From an uncultured delta proteobacterium (GTDB taxonomy: Bacteria; Desulfobacterota; Binatia; UBA9968): a DNA stretch of 64,000 nt. The position numbers and the translations under genes were made by a program. The notes below the pieces were generated by a model. The model was not told the DNA's origin. It saw only the letters and a program-made list of their open reading frames with translations, and did not search any database. This document shows, piece by piece, positions 1 through 64,000 of the stretch. The stretch lies in contig CAVYTU010000015.1 in the NCBI GenBank assembly GCA_963771465.1, forward strand, positions 992,001-1,056,000, read 5' to 3'. Within the stretch, counting starts at the first letter, position 1. Each line of letters starts with the position of its first letter.

Positions 1-15700: not shown

Positions 15701-16491
15701 CAATGCTGGGCTTCCCAATGCTGTCTCAGCCGACGAATCGCGCGTGCTTTGCCGCTAGCTTCGTCGACGTCAACGATAATCCCCTGGAGAACGACGTTGT
15801 CTTCAGCGACTTCGAACTGCCTCGGCAGCTGGGTGATAAAGCCGCGGATAACCGTTTCTTTCTCCATGCCGATGACAGAATCGAAGGGGCCGCACATACC
15901 GACATCGGTGATATACGCCGTGCCGTCGGGGAGAATCCGGTCATCCGCGGTCTGCACATGGGTGTGCGTGCCAAATACCACCGATGCTCTGCCGTCGAGA
16001 TACCAACCCATGGCGTTTTTTTCCGAAGTCGCTTCGGCATGCATGTCGACGATGATGACTGGAGATTGCGCACCCTGCTGTTTAAGAATTTCATCGACGC
16101 AACGAAACGGATCTTCCACGTGGTTCGGCATAAAGACCCGTCCCTGCAAATTGATCACCAGAGCACTAAAGCTGTTATGGCGCCAAACATGCCAGCCCTT
16201 GCCGGGTGCCCCAGCGGGAAAGTTGGCCGGCCGAATCAAGTGGCTATGTTCGTCCAGGTAGGAATAGATCTCTTTTTTTTTCCAGATGTGATTGCCCGAC
16301 GTGAGCACGTTGACGCCGGCGGATAACAGTTCCTTGGCGCTTTTGATGTCGACGCCCATACCGCCGGCTGAGTTCTCGGCGTTGGCAATCACCAGGTCTA
16401 ACTCTTCCTGCTTGATCAGCGATGGGACGAGATCCCGCACGGCGCGCCGCGCAGGCCGTCCCATCACATCGCCTAAAATTAAAATGCGCAT
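15700..16491 (-). CDS. ymdB: TIGR00282/YmdB family metallophosphoesterase
   Basis: GDVMG, NAENSAGG, GNH, DMHAEATSEK, GTHTHVQTAD motifs; lies downstream of rny. Confidence 0.93.
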   Translation of the reverse strand: MRILILGDVMGRPARRAVRDLVPSLIKQEELDLVIANAENSAGGMGVDIKSAKELLSAGVNVLTSGNHIWKKKEIYSYLDEHSHLIRPANFPAGAPGKGWHVWRHNSFSALVINLQGRVFMPNHVEDPFRCVDEILKQQGAQSPVIIVDMHAEATSEKNAMGWYLDGRASVVFGTHTHVQTADDRILPDGTAYITDVGMCGPFDSVIGMEKETVIRGFITQLPRQFEVAEDNVVLQGIIVDVDEASGKARAIRRLRQHWEAQH

Positions 16492-16568
16492 GCAACTGGC
16501 GCTCGTGAACCGCGCCCGCACTTAATCCGTGACGAACACGAGCCACGAGCGCCATTACTTCCTTTCAA

Positions 16569-18143
16569 TCACTTGGCAAAATCCACCGCGCGCATCTCGC
16601 GAATGACCGTCACTTTAATTTGGCCAGGATAGGTCATCTCATTTTCGATTTTGCGCGCCACGTCACGCGCCATGCGCGCCGCTTCATCGTCGGAAACCAA
16701 ATCATGTTGTACCATGATGCGGATTTCCCGACCGGCTTGCACGGCGTAGGATTTTTCCACGCCTTTGAATTCGTTGACGATTTTTTCGAGCTCTTCCAGT
16801 CGACGCGTGTAGGTCTCCATAATTTCTCGGCGCGCGCCGGGCCGGGCGCCGGAGAGCGCGTCGGCGGCGTCAACTAACGGCGCCAAGATCGTCTCCGCAC
16901 GCACGTCTTCGTGATGGGCGGCGATTGCATTGACGATCTTTGGCGACTCACCGTACTTGCGCGCCAATTCGGCGCCGATGATCGCGTGCGACCCCTCGAC
17001 TTCGTGGTCCACGGCTTTGCCAATATCGTGCAGCAGCGCCGCGCGCCGCGCCTGCTTCTCATTCAGACCTAACTCCGCCGCCATAGCGCCGCAAATAAAC
17101 GCCGCTTCGATCGAATGCAGCAAGACATTTTGCGCGTAGCTGTAACGGTACTTGAGCCGCCCAAGCAGCTTGATGATCTCAGGATGTACACCGTGCACGC
17201 CGACATCGAAGATCGCCTTTTGGCCGGCCTCTTTGATCGACTCTTCGAGTTCTTGCTCGGATTTGCGCACCACCTCTTCGATTCGCCCCGGATGGATACG
17301 GCCGTCGGAAACCAATTTCTCCAATGACAACCGCGCGATCTCGCGGCGTATCGGGTTATGACCCGAAATCACCACCGTCTCCGGCGTATCGTCGACGATC
17401 AAATCGATACCTGTGGCGGCTTCGAGAGCGCGAATGTTGCGTCCCTCGCGACCGATAATCTTACCCTTCAATTCATCGTTGGGTAACGGAAATACGGTCA
17501 CCGAACGTTCGGCGACAAAGTCGCCGGCCAACCGCTCGATCGCCAAAGCGACGATCTTTTGGCCCTTGCGCACCGCCTCTTCCTTGGCTTCTTCTTCGAT
17601 CACCCGCAGCCGCTTCGCCGACTCGTGTTTCGCCTCGTCGACCATTTGCTCGATGAGATTCTTCTTGGCTTCTTCCCGAGTCAGGCCGGCAACTTGCTCA
17701 AGCTGGCGGCGCGCTTCGTCCACCTGCCGGTCGCACTCCAGCGCTTTTTCATCGAGACCTTTCTCCCGCGACTTGAGCGACTGCTCGCGGCGCGACAACT
17801 CGCTATCACGCTTGTCTACGGCCTCGATTCGTTTATCGACGCCTTCTTCTTTGCCGATTAAGCGTTTCTCCTGATTTTGCAATTCACGCTTGGACTCGCG
17901 CACCTCCTTTTCGAATTCCCCGCGTTCTTTGAGAATACTATCCTTGGCGTGGATCTCCGCTTCTTTCTTGATCGCCGTGGCATCTTTTTTCGCTTCGTCA
18001 ATGATCCGTGCGGCGCTATTTTTTGCCGCGTCAGCCTGCGCCTGTGCCTGCTTGGCGCGCATCCACGCAACCATCGCAACGAGAACCGCTCCGGCAATCA
18101 ACCCAATGACTCCGAACACCATACTCTGATCCAAAAAAAACAC
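16569..18143 (-). CDS. rny: Ribonuclease Y
   Basis: N-terminal TM, coiled coil, KH ([10 protein letters not shown]), HD (LLHDIGK) domains. Confidence 0.97.
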
Positions 18144-18149
18144 CCCCCT

Positions 18150-18761
18150 TCAAATATATCGACCGATCCCCTTGGACTCATGCGGCGTGCTGCCGCAGTC
18201 GATTACGGATTTCTCGGTAATAATAAAATGAACCCTCTGATCCCAACTTTCCGCCGCCAAGTCATCGACAACCTGAAACTCATAGGCCAAGCCGACGAAA
18301 ATCCCAACACTCCCCAGCTTACTCAGAACGCGATCGTACCAACCTCCGCCGCGCCCCAACCTGTTACCGTAGCGATCGAAAAGTACGCCCGGAACGAATA
18401 CGATCAAATTGTTGGACGCGCCCAGCGGAATTGAATCCGTTCCGGCTGGCTCAGGGATACCGAAACCTCCAGCAACGAAGTCGGCAACGGAATGAACCCG
18501 GGCAAAATCACTCGACCCAGTCGAATTCAGCTTTGGGTAAAAAACCATCTTTCCGGACGACAACGCGTCGTCCAAAATCATCTGGGTAGCGACTTCGTTC
18601 TCGACTGGACTGTAGAGGGCAACGCAATGAGCAGCACGGTAGTGCGATAGCGCAATAACCCTAGCCTGAATCGAATGGCTCCAAGCAAGGCAGTCAGCCT
18701 GCGCCAGCGATCGGCGGTGAGAAATTGTTGCGCGGCGCAACTTGTCTCGGCTCTCTACCAT
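18150..18761 (-). CDS. 5-formyltetrahydrofolate cyclo-ligase
   Basis: FGIPEP, VPGVLFDRYGNRLGRGGGWYDR motifs. Confidence 0.93.
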   Translation of the reverse strand: MVESRDKLRRATISHRRSLAQADCLAWSHSIQARVIALSHYRAAHCVALYSPVENEVATQMILDDALSSGKMVFYPKLNSTGSSDFARVHSVADFVAGGFGIPEPAGTDSIPLGASNNLIVFVPGVLFDRYGNRLGRGGGWYDRVLSKLGSVGIFVGLAYEFQVVDDLAAESWDQRVHFIITEKSVIDCGSTPHESKGIGRYI

Positions 18762-18784
18762 GACAGCCCCTGTATAAAATCAGA

Positions 18785-19058
18785 GCGGCCAGGAGAGATG
18801 AAAGCGGATTTACTAACGGAGAAATGTGCGGCTATAGATCCAATCGACGATTCACTGTAGTCAGCCCCCTGGACAATCGTCCGCAGCTTTGGCTCCGAAC
18901 TGGAACTAAACTTCCTCTTGCCAACGGGTTCGCCGTTTTGGTTTCAATACTTGCCGTAACGGACTGCCGCATTCTCAGCGAATCGAAGAATAACAAGACC
19001 CAACGGATTAGATCCATTGCTATCGATTTTCTCCATTCCCTCATCTTTCCACGCCGCC
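18785..19058 (-). ncRNA. ssrS: 6S RNA candidate (extended)
   Basis: Long imperfect rod-like hairpin at the conserved ssrS position between zapA and 5-FTHF cyclo-ligase; 19006-19020 pairs with 18831-18845 and 18976-18985 with 18848-18857. Confidence 0.65.
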
Positions 19059-19118
19059 GCAGTTAAGGCATTTTCCTGGCTGACAATAGGCCAGAAGAAT
19101 CAGTCGCCTTAACCGGAC

Positions 19119-19397
19119 TTAACCCTCCTCAGTCATCGTCGTAGACAGTTTCTTGGACAGCTGGTCCAATCTCGCTAAGATCGCGTCATGCGAATCTTTC
19201 AAGCGATGATATTCATCCGCGATATTGAGCGCCGCCAACATCGCTACGTTGTTTTTCGCCGGCGACTTCGACGCGCGCATCAACTCCTGCATCTTGCCGT
19301 CGACATAGCCGGCAACTCTGAGCATATGCCCTTCCTCGGCATCGCTGCTGATCGTAAGTTTCTGACCGAGGATTTCGACCTCAAGGGCCTTTTTCAT
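19119..19397 (-). CDS. zapA: Cell division protein ZapA
   Basis: VEILGQ, VAGYVD, AMLAALNIADE motifs. Confidence 0.92.
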   Translation of the reverse strand: MKKALEVEILGQKLTISSDAEEGHMLRVAGYVDGKMQELMRASKSPAKNNVAMLAALNIADEYHRLKDSHDAILARLDQLSKKLSTTMTEEG

Positions 19398-19409
19398 TGC
19401 CGTTAGCTC

Positions 19410-19639
19410 TTAGTCGGAGAGATCAATGCCGGAAAATTGGCCGATGATTTTGTCGAGTTTTTCCCTGAATTCAATGCGTTCGCGCTCATACTGGCGTAGC
19501 TGGCCTTTGAGATGATGCCACTCGCTGTCTTTTTGCTGGAGCTTTTTCTCCATCGCTTCGTGCGCTTTTTTCATGCGCTCATGCTTTCGATCAGACGATT
19601 GATCGTCGCTTCCAGTTGTTCAACGCTATCGACAGCCAT
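19410..19639 (-). CDS. ZapB-like small coiled-coil protein; -1 frameshift near 19586, absent from the ORF track
   Basis: Adding one A gives MAVDSVEQLEATINRLIEKHERMKK...EFREKLDKIIGQFSGIDLSD*; conserved position upstream of zapA. Confidence 0.75.
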
Positions 19640-19669
19640 GATTGCTCGCGCTGGTAATTTTCGAATTTG

Positions 19670-19698
19670 AGTCTAGTTTTAACCTACGACCTTGTCAA
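19670..19698 (-). promoter_or_regulatory. sigma70 promoter of the zapB-like/zapA operon
   Basis: TTGACA-N17-TAGACT. Confidence 0.65.
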
Positions 19699-19860
19699 GC
19701 CGATAGTACACCGGCATGGGGCACGGAAAACCTTGGCAAATAAAGCGGATAGCGCGTTCATGGGGCTGGCGTACAAACTCGAAAACGCCGCCCGCAACGA
19801 AGCGGCGTACTAGCGTGGGAAACGGCGAATCTGAACGGAATTGCAAATTCTTGACGCCGG

Positions 19861-20472
19861 CTAACGCTCGGTTAGCAGCGATCGAATGTCTTTGAGAACT
19901 ACCGCCACATCGGGCGATGGGCTAATAAAGGCAAACCGCAACACTCCATGGCGATCGACGATGGCGGTGAGCGGCGTGTGATCAACCAGCCCGCGGCCTT
20001 TGCGTTTGACCCCGACGCCAAAATTTTTCCAAACCGACTTAAGAGCCGTCTCACTGCCAGTTAGGAATGACCAGCCGTCCAACTCGGCACCGTAGCGCTT
20101 GGCGTAACCCGCTAATACTTTCGGTGAATCGATTTCCGGGTCGGTCGTAACTGTCAGTAGATAGCTAGCTTTTCGTTCATCAACGGATAATTTGCTCTGC
20201 ACCTGGCGCAACGCCGCGGTAATCAACGGGCACACATCGGCGCAAGTCGTGTATGCGAAAGCGACGACCACAACTTTTCCGCGCAGCGTTTTGAACTGGA
20301 AAGAGTTGCCCGCCTGATCGGTGAGGGTGAAATCATCGATGGGTAAATTGACCTGACGGCGCTCGACCAGCTTTACTGAATGAGGTGCGCTCGCGGCACC
20401 GGCTAAACTCGTAGAACTCAAAAGCAACGCAAGTCCAATTGCGCAGAATCCCCAGCCCCGCAATGCGTTCAC
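19861..20472 (-). CDS. SCO1/SenC family copper chaperone
   Basis: Signal peptide, YTTCADVCP (CxxxC), TDPEID, conserved His (VDHT). Confidence 0.92.
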   Translation of the reverse strand: MNALRGWGFCAIGLALLLSSTSLAGAASAPHSVKLVERRQVNLPIDDFTLTDQAGNSFQFKTLRGKVVVVAFAYTTCADVCPLITAALRQVQSKLSVDERKASYLLTVTTDPEIDSPKVLAGYAKRYGAELDGWSFLTGSETALKSVWKNFGVGVKRKGRGLVDHTPLTAIVDRHGVLRFAFISPSPDVAVVLKDIRSLLTER

Positions 20473-20894
20473 AATTTCTTCTCCGTCGAGGGTTCATCGT
20501 AACCCAGCACCGCTTCCCAAGGGATGCTGCAGTGAGCGACGACCAGCGCGTCGAACTTTTCCCACCAGCTAATCTGCCGACCCTCGCGGCTCAAAAAGCG
20601 AACCATTTGAAGCATGTCGTTGATTTCGGAAGCACTCAGCGCCGGCTCGAACGCTGGCATTAACCCTTTTCCGTCCGCGATCAGCCGACGAATTTGCGGA
20701 TTGCTCTTACGCTCCACCGTGTCGCGAAAGTCCGGTGGCACAGCAGGCAAAGAGGCTGCCAGCGGTCCATCGCCACGACCGCTTATGCCATGGCAATTTA
20801 GACAACGCTGCGCATAAACCGCGTCCATCCGTTGGTTGCGACCGCACCCCACCAAAAGCGTAGTTAGGACAAGGCAGCAATTAAATAATCGCAT
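20469..20894 (-). CDS. Monoheme c-type cytochrome, putative lipoprotein
   Basis: LLVGC lipobox, CLNCH heme motif, MPAF axial Met. Confidence 0.85.
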   Translation of the reverse strand: MRLFNCCLVLTTLLVGCGRNQRMDAVYAQRCLNCHGISGRGDGPLAASLPAVPPDFRDTVERKSNPQIRRLIADGKGLMPAFEPALSASEINDMLQMVRFLSREGRQISWWEKFDALVVAHCSIPWEAVLGYDEPSTEKKL

Positions 20895-20966
20895 CACTGC
20901 CCATAAGACGTAACACACGAAACTTGCGCATCCAACTCGCGAACCTGGTCCGTCGTCGTGAACCGC

Positions 20967-20993
20967 TTGACACGATTTTTCGCTTCGTAGTAC
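20967..20993. promoter_or_regulatory. Putative NikR operator overlapping the nikR -35
   Basis: TTGACAC-N13-GTAGTAC, similar to the site at 21448. Confidence 0.5.
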
Positions 20994-21014
20994 ATATTCG
21001 GCTGAGACAGGACC

Positions 21015-21431
21015 ATGCATCATCTCTCGCGCTTCGGCGTTTCATTGGAAGAAGATTTATTGGCCGCATTCGATCTCAGCATCGGCGGCATGGGCTACCA
21101 GAACCGCTCGGAAGCGATTCGCGATCTTATTCGGGATCACTTGATCCAAAGAAAAGTCGGTCAGAGCGATACTAACGTAATCGGCGTCGTCACCCTGGTA
21201 TACGACCACAGAATTCACCACTTGGGAGATCTCCTAGCCGACCTGCAGCACAAAGCGTCGCTGGCGGTCAATGCCAGCCTGCATATTCATCTCGATGAGC
21301 ATAATTGCCTGGAGGTCATCGTGATTCGCGGCCGCGCCGACAAGGTCCATGAGGTTGCCAGTAAACTAATCGCTACCAAGGGAGTTCAAAACGGCAAGCT
21401 GGTAACGACGACGCCGGAAATGAAACACTAA
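21015..21431 (+). CDS. nikR: Nickel-responsive transcriptional regulator NikR
   Basis: RHH N-terminus (RFGVSL, NRSEAIRDLIR), YDH, QH, HIHL..HNCLEV Ni-site motifs. Confidence 0.95.
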   Translation: MHHLSRFGVSLEEDLLAAFDLSIGGMGYQNRSEAIRDLIRDHLIQRKVGQSDTNVIGVVTLVYDHRIHHLGDLLADLQHKASLAVNASLHIHLDEHNCLEVIVIRGRADKVHEVASKLIATKGVQNGKLVTTTPEMKH

Positions 21432-21447
21432 ATTTTTTTGCACTAAG

Positions 21448-21474
21448 GTAACACGAATTTTAAATTCATACTAT
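21448..21474. promoter_or_regulatory. Putative NikR operator upstream of the TonB-dependent receptor
   Basis: GTAACAC-GAATTTTAAATTC-ATACTAT pseudo-palindrome with a 13-nt AT-rich spacer. Confidence 0.55.
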
Positions 21475-21492
21475 TAGGAAGAATTTCGGGCT

Positions 21493-23538
21493 ATGCGATC
21501 GCAACTTGCTAGCACTGTCATTTTATCGTTCTGTCTTGCGCTTCAAAGCCAACCAGCTTCGGCTCAACAGACTCAGGCGAACCCGAGTTCTCCCGTCGAA
21601 GTTTACGTTTGGGGCGAGCAGCCGACATCGGCGGCAACCGAGCAGACGCGTTGGCAAAGAGATCTAGAGCTCCGTCCAACAAATACCCCTAGCGACGTGA
21701 TGCGGTTGACGCCGGGACTGATCATCGGTCAGCATCATGGCGGCGGTAAAGGCGATCAGATTTTATTTCGCGGTTTTGACTCCGACCATGGCACAGACTT
21801 CGCCGTTTTCGTCGACGGCATACCGGTTAATATGGTGAGCCACGCTCATGGGCAGGGCTACGCGGATCTTCACTGGTTGATTCCCGAAACCGTTGAACGC
21901 GTGGAAATTTATAAGGGACCCTACTTTCCTCAACTGGGTGATTTCGCCACCTCCGGCGCGATGAACATCATCACCAAGAAGAGAGATAAAGACAGCACGC
22001 TCACGCTTAGCGGCGGAAGTTATAACACCCAGCGTTATGTCGGCATATTTGCGCCGCCCGAAGGAACAATTTTAAGACCGTATATCGCCGGTGAGATATA
22101 TATGAACGACGGAGCGTTCAAGAATCCCAATGATTACATTCGCTACAATGTTCTTTCCAAATTCGGCCTCTTGCAGACCGCCAATTCCAACCTAACTTTC
22201 CTCGGAAGCTTTTTTAAGACCAGCTGGAATGCGTCCGGCGAGGTTCCGGCAAGGGAGGTTCGCAGCAGAGAGATCGGCCGCTTTGGCTCCAACGATCCGA
22301 GCGAAGGTGGAAAATCGGAACGGCAAAATTTGAGCCTGATCTATAACTACACGGACGCCAATCAGAGTTTCAACGCTCAGACTTATGTCTCCTGGTATCA
22401 ACTCCAACTCTGGTCCAACTTCACTCTGTTTCTCAACGACGAGGTGAACGGTGACGGCATCGAACAGAGAGATAAACGATTTTTAGCCGGCAACAACATC
22501 AATTACCGGCGCAATTACAAGCTGGCCGGTTTACCCATGGAGACCTTCGTTGGTTTTCAAAGCCGCTTCGATCACATCCGCGTCGGCCTCTTCAATCAAA
22601 CCGACCGACGGCGGCGGGAAACAGTCAAGAACAACTACGTCAACCAAACCAACTTGGGCTGGTTCGTTCAGCAAGAGATCCGTCCCACTTCTTGGTTGAG
22701 AACGCAGATCGGCGCGCGCATGGACAATTTCTGGTATGACGTCAAACAGATCGGTGAAGTCACCGAACCGATCTCGGGCGAAGGTTCTGCGACCATCGTC
22801 AATCCCAAGCTCAATTTTATCTTCACGCCGTTCGCTGATAACAACGTCGCCAAAGCGACCAATCTATTTCTCAACTTCGGCGGCGGCTATCACAGTAACG
22901 ACGCCCGGGTATTCGTCCAGGATCCCGATAAGAAAATTCCCCGTTTCTGGGGCGGCGAGCTCGGCGCCAAGTCACGTTTCTTTGACCGCTTGGACATGAC
23001 GCTGTCTTACTGGCGCTCCTATCTTGACAGCGAGCTGGTGTTCGTTGGCGACGCGGGCGGCTTCGAGCCCAGCGGCGCCAGCCGCCGTCATGGCGTGGAG
23101 AGCGAGTTTCGTTATGACATCCTGCCGTGGCTAACTTACGATCTCGATCTCTCGTATACCTGGGCAAAGTTTCTCAACGGCGACAAGGTTCCTTTAGCGC
23201 CGCGTTTCCTCGCGTTTACCGGAATTACCGCGCGCCACGACTCCGGAATTCAGGCACGCTGGCAAATGCGTCATATCGGGCGGCGCTATGGCATTGAAGA
23301 CGGCAGTATCATGACGCCCACTTCGACGATATTCGATTTGTTCCTAAAATATGTTTGGAAGCGCTATGAGTTCTTCGTCCAGTTCCAAAACTTGGCAAAT
23401 ACGAAATGGCGCTCGGCAGAGCACGTGTTCGAGTCGAGACTTGCGACCGAACCTTCCGGCATCGCGACTCTTGATTCCCACTTCACACCCGGCGATCCGT
23501 TCACGGTGAAGGCGGGGATTACAATTCACATGTGGTAA
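21493..23538 (+). CDS. TonB-dependent receptor, probable nickel/metal uptake
   Basis: Signal peptide, plug (FRGF, VDGIPVN, IPETVERVEIYKGPY) with His motifs QHHGGGK and HAHGQGY, C-terminal aromatic residue; follows nikR. Confidence 0.92.
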   Translation: MRSQLASTVILSFCLALQSQPASAQQTQANPSSPVEVYVWGEQPTSAATEQTRWQRDLELRPTNTPSDVMRLTPGLIIGQHHGGGKGDQILFRGFDSDHGTDFAVFVDGIPVNMVSHAHGQGYADLHWLIPETVERVEIYKGPYFPQLGDFATSGAMNIITKKRDKDSTLTLSGGSYNTQRYVGIFAPPEGTILRPYIAGEIYMNDGAFKNPNDYIRYNVLSKFGLLQTANSNLTFLGSFFKTSWNASGEVPAREVRSREIGRFGSNDPSEGGKSERQNLSLIYNYTDANQSFNAQTYVSWYQLQLWSNFTLFLNDEVNGDGIEQRDKRFLAGNNINYRRNYKLAGLPMETFVGFQSRFDHIRVGLFNQTDRRRRETVKNNYVNQTNLGWFVQQEIRPTSWLRTQIGARMDNFWYDVKQIGEVTEPISGEGSATIVNPKLNFIFTPFADNNVAKATNLFLNFGGGYHSNDARVFVQDPDKKIPRFWGGELGAKSRFFDRLDMTLSYWRSYLDSELVFVGDAGGFEPSGASRRHGVESEFRYDILPWLTYDLDLSYTWAKFLNGDKVPLAPRFLAFTGITARHDSGIQARWQMRHIGRRYGIEDGSIMTPTSTIFDLFLKYVWKRYEFFVQFQNLANTKWRSAEHVFESRLATEPSGIATLDSHFTPGDPFTVKAGITIHMW

Positions 23539-23633
23539 AGCGATGGCTCTCGGCGACGGCAATTTGATTTCCGTAGCGCGGCGAAATAAGAAACGAAGAT
23601 TACTTTGAATTTTGAAAGCTCACCCGATCAAAC

Positions 23634-24866
23634 ATGGATGAAACAGTAGTTAAACAAGACAGCACAATTCAACGCCAAACGATTTTCGCAATCGTCTGCG
23701 GCGGCCACTTTATCAACCACTTCCAGTCCGCCATGCTCGGCGTGATCTACCCGCTGATGATGAAAGAGGTCGGCATGAGCTATTTGGCGATCGCCTCGCT
23801 CGCCAGCGTCTACAACTCGCTCGGCAGCATCTTGCAGGCGTCCTACGGCTTCATCGTGCCCTATCTCCCTCGCGGTGTGATCCTCGGCATCGGCAATTGC
23901 CTGCTCGGACTCTCGGTCGTCGCCACGGGTTTCGCATCGACGTTCAATCATTTTTTCACCGCGCGCTTGATTGGCGGCATCGGCTCGAGTCCGCAGCACC
24001 CGGTTGGCTCGAGCATGCTCGCCAGCCATTTTGGTGCCGCCCGTGGCCGCGCCTTGGCGTTTCACACGACCGCAGGACAGATCGGTGGACTTTTAGCGCC
24101 GCTGTCAGCCGCGCTGTTGGTCACCTGGTTCGGTTGGCGTGGAGTCTTTTGGTTCATCGGCTCGTTGACCATCATCGTCGGGCTGATCTGTTTCGTGTTC
24201 CGCGATAGTCTTCGCAACGCGACGCAGAACAAACCGAAATCGCGCCTCGCGCCGGCCGGCTGGGAAGCCTATAAAACCTGCTTGAAGAATAAGAATATTA
24301 TGCTTGTCTCGCTGGTGTTCATGGCCGGCGCCGCCGGACGCGGCCAAGATATTAACGAGGTCTACATCATCCCCCATTTCGTCCATGATTTTCATTTGGA
24401 AATTACCCATGCCGCGTTTCTATTCACGCTCGTGCAAATCGGCAGCTTAACCGGACCGTTTGTTTGGGGCTGGATCTCAGATCGTTGCAATCGCAAGCTG
24501 GTTATCCAGGCTTCACTGTTAATGTCGGGCCTATGCACGCTCTGGCTCGCATGGCAAGAAACGGTCTCTGCCGGTCTGTTCGTCAATTTAGTGGTTTACG
24601 GCGCGGCCGTCACTTCGCGTCAGACACTTACCCAGGCTTTACTCGCCGACCTCGTCGGCGAAGAGCTCTACGACGCCGCCTTTAGCCTTTACTATTTTAT
24701 CGGTTTTATCTCGATCCCGTTTTGGACCGTGATCACCGGCGGCGTTATGACCAAGTACGGCTTCGGTCCGGCCTTCAGCGTGATTTCAATCTCGTATCTG
24801 CTCGCGATGAGTCTGCTGATGCTGCTGCGTATGCCGCGCCAGGAACAGAGCTTTGCTAATACTTGA
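23634..24866 (+). CDS. MFS transporter (FSR-like)
   Basis: About 12 hydrophobic segments, GWISDRCNRK loop motif, HFINH in TM1, QHP motif. Confidence 0.9.
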   Translation: MDETVVKQDSTIQRQTIFAIVCGGHFINHFQSAMLGVIYPLMMKEVGMSYLAIASLASVYNSLGSILQASYGFIVPYLPRGVILGIGNCLLGLSVVATGFASTFNHFFTARLIGGIGSSPQHPVGSSMLASHFGAARGRALAFHTTAGQIGGLLAPLSAALLVTWFGWRGVFWFIGSLTIIVGLICFVFRDSLRNATQNKPKSRLAPAGWEAYKTCLKNKNIMLVSLVFMAGAAGRGQDINEVYIIPHFVHDFHLEITHAAFLFTLVQIGSLTGPFVWGWISDRCNRKLVIQASLLMSGLCTLWLAWQETVSAGLFVNLVVYGAAVTSRQTLTQALLADLVGEELYDAAFSLYYFIGFISIPFWTVITGGVMTKYGFGPAFSVISISYLLAMSLLMLLRMPRQEQSFANT

Positions 24867-24887
24867 TGACCACGCCGAATATATCCT

Positions 24888-25664
24888 ATGAAAGAACAAT
24901 CCCTCGGCATTTCGCTAATTTCTTCGCTGCTCCTCCATGCTTTGGCCTTGGTCGGGGCCGCCGCATTAGTGCACCACGACAGTTTAACCAAACAAGAATT
25001 TTTCAGCGTAAAGCTAGTTGATATTCAATCATTGAGCGAAACCGCGGCAACGCCCGCTGAGAAGAAATTGCTAGCTATCGCCGAAGCGAAAAGGCCCAAC
25101 GAAATCAAACCTGCGCTGAAAAGCCAGAGTTCCGAACCTGAACCGCCAGCGACTCCCAGCGCCAAAGATGAGACCAAACCCGCCTTGCCGGCCAAGGCTG
25201 AAGCTCCCACGCCGCTCGCTACCGCTCGCGTCGAAGGCGGCGGCAGTGAAGCCGGCACAAGCGCGCTGTTTGGGCGCGGCGACGCTGGACTTCTGCCGGG
25301 CTCAGGCTCGGGTGGCGGTGGCAGCGCAGAAGTAGGATTGGGCCGCGGCTCAGGCGCGCCGGGATTTTCCTCTCAACAGGCAATCCTTAGAACCAACCGT
25401 GAAGCCAAACCGATTCAAACCGCACGCGCGATGTATCCAGCGATGGCGCTCCGCGCCGGCCTCGAAAGCGACGTGACCCTGAGAATCGAAGTCGATCCGC
25501 AAGGAACCGTCATTGAGGCGGAAATCATTAAAAGCGGCGGCGCCGGCTTCGACGACGAAGCGCTCAAAGCAGTAAAGCAATCGCGCTTCGAGCCGGCGCA
25601 AAAAGGTGGACAGACTGTGCCAGCCGAATTTACCTTCGTCTATCGTTTTCGTTTGCAGCGCTGA
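24888..25664 (+). CDS. tonB: Energy transducer TonB
   Basis: SSLLLH TM motif, Pro/Gly-rich linker, YP...FDDEALKAV...FEPA C-terminal domain. Confidence 0.9.
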   Translation: MKEQSLGISLISSLLLHALALVGAAALVHHDSLTKQEFFSVKLVDIQSLSETAATPAEKKLLAIAEAKRPNEIKPALKSQSSEPEPPATPSAKDETKPALPAKAEAPTPLATARVEGGGSEAGTSALFGRGDAGLLPGSGSGGGGSAEVGLGRGSGAPGFSSQQAILRTNREAKPIQTARAMYPAMALRAGLESDVTLRIEVDPQGTVIEAEIIKSGGAGFDDEALKAVKQSRFEPAQKGGQTVPAEFTFVYRFRLQR

Positions 25665-25854
25665 TTGAATCCGCCCAAGTCAGACAAATCCGAAACAGTC
25701 GCTTACTCGCTATTTCAATTTCAATTGCGGAATTCGGGTTAAATGATTCCAAGCTGGAAACGCATGGTAAAGCTCAAATCAATTCCCTTGTCGGGCTGTA
25801 GCGCTTTCGACCGCACCGAATTTATGGTGAAATAGCCGCCAAGGAGATTGTCGC

Positions 25855-26271
25855 ATGAACCATCGCTCACTAACGACCGCAGCCGCGTTGATCCTCGCCC
25901 TACCGTTTTCCGCCGCCGGACAACACGACCACGGCAAAAGCACGACGCCGGCGGCAAAACAATCGACGGCAAAGAAATCGCCGCCGGCGCTCGCACCCGC
26001 CGAAGGCGCGAGTATCAAGATACTCACGCCCACCAAGGGACAAACTTTCAAGGGCGACAAAGTAGAGATTAGTTACAAACTCACCAAGGGTAAACGCGGC
26101 CATCACGCGCACGCCTACATTGACGGCGAGCTCATGGGCATGTTTGAAAGTGACAAAGGCACGCTCAATGGCATTAAGTCCGGTAAGCATGTTTTGGAAT
26201 TGCGCGTGGTCGCCACCGACCACAGCACCGAACTGGACGCCAGCGACAAAGTCGAGTTCACGGTGAAATGA
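25855..26271 (+). CDS. Small exported His-containing Ig-like protein (DUF4399-like)
   Basis: Signal peptide, QHDH N-terminus, GHHAHAYIDG, GKHVLEL...DH motifs. Confidence 0.7.
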   Translation: MNHRSLTTAAALILALPFSAAGQHDHGKSTTPAAKQSTAKKSPPALAPAEGASIKILTPTKGQTFKGDKVEISYKLTKGKRGHHAHAYIDGELMGMFESDKGTLNGIKSGKHVLELRVVATDHSTELDASDKVEFTVK

Positions 26272-26338
26272 ACCCAAAGTCCGTGCTGCCCATAGAGCTT
26301 GCGCTGATGGGTTCGAACGACTAACATCGCAATCCACG

Positions 26339-26734
26339 ATGTACAGCGGCCAACACATATCAAGTTTCATGCGCGGCCTGTCCTTGCACGCCGCCGTCGC
26401 ATTGCTGCTTTTCTTGGTTCTCTCGCCACCCCATCGGGTGCACCATATTTTCGAGCAATTCACTGCGCCGCAATCGATCGGCCTTGCTAACGCAAGCGTT
26501 CACGATCATGGCGACAGCCACCACGAAAATCATTCACCGGTGCCAGCGCCCACTGCGCAGCCAAACGATTGCGCCGTACTCGCTGCAACACAAAACGCCC
26601 ATTCGCTGGCCGCCTGGTCTTTCGATTTGACAGTTTTCACCGCGGCAGTCGAACACACACAAATAAATTCGACCGAATCTGCGTTCTCATTCAACTTCGC
26701 ACCCCGCTCCCAACGCGCGCCGCCGCGCGTCTAA
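26339..26734 (+). CDS. DUF2946-like exported peptide with a C-terminal RAPP arrest motif
   Basis: Hydrophobic signal region, HRVHH, HDHGDSHHENH, single Cys, ends in PRSQRAPPRV*. Confidence 0.75.
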   Translation: MYSGQHISSFMRGLSLHAAVALLLFLVLSPPHRVHHIFEQFTAPQSIGLANASVHDHGDSHHENHSPVPAPTAQPNDCAVLAATQNAHSLAAWSFDLTVFTAAVEHTQINSTESAFSFNFAPRSQRAPPRV

Positions 26735-26870
26735 GCTTTCATTCGCAACTTGCATTCTTAACCCGGGCAAGCCCAGCGCGTTTTTCACTAAACCCGTTGG
26801 GCAACACGCCCGATGAGAAGTTGTTCCAGCGCGTCCAATGCGATGCGATTCCATGCGATGGAGGAAGGCG

Positions 26871-28190
26871 ATGATTGGAAAATTTAGCAGGGTATCACTG
26901 TTTATATTCTCATTGCAGGTTTATGGTTGCACCTCGGAGCTAATTCACCCCGCCACTGCCTCTCGCTCAGCGTCAGTGGAATTCACCGAGGAAGTCCGCC
27001 TCGGCGACAGCGAGCGAAATCCCTCTACACCATTTCTGCGTTACGCCCCCGATGGCCGCTTGTTTGCGGTCTGGACAGAAGAGCATGACAAACCTTGGCC
27101 CAATGGCCGCCCTACGGGTCACCAGCACGGCGGTGACCGCGCCGCATCGCCGCTGCGCAACGCGATGGTTGCCGCATCCGTCGACAGCGGTAAGACGTGG
27201 TCCGTGCCACGGCGTGTCAATAGCGCTGTCGAAGCGGTGCAAGGCGAAGAAAATGGTCCTAAGATCGCCGTCGGCGGCGGCAAGCGCGCTTACATCGTCT
27301 GGTCGATTCCCGGCGAGAAAGGCGACAAGACCCGCGCTAATATTCGCTTCGCCATGGATGACGGCAACGGCGGCTTCACGCCGGCGCAAACTTTGAATGA
27401 AGTCAAAGATGCCGGACGCTTTCCGATTATTGAAATGGCTCCGGACGGCAATCTTTTAATCGCTTGGATCGACCGGCGCGTGGACGGACCCAATCCGCGT
27501 CAGCTCTATCTCATGCGCCTGAATCCAAATGGCCGGGCGATGACGAAAAACTATCAAGTTGGCGAAGGACTTTGCGAGTGCTGCAAGCTGGGCATCACGT
27601 TCGCGGACGGCGGCAAGACGGTCTACATGGTTGACCGTGAGGTGGATGGCAAAAAGATTCGCAATCACGTACTGCGAAAGTCCACCGACGGCGGCACAAC
27701 TTTCAGCACGCCGGTGGAAATCAGCAATGACGGCTGGCAAGTTCCCTCCTGCCCGCATTCCGGTCCAAGTCTCGGCCGCGATAGTCGCGGTCAACTCCAC
27801 GTCAGTTGGTTTACCCTCGGCCGGTCGGAAGAAGAAGCAGGAATTTACTACAGTGTGTCGCGAGACGATGGCAAGAGCTTCTCGCCGCGCCAGCTCGTGC
27901 ACGCCAATAGCGCGCCGGAAACGCTCTACAACAACCTCGTCGTCGGGGACGACGACACGGTCTATTTGGCGTGGAGCAATCTCGATGGCAACAACAAAGC
28001 GCAAATCTATTTTCGCACGCTTGCAGCCGATGGCCGAACGTGGAGCGCGATCCAGCAAGTGAGCAACGCCAATGGGAATGCCAGCCGGCCAAGTCTGGCG
28101 CTACACCGTAACCAGCTCCATATCGCCTGGACTGAAATCGACGGCGAGGATTCGCGAGTGGTGATAAAAAACGCTACGGTCCAGCGATGA
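26871..28190 (+). CDS. BNR/Asp-box (sialidase-like) beta-propeller lipoprotein
   Basis: GGAGG RBS, VYGC lipobox, Asp boxes (SVDSGKTW, STDGGTTF, SRDDGKSF), CECC and CPH motifs. Confidence 0.85.
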   Translation: MIGKFSRVSLFIFSLQVYGCTSELIHPATASRSASVEFTEEVRLGDSERNPSTPFLRYAPDGRLFAVWTEEHDKPWPNGRPTGHQHGGDRAASPLRNAMVAASVDSGKTWSVPRRVNSAVEAVQGEENGPKIAVGGGKRAYIVWSIPGEKGDKTRANIRFAMDDGNGGFTPAQTLNEVKDAGRFPIIEMAPDGNLLIAWIDRRVDGPNPRQLYLMRLNPNGRAMTKNYQVGEGLCECCKLGITFADGGKTVYMVDREVDGKKIRNHVLRKSTDGGTTFSTPVEISNDGWQVPSCPHSGPSLGRDSRGQLHVSWFTLGRSEEEAGIYYSVSRDDGKSFSPRQLVHANSAPETLYNNLVVGDDDTVYLAWSNLDGNNKAQIYFRTLAADGRTWSAIQQVSNANGNASRPSLALHRNQLHIAWTEIDGEDSRVVIKNATVQR

Positions 28191-28732
28191 AGTTATCAAG
28201 AATGCACACTGGCTTATTCGCAGCACTTGTCAGCACCATGCTGACATCGGTGTGCGCATCATTGAGTTCAGCCCAACACTCGCACGAAATTAAGACTAAT
28301 GCCGCGCCTAGCGTAGGTGCGCCGGCCATCGCTTTTGATCTGAAATCTCTCGACGGCAAGTCGGTGGGATTAACAAGCTTCCGCGGCAAACCGTTGGTGC
28401 TCAATTTCTTCGCCAGCTGGTGCGATCCCTGCCGCGACGAGATACCGTTGATCAACGATCTCGCGTCCAAAGCAGCCAAAGACGGCTACAGCGTGCTTGG
28501 CATTGCCGTCGAAGACAGCCGCGCCGCGGTGAGCGAATTCGCCAAAGAAACCAACCTGGTTTTCCCCATCGCTCTGGACCTAAACAGCACTGTCAAACGC
28601 GCCTATCGAATCTTCGGCCCGCCGGCGACGTTTTTCGTCGACGGCCAAGGAATCATTCGCGACGTCGTTCTCGGCCCGATAACACCCGAGCGCGCCAAAG
28701 AAGCGATGAAAAGAGTGGGTGCTGTGCGTTAA
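28187..28732 (+). CDS. TlpA-family thiol-disulfide oxidoreductase
   Basis: LNFFASWCDPC, cis-Pro (GPP) motif, signal sequence; overlaps the upstream stop (ATGA). Confidence 0.92.
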   Translation: MKLSRMHTGLFAALVSTMLTSVCASLSSAQHSHEIKTNAAPSVGAPAIAFDLKSLDGKSVGLTSFRGKPLVLNFFASWCDPCRDEIPLINDLASKAAKDGYSVLGIAVEDSRAAVSEFAKETNLVFPIALDLNSTVKRAYRIFGPPATFFVDGQGIIRDVVLGPITPERAKEAMKRVGAVR

Positions 28733-28766
28733 AGTTTGTCTCAAATTTTAATCATTTACCCGAGCC

Positions 28767-29648
28767 ATGATTCGCTACCGAGTTCTTTTTTACAGCCTTT
28801 GCGTGAGCGCCGTTACCATCGCTGCATATCATTTCGGATTTAGTTTCGACTGGCGGACCAACGATGCCACTCAAACGGTTAAGGCGTACTTGCAAAAGAC
28901 TTACGCCCGCGACTTTAAAAATGCGTATCAATACCTATCGATCGCTGATCGACAGTCTCGCGGCGAAGCCAGTTATGTCGAGAGCCAGGATGCGTATAGC
29001 GGATTCGCGCTGGAAGCGGTAACAAAGCTCGCCAGTTTCATGCAAGTCTGGCCGATTGAACAGAGTCGAGACGACGAGCGCCGTCGGATCAAGGTCGGCT
29101 ACCGAGTTCCCGCACCGGCGGATCTTGCCGGTCTGCTATTGAACTGGGATGAAGCACAGCTCAACGCTCTGCCCCGTGATCGGCAGCAGCAAATCCTAGC
29201 CGAGATCGACGCGCGCAGAAAGGATAGCAAGCTGCTTATGATCGAAGGCCAGGAATCCCTTGAACTCAGGAAAGACGGAAAAGCCTGGAAGATTTTTCTC
29301 GATTGGGCGTCAGGAACGACGGTGAAGCTGAAAACCCAACTGCCTAAGTCCGGCGAGCTTGAAGTCCGTTTTGCCCAGACCGAAGTGATCGCCAAAAACG
29401 ACGAGTTGTTCCTGGTAAATTTGGTTATCAAGAACCGCGGTTCTCGCACTGTAACGTTTACCGTCGGTCACTTGATAGACCCAGATGCAATCGCAAACGA
29501 TCTAGAATTGGTTGAATGCGGCCTACTCACTCCCGTCACACTTCAGGCTGGGAGCACACAAGAATTTTCCATGGCGTATCTGCTCGGCAGCGCTGCGCGG
29601 CAAAACTACCGGGAGTTCAGCCTAACCTATGAGTTCAAGCTCAAGTAG
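28767..29648 (+). CDS. Membrane-anchored protein with divergent Cox11/CtaG-like C-terminal domain, paralog 1
   Basis: N-terminal anchor, YL..YARDF domain, C-terminus VGH...LELVECGLL...LTYEF. Confidence 0.75.
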   Translation: MIRYRVLFYSLCVSAVTIAAYHFGFSFDWRTNDATQTVKAYLQKTYARDFKNAYQYLSIADRQSRGEASYVESQDAYSGFALEAVTKLASFMQVWPIEQSRDDERRRIKVGYRVPAPADLAGLLLNWDEAQLNALPRDRQQQILAEIDARRKDSKLLMIEGQESLELRKDGKAWKIFLDWASGTTVKLKTQLPKSGELEVRFAQTEVIAKNDELFLVNLVIKNRGSRTVTFTVGHLIDPDAIANDLELVECGLLTPVTLQAGSTQEFSMAYLLGSAARQNYREFSLTYEFKLK

Positions 29649-29760
29649 CGATGTTCTAGCGAGCGGTCATGCTGGTGACCATTAGAAATTTATGGTTAAT
29701 TGCTGAAGTGCCCATGGTTCTTGGCGCGATCCGTCCCCGCGTCACTAAGAGGGCGATCGC

Positions 29761-30711
29761 ATGATGGAAACAATCCGCAACAAGATGCGTTCAGAGGAAT
29801 ATGCCGTGCCGCTAATCGCCGGCCTGAGAACCTGCACGTTACAAGCAGCTATCATTCTCATCGTATCGTTGTTCGGAAACTGCACCATGACCAGCACAGC
29901 TGCGCAGGCGCAAGCCCCGCGCGATCCGGCGCTCGTGCTGCAAACCTACCTGCGCGCTACCTATGCGCGCGATTTCGTTGAAGCGTACCGCATCATCTCG
30001 ACAGCCGACCGCAATGTTCGGGACCTGAACCGATACGTCCAGCAGCGCGGTCCGTTCGCCGGCTTCACCTTGGAAGCGGCAAAAAAGCTCAGCGAGTCGA
30101 TTCAAATCAAATTCATAGAGCGTAAGGACACGCCAAATCGCATGCAGGCGGTTATCAACTACAAAGTTCCCGACCCGAGCAAACTTTCACCCTTGTTGCT
30201 CAATTGGGATGCCCGCCGGCTGAACTCCTTGGTGCCAGATGAGCGCAAAAGAATTCTTGACACCATCGACAAGAAAAAACACGACGGCTCCTTGGAGATG
30301 AGCGAGGGCGAAGAAAAGTTGGAGCTCGTCAGAGAAAATGACGAGTGGCGGATATTTTTGAATTGGGCTGCCGGCGTCAAAATCCCGTTTCGAATGGATC
30401 TGTCAAAGTCGGCTGACTTGGAGGTGAGCCTTTCGAAAAACGAGATTGTCACGCAGCCGGGCGAGTTGTTTGAAATAATCCTGACTATCAAAAATCGAAC
30501 CAACCAACCGATCACCGCGCGCATCGGCCATGTTGTCGAGCCGAATAATCTCGCTGACTATCTGGATTTCGTCCAATGCGGTTTTCTTTTGCCCGTGACT
30601 CTTGGACCAGCCAGTGAAGAGCAATTTTCCGGAACCTATTTGCTTAGAGGCAGCCTTCCCGAAGGCGTGCGCCAGCTCAATCTGACCTACGATTTTCGCC
30701 TGCTGAAATAA
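29761..30711 (+). CDS. Divergent Cox11/CtaG-like protein, paralog 2
   Basis: YLRATYARDF; QPGE...KN...IGHVVEP..LADYLDFVQCGFL...LTYDF. Confidence 0.8.
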   Translation: MMETIRNKMRSEEYAVPLIAGLRTCTLQAAIILIVSLFGNCTMTSTAAQAQAPRDPALVLQTYLRATYARDFVEAYRIISTADRNVRDLNRYVQQRGPFAGFTLEAAKKLSESIQIKFIERKDTPNRMQAVINYKVPDPSKLSPLLLNWDARRLNSLVPDERKRILDTIDKKKHDGSLEMSEGEEKLELVRENDEWRIFLNWAAGVKIPFRMDLSKSADLEVSLSKNEIVTQPGELFEIILTIKNRTNQPITARIGHVVEPNNLADYLDFVQCGFLLPVTLGPASEEQFSGTYLLRGSLPEGVRQLNLTYDFRLLK

Positions 30712-30818
30712 AAGCATGATCAGCTTGGCGCCGCTAGCAGCGCAGTTTTTTTTATGTTTAATTGATTCAACGGAAACGTTTTCCATTTTGCGCATTGGAT
30801 GAATGGGGAGGTAATTCT

Positions 30819-31379
30819 ATGATCCGCCGCAAGTTGCTTGTCGTTCTGCTCACACTCGCCGTCGCTAATATCGCCGCGCTGAATGCTTTGCGCGCGCAGG
30901 ACACGATCTCCGAGAACAAAAAAATTGTCCCGTATGTCCCGTCGCCGCAGTTCGTCGTCGATAAGATGATTGAACTCGCCGGTGTTAAGCCCGGAGATTT
31001 AGTCTTTGACCTCGGTTCCGGCGACGGCCGCATCGTTGTCACCGCCGCGAAGAAGGGCGCCAAAGCGGTCGGCTTTGAGATCGATGGCGATCTCGTCGGC
31101 GAATCGCGGGCGAATATAAAGAAAGCCGGCGTCGAAGCGAACGCGGAAATTCGCAACCAAGACATACTCACCGTCGATTTTTCCGACGCCACCGTCGTCA
31201 CCATGTATCTGCTGCCCGACGTCAACTTGCAACTCAAACCGAAACTGCTGAGTCAGTTGAAACCCGGCGCGCGCATCGTTTCCCACTCCTTCGACATGGG
31301 CGACTGGAAGCCCGACAAAGTCGAACGGATCGAAGGACGAACCATTTTTCTTTGGACCATCCCGGCCAAGGGACGTTAA
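30819..31379 (+). CDS. Class I SAM-dependent methyltransferase with a signal peptide (FAM173/aKMT-like)
   Basis: VPYVPSP, DLGSGDGR, VVTMYL, LKPGARIVSHSF motifs; GGAGG RBS. Confidence 0.88.
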   Translation: MIRRKLLVVLLTLAVANIAALNALRAQDTISENKKIVPYVPSPQFVVDKMIELAGVKPGDLVFDLGSGDGRIVVTAAKKGAKAVGFEIDGDLVGESRANIKKAGVEANAEIRNQDILTVDFSDATVVTMYLLPDVNLQLKPKLLSQLKPGARIVSHSFDMGDWKPDKVERIEGRTIFLWTIPAKGR

Positions 31380-31432
31380 AACGTGCGGCGCGTTGAAGCG
31401 ATCGCGCGCCATCCGCGTCAAACCATCTGCCG

Positions 31433-32320
31433 ATGATCAAGAAAATTATTCTTGCGTCACTGAGCTGCCTCCTGCTCACTTTGCCGCTGCTCTATTGGCT
31501 TAACCGGATCGCTGCCTTGCCGCAGCACGAACCGATTCAGACGCTGACTCAGTACGTCCGCTTTCTCTACGCGCGTGACTTTCGCCAGGCCTACCGATTC
31601 ATCTCTGTGGAAGATCAGCGGCTTAAAAAATCGCACGACTACGTGCGCGAACGCCAGCCGTTTACCGGCTTTGCTCTGGATGTGGCGCGCAGGCTCGCCG
31701 GCCTGATCGAAGTCCGACCTTTGTCGAGCGCAGCGGACGGCGAACGCAACCGGCTCACGGTCGCCATGAAACTGCCGGATGCCAACAGTGTTGCTCCCTT
31801 GCTGCATGACTGGGATGACAAACGGCTCAACACTTTGTCGGCGACGGAGCGCAAGCATATTCTAACCACCATCGACAGTTGGGCCGACGCTAAGAAACTG
31901 CCAATGATCGAAGGCAAAGAAAGTTTCGTCATGATCAAAGAAGGTTCCAAGTGGAAAGTCTTTGTCGACTGGGCCGCCGGAGCACAGGTACAGTTTGCGG
32001 CCGCGCTGCCGGCGGGAAATGAAATCAGCGCCGAACCGACAACCAAAGAGACGGTCGCGCGCTCCGGCGATTCGTTTACGATCGGCTTCAAAGTCGCCAA
32101 CCCAACGAGCAAAGAGATCGTGACGCGCATCGTTCATCGCGTCGAACCCAAAGAGCTGGCGCCCTATTTGGATTTGGTCGAGTGCGCGCTCTTACTGCCG
32201 GTGCGAGTGGGGCCGGGTGAAGAGCAGCTGTTCAACAGCACCTATCTCGTCCGCGGCGACTTACCCGACGGTGCGAAAACGCTCAAAGTCACTTATGAGT
32301 TCAAGGTTGAGAGTAACTGA
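31433..32320 (+). CDS. Divergent Cox11/CtaG-like protein, paralog 3
   Basis: YVRFLYARDF; IVHRVEPKELAPYLDLVECALL...VTYEF. Confidence 0.8.
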   Translation: MIKKIILASLSCLLLTLPLLYWLNRIAALPQHEPIQTLTQYVRFLYARDFRQAYRFISVEDQRLKKSHDYVRERQPFTGFALDVARRLAGLIEVRPLSSAADGERNRLTVAMKLPDANSVAPLLHDWDDKRLNTLSATERKHILTTIDSWADAKKLPMIEGKESFVMIKEGSKWKVFVDWAAGAQVQFAAALPAGNEISAEPTTKETVARSGDSFTIGFKVANPTSKEIVTRIVHRVEPKELAPYLDLVECALLLPVRVGPGEEQLFNSTYLVRGDLPDGAKTLKVTYEFKVESN

Positions 32321-32915
32321 ACAGCTTGGCGCCGCGATGCTCGCGGTCGCTTTGCTACCATCGACAGCTCGGTCGCATATCCCGATCCCGCCCAAACAGC
32401 CAAGCGAAATCGGCCGGCGCGTCGTCAAAACCGCTGTGCCCGATTTCAAACTGACCGATCAGAACGGTAAACAATTCCAACTCAGTAGCAAACGGGGAAA
32501 TCTAGTTCTCACGACGTTTATCTTCACCACCTGCCCCGACGTATGTCCGCTATTTACCGCCAAGTTTGCCGCGATCCAGCGCGCCTTGGACGACAGAAAA
32601 TTCAAAGACTATTGGTTGCTCAGCATCACCACCGACCCGGAGCATGACAACGCAGCGGCATTGAAGGATTACGCCAACCGGTTCAAAGCCGACTCAGCCC
32701 ACTGGTCGTTTCTCACCGGCACGCGGTCGGATTTGACAAAAACGTGGAAAGCCTTTGGCGTCAACGTCACCAGGACCGAAGCTGGACAGGTTTTTCACAC
32801 TGCACTCACCACTCTCATCGATCGGCGCGGCAACCGCCGAGTCGATTATTACGGTGACAAATGGCTCGACCAAGAAGTGCTCAAGGATATCCAGTGGCTG
32901 AGCTCGCAAAAATGA
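32295..32915 (+). CDS. SCO1/SenC family protein
   Basis: FTTCPDVCP, TDPEHD, VFHT; start uncertain (32295 or 32337). Confidence 0.9.
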   Translation: MSSRLRVTEQLGAAMLAVALLPSTARSHIPIPPKQPSEIGRRVVKTAVPDFKLTDQNGKQFQLSSKRGNLVLTTFIFTTCPDVCPLFTAKFAAIQRALDDRKFKDYWLLSITTDPEHDNAAALKDYANRFKADSAHWSFLTGTRSDLTKTWKAFGVNVTRTEAGQVFHTALTTLIDRRGNRRVDYYGDKWLDQEVLKDIQWLSSQK

Positions 32916-33478
32916 TCCCGCGCCGAGCGTTAACGCTTTTTCTTACACTGCTATTCACTCATTGCCTTGTAACACCGGCAAGCGCAGCCCAGCGCGAGCA
33001 AGGCGTGCTGGAGATTCAAATCAAAGATCATCGCGACGCGATCGGCGATTTCGCGAAGCTAAATATCACCATCGAGAAATTCTCAATTAGCCCGAAACCA
33101 GCGTTAAAGATTTGGCAACCCAACTGGAAAGAAATCAGCTCCACATCCTCACCGGTTGACTTGACCCAATATGTAGGAAACAAAACTGCAAGAATATTTC
33201 GCGGCACGATTGATGCCGGATCGTTTGATGCATTTCACCTAAAGATCAAAACAATCGACGGACTCTTGAAGAAAAAACAGCGCTCCGTACGGGTGAAAGA
33301 CAAGACCGGTCCGGTTAAACTTTCTTTCGACATCAAACCAAAGGGCGAAACCATTTTGATTCTCGACTTCGTGGTATCGGATATGTCCGATCACCCACCG
33401 CTCGGTTATGAACTCGGAATACGGGGGCTCGAACTTTTTACCAACGGCAAGCTCGTTGAGAAAATCCCGCCGGGGTAA
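32912..33478 (+). CDS. Exported DUF4382-like protein
   Basis: Signal peptide, LEIQIKD...LNITI...ILDF pattern; overlaps the SCO stop (ATGA). Confidence 0.65.
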   Translation: MIPRRALTLFLTLLFTHCLVTPASAAQREQGVLEIQIKDHRDAIGDFAKLNITIEKFSISPKPALKIWQPNWKEISSTSSPVDLTQYVGNKTARIFRGTIDAGSFDAFHLKIKTIDGLLKKKQRSVRVKDKTGPVKLSFDIKPKGETILILDFVVSDMSDHPPLGYELGIRGLELFTNGKLVEKIPPG

Positions 33479-33700
33479 ATCATCAATCCAGAATGAAGGT
33501 TCTTTTCTGTTTTATCTTCTCCTTTTTTCCTTCCTCCTCATTCGCTTCTGGCAATATTGACCTTTACTGCCTACCCATCACACGCTAGCGTGAGAGGATC
33601 GCACCAGCATCGTTGTCAGGAGTTCATTCGCCGATCGACCTCGGTTGACTGGTTTCTCCACCGCTCGTATCTTGTAGCTTACTGAAGCTCGGCCGGCTCA

Positions 33701-35245
33701 ATGACAGTGTACAAAAATCCCGAGAACATCTCCGAATCGGCAACGCCATGGTTACTGCTCACATTGCTGTGTCTCGGGGGAGGCTTCCTTCGGTTCTACA
33801 ACTTCTGGAATTCCCCGATGTGGGTTGATGAATACGGGAGTTGGTGGATTGTATCAGCTCCTACTTGGAGTGAAGTGACCGAGCGAGCCCTGAAAACTCA
33901 GGGTCAGTCCCCTTTTTATTATGTTCTGGTCAAATTTTTCACAAATTTTTTGGGCGAAGGCCCTTTTCAGTTGCGCCTACCTTCTGTCATTTTTGGTATC
34001 GCTAGCCTCGCCCTCGTGTACCCCATAGCAATTCGAACATTTCAACACCGACAAGTAGCGCTCACGGCAGTTGTGGTATTTAGTCTTAGCGAGCGTCTCA
34101 TATGGTATTCTCAAAATGCCAGGCCCTACGCTCTTGCACTTCTTTTAACAATGCTCTCGTTTTTGTTTTTTCACTCCACCGCACATGCCAAGTCGATAAG
34201 CCACAAAATCGGATACGTGCTAGCGACCTCATTACTGATCTATGCACATTTTGTGTTCTGCTTTATCGCTATTATTCAGGTTATCTACCTAATATTCACA
34301 AAAGGTTGGCGCGAGAGCTTCTCTAAGACCTGGCTCCTTCCATTTCTCTGTATTGCATTTCTTTGCCTACCTCTTACCAGCCAATTGATCAGTTTATTTA
34401 AGCGGCGAGCTACTCTAGATTGGGTGCCCTACGTAGATCGACCAAATATAGTTGTTCAGTCTTTTTTGATTCTATTTGACCTATGTCACCCCTGGATATT
34501 TCTGGTCACGATTGCTGCCCTATTTTCCGTCGGCTTTAGACGCAATGAGCCACACGAGTTGAGCCGACGAGAAGGTCTTCGGCTTTTTTCGTGGTGGTTT
34601 ATTTTCCCCTTCGTCGTTTTTAGTACAATTCCGTCGTTGCTCGGGATAACACTTTTTCACCCCCGATATTTACTTTTCACCTATCCCGCAGCGTTTTTCC
34701 TGTTAGCTTGGTTCATGAACCATGTAAAACCAACTGATTGGCGCAGATGGATCCCAACTCTGGCATTTGCGATGTCGAGCACTATCTTTATCTTGATTCC
34801 TTCGCTCGGTAGGTCCGGTGCCTTCAGTTCCGGTTCGCGATGGGATTGGACCGACGCAGTGCGGGTGTTGGCGACATCAGCCAAACCCACAGATCTGATT
34901 ATATATCGTACTGGGTTAGTTGAGGCTGATTTGTTTGCCGCCGGTTCTCCAAAATCCTATCTACAATCCTATGTTGGCTGGCCGATAATCGCCAACCTAC
35001 CAACAGGTCACTCGTACGAGCTCGTCAGTTTACCTTTTCGATTGGGCGATCACACCCGCGCGTATTTTGTCTCCGTCGCGAAACTGGCAAGTCATTACAA
35101 TCGTGTATGGGTCATAGGTGAGGGAGAATTAACAGCACTCTTTGTCAAAACAATGATCTCAGACTATCGATTTCGCGGCGTACATAACTCCTCCCATGAG
35201 AAAGTGCAAGTCACGTTGTTGGAAGGAACTTTACTCGGTCCTTAG
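33701..35245 (+). CDS. GT-C fold glycosyltransferase (GT39/ArnT/PMT-like)
   Basis: WVDE, SPFYY, LRLPS, YSQNARPYAL motifs; multiple TM segments; more AT-rich than its neighbours. Confidence 0.85.
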   Translation: MTVYKNPENISESATPWLLLTLLCLGGGFLRFYNFWNSPMWVDEYGSWWIVSAPTWSEVTERALKTQGQSPFYYVLVKFFTNFLGEGPFQLRLPSVIFGIASLALVYPIAIRTFQHRQVALTAVVVFSLSERLIWYSQNARPYALALLLTMLSFLFFHSTAHAKSISHKIGYVLATSLLIYAHFVFCFIAIIQVIYLIFTKGWRESFSKTWLLPFLCIAFLCLPLTSQLISLFKRRATLDWVPYVDRPNIVVQSFLILFDLCHPWIFLVTIAALFSVGFRRNEPHELSRREGLRLFSWWFIFPFVVFSTIPSLLGITLFHPRYLLFTYPAAFFLLAWFMNHVKPTDWRRWIPTLAFAMSSTIFILIPSLGRSGAFSSGSRWDWTDAVRVLATSAKPTDLIIYRTGLVEADLFAAGSPKSYLQSYVGWPIIANLPTGHSYELVSLPFRLGDHTRAYFVSVAKLASHYNRVWVIGEGELTALFVKTMISDYRFRGVHNSSHEKVQVTLLEGTLLGP

Positions 35246-35495
35246 GCACATCAATGCATAATTTTCCATCACAATTCTCTGCTTCAAGATGACCTAAAAA
35301 AGAGCAGCGATTACAAACAACGCGTTTCCAGAAACAAGGGATGACACCATGGAAACTCCGATGTCGACCTGTAAAGCAATTTAAGCAATAAGCTTGGCGC
35401 GTGCTCGAGAACGTTGAAAGTTACCTAGAGCGAATGGGCATCATTCTCCGAGAGATTGTGCTTGCTACAAAAGTGGTACCCAATCGAGAGCCCGT

Positions 35496-35507
35496 CTCTA
35501 CACAAAC
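35496..35507 (+). repeat. 12-mer CTCTACACAAAC, copy 1 of 3
   Basis: Identical at 35496, 35934 and 37147. Confidence 0.8.
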
Positions 35508-35549
35508 CGTAAAATTCTAGAATGCCTTCTGTTCAGATTTTTCCCGATC

Positions 35550-35733
35550 ATGGATGCTTCAAATAACCTATTTCTATTATTCAGCGCCGCGTCGTCGTCC
35601 TGGAGATCGTGCTCGGAACGGCGCTTCGGCTGAAGTTTGAACCACAACCTCTGCTTGGGCCGTGGAATGACAACGGCCCGGACGGGCTAAAACAGTACGG
35701 TGCGGTGCCAGATTTTAGCTTGATGGAGCGGCG
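35550..35733 (+). pseudogene. Degenerate duplicate of the 5' end of the SCO gene at 37204
   Basis: Shares GTCGTCGTCCTGG.GATCGTGCTCGG and GTGGAATGACAACGGCCCGGACGGGCTAAA with 37204-37385; has indels and is truncated. Confidence 0.85.
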
Positions 35734-35744
35734 CGTTGCATGCA

Positions 35745-35930
35745 ATTGAGAATATTTCCCAACGTGTAAACCCCCGATAAGTGCCAATCCGAGAATGTAC
35801 CCACTCTGAAGGTTTGCCCAAAGGACCAGGAGAATTGGAAACAGGGAGTAGTGGAATTTCTTACTCTCGGTTTGATGGGACTCGATAAATTGTCTAGCGA
35901 GCCAGTGAACAAAGAAGTCAGCGGTGGCTT
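35745..35930 (-). pseudogene. Fragment of a GT-C-like membrane protein gene
   Basis: Translates FPILLVLWANLQSGYILGLALIG, resembling the WANLHGG motif; no start or end context. Confidence 0.45.
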
Positions 35931-35933
35931 GAA

Positions 35934-35945
35934 CTCTACACAAAC
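35934..35945 (+). repeat. 12-mer CTCTACACAAAC, copy 2
   Basis: Exact copy. Confidence 0.8.
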
Positions 35946-36012
35946 GGTACGCTAATCGAATTTCCGTCGATATATGTTTTGCAAGAACAGAACGATCGAC
36001 CAGTGCGCACAG

Positions 36013-36984
36013 CTAGTTTTTTACAACGCGAATAATCATGATGGGATTATAGGATTCATCGCCAAACGCTAAACTCCATTCACTCGAACAGTTCAGACAT
36101 TGATCACCACGTGAAGTGAACCAAAGCAGCACTTCATGATATGAGACCGAAGTACAAGCATCGCTATCGTTAACCCAGTATTGCTCATAGTTCGCGTCTA
36201 ACTTGATAAAGTGCAGACGTGATGGCCCACCGCCAAACCGAGAGCCCAGAGAGCGCAAAAAGCGCACCTGGCGGGATTGAAGGTTGTAGAACGCTGAGGA
36301 GTCGGCGATCAAGGTCGTCGCTTTCTTGAGCTTGCCCCAAATGTTGAAATCGCTGTAGGGCCGCACACGATAGCCTTGTGCGGCGTAACGATCGACGTCG
36401 TTGCCGACGAGAAGAAGAATATGTCCACCCGGTTTAACGACACGTCGCATTTCCAGGAGCGCTTTTTCAGGGTTGGGAATATGTTCCAGCACCCAGATCG
36501 ACCACAGCGCGTCAAATGAATTATCTGGAAACGGCATATTGGTCGCCGACGCTTCGACAAATGGTTTATGAAAAAAATGACGCGCGGTTGCCGAAATATC
36601 CAGAGCCGTGTAATCATCGACGATATCTTGGAGAAGGCCGCTTCCAGCGCCAACTTCCAAAACTTTTTTGTCTTTCAATCCAAACTTCGCAACAAACTCA
36701 GCGACGGTTGCCGGAATCTTCGCCCTGAAAGCTGCATCCCGCGCAATGTCGATATAGAATTTATCCTGTGCCGATACGGGCACAGTCGAGGATGGTGGGA
36801 TTGTGTCCTTGGTCAGCTTGGATTCGCTGGAATAGGCCTGCTCATAAAAGCGACGAGGCTCCGAGTTCAACGATTCATCACCTTGTGGATCGATACTCCA
36901 GGGAAAGGTTATCGCGGTTGCGATGGCACTGGCGAGTACTAGGCATGTATAGCCAATTATCAAAAAACACCTGATTGGTTTCAT
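36013..36984 (-). CDS. Class I SAM-dependent methyltransferase with N-terminal TM
   Basis: VLEVGAGSG, PFPDNSFDA, VLEHIPNP, RVVKPGG motifs. Confidence 0.88.
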   Translation of the reverse strand: MKPIRCFLIIGYTCLVLASAIATAITFPWSIDPQGDESLNSEPRRFYEQAYSSESKLTKDTIPPSSTVPVSAQDKFYIDIARDAAFRAKIPATVAEFVAKFGLKDKKVLEVGAGSGLLQDIVDDYTALDISATARHFFHKPFVEASATNMPFPDNSFDALWSIWVLEHIPNPEKALLEMRRVVKPGGHILLLVGNDVDRYAAQGYRVRPYSDFNIWGKLKKATTLIADSSAFYNLQSRQVRFLRSLGSRFGGGPSRLHFIKLDANYEQYWVNDSDACTSVSYHEVLLWFTSRGDQCLNCSSEWSLAFGDESYNPIMIIRVVKN

Positions 36985-37146
36985 ATAATCGTCACCGCGG
37001 GTTGACTAATCTTGCGCGAAAAAGCTGTAGCAGAGATTAGATCTCGCATCCCTCGGATCATCGTACTGAATTCTAACAGATGATGAGCCACGACGTCAGC
37101 AAAAATACTCCCACCGGAGAACTAGACACAGCAATCTTTCCATCGA

Positions 37147-37158
37147 CTCTACACAAAC
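37147..37158 (+). repeat. 12-mer CTCTACACAAAC, copy 3
   Basis: Exact copy upstream of the intact SCO gene. Confidence 0.8.
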
Positions 37159-37203
37159 GCTTAATTTCCCGATAAAATCCCGTCTGGCTAATCTGCTCCG
37201 CTC

Positions 37204-37848
37204 ATGAACGATTCAAAACGTTTCTTGTTATTCAGCACCGCGGTCGTCGTCCTGGGGATCGTGCTCGGCACGGCGCTTTGGTTGAAGCTCGAACCGCAGC
37301 GTCAACTCGGGGCGTGGAATGACAACGGCCCGGACGGGCTAAAGCAGTACGGCGCGGTGCCGGAATTTTCCTTGATGGAGCGGAGCGGCGCCGGCGTCGA
37401 TCTTGCCCAGTTGCGTGGCAAGATCTGGGTTGCTGACTTTATCTACACGACTTGCACCGACACCTGTCCGTTGCAAACCGGCATGATGGCAAGGTTGCAA
37501 GAAGAGTACGCCTCCAAGCCCGATGTCCATTTAGTTTCGGTCACCGTCGATCCCGAACGTGACACGCCCCAGACTTTGTCGCTCTACGCCGCAAAGCATG
37601 GAGCGGATGCCAAGCGCTGGTTATTTTTAACCGGACAACGAGATCGCATCATGAATCTGATTCGCGACGGTTTTCATTTAAGCGTGGCAACCTTGCCCAA
37701 CAGCGCCGAGCCAACCGGCATGATCCCGCACAGCCCGCGCTTTGTTCTGATCGACAAAGAGGCGCGTATCCGTGGCTATTATGACAGCCGCGAACTCGAA
37801 GCGTTTGTCCGGCTGAAAAATGACATTGACACGTTATTGAAAAGTTAA
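37204..37848 (+). CDS. SCO1/SenC family protein
   Basis: N-terminal TM, YTTCTDTCP, VDPERDT, IPHS. Confidence 0.93.
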   Translation: MNDSKRFLLFSTAVVVLGIVLGTALWLKLEPQRQLGAWNDNGPDGLKQYGAVPEFSLMERSGAGVDLAQLRGKIWVADFIYTTCTDTCPLQTGMMARLQEEYASKPDVHLVSVTVDPERDTPQTLSLYAAKHGADAKRWLFLTGQRDRIMNLIRDGFHLSVATLPNSAEPTGMIPHSPRFVLIDKEARIRGYYDSRELEAFVRLKNDIDTLLKS

Positions 37849-37863
37849 AAGGAGCCTGTCCCG

Positions 37864-38739
37864 ATGGCGCAAGAGACCAGAAGCAAGAAAGGTAAGCAAC
37901 CGGCGGCAAAAGGATTATTACGCGCCGGACCGAATTGGCCGCTGTTTATTCTTGCTCTGCTCGGCATGGTGTTGTCCGGCTACCTCACTTTTACCGCTTG
38001 GCAAGGCAGGCTCGTCGCCTTTTGCACCGAAGGCGCCGGCTGCGACCTCGTGCTTAACAGCCGTTGGTCGACGCTGTTCGGCATGCCGACATCTTTTTGG
38101 GGTTTTCTCACCTATGGTTTGCTCGCCGCGGTGGCATGGAACCGTTATGCCGATAATCAGTGGCGCTGGGCTTGGGTCATTTCGCTCTTCGGCTTGCTGT
38201 TCAGTTCCTATTTGACAGCTATTTCATTTTTTGAGCTCAAGGCCGCTTGTCCCTATTGCCTCGCGTCGCTCGGCATTATGGCGGCGATCTTCGTCATGAC
38301 AACCCTGCAACGTCCGGCGAATCTACCCAAATTTTCTTGGGGGCCATGGCTCGGCAAATCACTCGGCGCGGCGGCCGCAGTGATCATCGCGCTTCATCTC
38401 TATTTCGCCGGGTATTGGGGCGACGCGCCGGGACCGGAAGATCCCTGGGTCAGGAATCTGGCTGAACATTTGACCCGGTCAGACGTCAAATTCTACGGCG
38501 CCTCATGGTGCCCGCATTGCCAAGATCAGAAAAAATTGTTCGGCAGCTCTGTGAACCGAATACCATATATCGAATGTAGCCCAGGCGGGCCCAATACGCC
38601 CCAAGCAGCGGAATGTAAGACAAAGGGTATTCAGACCTATCCCACTTGGATCGTTAACGGTCAGCGGCATACCGGCGTGTTACCCCTCGATACCTTGGCC
38701 CAACTGAGCAAATTCAACTACCAGGGAGGAAAGCCGTAA
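37864..38739 (+). CDS. VKOR fused to a C-terminal thioredoxin-like domain
   Basis: FCTEGAGC..VLNS, CPYC, then FYGASWCPHC and YPTW. Confidence 0.92.
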   Translation: MAQETRSKKGKQPAAKGLLRAGPNWPLFILALLGMVLSGYLTFTAWQGRLVAFCTEGAGCDLVLNSRWSTLFGMPTSFWGFLTYGLLAAVAWNRYADNQWRWAWVISLFGLLFSSYLTAISFFELKAACPYCLASLGIMAAIFVMTTLQRPANLPKFSWGPWLGKSLGAAAAVIIALHLYFAGYWGDAPGPEDPWVRNLAEHLTRSDVKFYGASWCPHCQDQKKLFGSSVNRIPYIECSPGGPNTPQAAECKTKGIQTYPTWIVNGQRHTGVLPLDTLAQLSKFNYQGGKP

Positions 38740-39206
38740 TGCACGTGTCGTCGGGGAAACAAATATTAATCTTCGCTCTCGTCCTGAGTTGGAGTGCGAT
38801 GGCAATCCAGACAAATGCCAATGCCGATCCGTCGAAGTATCCGGAGTTTGCCCAGCAAACTCTGCCGGAAAACGTTACGCCGGCTTTTATCAACGTCGAC
38901 GAATTGGTCGAACTGGTGAAGGCCGGCACCAAGCCGATGATCATCGATGTGCGCACGGACGAAGAGTTCAAAGAAGCGCATATCCTAGGCGCCATGTCCG
39001 CGCCGCTCGCGGAATTCAAAAATTTCGTCAAAGACATTCCTCGCGATCGGCCGGTCGCGCTCTATTGAGCCTGTCCCCATCACCTGGCCAGTTTGGCCTA
39101 TGGCATTCTTTATGAAAACGGTTACCGCAACATGAAAGTGCTCGACGAAGGCATCAAAGGTTGGCACGAAAAACGCTACCCGATGGCCGGAACCCTGTTC
39201 CGTTAA
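38739..39206 (+). CDS. Exported rhodanese-like protein, probable selenoprotein (UGA at 39066-39068)
   Basis: IIDVR..EF...HI.GA; the frame continues past TGA as Y-U-ACPHH...GYRNMKVLDEGIKGW to TAA 39206, completing the domain; hairpin downstream of the UGA. Confidence 0.85.
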
Positions 39207-39215
39207 GCGTGACCG

Positions 39216-39908
39216 ATGGCCGGCACAGACGCTGTTATCCTTTTGAGCGGCGGCATCGATTCCACTACTGCCGCGGCCATCGCTATACAACAAGGCTATC
39301 AACTGCACGCTCTGACCTTTTGCTATGGCCAACGCCACCAACGAGAAATCGAGTCGGCCAAGCGCGTTGCAAGTTTTCTACCGGCCAAAACGCACCGCGT
39401 CATCGAATTCGATCTGAGGTCGATCGGCGGCTCCGCGCTGACCGATCAAATCGCGGTACCCAAAGGACGGAATGACCAGGAGATCGCCGACGGCATTCCG
39501 ATCACTTACGTGCCGGCACGCAACACGATTTTTTTATCCTTCGGTTTGGCGCTGGCGGAGCGCGTCGGCGCGGCGGATATTTTTTTTGGCGCCAACCAAC
39601 TCGACTACAGCGGCTATCCGGACTGCCGCGAAGAATATATCGCGGCTTTCGAAAACATGGCCAACCTTGCCACCCAAGCCGGAGTCGAAGGCAAGACCCG
39701 ACTAAAAATCCACGCGCCGTTGCTCCAGATGACTAAAGCGGACATCATTAACAAAGGCTTGGAACTCGGCCTCGATTACGGCCTCACGTGGAGCTGCTAC
39801 GATCCGGGAAATAATGGAATAGCCTGCGGCCTGTGCGACAGTTGCCGGCTGCGGCTCAAGGGATTTCAAGCAGCCGGCCGCGTCGATCCGATCGCTTACG
39901 CGCGCTAA
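39216..39908 (+). CDS. queC: 7-cyano-7-deazaguanine synthase
   Basis: SGGIDS, YGQRH, YVPARN, YPDCR, TWSCY...CGLCDSC. Confidence 0.96.
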   Translation: MAGTDAVILLSGGIDSTTAAAIAIQQGYQLHALTFCYGQRHQREIESAKRVASFLPAKTHRVIEFDLRSIGGSALTDQIAVPKGRNDQEIADGIPITYVPARNTIFLSFGLALAERVGAADIFFGANQLDYSGYPDCREEYIAAFENMANLATQAGVEGKTRLKIHAPLLQMTKADIINKGLELGLDYGLTWSCYDPGNNGIACGLCDSCRLRLKGFQAAGRVDPIAYAR

Positions 39909-39916
39909 GTCTAAAT

Positions 39917-40804
39917 ATGTTGCCCGCGCCGTTCACGCCGCATTTTCTCACCCAGTTGGAAACTCTCCGGCTGCGTACCCGAAAGGAATTTCTCGGCAGC
40001 CATACGGGCAGTTATTCCTCACCGCGCCGCGGCACAAGTTTGGAGTTCGCCGACTACCGCCGCTATGCGCCAGGTGACGATCTGCGTTATCTCGACTGGG
40101 GCATCTACGCGCGCACCGACCGGCTCTATGTGAAAGTTTACCGCGAAGAAGTCGACCTGTTCGCCTACGTCTTTATCGACGCCAGCGCGTCGATGGCGTT
40201 CCCATCGCGCGAGCAAAAGTTCCTGCCGGCCTCCCACGTTGCTCTGGCGCTTTCGTATGTCATTCTGGCGAATCACGATCACGTCAAGTTGCATCTGCTG
40301 CAGGATCGCAGCAGCGCCTCGCCGTTTTATCGTGGCCGGCGACGTATGGCGGATTGCGTCAATTTCGCGACCGGGGCCAATGTCGGCGGCGCGCTCGACT
40401 TAGCCACATCCTTAAGCGACCACTTGCAACGCTTGCGTCGGCCGGGGAAAGCGATCTTGATCTCAGATTTTTTAATGCCGGCCGCTGCCTACCAGAAGGG
40501 ACTCAATCTGCTGCGCGCGTTTAATCTCGATATCGCCGCGATTCAAGTGCTGACGCGCCAGGAAGTCGATCCCGATTTCCCCGCCGGTAGTTTGGCGCTG
40601 ATCGACAGCGAGAGCCAACGAGAAATTCGCTATCAATGGAACGGCACCGCACGGCGCGATTATCAAACGCGTCTGGCCCATCACAATCTCGAGCTCAAAA
40701 GTTTCTGCCATCAAAGCGGCATTCACTACTCGCTCTACGTCAACGATCGCGACTTGAGCGATTTTATTTTCGCCACCCTGCCGGCCATCGGACTATTTAA
40801 ATAA
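39917..40804 (+). CDS. DUF58 family protein
   Basis: GTSLEFADYRRYAPGDDLRYLDW, DASASM, ISDF. Confidence 0.92.
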   Translation: MLPAPFTPHFLTQLETLRLRTRKEFLGSHTGSYSSPRRGTSLEFADYRRYAPGDDLRYLDWGIYARTDRLYVKVYREEVDLFAYVFIDASASMAFPSREQKFLPASHVALALSYVILANHDHVKLHLLQDRSSASPFYRGRRRMADCVNFATGANVGGALDLATSLSDHLQRLRRPGKAILISDFLMPAAAYQKGLNLLRAFNLDIAAIQVLTRQEVDPDFPAGSLALIDSESQREIRYQWNGTARRDYQTRLAHHNLELKSFCHQSGIHYSLYVNDRDLSDFIFATLPAIGLFK

Positions 40805-40808
40805 GGCC

Positions 40809-42629
40809 ATGGAATTCTTGAATCCCAGCGCTCTGTTCGGCCTGCTAGCCTTGCCGCTGTTGTTGCTGCCGTATCTCATCCGGCGTAAACCGCGCCGTTT
40901 GGTATTTTCCAGCTTGCTCTTGTTCATGGACGCCGGCGAAACGGCGAGCCGCCGTCCCTGGGGCCGCATTCACTTGCCTTGGATATTTTTTTTGCAGTTG
41001 CTGATGCTGACTTTGTTGATCTTGGCGCTCAGCGAACCGATGTTTTCCGTGCGCCCGACTCATATCGCTATCGTCCTCGATAATTCGGCGAGCATGCAAG
41101 CGCTGGAAGGCGGCAAAACGCGCTTCGCACTGGCACAAGCAAAAGCCAACGCGCTGCTTGACGAAGTCGGCGCCGCCGGCACGGTCGATCTTTATGCCAC
41201 TACGCCGCGGTTGGAAAAAATACGCGCCGCGTCACTGACGCCAGCCGAGGCCAAGGGCGCGATCATGAGCATGGAGCCCTTCGACCTCGCCGACCCGCCG
41301 GCGGATTATGACAACCTGCTCAACCAGCTGGCGCGCGAACAGAAGTATGAGCGTATCTACTTAATTAGCGATCACCCGGCACGCGGCCAAACCGCGGCGA
41401 TCCGCGTCGTTCAAGTCGGCCAAACGCAAGCCAATTTCGCCATCACTCAGTTCGATATCCAACGCTCGTCATTAGTCAACGCGGGGTCGGAAGCGACGAT
41501 TGAAGTCACAAGCTTTTCCGACCGTGATGAAAAGCTCAAAGTTCGCTTGAAAAGCGGCGCGACGGACCTTGCCACCCGCGATCTCGTGGTCAGCGCCGGC
41601 AAAAGTGCCAGTTTAACCTTCCAAGGTTTTGCCGACCATTCGTTCTATGCAGCCGAGATCGACGTTCGTGACGGCTTGCCGCTCGATAATCGGCGCTATG
41701 CGGTGGCGCCCGCCACGCGCGGTCTGCGTGTCCTGGCGATTACACCGCGGCCGCGGGCGTTGGAAAGTTTGCGGGCGATCCCGGGCATCATGATCGAGAT
41801 TGTTTCTCCCAATGATTATGAGAAATCGTCGCGCACCGGTTTCGGTTTGGAAATTTTTCATTTCGCCGCGCCGGCCTCGTTACCGCAAAACAACTCTCTG
41901 TTTATCTTGCCGCCGGAAAGCAACTCGCTGGTCGATCTCGGCAACCCGGTTAACGATGTCAACGTAACCAACTGGCGCGATCCCCATACGTTAACTCGTT
42001 ATGTGAACTTCAATCTCTTTCGGCCGAGCTATGCTCGCCCGCTCAAGCCGCAAAGCACGGGCGAAATCGTCATCGAAAGCAGCAAAGGCCCGCTCGCCTT
42101 CAGCGTCGAGCGCCAGGGATTTCGTTATCTTACTCTCGGGTTTGATCCGTTTCCCTATTTGGGCCGCGACAATCTGCCGATGTCGATCTTCACTCTTAAC
42201 TTGCTCGACTGGCTTTTCGAAAGCCAAGGCGAACGAGGCCGAGCCACGGGCACGCCGATCCCACTGGGCAAGGTCGGCGCAGGCGACCGCATCATTACGC
42301 CGCCTGGGCAAAAAATTGCCGTGAGACCCGGCGCTAACTATTTCGCCGGCGCGTTTTTTCAAGGCATCTATCAACTGCAGCACGACGGCGAGTCGCAGCG
42401 CTTCGCCCGTAACTTGCAGGATAGAAGCGAATCCGACTTGCGCGCCCCGGTGCCCATCGAACTGCGCAGTCGCGCGGGAGTTAACAACGAGACGTCAGCG
42501 CTGTTTGCCTTTTGGCCTTACCTTTTAATTGTTTCGGTAATCTTGCTCATGCTCGAGTGGTTTATTAACCCGCGCATGAGGTCGTACAGTTTCTGGCGAC
42601 TGGCAAAACCGCTGCCGCAGCGATCATGA
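40809..42629 (+). CDS. BatA and VWA domain protein
   Basis: MEFLNP BatA N-terminus, DNSASM MIDAS, ISDH, C-terminal LLMLEW TM. Confidence 0.85.
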   Translation: MEFLNPSALFGLLALPLLLLPYLIRRKPRRLVFSSLLLFMDAGETASRRPWGRIHLPWIFFLQLLMLTLLILALSEPMFSVRPTHIAIVLDNSASMQALEGGKTRFALAQAKANALLDEVGAAGTVDLYATTPRLEKIRAASLTPAEAKGAIMSMEPFDLADPPADYDNLLNQLAREQKYERIYLISDHPARGQTAAIRVVQVGQTQANFAITQFDIQRSSLVNAGSEATIEVTSFSDRDEKLKVRLKSGATDLATRDLVVSAGKSASLTFQGFADHSFYAAEIDVRDGLPLDNRRYAVAPATRGLRVLAITPRPRALESLRAIPGIMIEIVSPNDYEKSSRTGFGLEIFHFAAPASLPQNNSLFILPPESNSLVDLGNPVNDVNVTNWRDPHTLTRYVNFNLFRPSYARPLKPQSTGEIVIESSKGPLAFSVERQGFRYLTLGFDPFPYLGRDNLPMSIFTLNLLDWLFESQGERGRATGTPIPLGKVGAGDRIITPPGQKIAVRPGANYFAGAFFQGIYQLQHDGESQRFARNLQDRSESDLRAPVPIELRSRAGVNNETSALFAFWPYLLIVSVILLMLEWFINPRMRSYSFWRLAKPLPQRS

Positions 42630-45165
42630 AAGCGATTTTTTCAAATATCGAATTCACCCGGCCTTACCTTTTTTGGCTGTTTTTGTTGCTGCCGGTGATC
42701 TGGGCTCGCTTTGGCGACCGCCGTCTTTGGGTGATCGTCGCGCGCACGCTGGTTTTGTCCCTGTTGATTCTGACTCTCGCTGACCCACAGCGAGTGTCCG
42801 AGCAAGCACGCCGGGAAGAGCGGGTCTTCGCCTATGATGTGTCGCGTAGCGTTCCCACCGGGATGCGTCAGTGGATGGAGAAGACCACGGCAGCGCTTGC
42901 ACCGCGGCGTGACGACCGAATTTATGCTTTCGCCGCCGCGGCCGACGAACGCGCCAGTTCCAGTCAAGCGCTGAGCGGAGATATCAGCGCCGCCCAACCC
43001 GAGAAGACCAATCTGGAAAATCTCTTGAGTACGGTGTTGGCGTTGCCACCGGCGCCGCGCAGCCTGTTGCTTTTTTCCGACGGTTGGGAAACCGATGGCA
43101 ACGTCGAGCGCTTGCTCCCCGCGGCGGCGGCCGCCGGGCTCAAAATCTATCCGATGTTGCCGGCGGAGCGCCAGGCGCTCGCCAACGTCGCCGTAACCCG
43201 CCTCACGACTCCAAGCCAGGGGAATAGCGGCGAATCGCTCAATCTCAAAGTGGTGCTCGATAATCAAAACGATCGCGCCGTTGACGGCACATTAACGCTC
43301 ACGCGCAATGGTCAGCCGTTTAGAACCGAGGCGGTCAGACTCAATCCGGGCAGTCAGACGTTTAGCTATCAAGCCAATCTCAACGACGGGGCGCTCACCT
43401 CGTTTCAAGCGAGCTTCGCCGCCCGCGACAAAAATCTCGACGGCTTTACCGCCGACAATCACGCGCTAGCCTGGGTGAGCGTGCGTTCCAAGGCCAAAGT
43501 CCTGATCGTCAACGGCCCAGGCGGCGCAGGGCGTTACTTAGACGAGATCGTCAAGCGGCAAGGTTTTGAAGTCACCGCGCGCAGTGCCGAGAACGCGCCG
43601 CCGCCAATCGGTTATAAAGTAGTCATATTCAACAACGCCGAGCGCGATCGATTTCCCGCCGGCTATCTGGCTAGCGTCGAACGCCATGTTGCGCAAGGCA
43701 ATGGTTTTATCATGCTCGGCGCTGATGCCAGTTTCGCCCCGGCGAGTTACCGCCAGACGCCCATCGAAAGAATTTTACCTGTTGAGCCTAAAGAACCGCC
43801 CAAGCGCGAAGAGAAAAACCGTGCCGTAGTTTTGGTCATCGACAAGTCGGGAAGCATGCGTGATGACAACCGGATCATCTACGCCAAGGAAGCGGCCAAA
43901 GCCGTCGCCCGCCAACTGAAAGACATCGACCTTCTTGGCGTCATCGGTTTCGATGACACCCCTTCGTCGTCGTTTATCTCGAAACCATGTCCCGGTTGCG
44001 CGGCGTGGTCGAAAATCAGATCGATCGTCTCAAACCTGGCGGGCAAACCTATTTCCTACCCGCGCTGCACGAAGCCCGGCGTCAGTTGGAACGGGTCAAT
44101 GCATCGCGCAAGCATATTATCTTGCTCAGCGATGGCGTCACCCGCGGCAGCCAAGGCGAGCTTGTCGATCTGGTGGGCCTAATGAAAAACGAGCTAAAAA
44201 TCACCGTCTCCGCGGTCGCCATCAGTAACGAGGCCGACGTGAGAATCATGAAACGGGTCGCCCAGTACGGTGGCGGTCTGTTTCACCACACCATCGATCC
44301 GTCATCACTGCCGCAGGTCGTCTTAGAACAGCTGCAAGACAAGCCGAAAGACGATCCCCAGGACAACCGACCGTTGATCCCGCAGCAAGCCAACGGATCG
44401 GAGCTGCTGGCGGGCTTCGCACAGCGATACTTTCCGGCTGTGCTCGGCTACATGGAAACCGACGTTAAACGAGGCGCACAATTGGATGTGCTGATCCAGC
44501 GCGACGACCGGCGCGCGCCGCTTCTGGCGTCATGGCGTTACGCCAAGGGTAAGTCGGTGGCGCTGACCACAGACTTAGAGGGTCGCTGGACCAAAAACTG
44601 GGTTCCATGGGGCGGACTTCAGTCGTTTTGGGGCAAAATACTCGAATGGCTCAGTCCGCCCGAAGAGAACCTAATTCCAATTCATGAAGCGCGGGTTAGC
44701 TTTTCCGATGGTCAATCGATTTTGGATCTCTCGGTCTATGAAGATTCCAGTGCCAATAGTCAGTTCCGTTTTGCTCTGAGCGGCGCCGCCAAGGCCGAAG
44801 GCTTCCTAACCAAACTTGCCCCCGGTCATTTCCAAGCGCTCCTGCCCATATCAACCACGGGCGATTACCGGATCGACTTGGCTGAGGATCGCGGCGGGCG
44901 GCGCGTTGCATTTCCACCAGTCGGTTACCGCCTCGCTTTTGACCGGGCGAGCGAGGTTCCTCGACCTAACTTCAATACTCGACTGTTGTCCAAGCTCGCC
45001 GAAACCACGGGCGGCGAAATAAATCCACAATCACTAGACACCCTTAAACGGGAATCGCTTTCCAAGAACTACCAACCGGTACGCCAGCCGCTGATCGTTT
45101 TAGCGTTTTTGTTGTTCCTCGGTGAGATTGCGATTCGGAGACTTATTCTATCTGAATTGGACTAA
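42626..45165 (+). CDS. Large double-VWA/GATase-like membrane protein; -1 frameshift near 43960
   Basis: DVSRSV and DKSGSM MIDAS motifs; adding one C gives FDDTPFVVVYLETMSRL, joining ORFs 42626 and 43987. Confidence 0.85.
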
Positions 45166-45235
45166 AACCTTGGGGCAGCCCCCCTATCCACAGCCCCCCC
45201 GCAGAATTCCTGAACAAATACGCGGATTTTTTCGA

Positions 45236-45264
45236 TTGACAGCCAGGGGATAACAAACTATAAA
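45236..45264 (+). promoter_or_regulatory. sigma70 promoter of the M23-pgpA-cinA-recA region
   Basis: TTGACA-N17-TATAAA. Confidence 0.7.
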
Positions 45265-45282
45265 GTGAAAGCTTTGTTTACT

Positions 45283-46692
45283 ATGTGGCTTAACCCAACA
45301 GTGGGAACTAAGCCCGATAAAGCGCTCTCTCAAATCGCTTTTTCTGGGTTAGTTCACGGCTTGGTTCACGCCGGAGTCATGATCTCTTTACTGGTTATGA
45401 CGCCGATTGATTCCCAAGCCGCTAAACAAAAAGCTGCGCGCAAAGAAGTCGCGCGCGGCCGGACCATCCCCGCTTCAGCCCAGCCAGCGCCTCCAAACAA
45501 ACGACTCACTAAGGCCCAGGCACATAGCGCGCTTGTGCGCCATCCGAGCCCACAACCGATAGATTTTCCCGACCGATGGGAACGGGTGGTCTATCGGGTT
45601 CATGCCGGCGAAACATTGGCCGATCTTTTGGCTCGGCACAATGTGTCCCAAGCCGAGCGCACGCTTTGGACGCGTACGATGATCCGTAATACCGGCAGCC
45701 AATTACTACCTGCCGGCAAGGAGGCTCACCTTTTCTTCAGCAAATTGATCTTTCGCAGGCGCGGGAGCGCGCTCGCCGGCCAGCTCAGGGCGGTGGAAAT
45801 CGATCAAAATGATTCATTTACACTAACCCTAGAAAAGGGCATTCGAGGGATATTCGTCCAGCAGCGCGAAAAGCCCTTTGATGTGGAGCTTAAAACCGTT
45901 AGCGCAACCATTGACAGTTCATTGTCTGAAGATGGCCGTCGTGCCGGAGTGCATCCCGCCTTGCTGTCGCAACTTGCCGATCTCTTTACCTGGGACCTCG
46001 ATCTTGAAAAGGAAATCCAAAAAGGCGACAGCATCAAAATTCTTTACGAACAGCGCAGCCGCAAAGGCCAGGAAACCAAGACCAAATTACGCATTCTAGC
46101 GGCTGAACTGATCAACGCGGGTCAAAAATTTACCGCGATCTATTTCGAGCGGCAAAACGGCGTGGGCGGCTATTACAATCATGAAGGCAGAAGCTTGGCC
46201 CGTTCATTCTTGCGGTTCCCGTTGGAATTTACGGCGATAACATCGAAATTCTCCGAATCCCGCTTCCACCCCATTCTGCGAACTAATTTACCCCACTTCG
46301 GAGTTGATTTTGCCGCCCAACGGGGCACACCGATCAGAGCCGTCGGCGACGGAATTATCGCGGAAGCTGGCTGGAACGGCGGTTACGGCAAAGCAATCGA
46401 TATCAAACATGACTCTAACATTCTCAGCCGCTACGCCCATCTCGAGGGGTTCGCCGAAGGCATCCAGCCCGGCACCGTCGTCAGTAAAGGCCAAACCATC
46501 GGTTATGTCGGCTCCACGGGTCGCTCCACCGGTCCCCATCTCCATTTCGAGCTTTACAAAGACCAGCAATTTATCAATCCGCTCAGTGTCGACTTTCCTG
46601 CCGAAGATCATCTCGAACCTGCGTTGCATAAGCTCTTTGAGAATCAAATGCGCACCTATCTGGTCGAACTGAAATCGGCGCCCCAATCTTAA
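45283..46692 (+). CDS. M23 family peptidoglycan DD-endopeptidase (MepM-like)
   Basis: HFGVD, YAHL, GSTGRSTGPHLHFE; start placed downstream of the promoter, uncertain. Confidence 0.9.
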   Translation: MWLNPTVGTKPDKALSQIAFSGLVHGLVHAGVMISLLVMTPIDSQAAKQKAARKEVARGRTIPASAQPAPPNKRLTKAQAHSALVRHPSPQPIDFPDRWERVVYRVHAGETLADLLARHNVSQAERTLWTRTMIRNTGSQLLPAGKEAHLFFSKLIFRRRGSALAGQLRAVEIDQNDSFTLTLEKGIRGIFVQQREKPFDVELKTVSATIDSSLSEDGRRAGVHPALLSQLADLFTWDLDLEKEIQKGDSIKILYEQRSRKGQETKTKLRILAAELINAGQKFTAIYFERQNGVGGYYNHEGRSLARSFLRFPLEFTAITSKFSESRFHPILRTNLPHFGVDFAAQRGTPIRAVGDGIIAEAGWNGGYGKAIDIKHDSNILSRYAHLEGFAEGIQPGTVVSKGQTIGYVGSTGRSTGPHLHFELYKDQQFINPLSVDFPAEDHLEPALHKLFENQMRTYLVELKSAPQS

Positions 46693-46764
46693 GCCCCGAC
46701 CTGGCGACAAAAGTTAGCCTCCTCCCGTTTCGGTTTGTTTAAGCCCTGGCGTTTTTGCGGCTTA

Positions 46765-47260
46765 GTGAATATTATTCCTCTGCTCGTGAGCAGCTTGCAG
46801 CGAAGATATACATTATTTATCGTCAGCGGCGCCGGCGTTGGGTATTCACCCTATTTTCCCGGAACCAAGGGAACCCTGTTGGCGATTCCGATATCCATCG
46901 GATTCAATGGAATCGCCGCGCACGCGCCACTGTCGTTCGGGTTGTTGCTCGCCATCTTAACCGTGGGGGCGATCAGCCTGTCGACCACGGCCGCCGAGTT
47001 GCTCAAACAAAAGGATCCGCAGATGATCGTCATCGATGAGGTGATCGGTTTTTATGATCGCCAACTATCTCGCGCCGGCTCGATGGGCGTCGTTAATCCT
47101 CGGTTTCTTGCTTTTCCGTTGCTTCGATATCGCGAAAGTTTTCCCCGCTACGCGTTTGGAAAAGCTGCCCGGCGGCACGGGCATAGTGCTCGATGATGTC
47201 ATGGCAGGCCTATATGCCTTTGTGATCGTCCAAAGCGCGCTCCATTGGGAGTGGATATGA
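46765..47260 (+). CDS. pgpA: Phosphatidylglycerophosphatase A; +1 frameshift near 47052
   Basis: PGT.GT, DPQMIVIDEVIG, then FRCFDIAK.FP and VLDDVMAG after removing one T. Confidence 0.88.
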
Positions 47261-48504
47261 TCGAAAAAGCAGTAATCCTCAGCACCGGCGATGAGCTTAC
47301 GACCGGAAAGGTCATCGATACCAACTCGGCGTATATTGCCGACCGCTTGTTCGCCCTCGGTATAAAAGTCTCGGCCGTCCTCAAAGTTGGCGACGATCGA
47401 GAAAAGTTGCTCTGGGCTTTCCGCCAAGGGCGGGAGCTTGGCGATATCATCATCGGCACCGGCGGCCTCGGCCCGACCGCCGATGATCTGACCACGGAAA
47501 TGGTCTCACAGTTTCTAGGCGTGGAAATGATCGAGGATCAGGAAGTTGCCGGCAATCTAAAGGCTCGCTTCGAGCGCCGCGGCGTGCCATGGACGGCGAA
47601 CAACCTCAAGCAGGCGCTTTTCCCACAAGGCGCGTCGATTATTCCGAACCCGGTCGGTACAGCGCCCGGTTTCAACGTCGATATCGGGCAAGGCAAAAAA
47701 CTGCTCTGGCTCTCCGGCGTGCCCCATGAGATGACGGCGATGCTCGGTCAAACCGTGCTACCGTGGATCATTGAACGAAATGGCCGCCAGTCAAAAATTC
47801 ACCAGGCGGTCTTTAAAATCCACGGCATCACCGAATCGAAACTTGACAATCTTGTGAAGCCGCTGGAACTTGGCGACTCGGCCAAACTGTCGTTTCGTGC
47901 TCACTTTCCCGAACTCACGCTACGGCTGACGGTTAGCGGCGGCGACCCACAGCTGGAAAACTTTAATTTGCTGCGCCAGCAGCTGTGCGCGATCCTAGGT
48001 GATTACATTTACGCCGAAAGCGATGCGACGATGGAAGAAATCGTCGGTCGTTTGCTGGCCGAAAAAAACCAGAGTTTGGCGTTAGCGGAATCTTGCACCG
48101 GCGGGCTGATGGCCCACCGCATCACGCGCATCGCGGGCAGCTCGGCGTATTTCCTCGGCGGCGCAGTGACTTATTCGAACCAAGAAAAAATCCGTGCCTT
48201 AGGTGTTAGACCGGCGACCTTGGAAAAATTTGGCGCGGTCAGCCGCGAAACCGCGTTGGAAATGTCCCATGGCATCAAAGAGCGCACCGGCGCGAGCATC
48301 GCGCTCAGTGTCACGGGAGTCGCCGGTCCGAGCGGCGGCACGCCGGAAAAGCCGGTCGGCACCGTCTGGGTCAGCATTGCGCGCGACGATTGGCATGAAG
48401 CGAAACTGCTCACGCTCCTGGTTCTCACCGACCGCGAGCGGATTATTCAAGGCACGTCGCAGGCCGCGCTCAACTGGCTCAGGGTTTCGCTTTTGGAACT
48501 GTAA
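47257..48504 (+). CDS. cinA: Competence/damage-inducible protein CinA
   Basis: GDEL, GGLGPTADD, GTAPG, AESCTGG, GAVS, TGVAGPSGG. Confidence 0.95.
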   Translation: MIEKAVILSTGDELTTGKVIDTNSAYIADRLFALGIKVSAVLKVGDDREKLLWAFRQGRELGDIIIGTGGLGPTADDLTTEMVSQFLGVEMIEDQEVAGNLKARFERRGVPWTANNLKQALFPQGASIIPNPVGTAPGFNVDIGQGKKLLWLSGVPHEMTAMLGQTVLPWIIERNGRQSKIHQAVFKIHGITESKLDNLVKPLELGDSAKLSFRAHFPELTLRLTVSGGDPQLENFNLLRQQLCAILGDYIYAESDATMEEIVGRLLAEKNQSLALAESCTGGLMAHRITRIAGSSAYFLGGAVTYSNQEKIRALGVRPATLEKFGAVSRETALEMSHGIKERTGASIALSVTGVAGPSGGTPEKPVGTVWVSIARDDWHEAKLLTLLVLTDRERIIQGTSQAALNWLRVSLLEL

Positions 48505-48510
48505 ACGTCA

Positions 48511-49083
48511 GTGATCCGCGCGTTTATTGCCATCGAATTCGCTGCCGCAACCGTCAATCGGATCACCGCGGCGATCGAGCAGCTAAAGCCACACATCGTT
48601 GGCATTCGTTGGGTGGCCTCAGCGAATTATCATCTCACGCTAAAATTTCTCGGCAACATAGACGAGAGTCAGATCGAAACCATCGGTCCGGCGCTCACCG
48701 ACGCACTCCGCCCCTTTCAGCGCTTTACCATAAATGCTAAAGGATTAGGGGTATTTCCCAACGTAAAACGACCGCGCGTATTGTGGGTCGGCTTAGTTGG
48801 AAGTCCATTAACAACCTTGGCGCTAGCGGTGGAAGCGGCGTTGCTGCCGCTCGGTTTTCGCCGAGAAGAAAAAGCTTTTACGCCGCATCTGACCATTGGC
48901 CGCTGGCGCCAAACCGAACGTGCCGACCGGGTGCTTGGGGAAGCGCTAAAGAGTTGGACCTATTTTGATTTCGGCGCGACCGTGGTGGATGAAATTATTT
49001 TATTTGAGAGCGTGCTCAAACCCGCCGGAGCTATTTACAACCGGCTTAAAGTCGTCACGCTTAAACCTGACCGGGGGACGTGA
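48511..49083 (+). CDS. thpR: RNA 2',3'-cyclic phosphodiesterase
   Basis: Two HxT motifs (HLTLKF, PHLTIGR). Confidence 0.93.
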
Positions 49084-49094
49084 AGGAGACAGCA

Positions 49095-50147
49095 ATGGAC
49101 GCTAATCGTGAGAAAGCTATCGACCTCGCCGTAAGCCAGATCGAAAAGCAATTCGGCAAGGGCGCAATCATGAAACTTGGCGAGGGCGGCATCGTCAAGG
49201 ACGTGCAGGTCATCTCCACCGGCTCTCTGGGACTCGATGTCGCCCTCGGCATCGGCGGCGTGCCGCGCGGCCGAGTGATGGAAATCTATGGACCGGAATC
49301 GTCCGGCAAAACGACTTTGGCACTCCAGATCGTCGCCGAAGCGCAGAAGCTTGGCGGCATGAGCGCCTATATCGACGCCGAGCATGCGCTCGATTTGGGC
49401 TACGCGCAGAAACTCGGCGTCAAAACCGACGATCTTCTCGTCTCGCAGCCGGACCACGGTGAACAGGCGCTGGAAATTACCGAGACGCTGGTCAGGAGTG
49501 GCGCCATTGACGTCGTAGTAATCGACTCCGTCGCGGCGTTGGTGCCGAAGGCGGAAATCGAAGGCGAGATGGGCGACTCCCATATGGGACTTCAGGCCCG
49601 TCTCATGTCCCAGGCGCTGCGCAAGCTCACCGCGACAATTGCCCGCTCCCATACCGTGGTGATCTTCATCAACCAGATCCGCATGAAGATCGGCGTCATG
49701 TTCGGCAACCCGGAAACCACGACTGGCGGCAACGCGCTCAAGTTCTATGCCTCGGTGCGCTTGGACATCCGCCGCATCGGCGCCCTCAAAGACGGCGACA
49801 ACATCGTCGGCGGGCGCACACGAGTCAAAGTCGTCAAGAATAAAATGGCACCGCCGTTCAAAGAAGCCGAGTTCGACATCCTCTACGGCACCGGCATATC
49901 GCGCGACGGCGAGATCGTCGATCTTGGCAGCGAGATCGGCGTGGTCGAAAAAAGCGGCGCTTGGTACTCCTACGGCGGCGAGCGCATCGGCCAAGGGCGC
50001 GAAGCGGCCAAACAGTTTTTGAAAGATCATCCGGAAACCGGCCAGACCATCATGAACAAGGTAATGGAAAAGATGGGCTTGAAAAGGCCCGAATCGGAAG
50101 CGCCGGCCGAAATGGTAGCGGTCGAGAAAAAAGGCAAAGGCCGGTAG
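49095..50147 (+). CDS. recA: Recombinase RecA
   Basis: [30 protein letters not shown]. Confidence 0.99.
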
Positions 50148-50156
50148 GCGAGGCGC

Positions 50157-50663
50157 TTGCAATCGCTGAAGCAAAGAAGCCGCGGCGCACGGCCGATCGA
50201 TTCGACCGACGCGGCATTTGCAAGCGCGCTCCGTTATCTCGGCTACCGGGCGCGCAGCGCCGGGGAAGTGAAAAATTATTTGCGCCGGCGCGGCGCCACC
50301 GACAGCGTCGTCGACGCGACCATCGAGAAGCTCAGCGGCTTCAACTTCATCAATGATGAAACCTTTGCCCGCAATTGGGCGCTGTCACGAGCGCAAAGCC
50401 AAGGCTATGGCCCGCGGAAAATCGAACAGGAGCTGAGAACCAAAGGCGTCGTCGATGCGGTCATCGGCGCAGTGGTAAAAGAAATCTTCGATCAAGAAGG
50501 CGAAGAAAAAAGGGCGCGAAACATTCTCGAAAAAAAATTCACCAGTGAAATTCTCCAACAGCCTCGGGCGCTGCGCCGGGCCGTCGCCTTTTTGCAGCGG
50601 CGCGGCTACAGCAGCAAAGTGATTTTCACTTTGCTGCGCTGCCCGATGGACGACAACCGTTGA
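50157..50663 (+). CDS. recX: Regulatory protein RecX
   Basis: YL.YRARS, IND..FA, YGPRKI, FLQRRGYS; follows recA. Confidence 0.9.
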   Translation: MQSLKQRSRGARPIDSTDAAFASALRYLGYRARSAGEVKNYLRRRGATDSVVDATIEKLSGFNFINDETFARNWALSRAQSQGYGPRKIEQELRTKGVVDAVIGAVVKEIFDQEGEEKRARNILEKKFTSEILQQPRALRRAVAFLQRRGYSSKVIFTLLRCPMDDNR

Positions 50664-50667
50664 GCCT

Positions 50668-53305
50668 ATGATAACCGCAAGTGAAATAAGAAAATCTTTT
50701 TTAGACTACTTCGCCAAACAAGAACACACGGTGGTGAAGAGCTCTCCGCTAGTGCCCGATAAGGACCCGACGTTGCTGTTTACCAACGCTGGCATGGTTC
50801 AGTTCAAGAATGTCTTCCTCGGCCAGGAACGCTTGCCTTACGTGCGCGCCGCTAGCTCGCAAAAGTGTCTGCGCATCAGCGGCAAGCACAACGACCTCGA
50901 AGCGGTCGGCCGTGACACCTATCATCACACGTTTTTTGAGATGCTCGGCAACTGGTCCTTCGGCGACTATTACAAAGCCGAGGCGATCGAGTGGGCCTGG
51001 GAACTCTTGACCAAAGAATGGGGCTTGCCCAAGGACAAGCTCTACGCCACCGTTTATAAAAATGACGATGACGCCGAGCAACTGTGGTTCAAAATCAGCG
51101 GCCTGCCACCCGAGCGGGTGAGCCGCTTCGGTGAAAAAGAAAATTTCTGGGAGATGGGCGAGACCGGCCCCTGCGGGCCGTGCAGTGAAATCCATCTCGA
51201 CCGCGGCCCAGCCGCTTGCGACAAGCCCGGCGTCACCGGCCATGAATGCCGCGTCAACGGTGACTGCGCCCGTTATATTGAGCTGTGGAATTTGGTTTTC
51301 ATTCAGTACAACCGCGCCGAGGATCGCAGTCTCTCCGAACTGCCGGCCAAGCACGTCGACACCGGCATGGGTTTGGAACGCATCACCGCCGTGCTGCAAA
51401 AAGTGTTGTCCAACTACGACATCGATTCCATGCGCGCTCTCACCGCGACCACGGAAAAACTCGCCGGCTTAAAATATGGCGTCGATCAGACCTCGGATAT
51501 TTCCTTTCGCGTCATCGACGATCACGCCCGTGCGGTCAGTTTTCTGATCGCCGACGGCGTCACGCCGAGCAACGAAGGGCGCGGCTACGTACTGCGCCGG
51601 TTGCTCCGCCGCGCCGCACGCCACGGCCGTTTGATCGGCTTGAAAGAACCGTTTTTGCACGAAGTGGCGAAGTCGGTGACCGCCGTTATGGGCGACGCTT
51701 ATCCTGAACTGAGGAATGAAGAGCAGCGCATTCGCGAAGTCATCCGCGTCGAAGAAGAACGCTTCGGCGAAACTCTCGACCGCGGCTTGGTTTTGCTCGA
51801 AGACGCGACGGTGAAACTCAAGTCGGAGAATCAGCGCACCCTCGCCGGTGATGTCGCCTTTCGCCTTTACGACACCTACGGCTTTCCGCTCGATCTCACC
51901 GAAGACATTCTGCGCGGTGAAAATATTAACGTCGATCAGACCGGCTTTGAAAAACTCATGGAAGAGCAGCGCACCCGCGGCCGCGAAGCGCGCGAGACCG
52001 TCAGCATGGAATCCAAGATCCAACTCGATGGTCGAGTCCGCTTTACCGGCTACGACCGCCTCGACGACGAATCTTCTGTGATTGGAATATTCGGCAGCGG
52101 CGGCAGCAAAACCGAAGCGGTCGAGGGCGAAGAAATCGACCTGCTCACCGCCGAGACGCCTTTTTATGGTGAATCCGGCGGCCAAGTTGGCGATCGCGGC
52201 GCGATCAGAACCGCGCGCGGCGATGTCGTCGAGATTTTCGACACGCAGCATCCGACGCCGCAGCTCACATCCCATCGCGGCAAGGTCAAGAAAGGGCGCG
52301 TTCAAGTCGGCGACAAAGTCGCATTAATCGTTGATGCTAGGCATCGCCGTAAGATCATGCTCAACCATTCGGCGACGCATATTTTGCACGCCGTGCTGCG
52401 CCGAGAATTGGGCCAACATGTGCGCCAAGCCGGTTCGTTGGTTACGCCCGAACGGCTGCGCTTCGACTTCAACCACACCGGGCCGATCCCGGACGAGAAA
52501 CTCGCGCTCATCGAAGCGGAAGTGAATCAGCATGTGCGCGAGGATGCTGGCGTTTTGACTCAAGAGCTAAGCTACGACGACGCCATGCGCCAAGGCGCGC
52601 TCGCATTTCTTCGGCGACAAGTACGGCGACCGCGTGCGCGTCGTCAGAATCGGCGAGATTTCCACCGAGCTCTGCGGCGGCACGCATATTCGCGCGTCGG
52701 GTGAGATCGGTTTGTTCAAGCTCAATTTCGAAGGCGGCGTCGCCGCCGGCGTGCGCCGCGTCGAGGCCTTCACCGGCGAAGGCGCGTTGGACTTGATTCA
52801 TAATTATCAACTCCGCCTCAAGGAAATCGGCGATCTCGTCCGCGGCAGCGCCGATGACGCCGTCGACAAAGTGAAAAGGCTGCTCGATCGGCAAAAAGAG
52901 CTGGAAAGAGAATTAGACAAACTGCGCGGTCAACTCGACAAAGATCGCGTCCCTGATCTGCTCGCGCGGAAACAATCGGTCGACGGCGCCAGTTTTCTCA
53001 TTACCCAAGTCGACGGCGTCGACGGTAAACAGCTGCGCGACATCGCCGATCAAGTGAAAGAAAAACTCGGCTCCGGCGTGGTGGTCTTGGCCAGCGCCGG
53101 CGAGGCAAATGTAAATTTGGTCGCGTCGGTAAGCAAGGATTTGACCAAGAAGTTTCATGCTGGCAACATCATTAAGGAATTAGCGGCCATGGTCGGTGGC
53201 GGTGGCGGCGGCCGTCCCGATTTCGCTCAGGCCGGCGGCAAGGAACCGGCAAAAATCGATGCGGCGTTGAAACGCGCCGAAGAACTCGTCCGGCAGGCAA
53301 AATGA
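50668..53305 (+). CDS. alaS: Alanine--tRNA ligase; +1 frameshift near 52607
   Basis: FTNAGM, HHTFFEMLGN, NHSATH; removing one T gives ALAFFGDKYGDRVRVV...ELCGGTH...GGGGRPDFAQAGG. Confidence 0.96.
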
Positions 53306-53341
53306 TTCTCACCGTACAAGCGCAGAGGGCATTTCGCTAGC

Positions 53342-53770
53342 GTGATCACGATTGAAACCAAAAAGATCATCGAATCCACCGCCGGTTTCTGCGCTATCAT
53401 CGACATTACCGCCAAGCTCAAAGAGCATATTCAGCGGGCCAAAATTCGCGCCGGCACGGCGACGCTTTTCGTCTCCGGCTCTACAGCGGCGCTCACCACC
53501 ATCGAACATGAACCGGGTTTGATTCAGGACTTAAAAGAATTCGTCGAGAAATACATCCCGTCCGATCGCCGCTATCATCACGACGATCGTTGGGGCGATG
53601 ACAACGGCTTCTCCCATCTGCGCGCCTCGCTCTTCGGTCCTTCGTTGGCGATACCCATCGAAAACGGCGCACCCAGCTTGGGCACTTGGCAGCAAGTGAT
53701 CCTGCTCGATTTCGACAATCGTCCACGCACGCGCGAGATTATCGTCCAGCTCATAGGAGAAAAAGAGTGA
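53342..53770 (+). CDS. YjbQ/UPF0047 family protein
   Basis: GSTAAL..IE, YHHD, NGFSHLRASLFG, LGTWQQV...DFD. Confidence 0.9.
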   Translation: MITIETKKIIESTAGFCAIIDITAKLKEHIQRAKIRAGTATLFVSGSTAALTTIEHEPGLIQDLKEFVEKYIPSDRRYHHDDRWGDDNGFSHLRASLFGPSLAIPIENGAPSLGTWQQVILLDFDNRPRTREIIVQLIGEKE

Positions 53771-54789
53771 AAGACGAAAAGAGCCAAACCGCAGCCGTGA
53801 CCGAGATCGGCGTCAATCAAATCGAGTTTCACGATCCGCGCTTGTTCCGCGATCTGCTCGGTCAGCATGATCAGCACGTGAAAATCTTGCAAAATACTTT
53901 GCAGGTAAAAATTCGCGTGCGCGGCTCGACGATGGAGATCGACGGCGATCCGCTGCAAGTCGAGCTTGCCGGCCAGATTCTCCGCCAACTCTACAGTCTG
54001 TTGGAAAAAGGCTACCCGGTTTATGCCAGCGACGTCGATTACGCGATTCGTATCTTGAGCGGCGATAGTCACGCCCGCTTGCAAGACATCTTTCTCGACA
54101 CGATCTACATCTCGGCGCACAAGCGCACCATCACGCCCAAGAGCATCGCCCAGAAAGCCTACATCGATGCCATCCGTCGCTACGACATCGTCTTTGGTAT
54201 CGGTCCCGCGGGCACCGGCAAGACCTATCTGGCGATGGCGATGGCGGTCGCCGAATTGATGAAAAATAATTACGTCAGAATTATTCTAACCCGACCGGCG
54301 GTCGAAGCCGGTGAGAAACTCGGCTTCTTGCCCGGTGATCTGGCGGAAAAAGTGAACCCGTATCTGCGCCCGCTCTACGACGCGCTACACGATATGGTCG
54401 ATTTTGACCGGGCGCGAAAGTTAGTCGAACGCGGCACCATCGAAGTGGCGCCGCTGGCGTTCATGCGCGGCCGAACCTTGAACGACTCCTTCGTGATTCT
54501 CGACGAAGCGCAGAACACCACGCCGGAGCAGATGAAGATGTTTCTCACCCGCCTGGGCTACGGTTCGAAAGCGGTTATTACCGGCGACGCAACACAGATC
54601 GATTTGCCGGCAGGAAAGCCCTCAGGTCTGAAAGAAGCCGTGCGGATCTTGAAAGGTGTCCACGGCATCCGCTTCATCACGTTCACCGAGAAAGACGTCG
54701 CGCGTCACCACCTCGTACAAGAGATTATCATGGCCTACGAGCGCGACGAGAGCCACGCCAGCGTGAAAGACTTGCTGGAAAAAGGCTAA
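53767..54789 (+). CDS. PhoH-family ATPase with N-terminal KH-like domain
   Basis: [40 protein letters not shown]. Confidence 0.95.
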
Positions 54790-54798
54790 CGCAGAATC

Positions 54799-55932
54799 CT
54801 ACTGCACCGGGTCTAGGGTGACTTTGGTCTGCACCGTGCGGCCGTCGCGCAACGATGTCACGTTCACCGCGTCGCCGACTTTATACTTCTCCAATGCGAG
54901 GTACATGTCGTTGGGCGATTCAATTTTTATACCATCAATGGCAGTGATGACATCGCCGAGAATCACTCGGCCCTGAGCATCGCGCCGCGTCGGCAGCATC
55001 CCGGCACGCGCTGCGGCGCTTCCACGGGCGACATCGATAACCAGAACTCCTGTCACGCGCAAGCGTTGAGCGATCTGCTCGTCGGCGATTTGAATGCCGA
55101 ATCCGGGGCGAATAACTTTACCGCTGCGAATAAGCTCCGGCACGATCCGGTTAACCGTGTCGACGGGGATCGCGAAACCTATCCCGGCCGACGTGCCGGA
55201 CGGACTGTAAATCGCCGTGTTGACCCCGATTAGCCGCCCCGCGCTGTCGAGCAGCGGACCGCCGGAGTTTCCCGGATTGATCGCCGCGTCGGATTGAATC
55301 ACGCCCTGAATCGGCCGGCGCGTCACCGATTCGATCTCGCGGTTGAGCGCGCTGATGATACCGGTGGTGAGCGTTTGATCGAGGCCGAAGGGATTGCCGA
55401 TCGCGAAAACATTCTGGCCCACCTGCAAATCCTTCGACGTGCCGATGGGAATCCGCTGTAGTTTATTCGCCGGAGCGTCGATTTTCAGCACGGCTAAATC
55501 TTTATCCGGCGCGACCCCGACAACGCGCGCTTTCCAGTTCGACTGATCGGCAAGTGTGACCTGCGCCCCGTCGGCATTTTGAATCACGTGAAAATTGGTG
55601 ATGATGTTGCCCGCAGTGTCCCAGACAAAACCGGAGCCTGTGCCCTGCGGGATCTGATATTGATTCAACGTGAACATATCCCGCTCGACTCCGAGAACGG
55701 TGATATTTACCACTGCCGGCGACGCCTGTTTGAACAATGCAATGTTCAATTTTTCTTCCGCGCGTAATTCGCCGCGCGGTGTCACCGTCCGTGGCGCTGC
55801 CTTGGGATCGTTGAGTGCGGCGCCATTCAACCAAGCTCCCTTGGTAATGAAGAGCGTCAGCGCGGCGAAGGCCAGCGCTGGCCAGAAATAATTTATCGCA
55901 CGTGAGCGCGGTTTAGCACTTGGTTCAGCCAT
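54799..55932 (-). CDS. HtrA/DegP-like serine protease with one PDZ domain
   Basis: TNFHV, DLAVL, INPGNSGGPL, C-terminal PDZ. Confidence 0.93.
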   Translation of the reverse strand: MAEPSAKPRSRAINYFWPALAFAALTLFITKGAWLNGAALNDPKAAPRTVTPRGELRAEEKLNIALFKQASPAVVNITVLGVERDMFTLNQYQIPQGTGSGFVWDTAGNIITNFHVIQNADGAQVTLADQSNWKARVVGVAPDKDLAVLKIDAPANKLQRIPIGTSKDLQVGQNVFAIGNPFGLDQTLTTGIISALNREIESVTRRPIQGVIQSDAAINPGNSGGPLLDSAGRLIGVNTAIYSPSGTSAGIGFAIPVDTVNRIVPELIRSGKVIRPGFGIQIADEQIAQRLRVTGVLVIDVARGSAAARAGMLPTRRDAQGRVILGDVITAIDGIKIESPNDMYLALEKYKVGDAVNVTSLRDGRTVQTKVTLDPVQ

Positions 55933-55966
55933 CGATTCCTCAGTTTTTCGTTTGATAAACTAATTA

Positions 55967-56029
55967 AAGCTAGGGATGCAGGAGCTCATTGTCAAGCCGA
56001 TTGACAGTCGGGAAATCCGTACTTAGTTT
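55967..56029. promoter_or_regulatory. Back-to-back promoters for htrA (-) and hsp20 (+)
   Basis: Minus strand TTGACA-N17-TAGCTT; plus strand TTGACA-N17-TAGTTT. Confidence 0.65.
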
Positions 56030-56071
56030 TCCCTCATCTTAATAAACACCCTTAAAAAAGGAGGGGCAATT

Positions 56072-56518
56072 ATGGAACTAGTAAGATGGGAACCGTTTGA
56101 CGGCATGAGCCGGCTGCACAGCAGAATTAACGATCTATTCGATGAGAGCGTCGGGCGGGCGCGCACGCTGCCGTCAGCGACCGCGGGTGCATGGCTACCG
56201 CCGGTGGACATTCTCGAAAGCAAAGAGGCGTATCTGATTCGCGCTGAGTTACCGGGGATGAAAAAGGAAGATTTCAACTTGGAAGTCAACGACGGTACTT
56301 TGACGCTGAGCGGCGAGCGCAAATCCGAAGGCTTGAACAACGATGTCGAGTATCACCGAACCGAGCGGGTGCATGGCAGGTTTTCGCGATCCTTCTATCT
56401 GCCGCAGACCGTCAAGCAGGACGGTATCAAGGCCACCTATCGTGACGGGATTCTGGAGATCCACGTGCCCAAAGTCGAGGAAGCGAAGCCTCGCCAAATC
56501 TCCATCAGCGTGAACTAA
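56072..56518 (+). CDS. Hsp20/alpha-crystallin small heat shock protein
   Basis: WLPPVDI, ELPG, ER..GRFSRSF.LP, YRDGILEI.VPK, C-terminal ISI/ISV motif. Confidence 0.96.
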   Translation: MELVRWEPFDGMSRLHSRINDLFDESVGRARTLPSATAGAWLPPVDILESKEAYLIRAELPGMKKEDFNLEVNDGTLTLSGERKSEGLNNDVEYHRTERVHGRFSRSFYLPQTVKQDGIKATYRDGILEIHVPKVEEAKPRQISISVN

Positions 56519-56541
56519 TCCGTCTGCACTAGAATTGGCGT

Positions 56542-56571
56542 CAAAAGGGGAAGCAACCGCTTCCCCTTTTG
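56542..56571 (+). terminator. Intrinsic terminator of hsp20
   Basis: AAAAGGGGAAGC-AACC-GCTTCCCCTTTT. Confidence 0.85.
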
Positions 56572-56747
56572 CATTTGCGTTCAACCCCGGATTCCACCGT
56601 TGAAGTAATTGCATGCGCCGACCGAGGCGCGGTCCTGGAGTAGTGAAGACACCTAACGCCGCGGATACAGAGTCAGTTTGCGTGGTTGGCTAGTCGTTCC
56701 AAAGGCTACCAATGGTTGCTCGCTCGGCAACCATGTCGGTTGCCTGC

Positions 56748-57397
56748 TCATCTATGAAAGCTTTGTCAAGGTGGCTGTTAATTCCCGAATCGAGCACTCC
56801 TCGAATGTTTCTGAGTAAACCTATTCCCGTCGTCTGTCATTCTAACCCGATGGCGGCAAGGTGCGCTATGGGCGGGTGAGAAAGGACGTGAATCTTTATC
56901 TCAAGTGGGCCTTTACCGAGGCGGCCAACAGCGCGGTGCTCAACCGCGAGCGCTGTGATTACCGACACGTTGCCCGGCTGTATGAAAAACGTCAAAGCCA
57001 GACGGGGTCACGGCAAGGCGATTATCGCGGTAGCTCGCCACCTGGCCGAGGCCGCTTTTTGGATGTTGACAAAAGGAGAAAACTATCGCGAACCGATGTT
57101 ATCCACACAACGCTAAGCGCAGCCTGCTCATGGGTCCACTGAGACCCGCCCTCTGATTGCGACAGCGTCTCCGCTGCCACCGGGGTGCCGGGACTCCACT
57201 GCTTGGCAAAGTTTTTAATCGTTCCACGACGGTGCGCCAATTTACATTCCTAGACCTTGTGGCCTTGGTCGTTTTCCACTCGTGCCCAGGTGTAATGTTT
57301 GTGAACATCCAATGCGATATATTCCATTTGCGATTTCCTCCTCCAGCCGTCAGTCTATCTACCGACGCTGCGGATTTCATCGCTTTCATATTAATCA
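56748..57397 (-). mobile_element. Decayed IS110/IS1111-type element with internal deletion and inversion
   Basis: Transposase N-terminus MEYIALDVHKHYT (57327, minus, with a stop); C-terminus GGKVRYG...LKWAFTEAA...AVARHLA (56852-57116, plus, frameshifted); sub-terminal IRs TATGAAAGC/GCTTTCATA; TCA core at both ends. Confidence 0.85.
57118..57161 (+). ncRNA. Putative bridge/seekRNA target-binding loop of the IS
   Basis: CGCA[GCCTGCTCA]-GGGTC/GACCC hairpin-[CCTCTGA]TGCG; the two loop segments match the left and right flanks of the insertion site. Confidence 0.7.
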
Positions 57398-57488
57398 GAG
57401 GCACAGACCCATTGTCTTCACCACGGAAGGATCGCGCCTCGCTCCCTGTTTCAATTTTATCCGGGGAATCGGGCTAAACGAAAAACTT

Positions 57489-57526
57489 AAAAAAAGGGGC
57501 TCTCAGTTTCCCGAGCGCCCCTTTTT
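57489..57526 (-). terminator. Intrinsic terminator of groEL
   Basis: GGGGC.CTC...GAG.GCCCC stem flanked by A and T runs. Confidence 0.85.
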
Positions 57527-57547
57527 GCTCTGACGAACAATCGATGT

Positions 57548-59475
<1,928 letters not shown>

Positions 59476-59533
59476 AGCACCCTCCTCAAAAATAAAACAG
59501 ATATTTAGCTATCCAGAAAGAAATGGATGCGGA

Positions 59534-59562
59534 AAACTAATTCTCCCCAAGCCAATCGTCAA
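59534..59562 (-). promoter_or_regulatory. groESL promoter
   Basis: TTGACG-N17-TAGTTT. Confidence 0.6.
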
Positions 59563-59602
59563 GGGGGGAACGAAAGAAATTAGCAATTATTTACTTGGAT
59601 GC

Positions 59603-59980
59603 CTAGCTCTCAGGCTTGTATGGGGGCACCGCCAAGCTACGAATATAAGCGACGATATCACGAATCTGCTTATCGTTGAACGAATTGCCCCAACCAGGCA
59701 TAAAACTCGATTTTCCAACCGCACTGCCTCCTTTAGCAATCATGTCGACGAGAAATTTGTCGTTCATCTGATTCATTACCGCCCCGTTAGTGTGATCAGC
59801 GGGACGGACCGGCAAGGCTCGTCCGGACGGTCCATCGCCCTTACCGGTATCGCCGTGGCATGCCGAGCAAAAATTTGTGTAGAGCTTTTTCCCCTCGCCC
59901 TGATTCTGTCCGTAGCTGACTCCTGCGGCAGCACCGACCAAAATAAGCGCCAGTGATAATGCCATCGGTCCCGTCTTCAT
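59603..59980 (-). CDS. Periplasmic monoheme cytochrome c
   Basis: Signal peptide, CSACH, MPGW. Confidence 0.92.
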   Translation of the reverse strand: MKTGPMALSLALILVGAAAGVSYGQNQGEGKKLYTNFCSACHGDTGKGDGPSGRALPVRPADHTNGAVMNQMNDKFLVDMIAKGGSAVGKSSFMPGWGNSFNDKQIRDIVAYIRSLAVPPYKPES

Positions 59981-60143
59981 CTTCCCTTTTGCCTTTCAAA
60001 TGATTTGGGATTCCGTCTTTCCTAGCAGATTCCATCGTAAAACGACAGAGCCAGGCCGCCTCGTTTCGCCGGCCGAAAAGCTACCCATTAGACGGGAATA
60101 GTGATAAGTACTTCAGCGCAAAAGCTGAAACCGAGGGGGCGTC

Positions 60144-60764
60144 ATGATCAAAATCTGGGGCAGAACAGACTCATCCAACGTGCAGAAAGTGCTCTGGTGC
60201 CTGGGCGAGCTTGGCTTGCCCTTCGAACGCCAGGATTGGGGCGGCAAATTTGGCGGTAATAAGGATAATGACTATCTGGCCATGAATCCCAACGGCCTCG
60301 TGCCGACGATGAAAGACGGCGAGTTCATTCTTTGGGAGTCCAACAGCATCATGCGCTATCTCAACGCCAAACATGGCGATGGCAAACTCTTGCCGGCGAC
60401 GCCCGAAGGGATGGCCAACGCCAACCGCTGGATGGATTGGCAACTGTCGGTCTTGAATCCAGCCATCGTGCCGTTGTTTTGGAACCTCATTCGAACGCCC
60501 GAGGATAAACGCGATCCAAAAATCGTCCAAAACGCACTGGACAAAACCAGCGCCGCGTGGCAAATGGTCGAAAATCAACTGGCGCAATGCGCTTTCGTCG
60601 CCGGCGAAAATCTGTCCCTGGGCGACATTCCCCTCGGTGTTTGGGCCTACCGCTGGTTCAATCTGCCCATCGAGCGCCCACGCCAGCCGAACCTCGAAAA
60701 CTGGTACGAACGGCTAAAACACCGCAAGCCGTACCAGACTCACATCATGATCCCGCTCACCTAG
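60144..60764 (+). CDS. Glutathione S-transferase (GstB-like)
   Basis: GR..SSNVQKVLW, NPNGLVPT, LWESNSIMRYL. Confidence 0.93.
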   Translation: MIKIWGRTDSSNVQKVLWCLGELGLPFERQDWGGKFGGNKDNDYLAMNPNGLVPTMKDGEFILWESNSIMRYLNAKHGDGKLLPATPEGMANANRWMDWQLSVLNPAIVPLFWNLIRTPEDKRDPKIVQNALDKTSAAWQMVENQLAQCAFVAGENLSLGDIPLGVWAYRWFNLPIERPRQPNLENWYERLKHRKPYQTHIMIPLT

Positions 60765-60866
60765 AGACTGGGAAGTGGCTGCATGAAATAATCATTGCCG
60801 GCACTCAATGATAGCGCCAGGAGCGCGGACGGATCAGCAGGCAGATTTCGCCAACCGAAATACAGT

Positions 60867-62282
60867 TCACTTGCTGCCGGGAAACGTGACATCGATTTTC
60901 GCACCGCCCGAGCGCGACTCGGAAATTTGGATTGAGCCACCGTTGCGCTCGACAAATTTCTTGGCTAGCGGCAAACCGATACCGGTTCCACGCGACTTCG
61001 TCGTAAAGAACGGTTCGAAAACTTTCTCTCGGCTCTCGGCGGGAATTCCCTCACCCGTGTCTTCAATGGACACAACTACCTGCGGCGCCACGCCGTTGCC
61101 CGGTTCCGCGCTGGTGCGGATCGTCACCGTGCCGCCTTTGGGAGTCGCCTCCAGCGCGTTGGTAATCAATCCCATAAAAATCTGTTCCGCGTGGTTCGCG
61201 TCCGAGCGGACTTTAGGAATATTGACGCCAAGGTCAAGGCTCAGCGTAACCACTGATTCGGCAAAACGCGGCCGCAGCGTCTGGACCACGTCATCGATCA
61301 GCGCATTGACTTCTACCGCCACCGGATGCGGTTCCATGGGTTTGGCAAAGTTGAGCAATCCCTGCATGCGATTTTGCACCCGGTCAACTTGCTCGATGAT
61401 GCTTTGCAGGTTCGCTTTCATCTTGCGGCGCTGCTCGATGCTACTCTCCGGCCCGGCATCCAGCATCGCCACTTGCGCTGCGGCGCGAATCGATGACAAC
61501 GGGTTGCCAATCCCATGCGCTACCGCCGCCGCCATCTCGCCCACCGCGGCCATGCGCTGGGAAGCGATCAGCTCAGATTGCATCGTCAACAGATTTTGCT
61601 GCTGTTCGTCGATCTTGCGCCCGGCTTGCCGCACGATGGCGAACAACGACAAGTACAACAGGAGTCCGCCGCCAAGTGCACCCAACAAAACCACCAGTCT
61701 GGCTTCTCGTAGGTCACGAGTTATCGGGTCGGCGCTTTTGTAGGTTTCAAACACGCCTAATAGTTGGTTGCCGGCGGCGGAAAAGATCGGCACGTAAACT
61801 TCCACGGCTCCGCCAGGAGAATCGGGCTCGAAAACATTCTCGGTTTTGTCTAACGAGCTGATGTCCGCGACGATGTTTCCTTTGAGCGCCTGCTGTAGCT
61901 CGGGGTTATCGGCGAACGATTTTCCGACCAAACGCTTGTCGTCCGACCAAATGACCACCCCTTTAGGATTGTAAACCTTGAATCGGATAATATCGGGCAT
62001 GCGCCGCATGTGAGCCAGCAAGGCGGCGAACTTATGCCCCACCGATTTCCGGTCTAGCGCGGTGAAATCGTAGTCGTCGAGCAGTTGTTTAACATCGCCG
62101 CGCACCATTCGGGCGGTCGCTTGCCACTCATGTTCAAGAATGGAATTGATCAAGTAATTTGAAACAAAAAACCAAAGCGCCGCGGCCATAATGCCGATGC
62201 AAAGAAAGCTATGAAAGGCGAAGCGTGTCGTCAGGCTCACGTTCGACCACCGGGACCCAATCGAGCTAATTCCGAACTTCAT
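60867..62282 (-). CDS. Membrane sensor histidine kinase
   Basis: Two TMs flanking a periplasmic domain, H-box AHGIGNPL, N/G/F boxes (NALEA, DTGEGI, FFTTK, GTGIGL). Confidence 0.93.
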   Translation of the reverse strand: MKFGISSIGSRWSNVSLTTRFAFHSFLCIGIMAAALWFFVSNYLINSILEHEWQATARMVRGDVKQLLDDYDFTALDRKSVGHKFAALLAHMRRMPDIIRFKVYNPKGVVIWSDDKRLVGKSFADNPELQQALKGNIVADISSLDKTENVFEPDSPGGAVEVYVPIFSAAGNQLLGVFETYKSADPITRDLREARLVVLLGALGGGLLLYLSLFAIVRQAGRKIDEQQQNLLTMQSELIASQRMAAVGEMAAAVAHGIGNPLSSIRAAAQVAMLDAGPESSIEQRRKMKANLQSIIEQVDRVQNRMQGLLNFAKPMEPHPVAVEVNALIDDVVQTLRPRFAESVVTLSLDLGVNIPKVRSDANHAEQIFMGLITNALEATPKGGTVTIRTSAEPGNGVAPQVVVSIEDTGEGIPAESREKVFEPFFTTKSRGTGIGLPLAKKFVERNGGSIQISESRSGGAKIDVTFPGSK

Positions 62283-62356
62283 GACCGTTCACTCGAATTA
62301 CCGCGTCTACTATCATCACTCCTCCTACGGGTTTGCCAAATCGTCGACGTCACTGC

Positions 62357-62372
62357 GCAGGCGGGGTACCAA
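62357..62372 (-). promoter_or_regulatory. Possible sigma54 promoter of the kinase
   Basis: TTGGTACCCCGCCTGC with GG-N10-GC spacing. Confidence 0.4.
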
Positions 62373-62689
62373 TTCTGCCGCTGTTTAAATATCGCAAAGG
62401 GGCTGCTCGCCTTTTTGGAAACCCATTTAAAGGGTTTCACGCTGGGAGCAGCCAGGACGAAAGCTGAATCTCCGAAACTCGCCTCGCTCTTTATTATTTG
62501 GCCGGTCATGAATTTTCAAGGCGATTCAAACAAGATCGCTATCTGGTTCATCGGCGTTGCCGCTGTCAGAGACCAAAGCGCAAGCCGTGTTTGATAATGT
62601 CGAGTTAGCTGATCGGGCGTTTACTTGCTCTGAGCTTTCCGTCTAGCGAAACGCTCAGCCAATACTTAGAAGTCCCGCGCGAGCCAAGA

Positions 62690-64000
62690 CTAGCGACGAT
62701 GGTCCGGCACCGGGCCACTGCTAGTTCCACCGGTATCCCCATTGGTCGTGCCCGGAGTACAAGCCTCGGGAGTTCCGCTCCTGTCTTTTTCACTGTTGCA
62801 AAAAAAACCCTCCTCGTAACCGTCTTCTTGCGGATAAGGTTCGCCAAACTTCGAGTGGAGAGCGAGTTGGGTATAGGTTGGATTATTCTGTAGGATATTC
62901 TGAAAAAGCCAGTCGGGAATTAGTAGCATCAACATATTACTCGATCCACTAGCAGAATTTAAACTGGAGTCGAGCTTGATCGAATCGTCATCTCCGTTCT
63001 GACCCTTGGGACGGTCTAGTTGGAAAAGCGGAGAGGAGTTTTTTGAGATCAATTCATTCTTAGTCCCATTTTTTAGTGATGACACACTCGACTGATCACT
63101 TATATCGGTTAAGAAGACCTGAATGTCGGATACGGAAAGGAGTTTATCATTCGCGCTTTTAGGCTTGTTGATGTCGAGAACAAAATCGCGATGAGTGGTT
63201 CCACCGGTGTTGACGGTTGGCTCCTGGCTCAATAGTAGCGCGTGATTAAACGTATCGGTCGATCCATTGAAGATTACATTGTTGACCGTCGTGTTGTACG
63301 CATCCTTGACTAGTGTGCTACTCGAGGCCTTGATGCGGGTAGGCGACAACCGTAACGCTTCTTCATACTCATGCTGCGCCTGCGCGAACTTGAATTGCCC
63401 GACATAGACACCGCCCAGACCCATATGAATCGCTGAATCTTTAGGGTGATGCTTCTGAATGCGTTGGAACAGCTCCAACGTCTTGTCGTAATCACCTTTC
63501 TTATATAGAGCCCCGGCAGCGGTATACAGAGCTGACCGGTGATCGGGGTATTTTTCTAGAACCTTTTGTGCTTCCTGCAATGCCAAACGATCGTCGCCTA
63601 TGACCAGGTACAAGGCGGCTAAGTCTAATCTGGGCGTGAGCCAGTGGGGTCGTAGTTTAGTAGCTTTCGTTAAGGCCGTTCGAGCCTCGCCCGTCCGTCC
63701 GGTGCCCAACATCGCAATACCAAGAAAATAGTGAGCCGGGGCGTACCCAGGTGAATCGCCCGTCACCGTGGTCAGCAATTGGCTTGCTTTTTCATAATCC
63801 CCAGCCTCGATAAGCTGCCTGGCACGAAAAAACCGACCGACAATATCCTCGGGGTAAGCGTTCAAAATAGAATCCGTGTATTCTTTCGCCTGCTTCAGAT
63901 CTCCTTTACCAAAGGCGAGCTCGACCAAAACTTTTTTAGCTGCCATCGAGTCGGGCCTTTTCGCAAGTAAGCCACGATAGAGTTTTTCGAGGTGGTCAAA
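62690..64000 (-). CDS. TPR protein fused to a PEP-CTERM protein remnant; open to the window edge, possibly a pseudogene
   Basis: TPR repeats to about 63325, then YNT...FVLDIN, a Gly/Thr linker and VP[E]PSSLVL..AGLL with a frameshift near 62703; frame stays open upstream to 64000. Confidence 0.65.
   Translation of the reverse strand, partial: FDHLEKLYRGLLAKRPDSMAAKKVLVELAFGKGDLKQAKEYTDSILNAYPEDIVGRFFRARQLIEAGDYEKASQLLTTVTGDSPGYAPAHYFLGIAMLGTGRTGEARTALTKATKLRPHWLTPRLDLAALYLVIGDDRLALQEAQKVLEKYPDHRSALYTAAGALYKKGDYDKTLELFQRIQKHHPKDSAIHMGLGGVYVGQFKFAQAQHEYEEALRLSPTRIKASSSTLVKDAYNTTVNNVIFNGSTDTFNHALLLSQEPTVNTGGTTHRDFVLDINKPKSANDKLLSVSDIQVFLTDISDQSSVSSLKNGTKNELISKNSSPLFQLDRPKGQNGDDDSIKLDSSLNSASGSSNMLMLLIPDWLFQNILQNNPTYTQLALHSKFGEPYPQEDGYEEGFFCNSEKDRSGTPEACTPGTTNGDTGGTSSGPVPDHRR

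What the first reader, a model, noticed from the sequence alone, without database searches (positions are those of the whole stretch)
19861..39206. NikR-headed periplasmic metal-trafficking/cofactor-assembly supercluster built from repurposed copper-chaperone folds
Seen: nikR, two similar pseudo-palindromes, a His-plug TBDT, MFS, TonB, a His-rich Ig-like protein, a RAPP peptide, a CECC/CPH propeller, TlpA, three Cox11-like paralogs, an exported MTase, three SCOs, DUF4382, cytochrome c, VKOR-Trx and a UGA-rhodanese. Most are predicted exported or membrane-anchored, and several are translationally coupled. Known: NikR senses Ni; SCO, Cox11 and TlpA normally serve Cu insertion into oxidases. No oxidase, hydrogenase, urease, NikABCDE or NiCoT gene is in the window. 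Inference: a Ni-controlled (or Ni/Cu cross-talk) extracytoplasmic pathway maturing an unknown metalloprotein. I know of no described system with this combination.
Basis: partly seen in the sequence, partly recalled or inferred. Interest (0 to 1): 0.88.

Follow-up and report, generated by a model that had tools for sequence, protein, structure and literature searches.

The report
Copper-chaperone gene cluster beside nickel regulator
In an uncultured soil bacterium (Candidatus Binatia), a long conserved run of genes for carrying copper across the cell envelope, probably to respiratory oxidases, sits beside a nickel-type regulator with its own metal importer; most parts are known kinds, but several are unusual variants.

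Summary
The reading "one NikR-headed nickel pathway, no oxidase" is only partly supported.

The locus looks composite:
- **NikR uptake module.** A canonical NikR has two operator-like boxes, the two best in the 6.9 Mb genome. They flank nikR and precede TBDT-MFS-TonB.
- **Copper chaperone module.** A separate operon is headed by a divergent CruR/DUF2946-like peptide ending in a RAPP arrest motif. It holds a Cys-rich propeller, TlpA, three Cox11-like paralogs, a methyltransferase, SCO and DUF4382.
- **Thiol-redox module.** SCO, VKOR-Trx and a selenocysteine rhodanese.

NikR and the Cox11-like set each occur without the other in relatives. Two A-type oxidase operons lie elsewhere, and the three paralogs are the genome's only Cox11 homologues.

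The unusual features:
- The CFCF copper motif is lost in all three paralogs.
- Cox11 is fused to DUF4382, and CopD to the His-rich Ig domain, in relatives.
- The CruR-like peptide lacks CXXC.
- The rhodanese carries a U-x-C motif.
- NikR is kept in genomes with neither hydrogenase nor urease.

Verdict: a new variant of known copper-trafficking systems, of moderate interest.

The parts
19861..20472 (-). SCO_a: SCO1/SenC family protein with CxxxC (TTCADVCP) and a downstream His. Divergent from nikR and coupled to the cytochrome c gene.
   Evidence: Pfam PF02630, 92.5 bits. Motif read from the translation. The pair cytochrome c + SCO_a is conserved next to the RNase Y / 5-FTHF cyclo-ligase genes in L024, L030 and L032 and in L051.
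20469..20891 (-). Mono-haem cytochrome c (CLNCH). The ORF runs to 21023, but the likely start is the Met of MRLFNCC at 20891, with a lipoprotein-like leader.
   Evidence: Pfam Cytochrome_CBB3, 39.9 bits. The start is inferred from the translation, because the long ORF overlaps nikR.
20967..20993 (.). NikR box 1: TTGACAC-N13-GTAGTAC, upstream of nikR. Its left half reads as a TTGACA -35-like hexamer.
   Evidence: Weight matrix from 10 orthologous sites, window left out: 22.4 bits, second best in 6.9 Mb. Orthologous sites are in L026, L032, L049, L059 and L074. It matches the published reversed NikR signal GTAACAC-N13-GTGTTAC (PMC545781 passages).
21015..21431 (+). nikR: ribbon-helix-helix plus C-terminal metal-binding domain.
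   Evidence: Pfam NikR_C 90.6 bits, RHH_1 33.4 bits. 123.7 bits to Pyrococcus NikR 2BJ1, with the stretch LH.H.DEHNCLE and the upstream QH aligned identically.
21448..21474 (.). NikR box 2: GTAACAC-N13-ATACTAT, between nikR and the TBDT gene.
   Evidence: 29.9 bits, the best site in the genome. Orthologous sites not used in training are in L023 (27.8 bits) and L031 (26.9), and upstream of znuA in family f2 (16.5-19.9 bits).
21493..23538 (+). TonB-dependent outer-membrane transporter with several His in the plug (QHHGGG, SHAHGQG).
   Evidence: Pfam Plug 59.5 bits and TonB_dep_Rec_b-barrel 63.3 bits. Only plug-level similarity to solved TBDTs such as BtuB and Cir. Substrate not determined.
23634..24866 (+). 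MFS transporter with a His cluster, PHFVHDFHLEITH. No CcoA-type MxxxM/HxxxM motifs seen.
   Evidence: Pfam MFS_1, 168.1 bits. NCBIfam gives only sub-threshold generic MFS hits. Motifs read from the translation; the CcoA motifs themselves are recalled.
24888..25664 (+). TonB
   Evidence: Pfam TonB_C, 66.4 bits.
25855..26271 (+). His-rich Ig-like periplasmic protein ('HisIg'). H84, H86, D122 and H123 are invariant. The same domain is the C-terminal domain of CopD-family proteins in relatives.
   Evidence: Invariant columns in 31 sequences. Weak Ig-like Pfam matches. In-frame CopD-HisIg fusions, full-length in L045, L052, L044, L048, L022, L046 and L074.
26339..26734 (+). CruR/DUF2946-like membrane-anchored peptide. 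PHRVHH is invariant, followed by a His-rich stretch, a single invariant Cys78 and a C-terminal RAPP (codons 26714-26725) two residues before the stop. Candidate ribosome-arrest regulator of the downstream operon.
   Evidence: 14 of 17 homologue C-termini end RAPPxx-stop. RAPP is invariant in 12 of 12 aligned. Pfam DUF2946 matches 7 of 12 members at E<=5 (best 1.7e-5); the window member scores 14.3 bits, below the cut-off of 23.7. CruR mechanism from PMC9426467.
26871..28190 (+). Exported or lipoprotein beta-propeller (BNR/sialidase-like) with invariant CECC and CPH motifs. The ORF begins at 26838; homologues start at the Met at 26871.
   Evidence: Pfam BNR_2, 37.9 bits. 753 homologues, 439-aa forms. 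Invariant motifs. AF2 model pLDDT 81, generic propeller matches with TM about 0.6.
28187..28732 (+). TlpA/ResA-like periplasmic thiol-disulfide oxidoreductase (WCDPC), translationally coupled to the propeller gene.
   Evidence: Pfam AhpC-TSA, 98.4 bits. NCBIfam ResA 115.3 and TlpA 61.5 bits, both below their cut-offs. ATGA overlap.
28767..29648 (+). Cox11-like paralog 1: TM helix, roughly 150-aa alpha+beta domain, Cox11 Ig-like domain. Motif ECGLL instead of CFCF.
   Evidence: Pfam CtaG_Cox11, 20.8 bits (below the cut-off of 25). Alignment A2.
29761..30711 (+). Cox11-like paralog 2, motif QCGFL.
   Evidence: Pfam CtaG_Cox11, 33.1 bits. Motif table.
30762..31379 (+). SAM-methyltransferase-fold protein with an N-terminal hydrophobic leader (likely start 30819).
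   Evidence: Pfam Methyltransf_31 and others. The best NCBIfam hit is protein-lysine N-methyltransferase, 135.9 bits against a cut-off of 200. Conserved between the Cox11-like genes in the genus.
31433..32320 (+). Cox11-like paralog 3, motif ECALL, with invariant H235 and C251.
   Evidence: Pfam 36.2 bits. AF2 pLDDT 90.7. The C-domain matches apoCox11 1SO9, TM 0.68 and rmsd 2.8 A over 112 columns. Family profile against 1SO9, E 3.4e-19.
32295..32915 (+). SCO_b: SCO1/SenC with TTCPDVCP. The likely start overlaps the end of Cox11-like 3.
   Evidence: Pfam PF02630, 92.0 bits. Overlap read.
32912..33478 (+). DUF4382 lipoprotein-like protein with invariant KDHRxAIxDF and SDHP motifs. Fused to the Cox11 domain in family f3.
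   Evidence: Pfam DUF4382, 36.9 bits. Invariant columns in 41 sequences. Fusion ORFs of 476-479 aa in L034, L035, L038, L039 and L040.
33701..36984 (.). Strain-variable insertion, not part of the conserved system: PMT_2-type glycosyltransferase (33701-35245, +) and a methyltransferase (36013-36984, -).
   Evidence: Pfam. GC falls to 0.468 at 34001-36000. Among the 20 loci, PMT_2 matches in none and the methyltransferase only in L032.
37204..37848 (+). SCO_c: SCO1/SenC with TTCTDTCP.
   Evidence: Pfam, 97.0 bits. Conserved with VKOR in families f1, f2 and f3.
37864..38739 (+). VKOR membrane domain fused to a C-terminal thioredoxin-like part (WCPHC).
   Evidence: Pfam VKOR, 93.7 bits over residues 25-147. 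The CxxC motif is read from the translation. Calling the C-terminal part Trx-like rests on the motif and on recalled knowledge of bacterial VKOR-Trx fusions.
38739..39206 (+). Exported rhodanese-like selenoprotein. The in-frame UGA at 39066-39068 gives LY-U-A-C-P-H-H. A conserved hairpin, GGCCAGTTTGGCC, lies at 39086-39098.
   Evidence: Read-through frame. TGA at this position in 21 of 21 distinct orthologous sequences, with the hairpin exact in 17 of 21. tRNA-Sec at C13:400988-401082 and SelA at 536.9 bits. NCBIfam rhodanese_LYCAU scores 56.7 bits against a cut-off of 115. An RNA-library contig covers 38683-39104 with no differences.

Best explanation
The interval is a composite envelope metal locus of a Candidatus Binatia soil bacterium, made of three modules rather than one NikR-headed pathway.

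**Module A (about 20.9-25.7 kb).** A canonical NikR binds two GTAACAC-N13-GTGTTAC-like boxes. It thereby controls its own gene and the TBDT-MFS-TonB uptake genes, and possibly the divergent cytochrome c-SCO pair. The boxes are shown. Binding, and nickel as the signal, are inferred from the conserved NikR site and the published operator type.

**Module B (25.9-33.5 kb).** This is a copper acquisition and insertion operon. A periplasmic His-rich Ig domain, fused to CopD in relatives, handles copper. A CruR-like nascent peptide stalls the ribosome at its C-terminal RAPP, coupling expression of the downstream genes to periplasmic metal status. This is inferred by analogy with Bordetella CruR. Downstream, TlpA keeps the cysteines of SCO and its client reduced. 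SCO and the three Cox11-derived proteins, with DUF4382, pass copper to membrane or periplasmic cuproproteins.

**Module C (37.2-39.2 kb).** SCO, VKOR-Trx and a selenocysteine rhodanese supply quinone-linked thiol and selenol redox chemistry for the same envelope compartment.

**Likely clients.** The two A-type heme-copper oxidases encoded elsewhere are the most likely clients. Neither operon carries a Cox11 gene, and these three paralogs are the genome's only Cox11 homologues.

The copper role of each protein is inferred from family membership and gene context. None was tested.
For: **Synteny**
- The whole cluster is conserved in the genus.
- The core Cox11-like / DUF4382 / SCO / VKOR (with rhodanese in some loci) is also kept in families f2 and f3.

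**NikR**
- Its sequence aligns to nickel-bound NikR structures with the H...HxH...C stretch conserved.
- The boxes match the published NikR signal.
- They are the top two sites in the genome.
- In 1.29 Mb of related loci, such sites occur only beside nikR, plus one remnant in L051.

**Separability of NikR and the chaperone set**
- NikR: f1 24/36, f2 5/5, f3 0/19.
- Cox11-like: f1 31/36, f2 3/5, f3 12/19.

**Copper signature of module B**
- g08 belongs, weakly, to DUF2946/CruR, and RAPPxx-stop is conserved in 14 of 17 homologues.
- CruR heads copper operons that include SCO, PCuAC, CopC, TBDT and AhpC_TSA genes, and senses copper through RAPP arrest (PMC9426467 abstract and sections 9-10).
- RAPP peptides are enriched upstream of metal and thioredoxin genes (PMC12992588 passages).
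- In relatives the RAPP gene is followed by CopC-like, DUF4198 and CopD-HisIg fusion genes.
- All three SCOs keep CxxxC.
- Single-copy orthologues in f2/f3 keep the Cox11 CFCF motif in 12 of 14 rows and score 85-105 bits on PF04442.
- The fold matches apoCox11.

**Clients**
- The genome has two intact A-type oxidase operons without Cox11.
- The only PF04442 hits in the genome are these three genes.
- No multicopper oxidase was found and no PCuAC.

**Expression**
- Contigs from four soil metatranscriptome libraries cover the cluster. X8 covers 29 of 30 bins and bridges Cox11-like 2 to the methyltransferase and VKOR to the rhodanese.
Against: **Against an oxidase-only role for the Cox11-like proteins**
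- All 42 genus-type (f1) Cox11-like rows lack the second Cys of CFCF (0 of 42). In canonical Cox11 both cysteines are needed (recalled), so they may not act as classical CuB chaperones.
- Six near-complete f3 genomes (G038, G042, G054, G057, G059, G060) have a heme-copper oxidase but no Cox11-like gene.
- The C15 oxidase operon has its own SCO.
- A Bacillus-type CtaG exists at C12:51855.
- The Cox11-like set is therefore not demonstrably required for the oxidases.

**Against full independence of the modules**
- Where both are present, nikR lies within 20 kb of the Cox11-like genes in 17 of 30 NikR-positive genomes.
- In f2 the order is nikR, box, znuABC-like, Cox11 with short gaps.
- No terminator or promoter signal separates the modules; the scans were no better than shuffles.
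- Most NikR-positive relatives lack both hydrogenase (2 of 61) and urease (11 of 61), so no nickel client is evident.

**Against CruR-type copper sensing by g08**
- g08 lacks the CXXC that CruR needs for copper sensing.
- It scores below the Pfam cut-off.

**Limits of the expression evidence**
- RNA-library contigs do not prove transcription.
Confidence: 0.55

Rival explanations
1. One functional copper-supply pathway. The TBDT-MFS-TonB importers (and the ZnuABC-like importer in relatives) bring in the metal that the neighbouring chaperones distribute. The NikR-family regulator gates this route. Either nickel excess shuts a promiscuous uptake path, or this NikR responds to copper itself.
For: - Importer genes of two unrelated types sit next to the chaperone core in all three families: TBDT/MFS/TonB in f1, and ZnuABC-like in f2, f3 and part of f1.
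- nikR lies within 20 kb of the Cox11-like genes in 17 of 30 NikR-positive genomes.
- In f2 the box precedes znuA, and Cox11 follows znuB by about 100-155 nt.
- Most NikR-positive genomes lack hydrogenase and urease.
- Bordetella uses a TBDT dedicated to copper for oxidases (PMC12914433 abstract).
Against: - The NikR metal site and operator are those of nickel regulons.
- The MFS lacks the Met motifs recalled for CcoA-type copper importers and is His-rich instead.
- The TBDT shows no specific likeness to any solved copper TBDT.
- NikR is in 0 of 19 f3 genomes, although the importer and core persist there.
- The window's genome has lost the ZnuABC-like importer; its best hit is 25% identical.
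Confidence: 0.2
2. One reading: a nickel-controlled extracytoplasmic pathway in which copper-chaperone folds (single-Cys Cox11 paralogs, SCO, HisIg, DUF4382) have been repurposed to load nickel or another metal into an unknown envelope metalloprotein.
For: - NikR and its boxes are real.
- The genus-type Cox11 paralogs have lost CFCF but keep an invariant His plus Cys.
- HisIg, g08, the TBDT plug and the MFS are His-rich.
- No hydrogenase or LarA was found in the genome, and only a marginal urease-alpha hit. The Ni-SOD search was also blank, but its control rang nowhere.
Against: - NikR and the chaperone set are phyletically separable.
- No NikR box lies inside the chaperone operon.
- The operon carries a CruR-family regulator, and relatives add CopC-like and CopD genes.
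- Ancestral-type orthologues keep the copper CFCF motif.
- No periplasmic nickel enzyme is known to need such a pathway (established knowledge, recalled).
Confidence: 0.08
3. The chaperone operon serves a client encoded inside it, not the oxidases. The highly conserved beta-propeller with invariant CECC and CPH motifs, translationally coupled to TlpA, is a new metallo- or redox enzyme matured by TlpA, SCO and the Cox11-like proteins.
For: - The propeller is the most conserved protein of the cluster: 64-75% identity in loci where the Cox11-like proteins are 30-60%.
- The Cys/His motifs are invariant in 34 sequences.
- The ATGA overlap with TlpA.
- Propeller and TlpA travel together in the genus.
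- The oxidases have alternative factors: their own SCO and a CtaG.
Against: - The propeller and TlpA are missing from f2 and f3 loci, which keep the Cox11/DUF4382/SCO/VKOR core.
- They are also missing from some same-genus loci (L024, L027, L030) that keep the Cox11-like genes.
- The model shows only a generic sialidase-like fold, and confidence is low at the motif loops (block means 70 and 60).
Confidence: 0.12

Closest known systems
Bordetella pertussis cruR-crtA(bfrG)-crpH copper acquisition operon (PMC9426467: abstract and sections 9-10 read. PMC12914433: abstract read. PMC13038864: search listing only.)
   Same: - A small exported DUF2946-type protein with RAPP two or three residues from its C-terminus heads an operon of copper-handling genes.
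- The spacing between the Cys motif and RAPP is about 45 residues (44-47 here).
- There is a long gap to the next gene (136 nt here).
- A TBDT and TonB lie in the neighbourhood.
- The system is linked to heme-copper oxidases.
   Different: - g08 has one invariant Cys and a His-rich stretch instead of CXXC, and scores below the Pfam cut-off (14.3 against 23.7 bits).
- The TBDT lies upstream, under NikR-type boxes, not downstream of the RAPP gene.
- The downstream genes are a Cys-rich propeller, TlpA, Cox11-like proteins, SCO and DUF4382, not a TBDT plus PepSY_TM.
- Arrest and Rho-dependent termination are untested here.
Proteobacterial copper delivery to cytochrome oxidases: Cox11 (S. meliloti, PDB 1SO9), ScoI/SenC, TlpA, PCuAC, CcoA
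   Same: - The protein families are the same: Cox11 fold (TM 0.68 to 1SO9), SCO with CxxxC...H, and a TlpA-like reductase.
- The proteins are membrane-anchored or periplasmic.
- An MFS importer lies nearby.
   Different: - The Cox11 here carries an extra alpha+beta domain of about 150 aa.
- It is triplicated, and every copy lacks the second Cys of CFCF.
- An invariant His replaces the Phe seen in 1SO9 at that column.
- There is no PCuAC in the genome.
- DUF4382 and the HisIg domain take part.
- The cluster is not linked to the cox operons.
NikR regulons with TonB-dependent or ABC nickel uptake. Delta-proteobacterial NikR signal from PMC545781 (passages read). Helicobacter pylori NikR control of FrpB4/FecA3 and ExbBD-TonB (recalled).
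   Same: - RHH plus NikR_C architecture with the nickel-site residues conserved.
- An inverted repeat of 7-nt half-sites spaced by 13 nt, in the 'reversed' orientation reported for Desulfotalea.
- The boxes lie in front of the transporter genes.
   Different: - The regulated importer is TBDT + MFS + TonB, or a cluster A-I (ZnuA/PsaA-like) ABC system in relatives. It is not NikABCDE, NikMNQO or NiCoT.
- The genome shows no hydrogenase or urease.
- The locus is embedded in a copper-chaperone cluster.
Rhodanese-related selenoproteins (NCBIfam NF041203, rhodanese_LYCAU)
   Same: - A single rhodanese domain.
- Selenocysteine lies in the active-site loop after L-Y.
- The Sec machinery is present in the genome.
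   Different: - The motif is L-Y-U-A-C rather than the L-Y-C-A-U implied by the family name.
- The score is 56.7 bits against a cut-off of 115.
- The protein has a signal-like leader and is translationally coupled to VKOR-Trx.

Membership tests
NikR (nickel-responsive regulator) | N-terminal ribbon-helix-helix plus C-terminal NikR_C domain | tested here: met
   Pfam RHH_1 33.4 bits and NikR_C 90.6 bits, both above their cut-offs. 123.7 bits to PDB 2BJ1.
NikR (nickel-responsive regulator) | High-affinity site ligands (His, His-x-His, Cys) | tested here: met
   The alignment shows QH...LHIHLDEHNCLE matched to QH...LHVHMDEHNCLE of 2BJ1 and THIHMDEHNCLE of H. pylori NikR. Which of these residues bind nickel is recalled knowledge.
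NikR (nickel-responsive regulator) | Palindromic operator in front of regulated transporter genes | tested here: met
   Two boxes, the top two in the genome. Orthologous boxes occur in other loci. The type matches PMC545781.
NikR (nickel-responsive regulator) | Nickel-dependent DNA binding | not testable with these tools
   Needs EMSA or a reporter assay.
Cox11/CtaG (PF04442) | Ig-like beta-sandwich domain homologous to Cox11 | tested here: met
   Pfam 36.2 and 33.1 bits for two paralogs; 20.8 bits (below the cut-off of 25) for the third. Family profile against 1SO9, E 3.4e-19. Foldseek TM 0.68 and rmsd 2.8 A.
Cox11/CtaG (PF04442) | CFCF copper(I)-binding motif | tested here: not met
   The window paralogs read ECGLL, QCGFL and ECALL. 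0 of 42 genus-type rows have the second Cys, while 12 of 14 f2/f3 rows keep CFCF.
Cox11/CtaG (PF04442) | N-terminal membrane anchor | tested here: met
   The AF2 model has a helix at residues 2-27, followed by a low-confidence linker. The hydrophobic N-terminus is read. No topology predictor was run.
Cox11/CtaG (PF04442) | Required for CuB insertion into aa3-type oxidase | not testable with these tools
   Context only. These are the only PF04442 hits in the genome, and there are two A-type oxidase operons without Cox11. Against that, six f3 genomes have an oxidase without a Cox11-like gene.
CruR / DUF2946 copper-responsive upstream regulator | C-terminal RAPP arrest motif 2-3 residues from the end | tested here: met
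   QRAPPRV-stop in the window. 14 of 17 homologue C-termini. Invariant in 12 of 12 aligned.
CruR / DUF2946 copper-responsive upstream regulator | Pfam DUF2946 membership | tested here: inconclusive
   The window member scores 14.3 bits (E 0.072) against a cut-off of 23.7, but the match runs the full length (profile 5-117 of 117). 7 of 12 family members match at E<=5, best 1.7e-5.
CruR / DUF2946 copper-responsive upstream regulator | CXXC copper-sensing motif about 45 residues before RAPP | tested here: not met
   There is a single invariant Cys78 (DCxxL or NCxxQ). Position 81 to R126 leaves 44 intervening residues, so the spacing is kept but the second Cys is not.
CruR / DUF2946 copper-responsive upstream regulator | N-terminal export signal; heads an operon of copper genes | tested here: met
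   Hydrophobic segment before PHRVHH. Downstream are TlpA (AhpC_TSA), SCO and Cox11-like genes here, and CopC-like and CopD genes in relatives. This matches the contexts listed in PMC9426467 section 10. No signal predictor was run.
SCO1/SenC | Thioredoxin fold with CxxxC and a distal His | tested here: met
   PF02630 at 92.5, 92.0 and 97.0 bits. CADVC, CPDVC and CTDTC, with downstream DHTP, FHTA and PHSP, are read.
Selenoprotein (rhodanese-related) | In-frame UGA conserved among orthologues, with a continued conserved frame | tested here: met
   21 of 21 distinct orthologous sequences have TGA at this codon. The downstream 45 residues are conserved.
Selenoprotein (rhodanese-related) | Sec machinery in the genome | tested here: met
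   tRNA-SeC (tca anticodon). SelA at 536.9 bits. SelB and SelD were not searched.
Selenoprotein (rhodanese-related) | SECIS hairpin downstream of UGA | tested here: inconclusive
   A 5-bp hairpin with a GUU loop lies 20 nt after the UGA and is exact in 17 of 21 orthologues. The 60-nt fold is no more stable than shuffles (z 0.89). There is no covariation to count.
Selenoprotein (rhodanese-related) | NCBIfam NF041203 equivalog score | tested here: not met
   56.7 bits against a cut-off of 115.
VKOR | VKOR membrane domain | tested here: met
   PF07884, 93.7 bits.

The most novel reading that the evidence does not exclude
The NikR-gated importers, the CXXC-less His-rich RAPP peptide and the single-Cys/His Cox11 paralogs form one system. 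That system senses and traffics a metal other than Cu(I), either Ni(II) or Cu(II), in the periplasm. It loads the metal into a new envelope metalloenzyme, the invariant CECC/CPH beta-propeller, with thiol and selenol chemistry supplied by TlpA, VKOR-Trx and the U-x-C rhodanese.

This would be the first dedicated periplasmic nickel, or non-oxidase copper, insertion pathway built from oxidase-assembly folds. It would also be a metal-sensing arrest peptide with a new ligand set.
Probability: 0.1. Interest if true: 0.85.

Novelty: new variant of a known kind. Interest (0 to 1): 0.55.

Why it matters
Binatia are abundant, uncultured soil and sponge bacteria, and how they handle metals is unstudied. 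This locus gathers almost every known class of envelope copper factor into one conserved neighbourhood and adds variants that each make a direct experiment possible:
- Cox11 proteins that have lost the canonical CFCF site but keep an invariant His/Cys pair.
- The first functional context for DUF4382, through its fusion to Cox11.
- The same for a His-rich Ig domain, through its fusion to CopD.
- A CruR-type RAPP arrest peptide without CXXC. This would widen the range of ligands that nascent-chain metal sensors can read.
- A secreted selenocysteine rhodanese coupled to VKOR.

The persistent adjacency of a bona fide NikR in genomes with neither hydrogenase nor urease also raises a question that can be tested: what is nickel sensing for in these organisms?

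Tried and rejected
- **Consensus scan for NikR boxes.** Strict matching to GTAACAC-N13/14-GTGTTAC in either orientation, with up to 3 mismatches, gave 278 scattered hits in the genome and missed the window's own sites. I replaced it with a weight matrix.
- **Promoter and terminator scans of 19600-39400.** They found 12 promoter-like and 30 terminator-like sites, against shuffle means of 11.6 and 25.7. Operon boundaries could not be set from them.
- **SECIS folding.** The 60 nt after the UGA fold no better than shuffles (z 0.89).
- **g08-propeller intergenic fold.** The MFE is -64.4 kcal/mol and pairs the GGAGG of the propeller gene with sequence just after the g08 stop, but only z -1.89 (10 of 200 shuffles as good). 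I keep it as a lead only.
- **Complex prediction, Cox11-like C-domain with DUF4382.** No verdict, score 0.00. It says nothing either way.
- **DUF4382 phyletic profile by Pfam.** The model detects only 1 of 19 f3 genomes, although tblastn finds the domain in the f3 loci fetched, so it is useless there.
- **Atlas search of the Cox11-like N-domain.** Best scores were 0.84-0.88, to unnamed or NTF2-like clusters (DUF4878, DUF4864, MecA_N). A lead only.
- **PDB sequence search of the TBDT.** Only plug-level hits.
- **PDB sequence search of the ZnuA-like protein of L033.** Generic Mn/Fe/Zn cluster A-I binding proteins. No metal could be assigned.
- **Multicopper oxidase as client.** Rejected. None in the own genome, and no co-occurrence with the Cox11-like genes.
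- **CuMMO (PF02461) and Ni-SOD (PF09055) searches.** Both were blank, but their controls rang nowhere, so they show nothing.
- **Literature.** The search 'Cox11' + 'NikR' returned 0 papers. 'DUF4382' returned 1 paper, on archaeal glycoproteomics.
- **RNA-library parts without cover.** X8 bin 22905-23565 and most bins of X18-X20 have no cover; these are not interpreted.
- **Paper supplements were closed.** Table S1 of PMC9426467 (the DUF2946 list) and the appendix figures of PMC12992588 might show whether Binatia-type peptides were already catalogued.

Full report
**What is there**

The window is G000:C15:992001-1056000 of a 6.9 Mb, 19-contig genome. Related records are labelled Candidatus Binatia or, under older names, 'delta proteobacterium'.

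- SCO_a and a cytochrome c on the minus strand.
- nikR, a TonB-dependent transporter, an MFS transporter and TonB.
- A His-rich 138-aa protein and a 131-aa peptide ending QRAPPRV.
- A BNR-type propeller and a TlpA-like thioredoxin.
- Three CtaG_Cox11-like proteins with a methyltransferase between the second and third.
- SCO_b and DUF4382.
- A PMT_2 glycosyltransferase and an opposite-strand methyltransferase.
- SCO_c, VKOR with a WCPHC tail, and a rhodanese whose frame continues through TGA 39066-39068.

ATGA or TAATG overlaps join propeller/TlpA, SCO_b/DUF4382 and VKOR/rhodanese. The PMT_2/methyltransferase pair lies in a GC dip (0.468). Among the 20 loci, PMT_2 matches in none and the methyltransferase only in L032. 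I treat this pair as a strain-variable insertion.

**Conservation**

The third Cox11-like protein finds relatives in 47 of 61 related genomes. These are usually three tandem copies in the own genus and one copy in two sister families.

In the 20 loci fetched around these hits:
- Cox11-like and DUF4382 are adjacent in 20 of 20.
- SCO_c-VKOR follows within the fetched stretch in 15 of 20.
- The full order nikR-TBDT-MFS-TonB-HisIg-RAPP-propeller-TlpA-Cox11-like-methyltransferase-Cox11-like-SCO-DUF4382-SCO-VKOR-rhodanese-QueC recurs in the genus (for example L032, L023, L031).

A scan of one genome per species found 48 further loci, nearly all titled Binatia, with the same neighbourhoods. The cluster is real and lineage-wide.

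**The NikR part**

The NikR sequence aligns over its whole length to Pyrococcus and Helicobacter NikR structures (123.7 and 86.9 bits). The stretch QH...LHxHxDEHNCLE is conserved. That these His and Cys residues bind nickel is recalled knowledge.

Comparing nikR flanks in ten loci showed two conserved sites. TTGACACG-N11-CGTGTTAC lies upstream of nikR, and GTAACACGA...GTGCTAC lies between nikR and the next gene. These match the NikR signal derived for delta-proteobacteria, GTGTTAC-N13/14-GTAACAC, in the reversed orientation reported for Desulfotalea (PMC545781, passages read).

A weight matrix was built from 10 sites of five other loci, with the window's own sites left out. It scores the window's sites at 29.9 and 22.4 bits, first and second in the 6.9 Mb genome, with the next best at 17.5.

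Across 1.29 Mb of related loci, sites of 15 bits or more occur only beside nikR. This includes untrained sites in L023 and L031 and, in family f2, sites in front of a znuA-like gene. There is also one remnant in L051, where nikR is missing. No such site lies before g07, g08, the propeller, SCO_c or elsewhere in the cluster.

**NikR and the chaperone set are separable**
- NikR_C is found in 24 of 36 genomes of family f1, 5 of 5 of f2 and 0 of 19 of f3.
- The Cox11-like gene is found in 31 of 36, 3 of 5 and 12 of 19.
- G015, G022 and G024 (95-98% complete) have the chaperone cluster but no NikR.
- G025, G027 and G030 have NikR but no Cox11-like match.

Against full independence:
- Where both exist, nikR lies on the same contig within 20 kb of a Cox11-like gene in 17 of 30 NikR-positive genomes. 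Most of the rest are fragmented assemblies.
- In f2 the order is nikR, box, znuABC-like, Cox11, DUF4382, SCO, VKOR.

**The copper signature**

Four lines point to copper for the region from 25.9 kb onward.

*1. The RAPP peptide.*
- Its homologues end (S/I)(Q/R)RAPPxx-stop in 14 of 17 distinct C-termini.
- They share an invariant PHRVHH after the membrane segment, a His-rich stretch and one invariant Cys.
- Seven of 12 members match Pfam DUF2946 (best E 1.7e-5). The window member matches full-length but below threshold (14.3 against 23.7 bits).
- DUF2946 is the family of Bordetella CruR. CruR is an exported upstream ORF whose RAPP arrest keeps the downstream operon transcribed. Copper sensed through its CXXC relieves the arrest and allows Rho-dependent termination.
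- CruR homologues head operons with TBDT, PepSY, Sco, PCuAC, CopC, YcnI and AhpC_TSA genes (PMC9426467, abstract and sections 9-10).
- A survey found C-terminal RAPP/RGPP peptides enriched upstream of TonB receptors, copper chaperones and thioredoxin or DsbA genes (PMC12992588, passages).
- g08 keeps the spacing (44 residues from the Cys motif to RAPP) and the long downstream gap (136 nt), but it lacks the second Cys.

*2. Extra copper genes in relatives.* In several same-genus loci the RAPP gene is followed by a weak CopC-like ORF, a DUF4198 protein and a CopD-family membrane protein. The C-terminal domain of that CopD protein is the HisIg domain, and a free HisIg follows it. HisIg therefore has a CopC- or YcnI-like position.

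*3. SCO.* All three SCOs keep CxxxC and the distal His.

*4. Cox11.*
- The family profile hits S. meliloti Cox11 (1SO9) at E 3.4e-19.
- The AF2 model (pLDDT 90.7) superposes on apoCox11 with TM 0.68 and rmsd 2.8 A.
- The single-copy f2/f3 orthologues keep QCFCF in 12 of 14 rows and score 85-105 bits on PF04442.
- In f3 the Cox11 domain is fused in frame to DUF4382. This ties DUF4382 to the same function.

**What the chaperones may serve**

The genome has two intact A-type oxidase operons:
- C15: ACIII, SCO, CoxII with cytochrome c, CoxI, CoxIII.
- C12: CopD-like, CoxII, CoxI, CtaA, CtaB, CoxIII, CoxIII, DUF420.

A fragmented third CoxI lies at C12:47757-48717. Neither intact operon has a Cox11, and the only PF04442 hits in the genome are the three window genes. 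I found no PCuAC and no multicopper oxidase. No CuMMO was found either, but that search had no positive control. The oxidases are thus the only cuproenzymes identified.

Counter-evidence:
- A Bacillus-type CtaG exists at C12:51855.
- The C15 operon has its own SCO.
- Six near-complete f3 genomes have an oxidase but no Cox11-like gene.
- None of 42 genus-type Cox11-like rows retains the second Cys of CFCF. They keep only C251 and a family-specific invariant His235, which aligns to Phe in 1SO9.

The genus-type paralogs may therefore have changed their coordination chemistry or their client.

**The nickel puzzle**
- The genome has no [NiFe] hydrogenase, no urease beta subunit (only a marginal 23.6-bit urease-alpha hit) and no LarA.
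- Among 61 relatives, hydrogenase is in 2 and urease in 11. Of the 30 NikR-positive genomes, at most 8 have either.

NikR is thus maintained, almost always next to this cluster, without the usual nickel enzymes. This is the best remaining support for a functional tie between NikR, its importers and the chaperones. Other nickel users, such as glyoxalase I and acireductone dioxygenase, were not searched.

**Other components**
- *Propeller.* It is very conserved (753 homologues; 64-75% identity in loci), with invariant CECC and CPH. The model (pLDDT 81) shows only a generic sialidase-like fold, with lower confidence at the motif loops. It is missing from f2 and f3 loci.
- *Rhodanese.* It is a selenoprotein candidate with strong comparative support. 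TGA is at the same codon in 21 of 21 distinct orthologues, and the frame after it is conserved. A 13-nt hairpin is exact in 17 of 21. tRNA-Sec and SelA are present. Its L-Y-U-A-C motif differs from the LYCAU family that is its best, sub-threshold, NCBIfam hit.
- *Methyltransferase.* The one between the Cox11-like genes resembles protein-lysine methyltransferases (135.9 bits against a cut-off of 200). It has a hydrophobic leader. Its role is unexplained.

**Expression**

Contigs from four soil metatranscriptome libraries of four studies match the interval at 95% identity or more. One (X8) covers 29 of 30 bins. It bridges Cox11-like 2 to the methyltransferase, DUF4382 to PMT_2, and VKOR to the rhodanese including the TGA. 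DNA carry-over cannot be excluded, and contigs show neither levels nor transcript ends.

**Verdict**

The most likely picture (about 0.55) is a composite locus of three parts:
- A nickel-type NikR switch on an outer- and inner-membrane uptake module.
- A lineage-specific copper acquisition and insertion operon with its own RAPP-peptide control.
- An SCO/VKOR/selenoprotein redox module.

Rivals are a single copper-supply pathway gated by NikR (0.2), a client inside the operon (0.12) and true nickel trafficking (0.08).

The system is a new variant of known copper-trafficking kinds, with several unusual parts that can each be tested.

The tallies across relatives include the unpublished genome G005, and G035.

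Noticed in passing
window 8793-14294 (-): A complete rRNA operon (5S, 23S, tRNA-Ala, tRNA-Ile, 16S) lies about 5.5 kb upstream of the cluster. It explains the ORF-poor stretch at 8.6-14.5 kb.
   Followed up: no
G000:C14 about 823.3-823.9 kb (-): A second candidate selenoprotein. It is an exported AhpC/Prx-like protein with an in-frame TGA in the motif YRGYW-U-TFC, found as a weak SCO-family hit with one TGA inside.
   Followed up: partly
G000:C12:47757-48717: A third heme-copper oxidase subunit I is split into at least five frame pieces with a TAA inside. A Bacillus-type CtaG lies about 3 kb downstream at C12:51855-52586. This is either a pseudogene or an assembly error.
   Followed up: no
L031 (G020:C45:151300-171299): The orthologous cluster in this relative is broken into many frame pieces: rhodanese, SCO_b, all the Cox11-like genes, the propeller, the MFS and the TBDT. 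Either the locus is decaying or the assembly is error-prone.
   Followed up: no
L026:816-1940 and L059:about 2560 onward: In some relatives the gene directly after nikR is a distant MFS-like transporter (27-28% identity) whose product begins with a His-rich N-terminus. This was read from the DNA downstream of nikR.
   Followed up: no
L025:3385-6213, L045:591-3450, L033:8897-11706: A ZnuA/PsaA-like cluster A-I ABC importer (binding protein, ATPase, permease) flanks the chaperone core in all three families. Its ZnuA-like component matches in over 30 fetched loci. It is missing from the window's genome, where the best hit is 25% identical. Its binding protein has His, His, His and Asp at the positions I read by eye as the metal ligands. 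The metal is unknown.
   Followed up: partly
window 26735-26870: The 136-nt gap after the RAPP peptide folds so that the sequence just after the g08 stop pairs with the GGAGG in front of the propeller gene (-64.4 kcal/mol, z -1.89). A ribosome stalled at RAPP would cover that partner. Conservation of the pairing was not tested.
   Followed up: partly
window 39216-46692: Downstream of the rhodanese lie QueC (39216-39908), then a DUF58-like gene and several large ORFs. QueC and DUF58 keep their position after the rhodanese throughout the genus. They were labelled by me from the translations, and no family search was run on them.
   Followed up: no

What the first reader, a model, noticed from the sequence alone, without database searches (positions are those of the whole stretch)
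28767..32320. Three Cox11/CtaG-like paralogs with the CFC copper motif replaced by one Cys plus a conserved His, fused to an unknown domain
Seen: all three C-terminal domains follow the Cox11 pattern (PGE..N..P...Y/DL...C...L.P...LTY.F). The motif reads ECGL, QCGF and ECAL instead of CFC, and each has a His about 15 residues upstream (VGH/IGH/IVH). All share an N-terminal YARDF..AY..S..D domain and L..WD...LN.L. Known: Cox11 binds Cu(I) through CFC cysteines. Inference: altered Cys/His metal site, possibly Ni, perhaps acting as a hetero-oligomer.
Basis: partly seen in the sequence, partly recalled or inferred. Interest (0 to 1): 0.8.

Follow-up and report, generated by a model that had tools for sequence, protein, structure and literature searches.

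The report
Remodelled Cox11-like metal chaperones, three copies
Three neighbouring genes encode membrane-anchored proteins that join an NTF2-like domain to a Cox11-type copper-chaperone domain whose usual two-cysteine copper motif is reduced to one cysteine plus a conserved histidine, and they sit in a metal-uptake gene island headed by a nickel-type regulator.

Summary
The best solved match is apoCox11, Z 11.4. The CFC motif reads C-G-L, C-G-F and C-A-L, and a His lies 16 residues upstream.

Both residues are conserved across the family. His is present in 330 of 338 stored relatives that cover the site. The His is not a replacement for the lost Cys, because sister lineages keep QCFCF and the same His, and are often fused to DUF4382.

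The three copies are old orthogroups kept across the genus. The conserved module is Cox11-like / DUF4382 / Sco1 / VKOR-thioredoxin. It lies next to a metal importer and, in two of three families, a bona fide NikR.

The genome has no canonical Cox11 but does have Caa3-type CtaG. Oxidase copy number does not track paralog number.

My best reading is periplasmic metallochaperones of a metal-acquisition island, most likely handling copper. Nickel is a serious rival. The His-Cys distance could not be measured, and hetero-oligomerisation remains untested. This is a new variant of a known kind.

The parts
28767..29648 (+). par1: N-terminal helix, NTF2-like domain and Cox11-like domain. H235 is at 29469-29471 and C251 at 29517-29519; the motif is E-C-G-L.
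29761..30711 (+). par2: same architecture as par1. H257 is at 30529-30531 and C273 at 30577-30579; the motif is Q-C-G-F.
31433..32320 (+). par3: helix at residues 2-28, NTF2-like domain at about 28-180, Cox11-like domain at about 177-295. H235 is at 32135-32137 and C251 at 32183-32185; the motif is E-C-A-L. This is the copy adjacent to Sco1-DUF4382, as in single-copy relatives.
30762..31379 (+). Class I SAM-methyltransferase-like gene with a hydrophobic N-terminus (probable ATG at 30819). It is interleaved with the paralogs in all genus loci examined.
28187..28732 (+). TlpA/ResA-like periplasmic thioredoxin (CDPC), directly upstream of par1.
32217..32915 (+). Sco1/SenC paralog b (CPDVC). The real start is probably ATG 32295 or 32337, abutting the par3 stop.
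32861..33478 (+). DUF4382 beta-sandwich protein with invariant KDHR and SDHP motifs. It is homologous to the C-terminal extension fused to CFC-type relatives.
37204..37848 (+). Sco1/SenC paralog c (CTDTC).
37864..38739 (+). VKOR fused to a thioredoxin-like domain (CPYC, CPHC). It is the conserved last gene of the module.
21015..21431 (+). NikR (RHH plus NikR_C), the only copy in the genome. It lies upstream on the same strand, at the head of the island.
21447..21460 (+). GGTAACACGAATTT in the nikR-to-receptor intergenic region. The GTAACACGAA core recurs at the same place in relatives and is a candidate operator half-site.
21493..25664 (+). TonB-dependent receptor (21493-23538), MFS transporter (23634-24866) and TonB (24888-25664).
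25855..28190 (+). His-rich secreted Ig-like protein (25855-26271), His-rich DUF2946-like protein (26339-26734) and a BNR beta-propeller with a CECC motif (26838-28190).
19861..21023 (-). Sco1/SenC paralog a (CADVC; 19861-20472) and a c-type cytochrome (20469-21023), divergent from nikR.

Best explanation
The three genes encode membrane-anchored, periplasm-facing metallochaperones derived from Cox11. Each has a single N-terminal helix, then an NTF2-like domain inserted between the anchor and a Cox11-type Ig-like domain.

In the ancestral form, still found as a single copy in sister families, the metal site is QCFCF plus a family-specific His. This would be a Cys2His set like that of Sco1. In this genus the gene was triplicated into three stable orthogroups, and the second Cys was lost, leaving one Cys and one His per chain.

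The proteins belong to a conserved module: Cox11-like, DUF4382, Sco1 and VKOR-thioredoxin. Here the module is expanded with a TlpA-like reductase and two more Sco1 genes. It is attached to a metal importer, either a TonB receptor with MFS or a ZnuABC-type system, and is usually headed by NikR.

I infer that they receive a thiophilic metal ion in the periplasm, most likely Cu(I)/Cu(II). They would pass it between the importer, the Sco1 proteins and client protein(s), with TlpA and VKOR-Trx keeping the thiols in the right redox state. With only Cys+His per chain, the site would need to be completed by a second chain or a partner.

They are probably not the classical CuB-inserting Cox11 of cytochrome oxidase.

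Shown: architecture, fold, motif, conservation, paralog history and gene neighbourhood. Inferred: metal binding, metal identity, direction of transfer and partners.
For: Fold and motif:
- The C-domain best matches apoCox11: Foldseek E 1.5e-5, TM 0.69; VIA Z 11.4.
- The model has a helix at residues 2-28.
- The N-domain is NTF2-like.

Conservation:
- In A2 (53 full-length sequences), C251 is invariant and H235 is at least 90% conserved.
- His is present in 330 of 338 stored relatives that cover the site. Of these, 156 have CxC and 182 have a single Cys.
- 25 of 27 genus rows show His plus a single Cys; the other 2 are frameshifted. 8 of 8 sister-family rows show His plus QCFCF.

Paralog history:
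- The three orthogroups have SH-aLRT support of 98, 90 and 84. The genus clade and the outgroup clade each have support of 100.

Neighbourhood:
- Synteny is Cox11-like-DUF4382-Sco1-VKOR in 13 of 18 loci. The 5 without a VKOR hit are L027, L029, L030 and the two short contig-end pieces L031 and L032; L032 also lacks DUF4382 and Sco1 hits.
- 33 of 87 relatives are 460-489 aa. 12 of them carry a precomputed PF14321 (DUF4382) hit, which indicates fusion to DUF4382.
- All three Sco1 paralogs keep CxxxC. TlpA has CDPC, and VKOR carries a thioredoxin domain with CPHC.
- Importer genes are adjacent in all three families.

Not the CuB chaperone:
- Caa3_CtaG is present in this genome and in 5 of 5 relatives checked.
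- The paralogs are far from the COX1 genes.
- COX1 copy number does not track paralog number. G015 has 3 COX1 and 1 paralog; G022 has 1 COX1 and 3 paralogs.

Literature: canonical Cox11 is a dimer with a Cu2S4 cluster, and each monomer contributes two sulfurs from its CysXCys motif (PMC6696091, passages read). TlpA reduces Sco/CoxB thiols, and TonB receptors and MFS transporters import Cu (PMC7558416, passages read).
Against: - No metal binding has been shown for any member of this family.
- The His-Cys distance could not be measured, because no model coordinates are available.
- The island is headed by a protein that passes NCBI's NikR equivalog model (171.7 bits against a cut-off of 105). 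It has the HxHx5C pattern, which points to nickel rather than copper.
- No known copper regulator, PCuAC or obvious cuproenzyme client was found next to the genes.
- Losing one Cys of the CxC pair would be expected to weaken Cu(I) binding.
- par1 falls below the Pfam cut-off.
- All three paralogs fall far below the NCBIfam Cox11 equivalog cut-off: 17.7-35.6 bits against 162.
Confidence: 0.5

Rival explanations
1. The proteins are nickel chaperones. The whole island would be a NikR-repressed nickel (or Ni/Co) acquisition system. The Cys+His sites of the Cox11-like proteins, the Cys2His sites of the Sco1 proteins and the His-rich secreted proteins would carry Ni(II) from the outer-membrane receptor to the inner-membrane importer.
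For: - NikR passes the equivalog model and is the only NikR in the genome.
- It lies on the same strand, 7-18 kb upstream of the paralogs, in 11 genus genomes where both fall on one contig, G000 included. It lies 3.5-4.6 kb upstream in 3 of 3 genomes of a second family.
- In that second family the arrangement is a tight same-strand array: NikR-ZnuA-ABC-ABC3-Cox11-like-DUF4382-Sco1-VKOR.
- A conserved GTAACACGAA motif sits between nikR and the transporter gene in the window and in 2 of the 4 related loci with nikR (L027, L035). L034 and L036 carry variants, ATAACACGAA and GCACGAA.
- Two His-rich secreted proteins are encoded in the island.
- A Cys/His site suits Ni(II).
- NikR-controlled TonB-dependent nickel uptake is known in H. 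pylori (search listing and abstracts only).
Against: - [NiFe] hydrogenase was found in 0 of 13 genus genomes. Urease was found in 2 of 13, not in this genome. No LarA was found. No major nickel client is therefore evident in a genome that is 99.4% complete.
- A third family has the Cox11-like-DUF4382-Sco1-VKOR module next to ABC importer genes, but NikR was found in 0 of 11 of its genomes.
- G008 has NikR away from the paralogs.
- Cox11, Sco1 and TlpA are all copper-pathway families.
- Relatives linked to NikR keep the Cu(I)-type CFC motif.
Confidence: 0.22
2. The proteins are genuine Cox11 orthologs that insert CuB into heme-copper oxidases. The three copies would each serve a different oxidase.
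For: - They are the only PF04442 hits in the genome.
- The CFC-type relative is the only PF04442 hit in 5 of 5 relatives checked.
- The genome has two intact COX1 genes plus a third, fragmented COX1 locus.
- All 25 genus genomes have COX1.
Against: - The CxC pair that canonical Cox11 uses for its Cu2S4 cluster is broken (PMC6696091).
- Caa3_CtaG is present in all 6 genomes checked.
- The genes are never next to cox genes in the loci examined.
- Copy numbers do not match: G015 has 3 COX1 and 1 paralog, G022 has 1 and 3, G008 has 1 and 4.
- NCBIfam equivalog scores are 17.7-35.6 bits against a cut-off of 162.
Confidence: 0.13
3. The proteins have a non-metal role. The conserved Cys-His pair would be a catalytic or redox dyad acting on envelope substrates, for example thiol-disulfide or persulfide chemistry or an acyl-enzyme. 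The NTF2-like pocket would bind a small molecule.
For: - One Cys plus one His is a common catalytic dyad.
- The NTF2-like domain has near-invariant polar and aromatic residues: D61 and W174 at 90% or more in A2, and Y41, Y46, D49 and Y54 at 80% or more of the 62 rows.
- The neighbours are thiol-redox proteins (TlpA, VKOR-Trx).
Against: - Ancestral relatives keep the complete Cu-type CFC motif.
- Three Sco1 genes, a metal importer and a metal regulator surround the paralogs.
- No enzyme fold was detected; only Ig-like and NTF2-like folds were found.
Confidence: 0.07

Closest known systems
Cox11/CtaG CuB chaperone (S. meliloti CtaG, PDB 1SO9/1SP0; R. sphaeroides and yeast Cox11)
   Same: - Single N-terminal membrane anchor.
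- Periplasm-facing Ig-like beta domain that superposes with Z 11.4.
- The first Cys of the CFC motif is retained at the aligned position.
- Pfam PF04442 hits.
   Different: - The second Cys of CxC is replaced by Leu or Phe.
- A conserved His sits where 1SO9 has Phe.
- An NTF2-like domain of about 150 residues is inserted between the anchor and the Ig domain.
- There are three paralogs, with no linkage to cox genes.
- The neighbours are Sco1, DUF4382, VKOR, an importer and NikR.
- Scores fall far below the NCBIfam equivalog cut-off.
CFC-type NTF2-Cox11(-DUF4382) proteins of sister families. These are uncharacterised and are labelled 'cytochrome c oxidase assembly protein' or hypothetical in Binatia, 'Deltaproteobacteria' and Methylomirabilales MAG records.
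   Same: - Same two-domain architecture.
- Same conserved His.
- Same DUF4382-Sco1-VKOR neighbours and an adjacent importer.
   Different: - They keep QCFCF.
- They are single-copy.
- They are often fused to DUF4382.
- The importer is ZnuABC-type instead of TonB receptor with MFS.
Sco1/SenC copper chaperones
   Same: - Membrane-anchored and periplasmic.
- Thiol plus His ligand set. That Sco1 uses CxxxC plus a distal His is recalled; the CxxxC motif itself was seen.
- Encoded side by side with the paralogs and dependent on TlpA-type reductants (PMC7558416).
   Different: - The fold is unrelated: thioredoxin-like for Sco1, Ig-like for the paralogs.
- The paralogs offer only one thiol per chain.
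Accessory periplasmic metallochaperones of importers, such as AztD with AztC and ZinT with ZnuA (recalled, not checked here)
   Same: Periplasmic metal-binding proteins encoded beside a cluster A-I ABC importer. The binding protein in relatives scores best to AztC, but below its cut-off.
   Different: The folds are different. Those systems handle zinc through His/Asp sites, not thiols.
NikR-controlled TonB-dependent nickel uptake in Helicobacter pylori (search listing and abstracts only)
   Same: NikR, a TonB-dependent receptor and TonB lie together in one regulatory unit.
   Different: No Cox11- or Sco1-type proteins are reported there. H. pylori has urease and hydrogenase as nickel clients, which were not found in this genome.

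Membership tests
Cox11/CtaG (PF04442; NCBIfam NF003465) | Sequence match to the family model above the curated cut-off | tested here: inconclusive
   Pfam scores are par2 33.1 and par3 36.2 bits (cut-off 25), but par1 is 20.8 bits. NCBIfam equivalog NF003465 scores are 17.7, 33.8 and 35.6 bits against a cut-off of 162. The domain-level model is met by 2 of 3; the equivalog model is not met by any.
Cox11/CtaG | Ig-like beta fold of the soluble domain as in 1SO9/1SP0 | tested here: met
   The par3 model has pLDDT 94.9. 1so9 is the top Foldseek hit, with E 1.5e-5 and TMt 0.69. 1sp0 is the top hit of 48,161 chains, with Z 11.4, rmsd 3.2 A and 118 residues aligned; the next hit has Z 9.7.
Cox11/CtaG | Single N-terminal membrane anchor with the soluble domain outside the cytoplasm | tested here: inconclusive
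   The model has one N-terminal helix at residues 2-28, and all three paralogs have hydrophobic N-termini. Topology was not tested. The soluble part does not follow the anchor directly, because an NTF2-like domain intervenes.
Cox11/CtaG | CysXCys (CFC) copper motif that supplies two sulfurs per monomer to a Cu2S4 cluster (PMC6696091) | tested here: not met
   The motifs are C-G-L, C-G-F and C-A-L. All 25 readable copies from the genus have a single Cys.
Cox11/CtaG | Role in CuB insertion, or linkage with cytochrome oxidase genes | not testable with these tools
   Function cannot be tested here. Context argues against this role. The COX1 genes are at C15:533746 and C12:101876, far from the window. 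Caa3_CtaG is present. Copy numbers are unrelated.
NTF2-like superfamily (N-terminal domain) | Alpha+beta cone fold | tested here: met
   Residues 28-180 align to many NTF2-like structures at Z 7.4-9.2, including 9vxg, 3k7c, 3gwr and CaMKII hub domains. This is fold-level only. No Pfam family matched. The ESM Atlas gave a DUF4878 lead at 0.75.
NikR (neighbour at 21015-21431) | RHH plus NikR_C domains above the equivalog cut-off, and high-affinity-site residues | tested here: met
   NF003381 scores 171.7 bits against a cut-off of 105. PF08753 matches at E 2.3e-25. The sequence shows H-I-H-L-D-E-H-N-C, with a His 11 residues upstream. The correspondence to E. coli H76/H87/H89/C95 is recalled, not tested.
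Sco1/SenC (three neighbours) | PF02630 match and CxxxC motif | tested here: met
   PF02630 E-values are 2.9e-26, 4e-26 and 1.1e-27. The motifs are CADVC, CPDVC and CTDTC.

The most novel reading that the evidence does not exclude
Cox11- and Sco1-type thiol chaperones, until now known only from copper delivery to oxidases, are used here as a NikR-controlled periplasmic relay for metal import. If the metal is nickel, the Cys+His site of the three paralogs would be a natural conversion of a Cu(I) Cys2 site into a Ni(II)-handling site. These would then be the first nickel-carrying Cox11/Sco proteins.
Probability: 0.2. Interest if true: 0.85.

Novelty: new variant of a known kind. Interest (0 to 1): 0.6.

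Why it matters
Cox11 is treated as a single-purpose CuB chaperone defined by its CFC motif. This lineage of uncultured soil and sediment bacteria (Binatia, as named by the sources) has rebuilt it in several ways:
- It added an NTF2-like domain and a family-specific His.
- In one genus it dropped one of the two copper-binding cysteines.
- It kept three diverged copies.
- It wired them to Sco1 proteins, thiol-redox enzymes, a metal importer and a nickel-type regulator.

This gives a natural series (Cys2, then Cys2His, then CysHis) on one fold for studying how metal-site chemistry and selectivity evolve. It also raises a testable question: can Cox11/Sco modules serve metal uptake, or a metal other than copper? 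No paper linking these elements was found. The searches were Cox11+DUF4382, Binatia+copper+cytochrome c oxidase, and NikR+Cox11 (0 papers each).

Tried and rejected
- **Hetero-oligomer test.** Complex prediction was run on the soluble parts of par1, par2 and par3, with orthogroup alignments A3-A5 and par3 as the partner. It gave no verdict: score 0.00 against a mark of 0.32, and the controls were not run. This says nothing for or against binding.
- **The search for related loci.** With alignment A2 it failed because no stretch was conserved enough. With P0174 in genome contigs it found no confirmed relative.
- **Canonical Cox11 for comparison of the His column.**
  - A domain-only search (P0174 residues 195-305) returned 158 hits. 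The 120 listed run from 180 to 489 aa.
  - I checked only the two shortest, P0378 and P0386, and both are fragments.
  - None of the 151 phylum genomes sampled has any other PF04442 hit.
  - The statement that canonical Cox11 lacks the His therefore rests on the single 1SO9 alignment.
- **NikR operator.** The 7-mer GTAACAC is not significantly enriched in the window: 6 found, 2.6 expected, and 5 of 100 shuffles reach 6. The only other genomic copy of TAACACGAAWTT lies inside a coding region. The operator idea rests only on positional conservation in relatives. That this resembles a published NikR half-site is recalled, not checked.
- **N-domain-only relatives elsewhere in the phylum.** The 4 such genomes out of 301 sit in unrelated contexts and gave no functional clue.
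- **DUF4382 fold.** It is a generic beta-sandwich. The best match is Z 8.2 to a Bacteroides fimbrial protein, which is not informative. No PDB sequence match was found for DUF4382 or the BNR protein. The His-rich protein gave a CopC hit at E 0.21, which is not significant.
- **TonB receptor.** It shows only plug-domain similarity to BtuB and Cir, and no OprC match was listed at E up to 1e-5.
- **MFS transporter.** NCBIfam gave it only generic MFS hits. By eye on its sequence I saw no MxxxM or HxxxM; that these are the CcoA motifs is recalled.
- **Promoter and terminator scan.** Results were at chance level.
- **PmoA and Ni-SOD searches.** Both were negative, but their controls rang nowhere, so they are uninformative.
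- **Earlier findings of this scan.** None were found.
- **Paper not held.** PMC2994652 (Cox11 mutagenesis) is not in the library.

Full report
**1. Observation**

ORFs of 293, 316 and 295 aa lie at 28767-29648 (par1), 29761-30711 (par2) and 31433-32320 (par3), all on the + strand. par1 is 37% identical to par2 and 32% identical to par3.

Pfam PF04442 (CtaG_Cox11) matches the last ~110 residues of each (cut-off 25 bits):
- par1: E 4.2e-4, 20.8 bits, below the cut-off.
- par2: E 6.9e-8, 33.1 bits.
- par3: E 8.1e-9, 36.2 bits.

NCBI's Cox11 equivalog model is missed by a wide margin, at 17.7-35.6 bits against 162.

The HMMER alignment to the solved S. meliloti CtaG (1so9, E 0.03) puts par3 C251 on the first Cys of CFCF and L253 on the second. 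It puts H235 on the Phe of ATFNVTP. The codons were verified. The only correction is that 'PGE' is literally present only in par2.

**2. Fold**

An AlphaFold2 model of par3 was built on 53 full-length relatives (alignment A2). Nine listed representatives that looked frameshifted or truncated were left out: P0127, P0141, P0146, P0148, P0167, P0180, P0183, P0220 and P0255. The model has pLDDT 94.9 and pTM 0.84.

- Foldseek against the PDB ranks apoCox11 (1so9) first: E 1.5e-5, TM 0.69 on the target, rmsd 2.7 A over 112 columns.
- An all-against-representatives search ranks 1sp0 first of 48,161 chains: Z 11.4, rmsd 3.2 A, 118 of 131 residues, model residues 177-295. The next hit has Z 9.7.
- Residues 28-180 align to many NTF2-like proteins at Z 7.4-9.2.

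It sits between an N-terminal helix (residues 2-28) and the Cox11-like domain.

**3. Conservation and family structure**

- A word-indexed search found 527 relatives at E up to 0.001. The best 120 all carry PF04442. Where named, they are called hypothetical, 'cytochrome c oxidase assembly protein', Candidatus Binatia or Deltaproteobacteria MAG.
- A profile search of 1.84 billion representatives found 480 at E up to 0.001.
- Among 59 listed representatives of 270-340 aa plus the three paralogs, His is present in 54 of 62 and Cys in 58 of 62. After removing broken sequences, C251 is invariant and H235 is at least 90% conserved in A2.
His is present in 330 of these. 156 have Cys-x-Cys and 182 have a single Cys.

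The family thus has two forms. The CxC form carries the same His: 150 of 156 stored CxC-type sequences, and 8 of 8 copies from sister families, read ARH...QCFCF. The His is therefore older than the loss of the second Cys and is not its replacement.

Of the 87 relatives of a CxC-type protein, 33 are 460-489 aa. 12 of those carry a precomputed DUF4382 hit at the C-terminus. Their C-terminal extension ends like the window's separate DUF4382 protein.

**4. Paralog history**

A maximum-likelihood tree was built of 32 copies from the window and 18 fetched loci. Three truncated or frameshifted rows were left out. The tree shows three orthogroups, each holding copies from several genomes of the genus:
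- par1 group: SH-aLRT 98.
- par2 group: SH-aLRT 90.
- par3 group: SH-aLRT 84.

They lie inside a genus clade (support 100) that is sister to the CxC clade (support 100). The par3 group is the one that keeps the ancestral position next to Sco1-DUF4382. All 25 readable genus copies have His plus a single Cys; 2 further rows are frameshifted.

Of 41 related genomes, 35 have the family: 24 of 24 in the genus (mostly 2-3 adjacent copies), 3 of 5 in one sister family and 7 of 11 in the other (single copy). These counts include one unpublished genome, G005.

Outside the order the family was not found:
- Of 301 genomes sampled across the phylum, only the window's own has full-length matches. Four others match the NTF2-like part alone, in unrelated contexts.
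- Of 151 sampled genomes, none but the window's own has any PF04442 hit.

**5. Neighbourhood**

In the window, the + strand reads as follows:

| Gene | Coordinates |
|---|---|
| NikR | 21015-21431 |
| TonB-dependent receptor | 21493-23538 |
| MFS transporter | 23634-24866 |
| TonB | 24888-25664 |
| His-rich secreted Ig-like protein | 25855-26271 |
| His-rich DUF2946-like protein | 26339-26734 |
| BNR beta-propeller | 26838-28190 |
| TlpA/ResA-like thioredoxin | 28187-28732 |
| par1 | 28767-29648 |
| par2 | 29761-30711 |
| Methyltransferase-like gene | 30762-31379 |
| par3 | 31433-32320 |
| Sco1b | 32217-32915 |
| DUF4382 | 32861-33478 |
| PMT_2 glycosyltransferase | 33701-35245 |
| Sco1c | 37204-37848 |
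| VKOR-thioredoxin | 37864-38739 |

A methyltransferase lies on the other strand between the glycosyltransferase and Sco1c. Sco1a and a c-type cytochrome are divergent from nikR.

All three Sco1 proteins keep CxxxC.

tblastn over the 18 fetched loci shows the core Cox11-like-DUF4382-Sco1-VKOR in 13 of them, drawn from all three families. The 5 without a VKOR hit are L027, L029, L030 and the two short contig-end pieces L031 and L032; L032 also lacks DUF4382 and Sco1 hits. The larger TonB/MFS/His-rich/BNR/TlpA set appears in the genus.

In a sister family the array is NikR-ZnuA-ABC-ABC3-(His-rich)-Cox11-like-DUF4382-Sco1-VKOR, tightly packed on one strand. In the third family, ABC and ABC-3 genes abut the fused Cox11-like-DUF4382 gene.

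The importer type changes between families, but the linkage persists. This argues for one functional system.

**6. NikR**

The window's NikR passes NCBI's equivalog model, at 171.7 bits against a cut-off of 105. It is the only NikR in the genome. It shows H-x-H-x5-C with a His 11 residues upstream. Matching these to the E. coli nickel ligands is from memory.

NikR was found in 21 of 41 relatives: 15 of 24 in the genus, 5 of 5 in one sister family and 0 of 11 in the other.
- Where NikR and the paralogs share a contig, NikR is on the same strand 7-18 kb upstream in 11 genus genomes, G000 included.
- In 3 genomes of the sister family it is 3.5-4.6 kb upstream.
- G008 is an exception. Four genomes have the two on different small contigs.

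A GTAACACGAA core sits between nikR and the next gene in the window and in L027 and L035. Variants occur in L034 and L036. As a bare 7-mer it is not enriched in the window.

**7. Which metal, and which job**

For copper:
- The Cox11 fold is present.
- The ancestral CFC motif is kept in relatives.
- Three canonical Sco1 genes and a TlpA-type reductase are in the island. TlpA is known to reduce Sco and CoxB thiols.
- TonB receptors and MFS transporters are established copper importers (PMC7558416, passages read).

For nickel:
- NikR heads the island.
- His-rich secreted proteins are encoded in it.
- The ligand set is Cys/His.

Against nickel:
- [NiFe] hydrogenase was found in 0 of 13 genus genomes.
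- Urease was found in 2 of 13, not in this genome.
- No LarA was found.
- One family has the module without NikR.

Against the classical CuB job:
- The CxC pair is broken. Canonical Cox11 is a dimer with a Cu2S4 cluster to which each monomer contributes two sulfurs from its CysXCys motif (PMC6696091, passages read).
- Caa3-type CtaG is present in this genome and in 5 of 5 relatives checked.
- There is no linkage to COX1.
- COX1 copy number is unrelated to paralog number. G015 has 3 COX1 and 1 paralog, G022 has 1 and 3, and G008 has 1 and 4.
- PCuAC was not found.

**8. Mechanism proposed**

Shown: three anchored proteins with an NTF2-like domain and a Cox11 fold, a conserved Cys and His, and embedding in a conserved Sco1/thiol-redox/importer island.

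Inferred: they bind a thiophilic metal ion in the periplasm through Cys plus His, with the site completed by a second chain or a partner such as Sco1 or DUF4382. They pass the ion along a relay between importer and client(s). TlpA and VKOR-Trx would control thiol redox state. I take copper as most likely and nickel as the main rival.

The triplication into stable orthogroups suggests division of labour, either different partners or a hetero-oligomer. The one complex prediction gave no verdict and is not evidence either way.

**9. Comparison and novelty**

The proteins work like, and descend from, Cox11. They fail its defining CxC feature and its equivalog model, so I do not file them as Cox11 orthologs. 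They are a new variant: an NTF2-Cox11 family with a family-specific His, here in a single-Cys, triplicated form.

Full-text searches found no paper combining Cox11 with DUF4382, Binatia with copper and cytochrome c oxidase, or NikR with Cox11 (0 papers each). Supplements were not consulted. The Cox11 supplement of PMC8239418 (mentioned in a passage read) may describe Cox11 variants and was not seen.

**10. Verdict**

- Observation: confirmed.
- Interpretation: partly supported.
- Interest: 0.6.

Noticed in passing
window 21015-21431 and 21432-21492: A bona fide NikR gene, the only one in the genome, heads the island. A GGTAACACGAATTT motif lies in the 61-bp gap before the TonB-receptor gene, and its GTAACACGAA core recurs at the same place in related genomes.
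   Followed up: partly
window 26838-28190: A 450-aa BNR/sialidase-like beta-propeller with a C-E-C-C-K motif and an S-C-P-H motif, conserved at about 70% identity in the genus clusters between the His-rich proteins and TlpA. It could be a metal-binding client or a chaperone. It has no PDB sequence match.
   Followed up: partly
window 30762-31379: A class I methyltransferase-like protein with a signal-peptide-like N-terminus. Its best NCBIfam hit is the archaeal protein-lysine N-methyltransferase, at 135.9 bits against a cut-off of 200. It is always interleaved with the paralogs. A SAM-dependent enzyme outside the cytoplasm would be odd.
   Followed up: no
window 25855-26271 and 26339-26734: Two small secreted His-rich proteins, with motifs GHHAHAY and HDHGDSHHENH. 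They are conserved in the island, and the first also lies upstream of the Cox11-like gene in a sister family (L035).
   Followed up: partly
window 32861-33478; alignment A6: The DUF4382 protein has two invariant Asp-His motifs (KDHR, SDHP) on a beta-sandwich. This is a possible His/Asp metal site in a domain of unknown function that is fused to Cox11-like proteins in relatives.
   Followed up: partly
G000 C12:47757-48717 (outside the window): A third COX1 locus matches in five pieces across frames, with one stop. This is either a frameshifted gene or assembly error. Caa3_CtaG lies 3 kb downstream.
   Followed up: no
window 8793-14294 (- strand): A complete rRNA operon (5S, 23S, two tRNAs, 16S).
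   Followed up: yes
L033 (G020:C45): In this related genome all three paralogs, Sco1b, the BNR protein, the MFS transporter and the TonB receptor appear split by frameshifts. This is probably sequencing error rather than decay.
   Followed up: no

What the first reader, a model, noticed from the sequence alone, without database searches (positions are those of the whole stretch)
38739..39206. Hidden exported selenoprotein: rhodanese with UGA at the catalytic position (Y-U-A-C-P-H-H) and a SECIS-like hairpin
Seen: the ORF track stops at 39068, but the frame continues 45 codons to finish the rhodanese fold (GYRNMKVLDEGIKGW) and ends 9 nt before queC. The TGA sits at the active-site Cys position after VALY. 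Downstream is CCAT..GGCCA-GTT-TGGCC.ATGG, with a G-initiated apical loop about 22 nt from the UGA. There is an N-terminal signal peptide and the gene is coupled to VKOR-Trx. Known: bacterial Sec insertion uses a hairpin immediately 3' of UGA. The window's apparent errors are indels, not substitutions. Inference: a periplasmic UxC seleno-sulfurtransferase in a metal cluster.
Basis: partly seen in the sequence, partly recalled or inferred. Interest (0 to 1): 0.8.

Follow-up and report, generated by a model that had tools for sequence, protein, structure and literature searches.

The report
Hidden exported rhodanese selenoprotein gene
The "stop" codon in the middle of this small exported enzyme-like gene almost certainly encodes the rare amino acid selenocysteine, revealing a widespread soil-bacterial selenoprotein that gene callers cut short.

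Summary
ORF 38739..39068 ends at TGA 39066-68 and the same frame runs 45 more codons to TAA 39204-06. Together they give a 155-aa rhodanese domain with the TGA at the catalytic-Cys column (Y-U-A-C-P-H-H).

Evidence for selenocysteine:
- TGA stands at this column in the window plus 94 of 94 related loci, in every hit of 30 of 41 related genomes, and in six divergent homologues (40-52% identity).
- Codons after the TGA are under purifying selection (dN/dS 0.085).
- Synonymous sites are frozen over a GGCCA-GUY-UGGCC hairpin 22 nt after the UGA. It fits the published bacterial SECIS model.
- The genome has tRNA-Sec, selA, selB and selD, and uses TGA as its commonest stop.
- Cys homologues (C-A-C-P-H-H) exist.

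The gene always follows VKOR-Trx and/or SCO1. It fits none of the five rhodanese selenoprotein forms in a 2026 review. Relative to the NF041203 C-x-U form, Sec and Cys are swapped.

The function is inferred only: most likely a periplasmic selenenylsulfide redox protein. Verdict: new variant of a known kind.

The parts
38739..39206 (+). Full selenoprotein gene, 155 codons plus TAA; a rhodanese-fold protein with Sec at codon 110
   Evidence: Translation with TGA=U. Pfam Rhodanese 3.8e-16 over residues 53-144. AF2 model pLDDT 86.6. Foldseek hits to single-domain rhodaneses, e.g. 3gk5 rmsd 1.6 over 102 columns.
38724..38730 (+). Shine-Dalgarno-like GGGAGGA, 8 nt before the ATG; the ATG overlaps the upstream stop (TAATG)
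   Evidence: Read from the sequence.
38739..38825 (+). Predicted Sec-type signal peptide (residues 1-29; cleavage after A-N-A, mature N-terminus DPSKYPEFAQQ)
   Evidence: Sequence features. A29, D30 and P31 are nearly invariant while residues 1-28 vary. Model helix 7-21 with low pLDDT. No dedicated predictor was run.
39066..39068 (+). UGA read as selenocysteine (U110), at the catalytic-Cys column of the rhodanese fold
   Evidence: TGA in 15 of 15, 94 of 94 loci, all 30 genome hits and 6 of 6 divergent loci. Cys at this column in P0163, P0177, P0192, P0198, P0219, P0223, P0265. Aligns with the catalytic Cys of 3tp9.
39066..39083 (+). Active-site loop U110-A-C112-P-H-H115; U110 and C112 are the only Sec/Cys in the mature protein
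   Evidence: The model's helix starts at residue 115.
39083..39103 (+). SECIS element: CC . GGCCA GUU UGGCC ... GG. The apical 5-bp stem is 39086-39090/39094-39098 and the loop GUU is 39091-39093
   Evidence: Apical stem paired in 99.7% of cells of 60 distinct sequences; the closing pair is GC 48, GU 11, AU 1. Folds at -8.3 kcal/mol. Synonymous sites frozen. Fits the bSECIS model quoted in PMC13188914, section 5.
39069..39203 (+). 45 codons after the UGA that complete the rhodanese domain
   Evidence: dN/dS 0.085 for codons +13..+42 in 97 pairs, against 0.13 upstream.
37864..38739 (+). Upstream partner gene: VKOR fused to a thioredoxin-like domain with W-C-P-H-C
   Evidence: Pfam VKOR 1.4e-26. 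CPYC and CPHC are invariant in 13 of 13 aligned sequences. Directly upstream in 14 of 14 genome loci and 4 of 6 divergent loci.
37204..37848 (+). SCO1/SenC copper-chaperone/thiol-disulfide protein, first gene of the conserved trio
   Evidence: Pfam SCO1-SenC 1.1e-27. Upstream of VKOR in 13 of 13 loci that have the flank. Directly upstream of the rhodanese in 2 of 6 divergent loci.
39216..39908 (+). queC, 9 nt downstream; a neighbour, probably not functionally linked
   Evidence: Pfam QueC 1.7e-73. Follows in at least 11 of 14 close loci but in 0 of 6 divergent loci.

Best explanation
Window 38739-39206 is one gene for an exported, single-domain rhodanese-fold selenoprotein.

Decoding: when the ribosome reaches UGA 39066-68, SelB with Sec-tRNA(Sec) is recruited by the small hairpin at 39083-39103 (5-bp stem, loop GUU, 22 nt downstream) and inserts selenocysteine at residue 110. 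The frame then runs on to give a 155-aa precursor.

Export: a Sec-type signal peptide (residues 1-29) sends a 126-aa mature protein to the periplasm.

Chemistry: the active-site loop is U110-A-C112-P-H-H, with Sec at the catalytic position of the rhodanese cradle and a single Cys two residues on.

Function: the gene is translationally coupled to a VKOR-thioredoxin (CPHC) fusion and sits behind SCO1. My preferred function, inferred at about 0.4, is a selenenylsulfide/selenol-thiol redox couple. It would exchange electrons with the VKOR-Trx, quinone-linked disulfide module in maturation of envelope cysteine/copper sites (SCO1 and Cox11 clients).

Shown here: the conserved in-frame TGA, coding constraint downstream, nucleotide-level constraint on the hairpin, the Sec machinery, Cys homologues, the fold and the gene order.

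Inferred: actual Se insertion, export, the Se-S bond, and the partner. The confidence given is for the selenoprotein reading, not for the function.
For: In-frame TGA and downstream coding
- The frame and TGA are as described.
- The Pfam and solved-structure alignments span the TGA and place it on the catalytic Cys.
- The model is a rhodanese fold.
- Gene callers cut the family at the same place. 119 of the best 120 database homologues are 111 aa or shorter. The one 154-aa entry reads W at the site.
- TGA is at the column in 15 of 15, 94 of 94 loci, every hit in 30 of 41 related genomes (which includes unpublished G005), 6 of 6 loci at 40-52% identity, and G076.
- dN/dS after the TGA is 0.085.

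Hairpin
- Synonymous-site entropy is 0.21 in codons +4..+12 against 0.71 elsewhere, p=7e-6, the minimum of all 9-codon windows.
- The apical stem is paired in 99.7% of cells, with GC/GU/AU at the closing pair.
- It is kept in 5 of 6 divergent loci.
- It meets all four bSECIS criteria quoted in PMC13188914 section 5: a 3-nt loop that starts with G followed by U, a 5-bp stem, 22-nt spacing, and -8.3 kcal/mol.
- The same genome's selD UGA is followed by a hairpin with the same GUU loop.

Genome
- tRNA-Sec scores 76.7 bits and has anticodon tca. selA, selB and selD are present.
- TGA closes 669 of 1688 long frames, so it is the normal stop.

Homologues and other data
- Cys homologues have C-A-C-P-H-H at up to 46% identity.
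- RNA-library contigs from three studies and one independent DNA run cover the TGA with no other letter.

Function
- VKOR-Trx is directly upstream in 14 of 14 close and 4 of 6 divergent loci. SCO1 is there in 13 of 13 and in the other 2 of 6.
- U/C-x-C-P is the conserved core of the loop.
- A same-genome paralogue has the mirror arrangement C-S-U.
- The periplasmic rhodanese PspE, with DsbC, can partly replace DsbA/DsbB, and VKOR is a DsbB equivalent (passages of PMC5403849).
Against: - No direct evidence of selenium in the protein.
- The hairpin is small and no more stable than dinucleotide shuffles (z +1.5 for 71 nt; z -0.84 with 37 of 200 shuffles as good for 25 nt).
- Covariation is not significant: 100-109 of 500 shuffles reach the observed score. 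There is one double change (A-U).
- One sequence (L058) breaks a stem pair. One divergent locus (L119) has a U-C mismatch.
- Rfam has no match here.
- The peptide L-A-S-L-A encoded by the hairpin is also conserved in Cys homologues. Part of the nucleotide conservation is therefore protein-level. I could not obtain DNA of close Cys homologues as a negative control (one search found only one distant Cys form).
- RNA-library contigs do not prove transcription.
- The function is inferred from gene order and motif only. The planned complex prediction could not be run.
Confidence: 0.9

Rival explanations
1. It is a genuine selenoprotein, but it works as a classical sulfur (or selenium) transferase. 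Sec110 would carry a sulfane sulfur (Se-S-) taken from thiosulfate or a persulfide in the periplasm, and C112 would be accessory.
For: Rhodanese fold with Sec exactly at the persulfide-carrying position. The loop is six residues, as in sulfurtransferases, because the helix starts at 115. A basic residue sits at position 114 (H, or R in divergent members). Other rhodanese selenoproteins are catalogued as 'rhodanese-related sulfurtransferase' (PMC1088965 table; PMC13188914 table).
Against: The canonical C-R-x-G-x-[RT] loop is absent. A Cys at +2 is nearly invariant and could resolve any adduct. The conserved neighbours are disulfide/copper-site proteins, not sulfur-oxidation genes.
Confidence: 0.2
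2. It is a genuine selenoprotein that acts as a periplasmic Cu(I) carrier. Sec110, Cys112 and the two His would ligate copper and hand it to, or take it from, SCO1/Cox11.
For: U-x-C-P-H-H offers soft and imidazole ligands. It sits in an operon with SCO1. The window holds three SCO1 and two Cox11-like genes. A Cox11-domain protein lies next to the pair in L119.
Against: Neither His is conserved across the family. H114 is R in six divergent Sec members. H115 is F in G076 and Y, E or A in Cys homologues. VKOR-Trx, not a copper protein, is the most constant neighbour.
Confidence: 0.15
3. The TGA is a real stop. The product would be a 109-aa truncated rhodanese fragment or a pseudogene, and the conserved sequence downstream would be something else.
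For: Gene callers annotate 108-110-aa proteins throughout. The hairpin is thermodynamically unremarkable.
Against: The downstream 45 codons are in frame and under stronger purifying selection than the upstream part (dN/dS 0.085 against 0.13). They complete the domain. A stop kept at the catalytic codon in more than 120 independent sequences down to 40% identity, with Cys in homologues, is the signature of Sec, not of decay.
Confidence: 0.03
4. The TGA is a sequencing error, or TGA is reassigned genome-wide (for example to Trp).
For: One database entry (P0022) was called with W at the site.
Against: TGA is in all independent assemblies examined. RNA-library and DNA-run contigs show no other letter. 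TGA is the commonest stop of long frames in this genome (669 of 1688). The full Sec machinery is present.
Confidence: 0.01

Closest known systems
NCBIfam NF041203 rhodanese_LYCAU, 'rhodanese-related (seleno)protein' (form 3, C-x-U, in PMC13188914)
   Same: Single rhodanese domain with a Sec/Cys pair separated by one residue in the active-site loop after L-Y. It is the best NCBIfam hit. The window protein is 35% identical to a same-genome C-S-U paralogue, aligned without a gap through the motif.
   Different: Sec and Cys are swapped: here Sec is at the catalytic column and Cys at +2. The score of 56.7 bits is far below the 115-bit cut-off. The loop continues P-H-H-L-A-S rather than P-N-E-A-S-S. 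The two LYCS-U-PNE paralogues show a long hydrophobic stretch followed by a run of basic residues before the domain, which looks like a membrane anchor rather than the A-x-A signal peptide seen here (not tested).
Rhodanese selenoproteins with Sec at the catalytic position and no nearby Cys (forms 1, 2 and 4: UxxS, UxxG; Sargasso Sea 'rhodanese-related sulfurtransferase')
   Same: Sec replaces the catalytic Cys of a rhodanese domain (tables of PMC13188914 and PMC1088965). This genome has one such gene itself, F-T-U-G-T-G-A-Q-S at G000:C15:847492.
   Different: Those motifs lack the +2 Cys and keep a glycine-rich canonical loop. I could not fetch the exemplar accessions, so the difference rests on the printed motifs only.
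Uncharacterised Cys-type rhodaneses with C-[AG]-C-P-H-H (P0163, P0198, P0219, P0223, P0265; L124)
   Same: The same loop and following helix (…YCACPHHLSSLAYG…) at up to 46% identity. They supply the Cys/Sec pair at the column.
   Different: They have Cys instead of Sec. Some are fused to a cytochrome c-like domain (P0223, L124). Their gene context was not examined.
E. coli PspE, a periplasmic single-domain rhodanese
   Same: A small exported rhodanese. PspE, with DsbC, can partly replace DsbA/DsbB (passage of PMC5403849). That is a precedent for a rhodanese acting in envelope disulfide chemistry.
   Different: It has a single Cys, no Sec and no C-x-C. NCBIfam PspE models score 28-30 bits against cut-offs of 102-126.
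Bacterial SECIS consensus (bSECISearch model, as quoted in PMC13188914 section 5)
   Same: [quoted passage not shown] All are met.
   Different: It sits at the small end of the model: a 3-nt loop, a 5-bp stem and -8.3 kcal/mol. No longer lower stem is supported.

Membership tests
Bacterial selenoprotein gene (SelB/SECIS-decoded UGA) | In-frame UGA with conserved coding sequence on both sides | tested here: met
   dN/dS is 0.085 downstream.
Bacterial selenoprotein gene (SelB/SECIS-decoded UGA) | Hairpin just 3' of the UGA that fits the bSECIS model (loop 3-9 nt with G first or second, stem 4-16 bp, 16-37 nt spacing, MFE -7.5 or lower) | tested here: met
   GUU loop, 5-bp stem, 22 nt, -8.3 kcal/mol, against the criteria in PMC13188914 section 5. 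Synonymous sites are frozen. Caveat: stability and covariation are not above the controls.
Bacterial selenoprotein gene (SelB/SECIS-decoded UGA) | Genome encodes tRNA-Sec, SelA, SelB and SelD | tested here: met
Bacterial selenoprotein gene (SelB/SECIS-decoded UGA) | Homologues with Cys aligned to the UGA | tested here: met
   7 Cys homologues among the 15 representatives fetched, aligned. P0163 is 46% identical.
Bacterial selenoprotein gene (SelB/SECIS-decoded UGA) | Selenium physically present in the protein | not testable with these tools
   Needs 75Se labelling or mass spectrometry.
Rhodanese homology domain (Pfam PF00581) | Profile match above the gathering score, and the rhodanese fold | tested here: met
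   59.8 bits against 22.2. Foldseek probability 1.00 to rhodanese structures, TM up to 0.88 by target.
Rhodanese homology domain (Pfam PF00581) | Catalytic Cys (here Sec) at the start of the active-site loop after the central strand | tested here: met
   U110 aligns with the Cys of 3tp9 'vyCrtggr'. Strand 106-109 and helix from 115.
Rhodanese homology domain (Pfam PF00581) | Thiosulfate/persulfide sulfurtransferase activity | not testable with these tools
   Needs an enzyme assay.
NF041203 rhodanese_LYCAU (C-x-U seleno-rhodanese) | Score at or above the 115-bit cut-off | tested here: not met
   56.7 bits.
NF041203 rhodanese_LYCAU (C-x-U seleno-rhodanese) | Cys at the catalytic column and Sec at +2 | tested here: not met
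   The order here is U-A-C. Ungapped alignment with a C-S-U paralogue shows the swap.
Rhodanese selenoprotein forms 1, 2, 4 and 5 of PMC13188914 (UxxS, UxxG, UxxG, TsoB UxxxxU) | The printed Sec motif | tested here: not met
   The motif here is U-A-C-P against the table entries. TsoB model NF045694 scores 22.5 bits against 805. The exemplar sequences themselves could not be fetched.
PspE thiosulfate sulfurtransferase (NF007627 / TIGR02981) | Score at or above the cut-off | tested here: not met
   30.1 against 102, and 28.0 against 126.3.

The most novel reading that the evidence does not exclude
This would be the founding member of a sixth, so far uncatalogued form of rhodanese selenoprotein. 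It is an obligately Sec-containing, exported U-x-C-P protein: no Cys variant was seen down to 40% identity. Its selenenylsulfide would be the dedicated client or relay of a VKOR-thioredoxin, quinone-linked module. That module would serve copper-site maturation by SCO1/Cox11. If so, selenium is wired into envelope disulfide and copper-centre biogenesis in abundant uncultured soil bacteria.
Probability: 0.25. Interest if true: 0.7.

Novelty: new variant of a known kind. Interest (0 to 1): 0.55.

Why it matters
Gene callers and public annotation cut this family at codon 109. One example is a 108-aa NCBI entry named 'rhodanese-like domain-containing protein', and 119 of the best 120 database homologues are truncated. 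The active site and a third of the domain are therefore missing from protein databases.

The family is common. It is in 23 of 24 sampled genomes of the genus (one of them unpublished, G005), in further families of the order, and in a sampled genome of another family of the phylum. It was also found on 80 metagenome contigs.

It adds a Sec placement not listed for rhodaneses in the 2026 catalogue. That placement is the mirror image of the C-x-U form present in the same genome. The two forms make a natural pair for asking why Sec sits at one or the other position of a C-x-C redox motif.

Its fixed pairing with VKOR-Trx and SCO1 gives a concrete, testable link between selenium, quinone-driven disulfide formation and copper-site assembly.

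Tried and rejected
Three of its four pairs are broken in 6-9 of 60 distinct sequences. A CC/GG extension is paired in 100% of cells but hardly varies.
- RNAalifold proposed a longer outer helix that includes the UGA itself. I did not adopt it because it has no covariation.
- Thermodynamic tests of the hairpin gave no signal.
- Shuffle tests of covariation gave no signal.
- Rfam had no relevant match around the gene; the only hit was a chance sRNA hit inside queC at E 0.077.
- The third fold (L012:1591-1650) was aimed at the selD SECIS but used the wrong coordinates. It is disregarded; the selD hairpin comes.
- Complex prediction of the Trx-like domain with the rhodanese could not be run, so no binding evidence exists either way.
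- The Atlas look-up of the read-through protein could not be run. An Atlas look-up of the Cys homologue P0163 returned only generic rhodanese clusters.
- I tried to get DNA of close Cys homologues as a no-SECIS control. A phylum sample of 401 genomes gave 3 hits (own, one Sec form, one distant cytochrome-fused Cys form). The control was therefore not possible.
- A queC link is rejected. queC is adjacent in the close genus but in 0 of 6 divergent loci.
- The earlier-findings index had nothing for this protein.
- Literature searches that found nothing on this family:
  - selenocysteine + rhodanese + VKOR: 0 papers.
  - Binatia + selenocysteine: 0 papers.
  - selenoprotein + VKOR: 57 papers; the 8 listed were all on mammalian topics.
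  - rhodanese/selenoprotein/periplasmic/SCO1: 13 papers, none on this family by title or abstract.
- The laid runs are contigs only, so expression is not shown.
Full report
**The observation**

The region reads as the first-stage reader said.
- An ORF starts at ATG 38739. It overlaps the TAA of the upstream gene (TAATG) and has GGGAGGA 8 nt upstream.
- It stops at TGA 39066-39068.
- The same frame stays open for 45 more codons to TAA 39204-39206, 9 nt before the queC start at 39216.
- Read through, the 155-residue product matches Pfam Rhodanese over residues 53-144, across the TGA (59.8 bits, cut-off 22.2).
- In alignments to solved rhodaneses, codon 110 falls on the catalytic Cys (for example 3tp9 'vyCrtggr').
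- An AlphaFold model built from 35 sequences has pLDDT 86.6. Strand 106-109 is followed by the loop and then a helix from residue 115.
- Foldseek finds only rhodanese domains (3gk5, rmsd 1.6 over 102 columns).

**Is the TGA real and conserved?**

- Of the best 120 database homologues, 119 are 111 aa or shorter. The six truncated proteins I fetched all end '…LY'.
- The single 154-aa entry reads W at the site, which is a gene call under a TGA=Trp code.
- At the DNA level TGA stands at the column in the window plus 14 of 14 genome loci and in 94 of 94 loci once 80 metagenome contigs are added.
- The back-translated search pattern that covered this site assumed Cys. The loci can therefore only have been found through the other five patterns, and nothing in the search favoured TGA.
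- In whole genomes, 30 of 41 sampled relatives have the gene, each hit with one TGA. Within the genus the count is 23 of 24, and the miss is a 65%-complete genome. One of the 23, G005, is an unpublished genome.
- Six homologues at 40-52% identity from two other families of the order also carry TGA, with the motif L-Y-U-x-C-P-R-H. So does a genome of another family of the phylum, with F-Y-U-A-C-P-H-F.
- Contigs of three RNA libraries and one independent DNA run cover 39066-68 with no other letter. These are contigs, so they show presence, not expression.
- TGA is the commonest stop of long frames in this genome (669 of 1688). There is no genome-wide reassignment.

**Is the downstream part translated?**

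- Across the window and 14 genome loci, dN/dS for codons +13..+42 is 0.085 (97 pairs). It is 0.13 for the 80 codons before the TGA (81 pairs).
- Cys-containing homologues exist. P0163 (46% identity) reads V-Y-C-A-C-P-H-H-L-S-S-L-A-Y-G. P0198, P0177, P0192, P0219, P0223 and P0265 also have Cys at the column.

**The SECIS**

- In 78 distinct gene sequences, the normalised codon entropy of conserved codons is 0.21 for codons +4..+12. It is 0.71 for the other 60 conserved codons (Mann-Whitney p=7e-6). This is the lowest of all 9-codon windows in the gene.
- That stretch encodes H-H-L-A-S-L-A-Y-G and folds as CC.GGCCA-GUU-UGGCC...GG at 39083-39103, at -8.3 kcal/mol.
- In 60 distinct sequences the 5-bp apical stem is paired in 99.7% of cells. 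Its closing pair is G-C in 48, G-U in 11 and A-U in 1. One sequence breaks a pair.
- The hairpin survives in 5 of 6 divergent loci. L119 has one mismatch and a GGU loop.
- It meets the four criteria of the published bacterial SECIS model, read in section 5 of PMC13188914: a 3-nt loop that starts with G followed by U, a 5-bp stem, 22 nt from the UGA, and MFE of -7.5 or lower.
- The same genome's selD UGA is followed by a hairpin with the same GUU loop. Three C-x-U rhodanese genes have G-containing loops at similar distances.

Points against the SECIS reading:
- The hairpin is no more stable than shuffles.
- Covariation is not significant (100-109 of 500 shuffles).
- The encoded peptide is also conserved in Cys homologues. 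I could not obtain their DNA as a control.

**The decoding machinery**

The genome has tRNA-Sec (76.7 bits, anticodon tca). It also has a selA-selB-selD cluster on contig 14, with selD itself containing a TGA.

**Context and likely function**

- The upstream gene (37864-38739) is a VKOR fused to a thioredoxin-like domain. The motifs C-P-Y-C and W-C-P-H-C are invariant in 13 of 13 aligned sequences.
- Before it lies SCO1/SenC (37204-37848).
- VKOR-Trx is directly upstream of the rhodanese in 14 of 14 close loci, and SCO1 precedes it in 13 of 13 loci that have the flank.
- In the six divergent loci, VKOR is directly upstream in four and SCO1 in the other two. One has a Cox11-domain protein alongside.
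- queC follows only in the close genus.
- The window between about 19.8 and 37.8 kb also holds NikR, a TonB-dependent receptor, TonB, two more SCO1, two Cox11-like proteins, DUF4382 and an AhpC/TSA protein.
- The mature protein has only two redox residues, U110 and C112.
- Across the family the conserved loop core is U/C-x-C-P, while the two His vary.
- A paralogue in the same genome aligns without a gap as L-Y-C-S-U-P. There Sec and Cys are swapped.
- I therefore favour a selenenylsulfide redox couple working with the VKOR-Trx module on envelope cysteine/copper sites, at about 0.4.
- A classical sulfurtransferase (0.2) and a Cu(I) carrier (0.15) are the rivals.
- Precedent: the periplasmic rhodanese PspE, with DsbC, can partly replace DsbA/DsbB, and VKOR is a DsbB equivalent (passages of PMC5403849).
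- From memory, not from any call: C-x-C motifs form strained, oxidising disulfides.

**Comparison with what is known**

- Rhodanese-type selenoproteins are known. 'Rhodanese-related sulfurtransferase' is in the Sargasso Sea list (table passage of PMC1088965).
- A 2026 review tabulates five forms: UxxS, UxxG, CxU (NF041203), UxxG and TsoB UxxxxU (table passages of PMC13188914). The 2022 review lists three (passages of PMC9312934).
- None has U-x-C.
- The best NCBIfam model is NF041203 at 56.7 bits, against a cut-off of 115. No model reaches its cut-off.
- My literature searches found nothing on this family.
- I could not fetch the exemplar accessions, and I did not see the supplements of the large surveys. 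A prior listing there cannot be excluded.

**Verdict**

This is a real, unannotated selenoprotein gene. It is a new variant (Sec placement, export, VKOR/SCO1 linkage) of a known kind. Confidence in Sec decoding is about 0.9. The function is inferred only.

Noticed in passing
G000:C3:14470-14814; C14:230146-230463; C19:34204-34521; C15:847492-847734; C13:191094-191402 (loci L108-L110): The same genome has at least five more rhodanese-domain genes with one in-frame TGA in or next to the active-site loop. They are F-C-A-U-P-D-E, L-Y-C-S-U-P-N-E (twice), F-T-U-G-T-G-A-Q-S and Y-C-H-D-L-Q-U. Each has a hairpin after the TGA.
   Followed up: partly
G000:C14:200711-201637 (L012): selD itself carries an in-frame TGA (A-A-G-U-A-A-K-L-G). 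A hairpin GCGCAA-GUU-UUGCGC follows it, with the same GUU loop as the rhodanese SECIS.
   Followed up: partly
L021:2119-3321: In one related MAG the VKOR-Trx ORF runs in frame, without a stop, into the rhodanese ORF (401 aa up to the TGA). This is either a natural fusion or a lost stop. A fusion would be topologically odd, because the signal peptide would become a membrane span.
   Followed up: partly
window 39060-39065: The two codons before the UGA (CTC TAT, L-Y) also have almost no synonymous variation (normalised entropy 0.21 and 0.24). This suggests a constraint on the 5' context of the Sec codon.
   Followed up: no
window 19864-37848: A metal-related neighbourhood: SCO1 plus a cytochrome c (19864-21023, minus strand), NikR (21015-21428), a TonB-dependent receptor, MFS, TonB, AhpC/TSA (28187-28729), two weak Cox11-like proteins (29761-30708 and 31433-32317), SCO1 (32217-32912), DUF4382 and a PMT_2 glycosyltransferase. 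No heme-copper oxidase subunits were seen among the ORFs I scanned. ORFs beyond 52.7 kb were not scanned.
   Followed up: partly
window 8793-14294 (minus strand): A complete rRNA operon (5S, 23S, two tRNAs, 16S).
   Followed up: no
window 39063-39104: Contigs of two independent runs (X4 DNA, X6 RNA library) end or start at 39063 and 39104, the borders of the ultra-conserved SECIS stretch. The likely cause is assembly-graph branching between co-occurring strains that share this stretch.
   Followed up: no

What the first reader, a model, noticed from the sequence alone, without database searches (positions are those of the whole stretch)
57118..57161. Readable IS110/IS1111 bridge (seek) RNA target loop whose two guides match the element's own insertion site
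Seen: right after the transposase stop is CGCA-[GCCTGCTCA]-T-GGGTC(CACTGA)GACCC-GC-[CCTCTGA]-T-TGCG. GCCTGCTCA equals the left flank plus core (56742-56750). CCTCTGA is the reverse complement of the core plus right flank, TCAGAGG (57395-57401). Removing the IS restores TGCCT-GCTCAG-AGGCA, a hairpin with the insertion in its loop. Known: IS110-family recombinases use ncRNA loops pairing with both target strands, and IS1111-type elements encode the RNA downstream of tnp. Inference: a new recombinase/RNA/target set specific for the repeat family described below.
Basis: partly seen in the sequence, partly recalled or inferred. Interest (0 to 1): 0.8.

Follow-up and report, generated by a model that had tools for sequence, protein, structure and literature searches.

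The report
Guide loop of a dead IS1111-type element
The 44-base stretch is the target-reading loop of the guide RNA gene of an IS1111-type insertion sequence, and it spells out the site where the element sits, but this copy is a broken, internally scrambled fossil of an already known kind of RNA-guided mobile element.

Summary
Window 57118-57161 reads CGCA-GCCTGCTCA-T-hairpin-GC-CCTCTGA-T-TGCG, and both variable segments match the element's flanks. None of 100 shuffles of the window gave a match.

In 36 distinct guide pairs from relatives in many phyla, both loop strands covary with the flanks. Left: 124 of 144 positions. Right: 195 of 252. None of 10,000 permutations reached either value. The RNA fold shows compensatory changes in 15 of 22 pairs. 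Guide order, subterminal repeats and the long 3' non-coding region fit the IS1111 group.

Corrections:
- The window element (56751-57395) lies on the minus strand.
- The segment with the transposase C-terminus and the loop is inverted relative to the ends, and 663 bp are missing.
- Missing parts include most of the transposase and the whole donor-binding part of the RNA.
- In true orientation the 5' guide pairs with the top strand right of the cut, and the 3' guide pairs with the bottom strand left of it.
- The core is the dinucleotide TG, not TCA.
- The genome's only other copy (contig C10) is full-length but also a pseudogene.

Verdict: a new, inactive member of a known kind, with intact relatives elsewhere. 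Interest is modest.

The parts
56614..56748 (.). Arm of one copy of a roughly 195-bp repeat family, the target element. On the element's strand this is the right flank. 56742-56748 = GCCTGCT, the reverse complement of AGCAGGC.
   Evidence: BLAST of an unoccupied copy (C15:882100-882360) against the genome: query 6-137 = window 56614-56750. About 22-25 copies in the genome.
56749..56750 (-). Core dinucleotide (CA on +, TG on the element's strand) next to the right end.
   Evidence: Only TG is shared by both junctions in relatives.
56751..56852 (-). Right end of the element (102 bp), read on the minus strand. Subterminal inverted repeat TATGAAAGC at 56753-56761. The -35-like TTGACA (as TGTCAA) at 56764-56769.
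   Evidence: 87% identical to C10:80144-80346 in reverse orientation. Sequence.
56851..57167 (+). Internal segment, inverted relative to both ends. It holds the transposase remnant of about codons 259-346 (frameshifted near 56985, TAA at 57114-57116) and the first part of the guide RNA gene.
   Evidence: 97% identical to C10:79779-80094 in forward orientation. tblastn with an intact relative. ORFs.
57104..57114 (+). 5' arm of the outer stem P1 of the RNA. It overlaps the end of the coding sequence.
   Evidence: Consensus structure of 50 relatives, columns 13-21 pairing with 78-87, with compensatory changes.
57118..57121 (+). P2 stem, 5' strand (CGCA here; CGCG in all 50 aligned relatives).
57122..57130 (+). 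5' guide GCCTGCTCA. It is the reverse complement of core TG plus AGCAGGC, the 7 bases right of the cut on the element's strand, so it would pair with the top strand.
   Evidence: 9 of 9 match to the flank in the window and in C10.
57132..57147 (+). P3 apical hairpin GGGTC-CACTGA-GACCC.
   Evidence: Five pairs, all with compensatory changes among relatives.
57150..57156 (+). 3' guide CCTCTG(A). It is identical to the left flank CCTC plus core TG on the element's strand, so it would pair with the bottom strand. The following A-T also matches the first bases of the left end.
57158..57161 (+). P2 stem, 3' strand (TGCG).
57164..57167 (+). Remnant (4 of 9 positions) of the 3' arm of P1. The inversion breakpoint lies at 57167. 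Everything downstream in the RNA gene, including the donor loop, is absent.
   Evidence: The nhmmer profile of the RNA matches only columns 2-76 here, against 2-153 in C10.
57168..57395 (-). Left end (68-nt leader, subterminal repeat at 57382-57390) and transposase codons 1-54. ATG at 57327-57325, premature TAG at 57252-57250.
   Evidence: 97% identical to C10:78854-79164 in reverse orientation. Sequence. tblastn.
57396..57397 (-). Core dinucleotide copy next to the left end.
57398..57475 (.). Other arm of the same repeat copy. On the element's strand this is the left flank. 57398-57401 = GAGG, the reverse complement of CCTC.

Best explanation
Window 57118-57161 is the DNA copy of the target-binding internal loop of an IS1111-group guide RNA (called seekRNA or bridge RNA). 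It is preserved inside a dead, rearranged insertion sequence.

How the working ancestor is inferred to act:
1. It is a 1.31-kb element like the C10 copy. The excised circle joins the right end to the left end and creates the promoter TTGACA-17 nt-TAATAT. This promoter would transcribe the 346-aa DEDD/serine recombinase and the roughly 200-nt 3' non-coding region.
2. That region folds into P1, P2, an internal loop and the P3 hairpin. [quoted passage not shown] 3. A second loop further downstream carries AUAGAUG, identical to the last five bases of the right end plus the core, and recognises the donor junction.
4. The recombinase exchanges strands at TG. The element enters a small hairpin inside a roughly 195-bp repeat.

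Later history of the window copy: an inversion, and a 663-bp deletion across one inversion junction, removed most of the recombinase gene and the donor loop. The target loop remained readable.

Shown here: the sequence matches, the covariation of guides with flanks, the covariation within the RNA fold, the family membership of the protein, and the rearrangement.

Inferred from the studied relatives IS621 and ISEc11: transcription, RNA-protein binding, base pairing with DNA, and strand exchange.
For: The match is not chance: 1 hit in the window, 0 of 100 shuffles with any hit.

The full-length copy at C10 (L001 337-1647) has the same guides and the same flanks, CCTC-TG | element | TG-AGCAGGC.

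Relatives came from two scans: 27 loci and 80 loci. Of 72 parsed locus entries, 44 were non-redundant with both flanks, giving 36 distinct guide pairs.
- 3' guide against left flank: 124 of 144 positions match. Permuted pairings: mean 38.7, sd 6.6, maximum 67.
- 5' guide against right flank: 195 of 252 match. Permuted: mean 110.5, sd 6.7, maximum 137.
- None of 10,000 permutations reached either observed value.
- 26 of 36 pairs match 4 of 4 on the left. 9 of 36 match 7 of 7 on the right.

Within the window's own subclade (at least 70% amino-acid identity to the query), five different 3' guides each match their own left flank 4 of 4: CCTC, ATTC, ATGC, AACC and ATCC.

The core also covaries. L193 has CG at both junctions and in both the 3' target guide and the 3' donor guide.

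RNA fold: 22 consensus pairs in 50 sequences, 15 of them with compensatory changes.

Donor guide: 229 of 231 positions equal the right end plus core in 33 distinct combinations. Permuted mean 197.7; 0 of 10,000 reached the observed value.

Protein of intact relatives:
- Pfam PF01548 and PF02371.
- NCBIfam NF033542, 'IS110 family RNA-guided transposase', 232.5 bits against a cut-off of 140.
- IS621 transposase structure 8wt6, E = 2e-11.

The guide order, with the top-strand match 5' of the bottom-strand match, is the order reported for IS1111-type seekRNAs (PMC11187229, section 9 and abstract, read).

The rearranged structure is not an artefact of this assembly. A 591-nt contig of run X2 covers 56733-57323 with no differences, bridging 56751, 56851 and 57167.
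Against: No RNA evidence. Metatranscriptome contigs of X8 cover the stretch, but contigs cannot show transcription and may be DNA.

Rfam 15 has no matching family, either for the window or for an intact relative. Identification of the RNA therefore rests on my own alignment.

Right-side matches are imperfect in many relatives. 7 of 36 have fewer than 5 of 7. The intact copies L149, L150 and L156 match the left flank 4 of 4, but the right flank less well (4 of 7 scored for L149; 6-7 of 9 guide bases for the three by eye).

A few relatives match poorly on the left: L168 and L217 1 of 4, L218 0 of 4.

The permutation control ignores relatedness among elements.

About 22 of the 80 loci gave no loop parse and were not examined. 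Causes could be contig ends or divergence.

In the window's subclade, the 5' strand of the donor loop shows no complementarity to the left end: 0-2 of 7.

Pfam finds nothing in the window's own protein fragments. Their identity rests on 97% DNA identity to C10 and on tblastn.
Confidence: 0.9

Rival explanations
1. The loop is a working trans-acting or decoy RNA in this genome. The truncated RNA gene would still be transcribed and would guide or titrate a recombinase made elsewhere.
For: The loop, P2 and P3 are intact in the window. Metatranscriptome contigs of X8 cover the region. Both copies share the same nonsense codon, so at least one of them was probably moved in trans at some time.
Against: tblastn finds no other relative of this recombinase in the 6.9-Mb assembly. 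Only the C10 pseudogene and the window fragments were found. The 3' arm of P1 and the whole donor loop are missing. The circle-junction promoter cannot form. Contigs cannot show transcription. The assembly may be incomplete (19 contigs).
Confidence: 0.04
2. The match is a by-product, not a guide. The segment would be a captured or duplicated piece of the target hairpin, or a post-gene hairpin such as a terminator, and the protein alone would recognise the target's sequence or structure.
For: The target is itself a small hairpin. A 2026 preprint abstract reports that an IS110 element also reads target structure (10.64898/2026.03.19.712850; search listing and abstract only).
Against: The two segments are not a copy of the target. 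One is in sense and the other in antisense, they are separated by a conserved hairpin, and this same arrangement recurs with different sequences in 36 guide pairs that track their own flanks. P3 is not followed by a run of T. Structure recognition could add to RNA guiding but does not replace it.
Confidence: 0.03
3. The internal inversion was made by the element's own recombinase acting on pseudo-sites inside the element, not by illegitimate recombination.
For: Bridge recombinases can invert DNA (PMC11208160, passages read). One breakpoint lies right after the target loop, next to a CTGT motif. The reverse complement of the other breakpoint also has CTGT (by eye).
Against: A precise exchange at a TG core would give ...GCGCTGTCTCC.... 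The window reads ...GCG|TCTCC..., which lacks three bases and shows only one base of overlap. Neither breakpoint resembles the target or the donor site. The second junction is lost in the deletion.
Confidence: 0.05

Closest known systems
IS1111-group elements with a seekRNA: ISEc11, ISKpn4, ISPa11, ISPst6 (Siddiquee et al. 2024, PMC11187229; abstract and sections 6, 9, 10, 13, 14 read)
   Same: Subterminal inverted repeats. A long non-coding region downstream of the transposase gene. A transposase of 330-350 aa with the motif GL-P----SG. [quoted passage not shown] Natural retargeting between close relatives.
   Different: The protein is distant. The named IS1111-group relatives found on plasmids, IS4321 and IS5075, are 22% identical over 97% of the length, and the best plasmid hit of any kind is 33%. 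The target is different: a hairpin in a roughly 195-bp repeat. The window copy is non-functional. I could not compare RNA sequences, because those of the paper are in figures.
IS621 bridge RNA and recombinase, IS110 group (Durrant et al. 2024, PMC11208160, passages read; structure 8wt6)
   Same: One RNA with a target loop followed by a donor loop. Each loop strand pairs with one DNA strand and both include a dinucleotide core. The 5' strand is about 9 nt and the 3' strand 4-7 nt. The protein fold family is related (E = 2e-11 over the C-terminal domain).
   Different: [quoted passage not shown] The core is CT in IS621 (recalled, not from a call) and TG here.
REP-targeting IS110-family elements of Pseudomonas putida: ISPpu9 (PMC12288879) and ISPpu10 (10.64898/2026.03.19.712850). 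Search listings and abstracts only.
   Same: Insertion into short palindromic repeats that occur many times in the genome. A small RNA gene downstream of the transposase in ISPpu9.
   Different: Different hosts and sequences. I made no sequence comparison.

Membership tests
IS110 family RNA-guided transposase (NCBIfam NF033542; Pfam PF01548 + PF02371) | Protein matches the family models above their cut-offs | tested here: met
   Intact relative L008: NF033542 232.5 bits (cut-off 140); PF01548 41 bits and PF02371 75.9 bits. C10 pseudogene fragment: NF033542 153.6 bits, PF02371 77.3 bits. The window's own fragments gave no Pfam hit, but they are 97% identical in DNA to C10 and match by tblastn.
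IS1111 group | Subterminal inverted repeats of 7-17 bp | tested here: met
   TATGAAAGC and GCTTTCATA lie 5 and 2 bases from the ends, in the window, in C10 and in relatives.
IS1111 group | Long non-coding region downstream of the transposase gene, with a short left end | tested here: met
   C10 copy: 68-nt leader (L001 337-404) and about 203 nt after the stop position (L001 1445-1647).
IS1111 group | Transposase of 330-350 aa with the motif GL-P----S/T-G | tested here: met
   346 aa in L007, L008, L009, L011, L013 and L014. GLVPRENSSG or GLVAREHSSG is seen in the translations. The criterion comes from PMC11187229, section 6.
IS1111 group | Clusters with IS1111 in a transposase tree | not tested
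   No reference set of ISfinder proteins was at hand. Only pairwise identity to IS4321 and IS5075 (22%) was obtained.
seekRNA / bridge RNA | Two loop segments complementary to opposite strands of the target, overlapping at the core | tested here: met
   9 of 9 and 7 of 7 in the window and in C10.
seekRNA / bridge RNA | Guides covary with targets across relatives | tested here: met
   124 of 144 and 195 of 252 positions. None of 10,000 permutations reached either value.
seekRNA / bridge RNA | Conserved secondary structure that presents the guides in an internal loop | tested here: met
   22 pairs, 15 of them with compensatory changes, in 50 sequences.
seekRNA / bridge RNA | Donor-binding loop matching the element's joined ends | tested here: inconclusive
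   The 3' strand matches the right end plus core at 229 of 231 positions. The 5' strand matches at 140 of 231 overall, but at only 0-2 of 7 in the window's subclade. This loop is deleted from the window copy.
seekRNA / bridge RNA | RNA is made, binds the recombinase and is required for transposition | not testable with these tools
   Only contigs of one metatranscriptome were laid, and these cannot show transcription.
Active insertion sequence in this genome | Intact transposase gene and complete ends and RNA gene | tested here: not met
   Window: 663 bp missing, an inversion, a TAG at codon 26 and a frameshift. C10: a TAG at codon 26, a frameshift, and the stop codon changed. No other copy was found.

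The most novel reading that the evidence does not exclude
The window's fossil marks a large, uncharacterised clade of IS1111-type elements found in soil and sediment phyla (Binatia, Nitrospirota, Chloroflexota, Planctomycetota, Spirochaetota and others). The clade is at most 33% identical to any plasmid-borne relative and 22% identical to IS4321 and IS5075. It has compact 346-aa recombinases and a very regular guide RNA whose code can be read directly from sequence: 7+2 bases on one strand and 4+2 on the other, with a TG core. In the window's own subclade the donor loop lacks a readable second guide. That would mean the left end is recognised in another way, for example the subterminal repeat being read by the protein. 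This would be a variant of the bridge mechanism.
Probability: 0.2. Interest if true: 0.5.

Novelty: new member of a known kind. Interest (0 to 1): 0.3.

Why it matters
It shows that the target code of an IS1111-type guide RNA can be read from raw sequence, even in a degraded copy, and that it predicts the insertion site base for base. It also gives a curated set for further work: 36 natural guide/target pairs, a consensus RNA fold, and intact 346-aa recombinases in relatives. This clade is far from the ones studied so far. The set could be used to study how these systems retarget in nature, or as extra candidates for programmable recombinases. For this genome it is ordinary annotation: two dead copies of one insertion sequence inside a repeat family.

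Tried and rejected
- Rfam 15 scans of the window region and of an intact relative's non-coding region gave only weak, unrelated hits.
- Pfam on the window's four protein fragments gave nothing.
- A 15-base DNA pattern scan of genome contigs was too unspecific. Only 2 of the loci held carried the RNA, and both were already known. That scan was wasted.
- My first automatic search for terminal inverted repeats was misled by palindromic targets. I replaced it with a motif-anchored parse.
- My first regular expression for the donor loop failed. I replaced it with alignment columns.
- I looked for a second donor guide in the window's subclade in several registers by eye and found none.
- I tested whether the inversion junction fits a precise exchange at a TG core. 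It does not.
- The search of earlier findings returned nothing for this place.
- The metatranscriptome run X8 holds contigs over the stretch. This is no evidence of transcription.
- I did not use the large protein searches, structure prediction or complex prediction. The family assignment was already clear.

Full report
THE OBSERVATION

One search shows that window 57118-57161 reads CGCA-GCCTGCTCA-T-GGGTC(CACTGA)GACCC-GC-CCTCTGA-T-TGCG. It begins two bases after a TAA at 57114-57116. GCCTGCTCA recurs at 56742-56750. The reverse complement of CCTCTGA, TCAGAGG, stands at 57395-57401. The composite pattern occurs once in the window and in none of 100 dinucleotide-preserving shuffles.

WHAT SURROUNDS IT

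BLAST of 56650-57480 against the window's own genome (6.9 Mb, 19 contigs, laid) gave two kinds of match.

First, the outer parts (56650-56750 and 57395-57475) belong to a repeat family. Elsewhere the two halves are contiguous and overlap by three bases.

Second, the inner part matches one other place, contig C10, in three blocks with different orientations:
- Window 57167-57477 = C10 79164-78854, reversed, 97% identical.
- Window 56851-57167 = C10 79779-80094, forward, 97% identical.
- Window 56650-56852 = C10 80346-80144, reversed, 87% identical.

The C10 locus (L001) is a full-length element of 1311 bp plus the core (L001 337-1647). Its parts in order are:
- a 68-nt leader;
- a transposase reading frame;
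- the loop;
- about 150 more non-coding bases;
- the right end.

So the window element as a whole lies on the minus strand. Its right end is at 56751-56852. Its left end plus codons 1-54 are at 57395-57168.

The middle piece, 56851-57167, carries the transposase C-terminus and the loop. It is inverted relative to both ends. L001 566-1179 and 1496-1544 (663 bp in all) are missing. One inversion followed by one deletion across one inversion junction explains this arrangement.

The surviving junction at 57167 shows a single base of overlap. It does not fit a precise exchange at a TG core (by eye).

The structure is not an artefact of this assembly. A 591-nt contig of the coded groundwater run X2 covers 56733-57323 without a difference and bridges 56751, 56851 and 57167. 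Loose ends in X3 and X5 at 56851 and 57167 continue as the full-length form does. I left the best holder, X1, out because it may be the source. The laid runs X2, X3 and X5 belong to studies other than X1's, but they may still not be fully independent.

BOTH COPIES ARE DEAD

Both share a TAG at codon 26 (window 57252-57250; L001 480-482). C10 also has a frameshift, and its stop codon is changed. The window copy has a further frameshift near 56985 and keeps only about codons 1-54 and 259-346.

tblastn with an intact relative finds no other copy in the genome. A profile of the RNA finds only these two places. In the window it matches only alignment columns 2-76, which is the target loop without the rest.

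RELATIVES

A protein scan of one genome per species gave 27 loci. A scan with an alignment of five intact proteins gave 80 loci, 49-100% identical to the query. They come from MAGs labelled Binatia or 'delta proteobacterium', Nitrospirota, Chloroflexota, Planctomycetota, Spirochaetota, Thermotogae, Rokubacteria and others.

Intact 346-aa proteins exist in L007, L008, L014, L013, L009 and L011; L016 holds an intact 356-aa protein. They match:
- Pfam PF01548 and PF02371;
- NCBIfam NF033542, 'IS110 family RNA-guided transposase', at 232.5 bits against a cut-off of 140;
- the IS621 transposase structure 8wt6 at E = 2e-11.

In the plasmid collection the best hit is 33% identical. The named IS1111-group elements IS4321 and IS5075 are 22% identical over 97% of the length. 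The clade is therefore far from the studied members.

THE RNA

Directly after the stop codon, all parsed relatives carry the same architecture:
- an outer stem P1, whose 5' arm lies in the last codons;
- AAG;
- an invariant stem CGCG/UGCG (P2);
- a variable 5' strand of about nine bases;
- U;
- a 5-bp hairpin (P3);
- G plus one base;
- a variable 3' strand ending in TGA;
- U, then the other strand of P2;
- ACA, then the other arm of P1;
- a spacer;
- a second hairpin (GCCGC/GGCG);
- GAA plus a seven-base segment;
- a third hairpin.

RNAalifold on 50 distinct sequences predicts 22 pairs. Fifteen of them show compensatory changes, among them nearly all of P1 and all of P3.

Rfam 15 has no family for this RNA, either in the window or in an intact relative.

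DO THE GUIDES TRACK THE TARGETS?

I located the ends independently of the loop, by the subterminal repeat motifs. The left end reads TG-A-T-x-x-TATGAAAGC. The right end reads GCTTTCA[G/T]A-xx-TG.

Of 72 parsed locus entries, some fetched twice, 44 were non-redundant and had both flanks. They gave 36 distinct guide pairs, and I used the first locus of each.
- The first four bases of the 3' strand equal the four bases left of TG at 124 of 144 positions. Permuted pairings: mean 38.7, sd 6.6, maximum 67.
- The seven bases of the 5' strand before CA are the reverse complement of the seven bases right of TG at 195 of 252 positions. Permuted: mean 110.5, sd 6.7, maximum 137. Three registers were allowed for real and permuted pairs alike.
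- None of 10,000 permutations reached either value.
- 26 of 36 pairs match 4 of 4 on the left. 9 of 36 match 7 of 7 on the right. 29 of 36 match at least 5 of 7 on the right.

Within the window's own subclade, five different 3' guides each match their own flank 4 of 4: CCTC, ATTC, ATGC, AACC and ATCC.

The core covaries too. L193 has CG at both junctions and CG in both 3' guides, while its near twin L194 has TG throughout.

In L160 and L011 the right flank starts with G, and the 5' guide ends CCA instead of TCA. This shows that only TG is duplicated.

Results against the reading:
- Right-side matches are often imperfect. The intact copies L149, L150 and L156 score low there (4 of 7 for L149; 6-7 of 9 guide bases for the three by eye).
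- Three relatives match 0-1 of 4 on the left (L168, L217, L218).
- The permutation ignores relatedness among elements.
- About 22 of the 80 loci gave no parse and were not examined.

ORIENTATION AND FAMILY

In the full-length copy, the 5' strand pairs with the top strand to the right of the cut. The 3' strand pairs with the bottom strand to the left. The two matches overlap at the core.

Siddiquee et al. (PMC11187229; abstract and sections 6, 9, 10, 13, 14 read) report that IS1111-type seekRNAs carry the top-strand match 5' of the bottom-strand match, and that IS110-type RNAs have the reverse order.

Durrant et al. [quoted passage not shown]

The element also meets the other IS1111 criteria of those papers:
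- 9-bp subterminal repeats;
- a short left end and a long right non-coding region;
- 346 aa;
- the motif GL-P----SG.

That is an effect of the inversion.

DONOR SIDE

The seven-base segment after the second hairpin equals the last five bases of the right end plus the core at 229 of 231 positions, in 33 distinct combinations. Permuted mean 197.7; 0 of 10,000 reached the observed value. It follows every variant of the end: ATAGA, AGAGA, AGATA, AGAAT and AGATT. It also follows the CG core.

The strand before that hairpin is complementary to the core plus the first bases of the left end at 5-7 of 7 positions in most clades. In the window's subclade it matches only 0-2 of 7. I have no explanation for that. 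All of this part is deleted in the window.

By eye, joining the ends of the C10 copy gives TTGACA-17 nt-TAATAT (L001 1629-1634 and 339-344). This is the kind of circle-junction promoter that Siddiquee et al. mention in their discussion for these families.

THE TARGET

The flanking repeat is about 195 bp long, with terminal inverted repeats of roughly 35 bp. It has about 22-25 copies, 72-85% identical. As DNA it folds into one long hairpin.

Twenty-one unoccupied copies align across the site. Their consensus, TTGCCTGCTCAGAGGCACAGGCC, equals the guide pair. Three copies hold the perfect 13-mer, and 15 places in the genome hold it with at most one mismatch.

Two copies of the family are occupied, in the window and in C10, at the same position. 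The site lies in a weak hairpin of -4 to -6 kcal/mol.

VERDICT

The guide/target logic is supported by covariation in relatives.

It belongs to a known kind of system described in 2024. In this genome it is a fossil without a recombinase, without the donor half of its RNA, and with its middle inverted.

What is new is modest: an unstudied and widespread clade, a unique natural guide pair aimed at a repeat of this genome, and a clean set of natural retargeting examples.

Noticed in passing
window 56614-56750 + 57396-57475; about 22-25 further copies in the genome, e.g. G000 C13:270532-270718 and C15:882100-882300: A roughly 195-bp repeat family with terminal inverted repeats of roughly 35 bp, 72-85% identical between copies. 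It folds as one long hairpin (-43 kcal/mol as DNA) and looks like a miniature non-autonomous element. Its origin and any parent element are unknown.
   Followed up: partly
L183, L188, L207 (relatives; left flank ...GGGTTCGAATCCCGT|TG): One subclade of the relatives has guides aimed at a sequence that looks like the T-arm and 3' end of a tRNA gene, read by eye from the flank printed. It was not checked with a tRNA finder.
   Followed up: no
L193 and L194 (relatives): Two near-identical elements differ in the core dinucleotide (CG against TG), with matching changes in both RNA loops and both junctions. Their target, ACTCGGTC-YG-GACCGAGT, is a perfect palindrome.
   Followed up: partly
window 57252-57250 and L001 480-482: Both copies in the genome share the same premature TAG at codon 26. 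So either a defective copy was moved in trans by a recombinase gene that is now absent, or the mutation spread by gene conversion.
   Followed up: no
L001 1442-1444 against window 57114-57116: In the C10 copy the transposase stop codon TAA is changed to TCA, and the base closing stem P2 is G (G-U pair). In the window it is A (A-U pair).
   Followed up: no
alignment A2 columns 88-100 (relatives L001, L149-L166, L011): In the Binatia/Nitrospirota subclade, the strand before the second hairpin ends in a conserved TCTC-T. It shows no complementarity to the left end, unlike the other clades, which end in ATCA-T.
   Followed up: partly
window 57483-57540 (minus strand): A GC-rich hairpin followed by a run of T lies downstream of the groEL-like gene (57548-59170, minus strand). 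It looks like an intrinsic terminator, and it drew the weak Rfam hits BjrC68 and STnc320.
   Followed up: no
(run search): Near-identical copies of the 901-bp stretch, including the rearranged element, are held by soil, rhizosphere and groundwater metagenomes of 15 studies. The host lineage therefore seems widespread in soils.
   Followed up: partly
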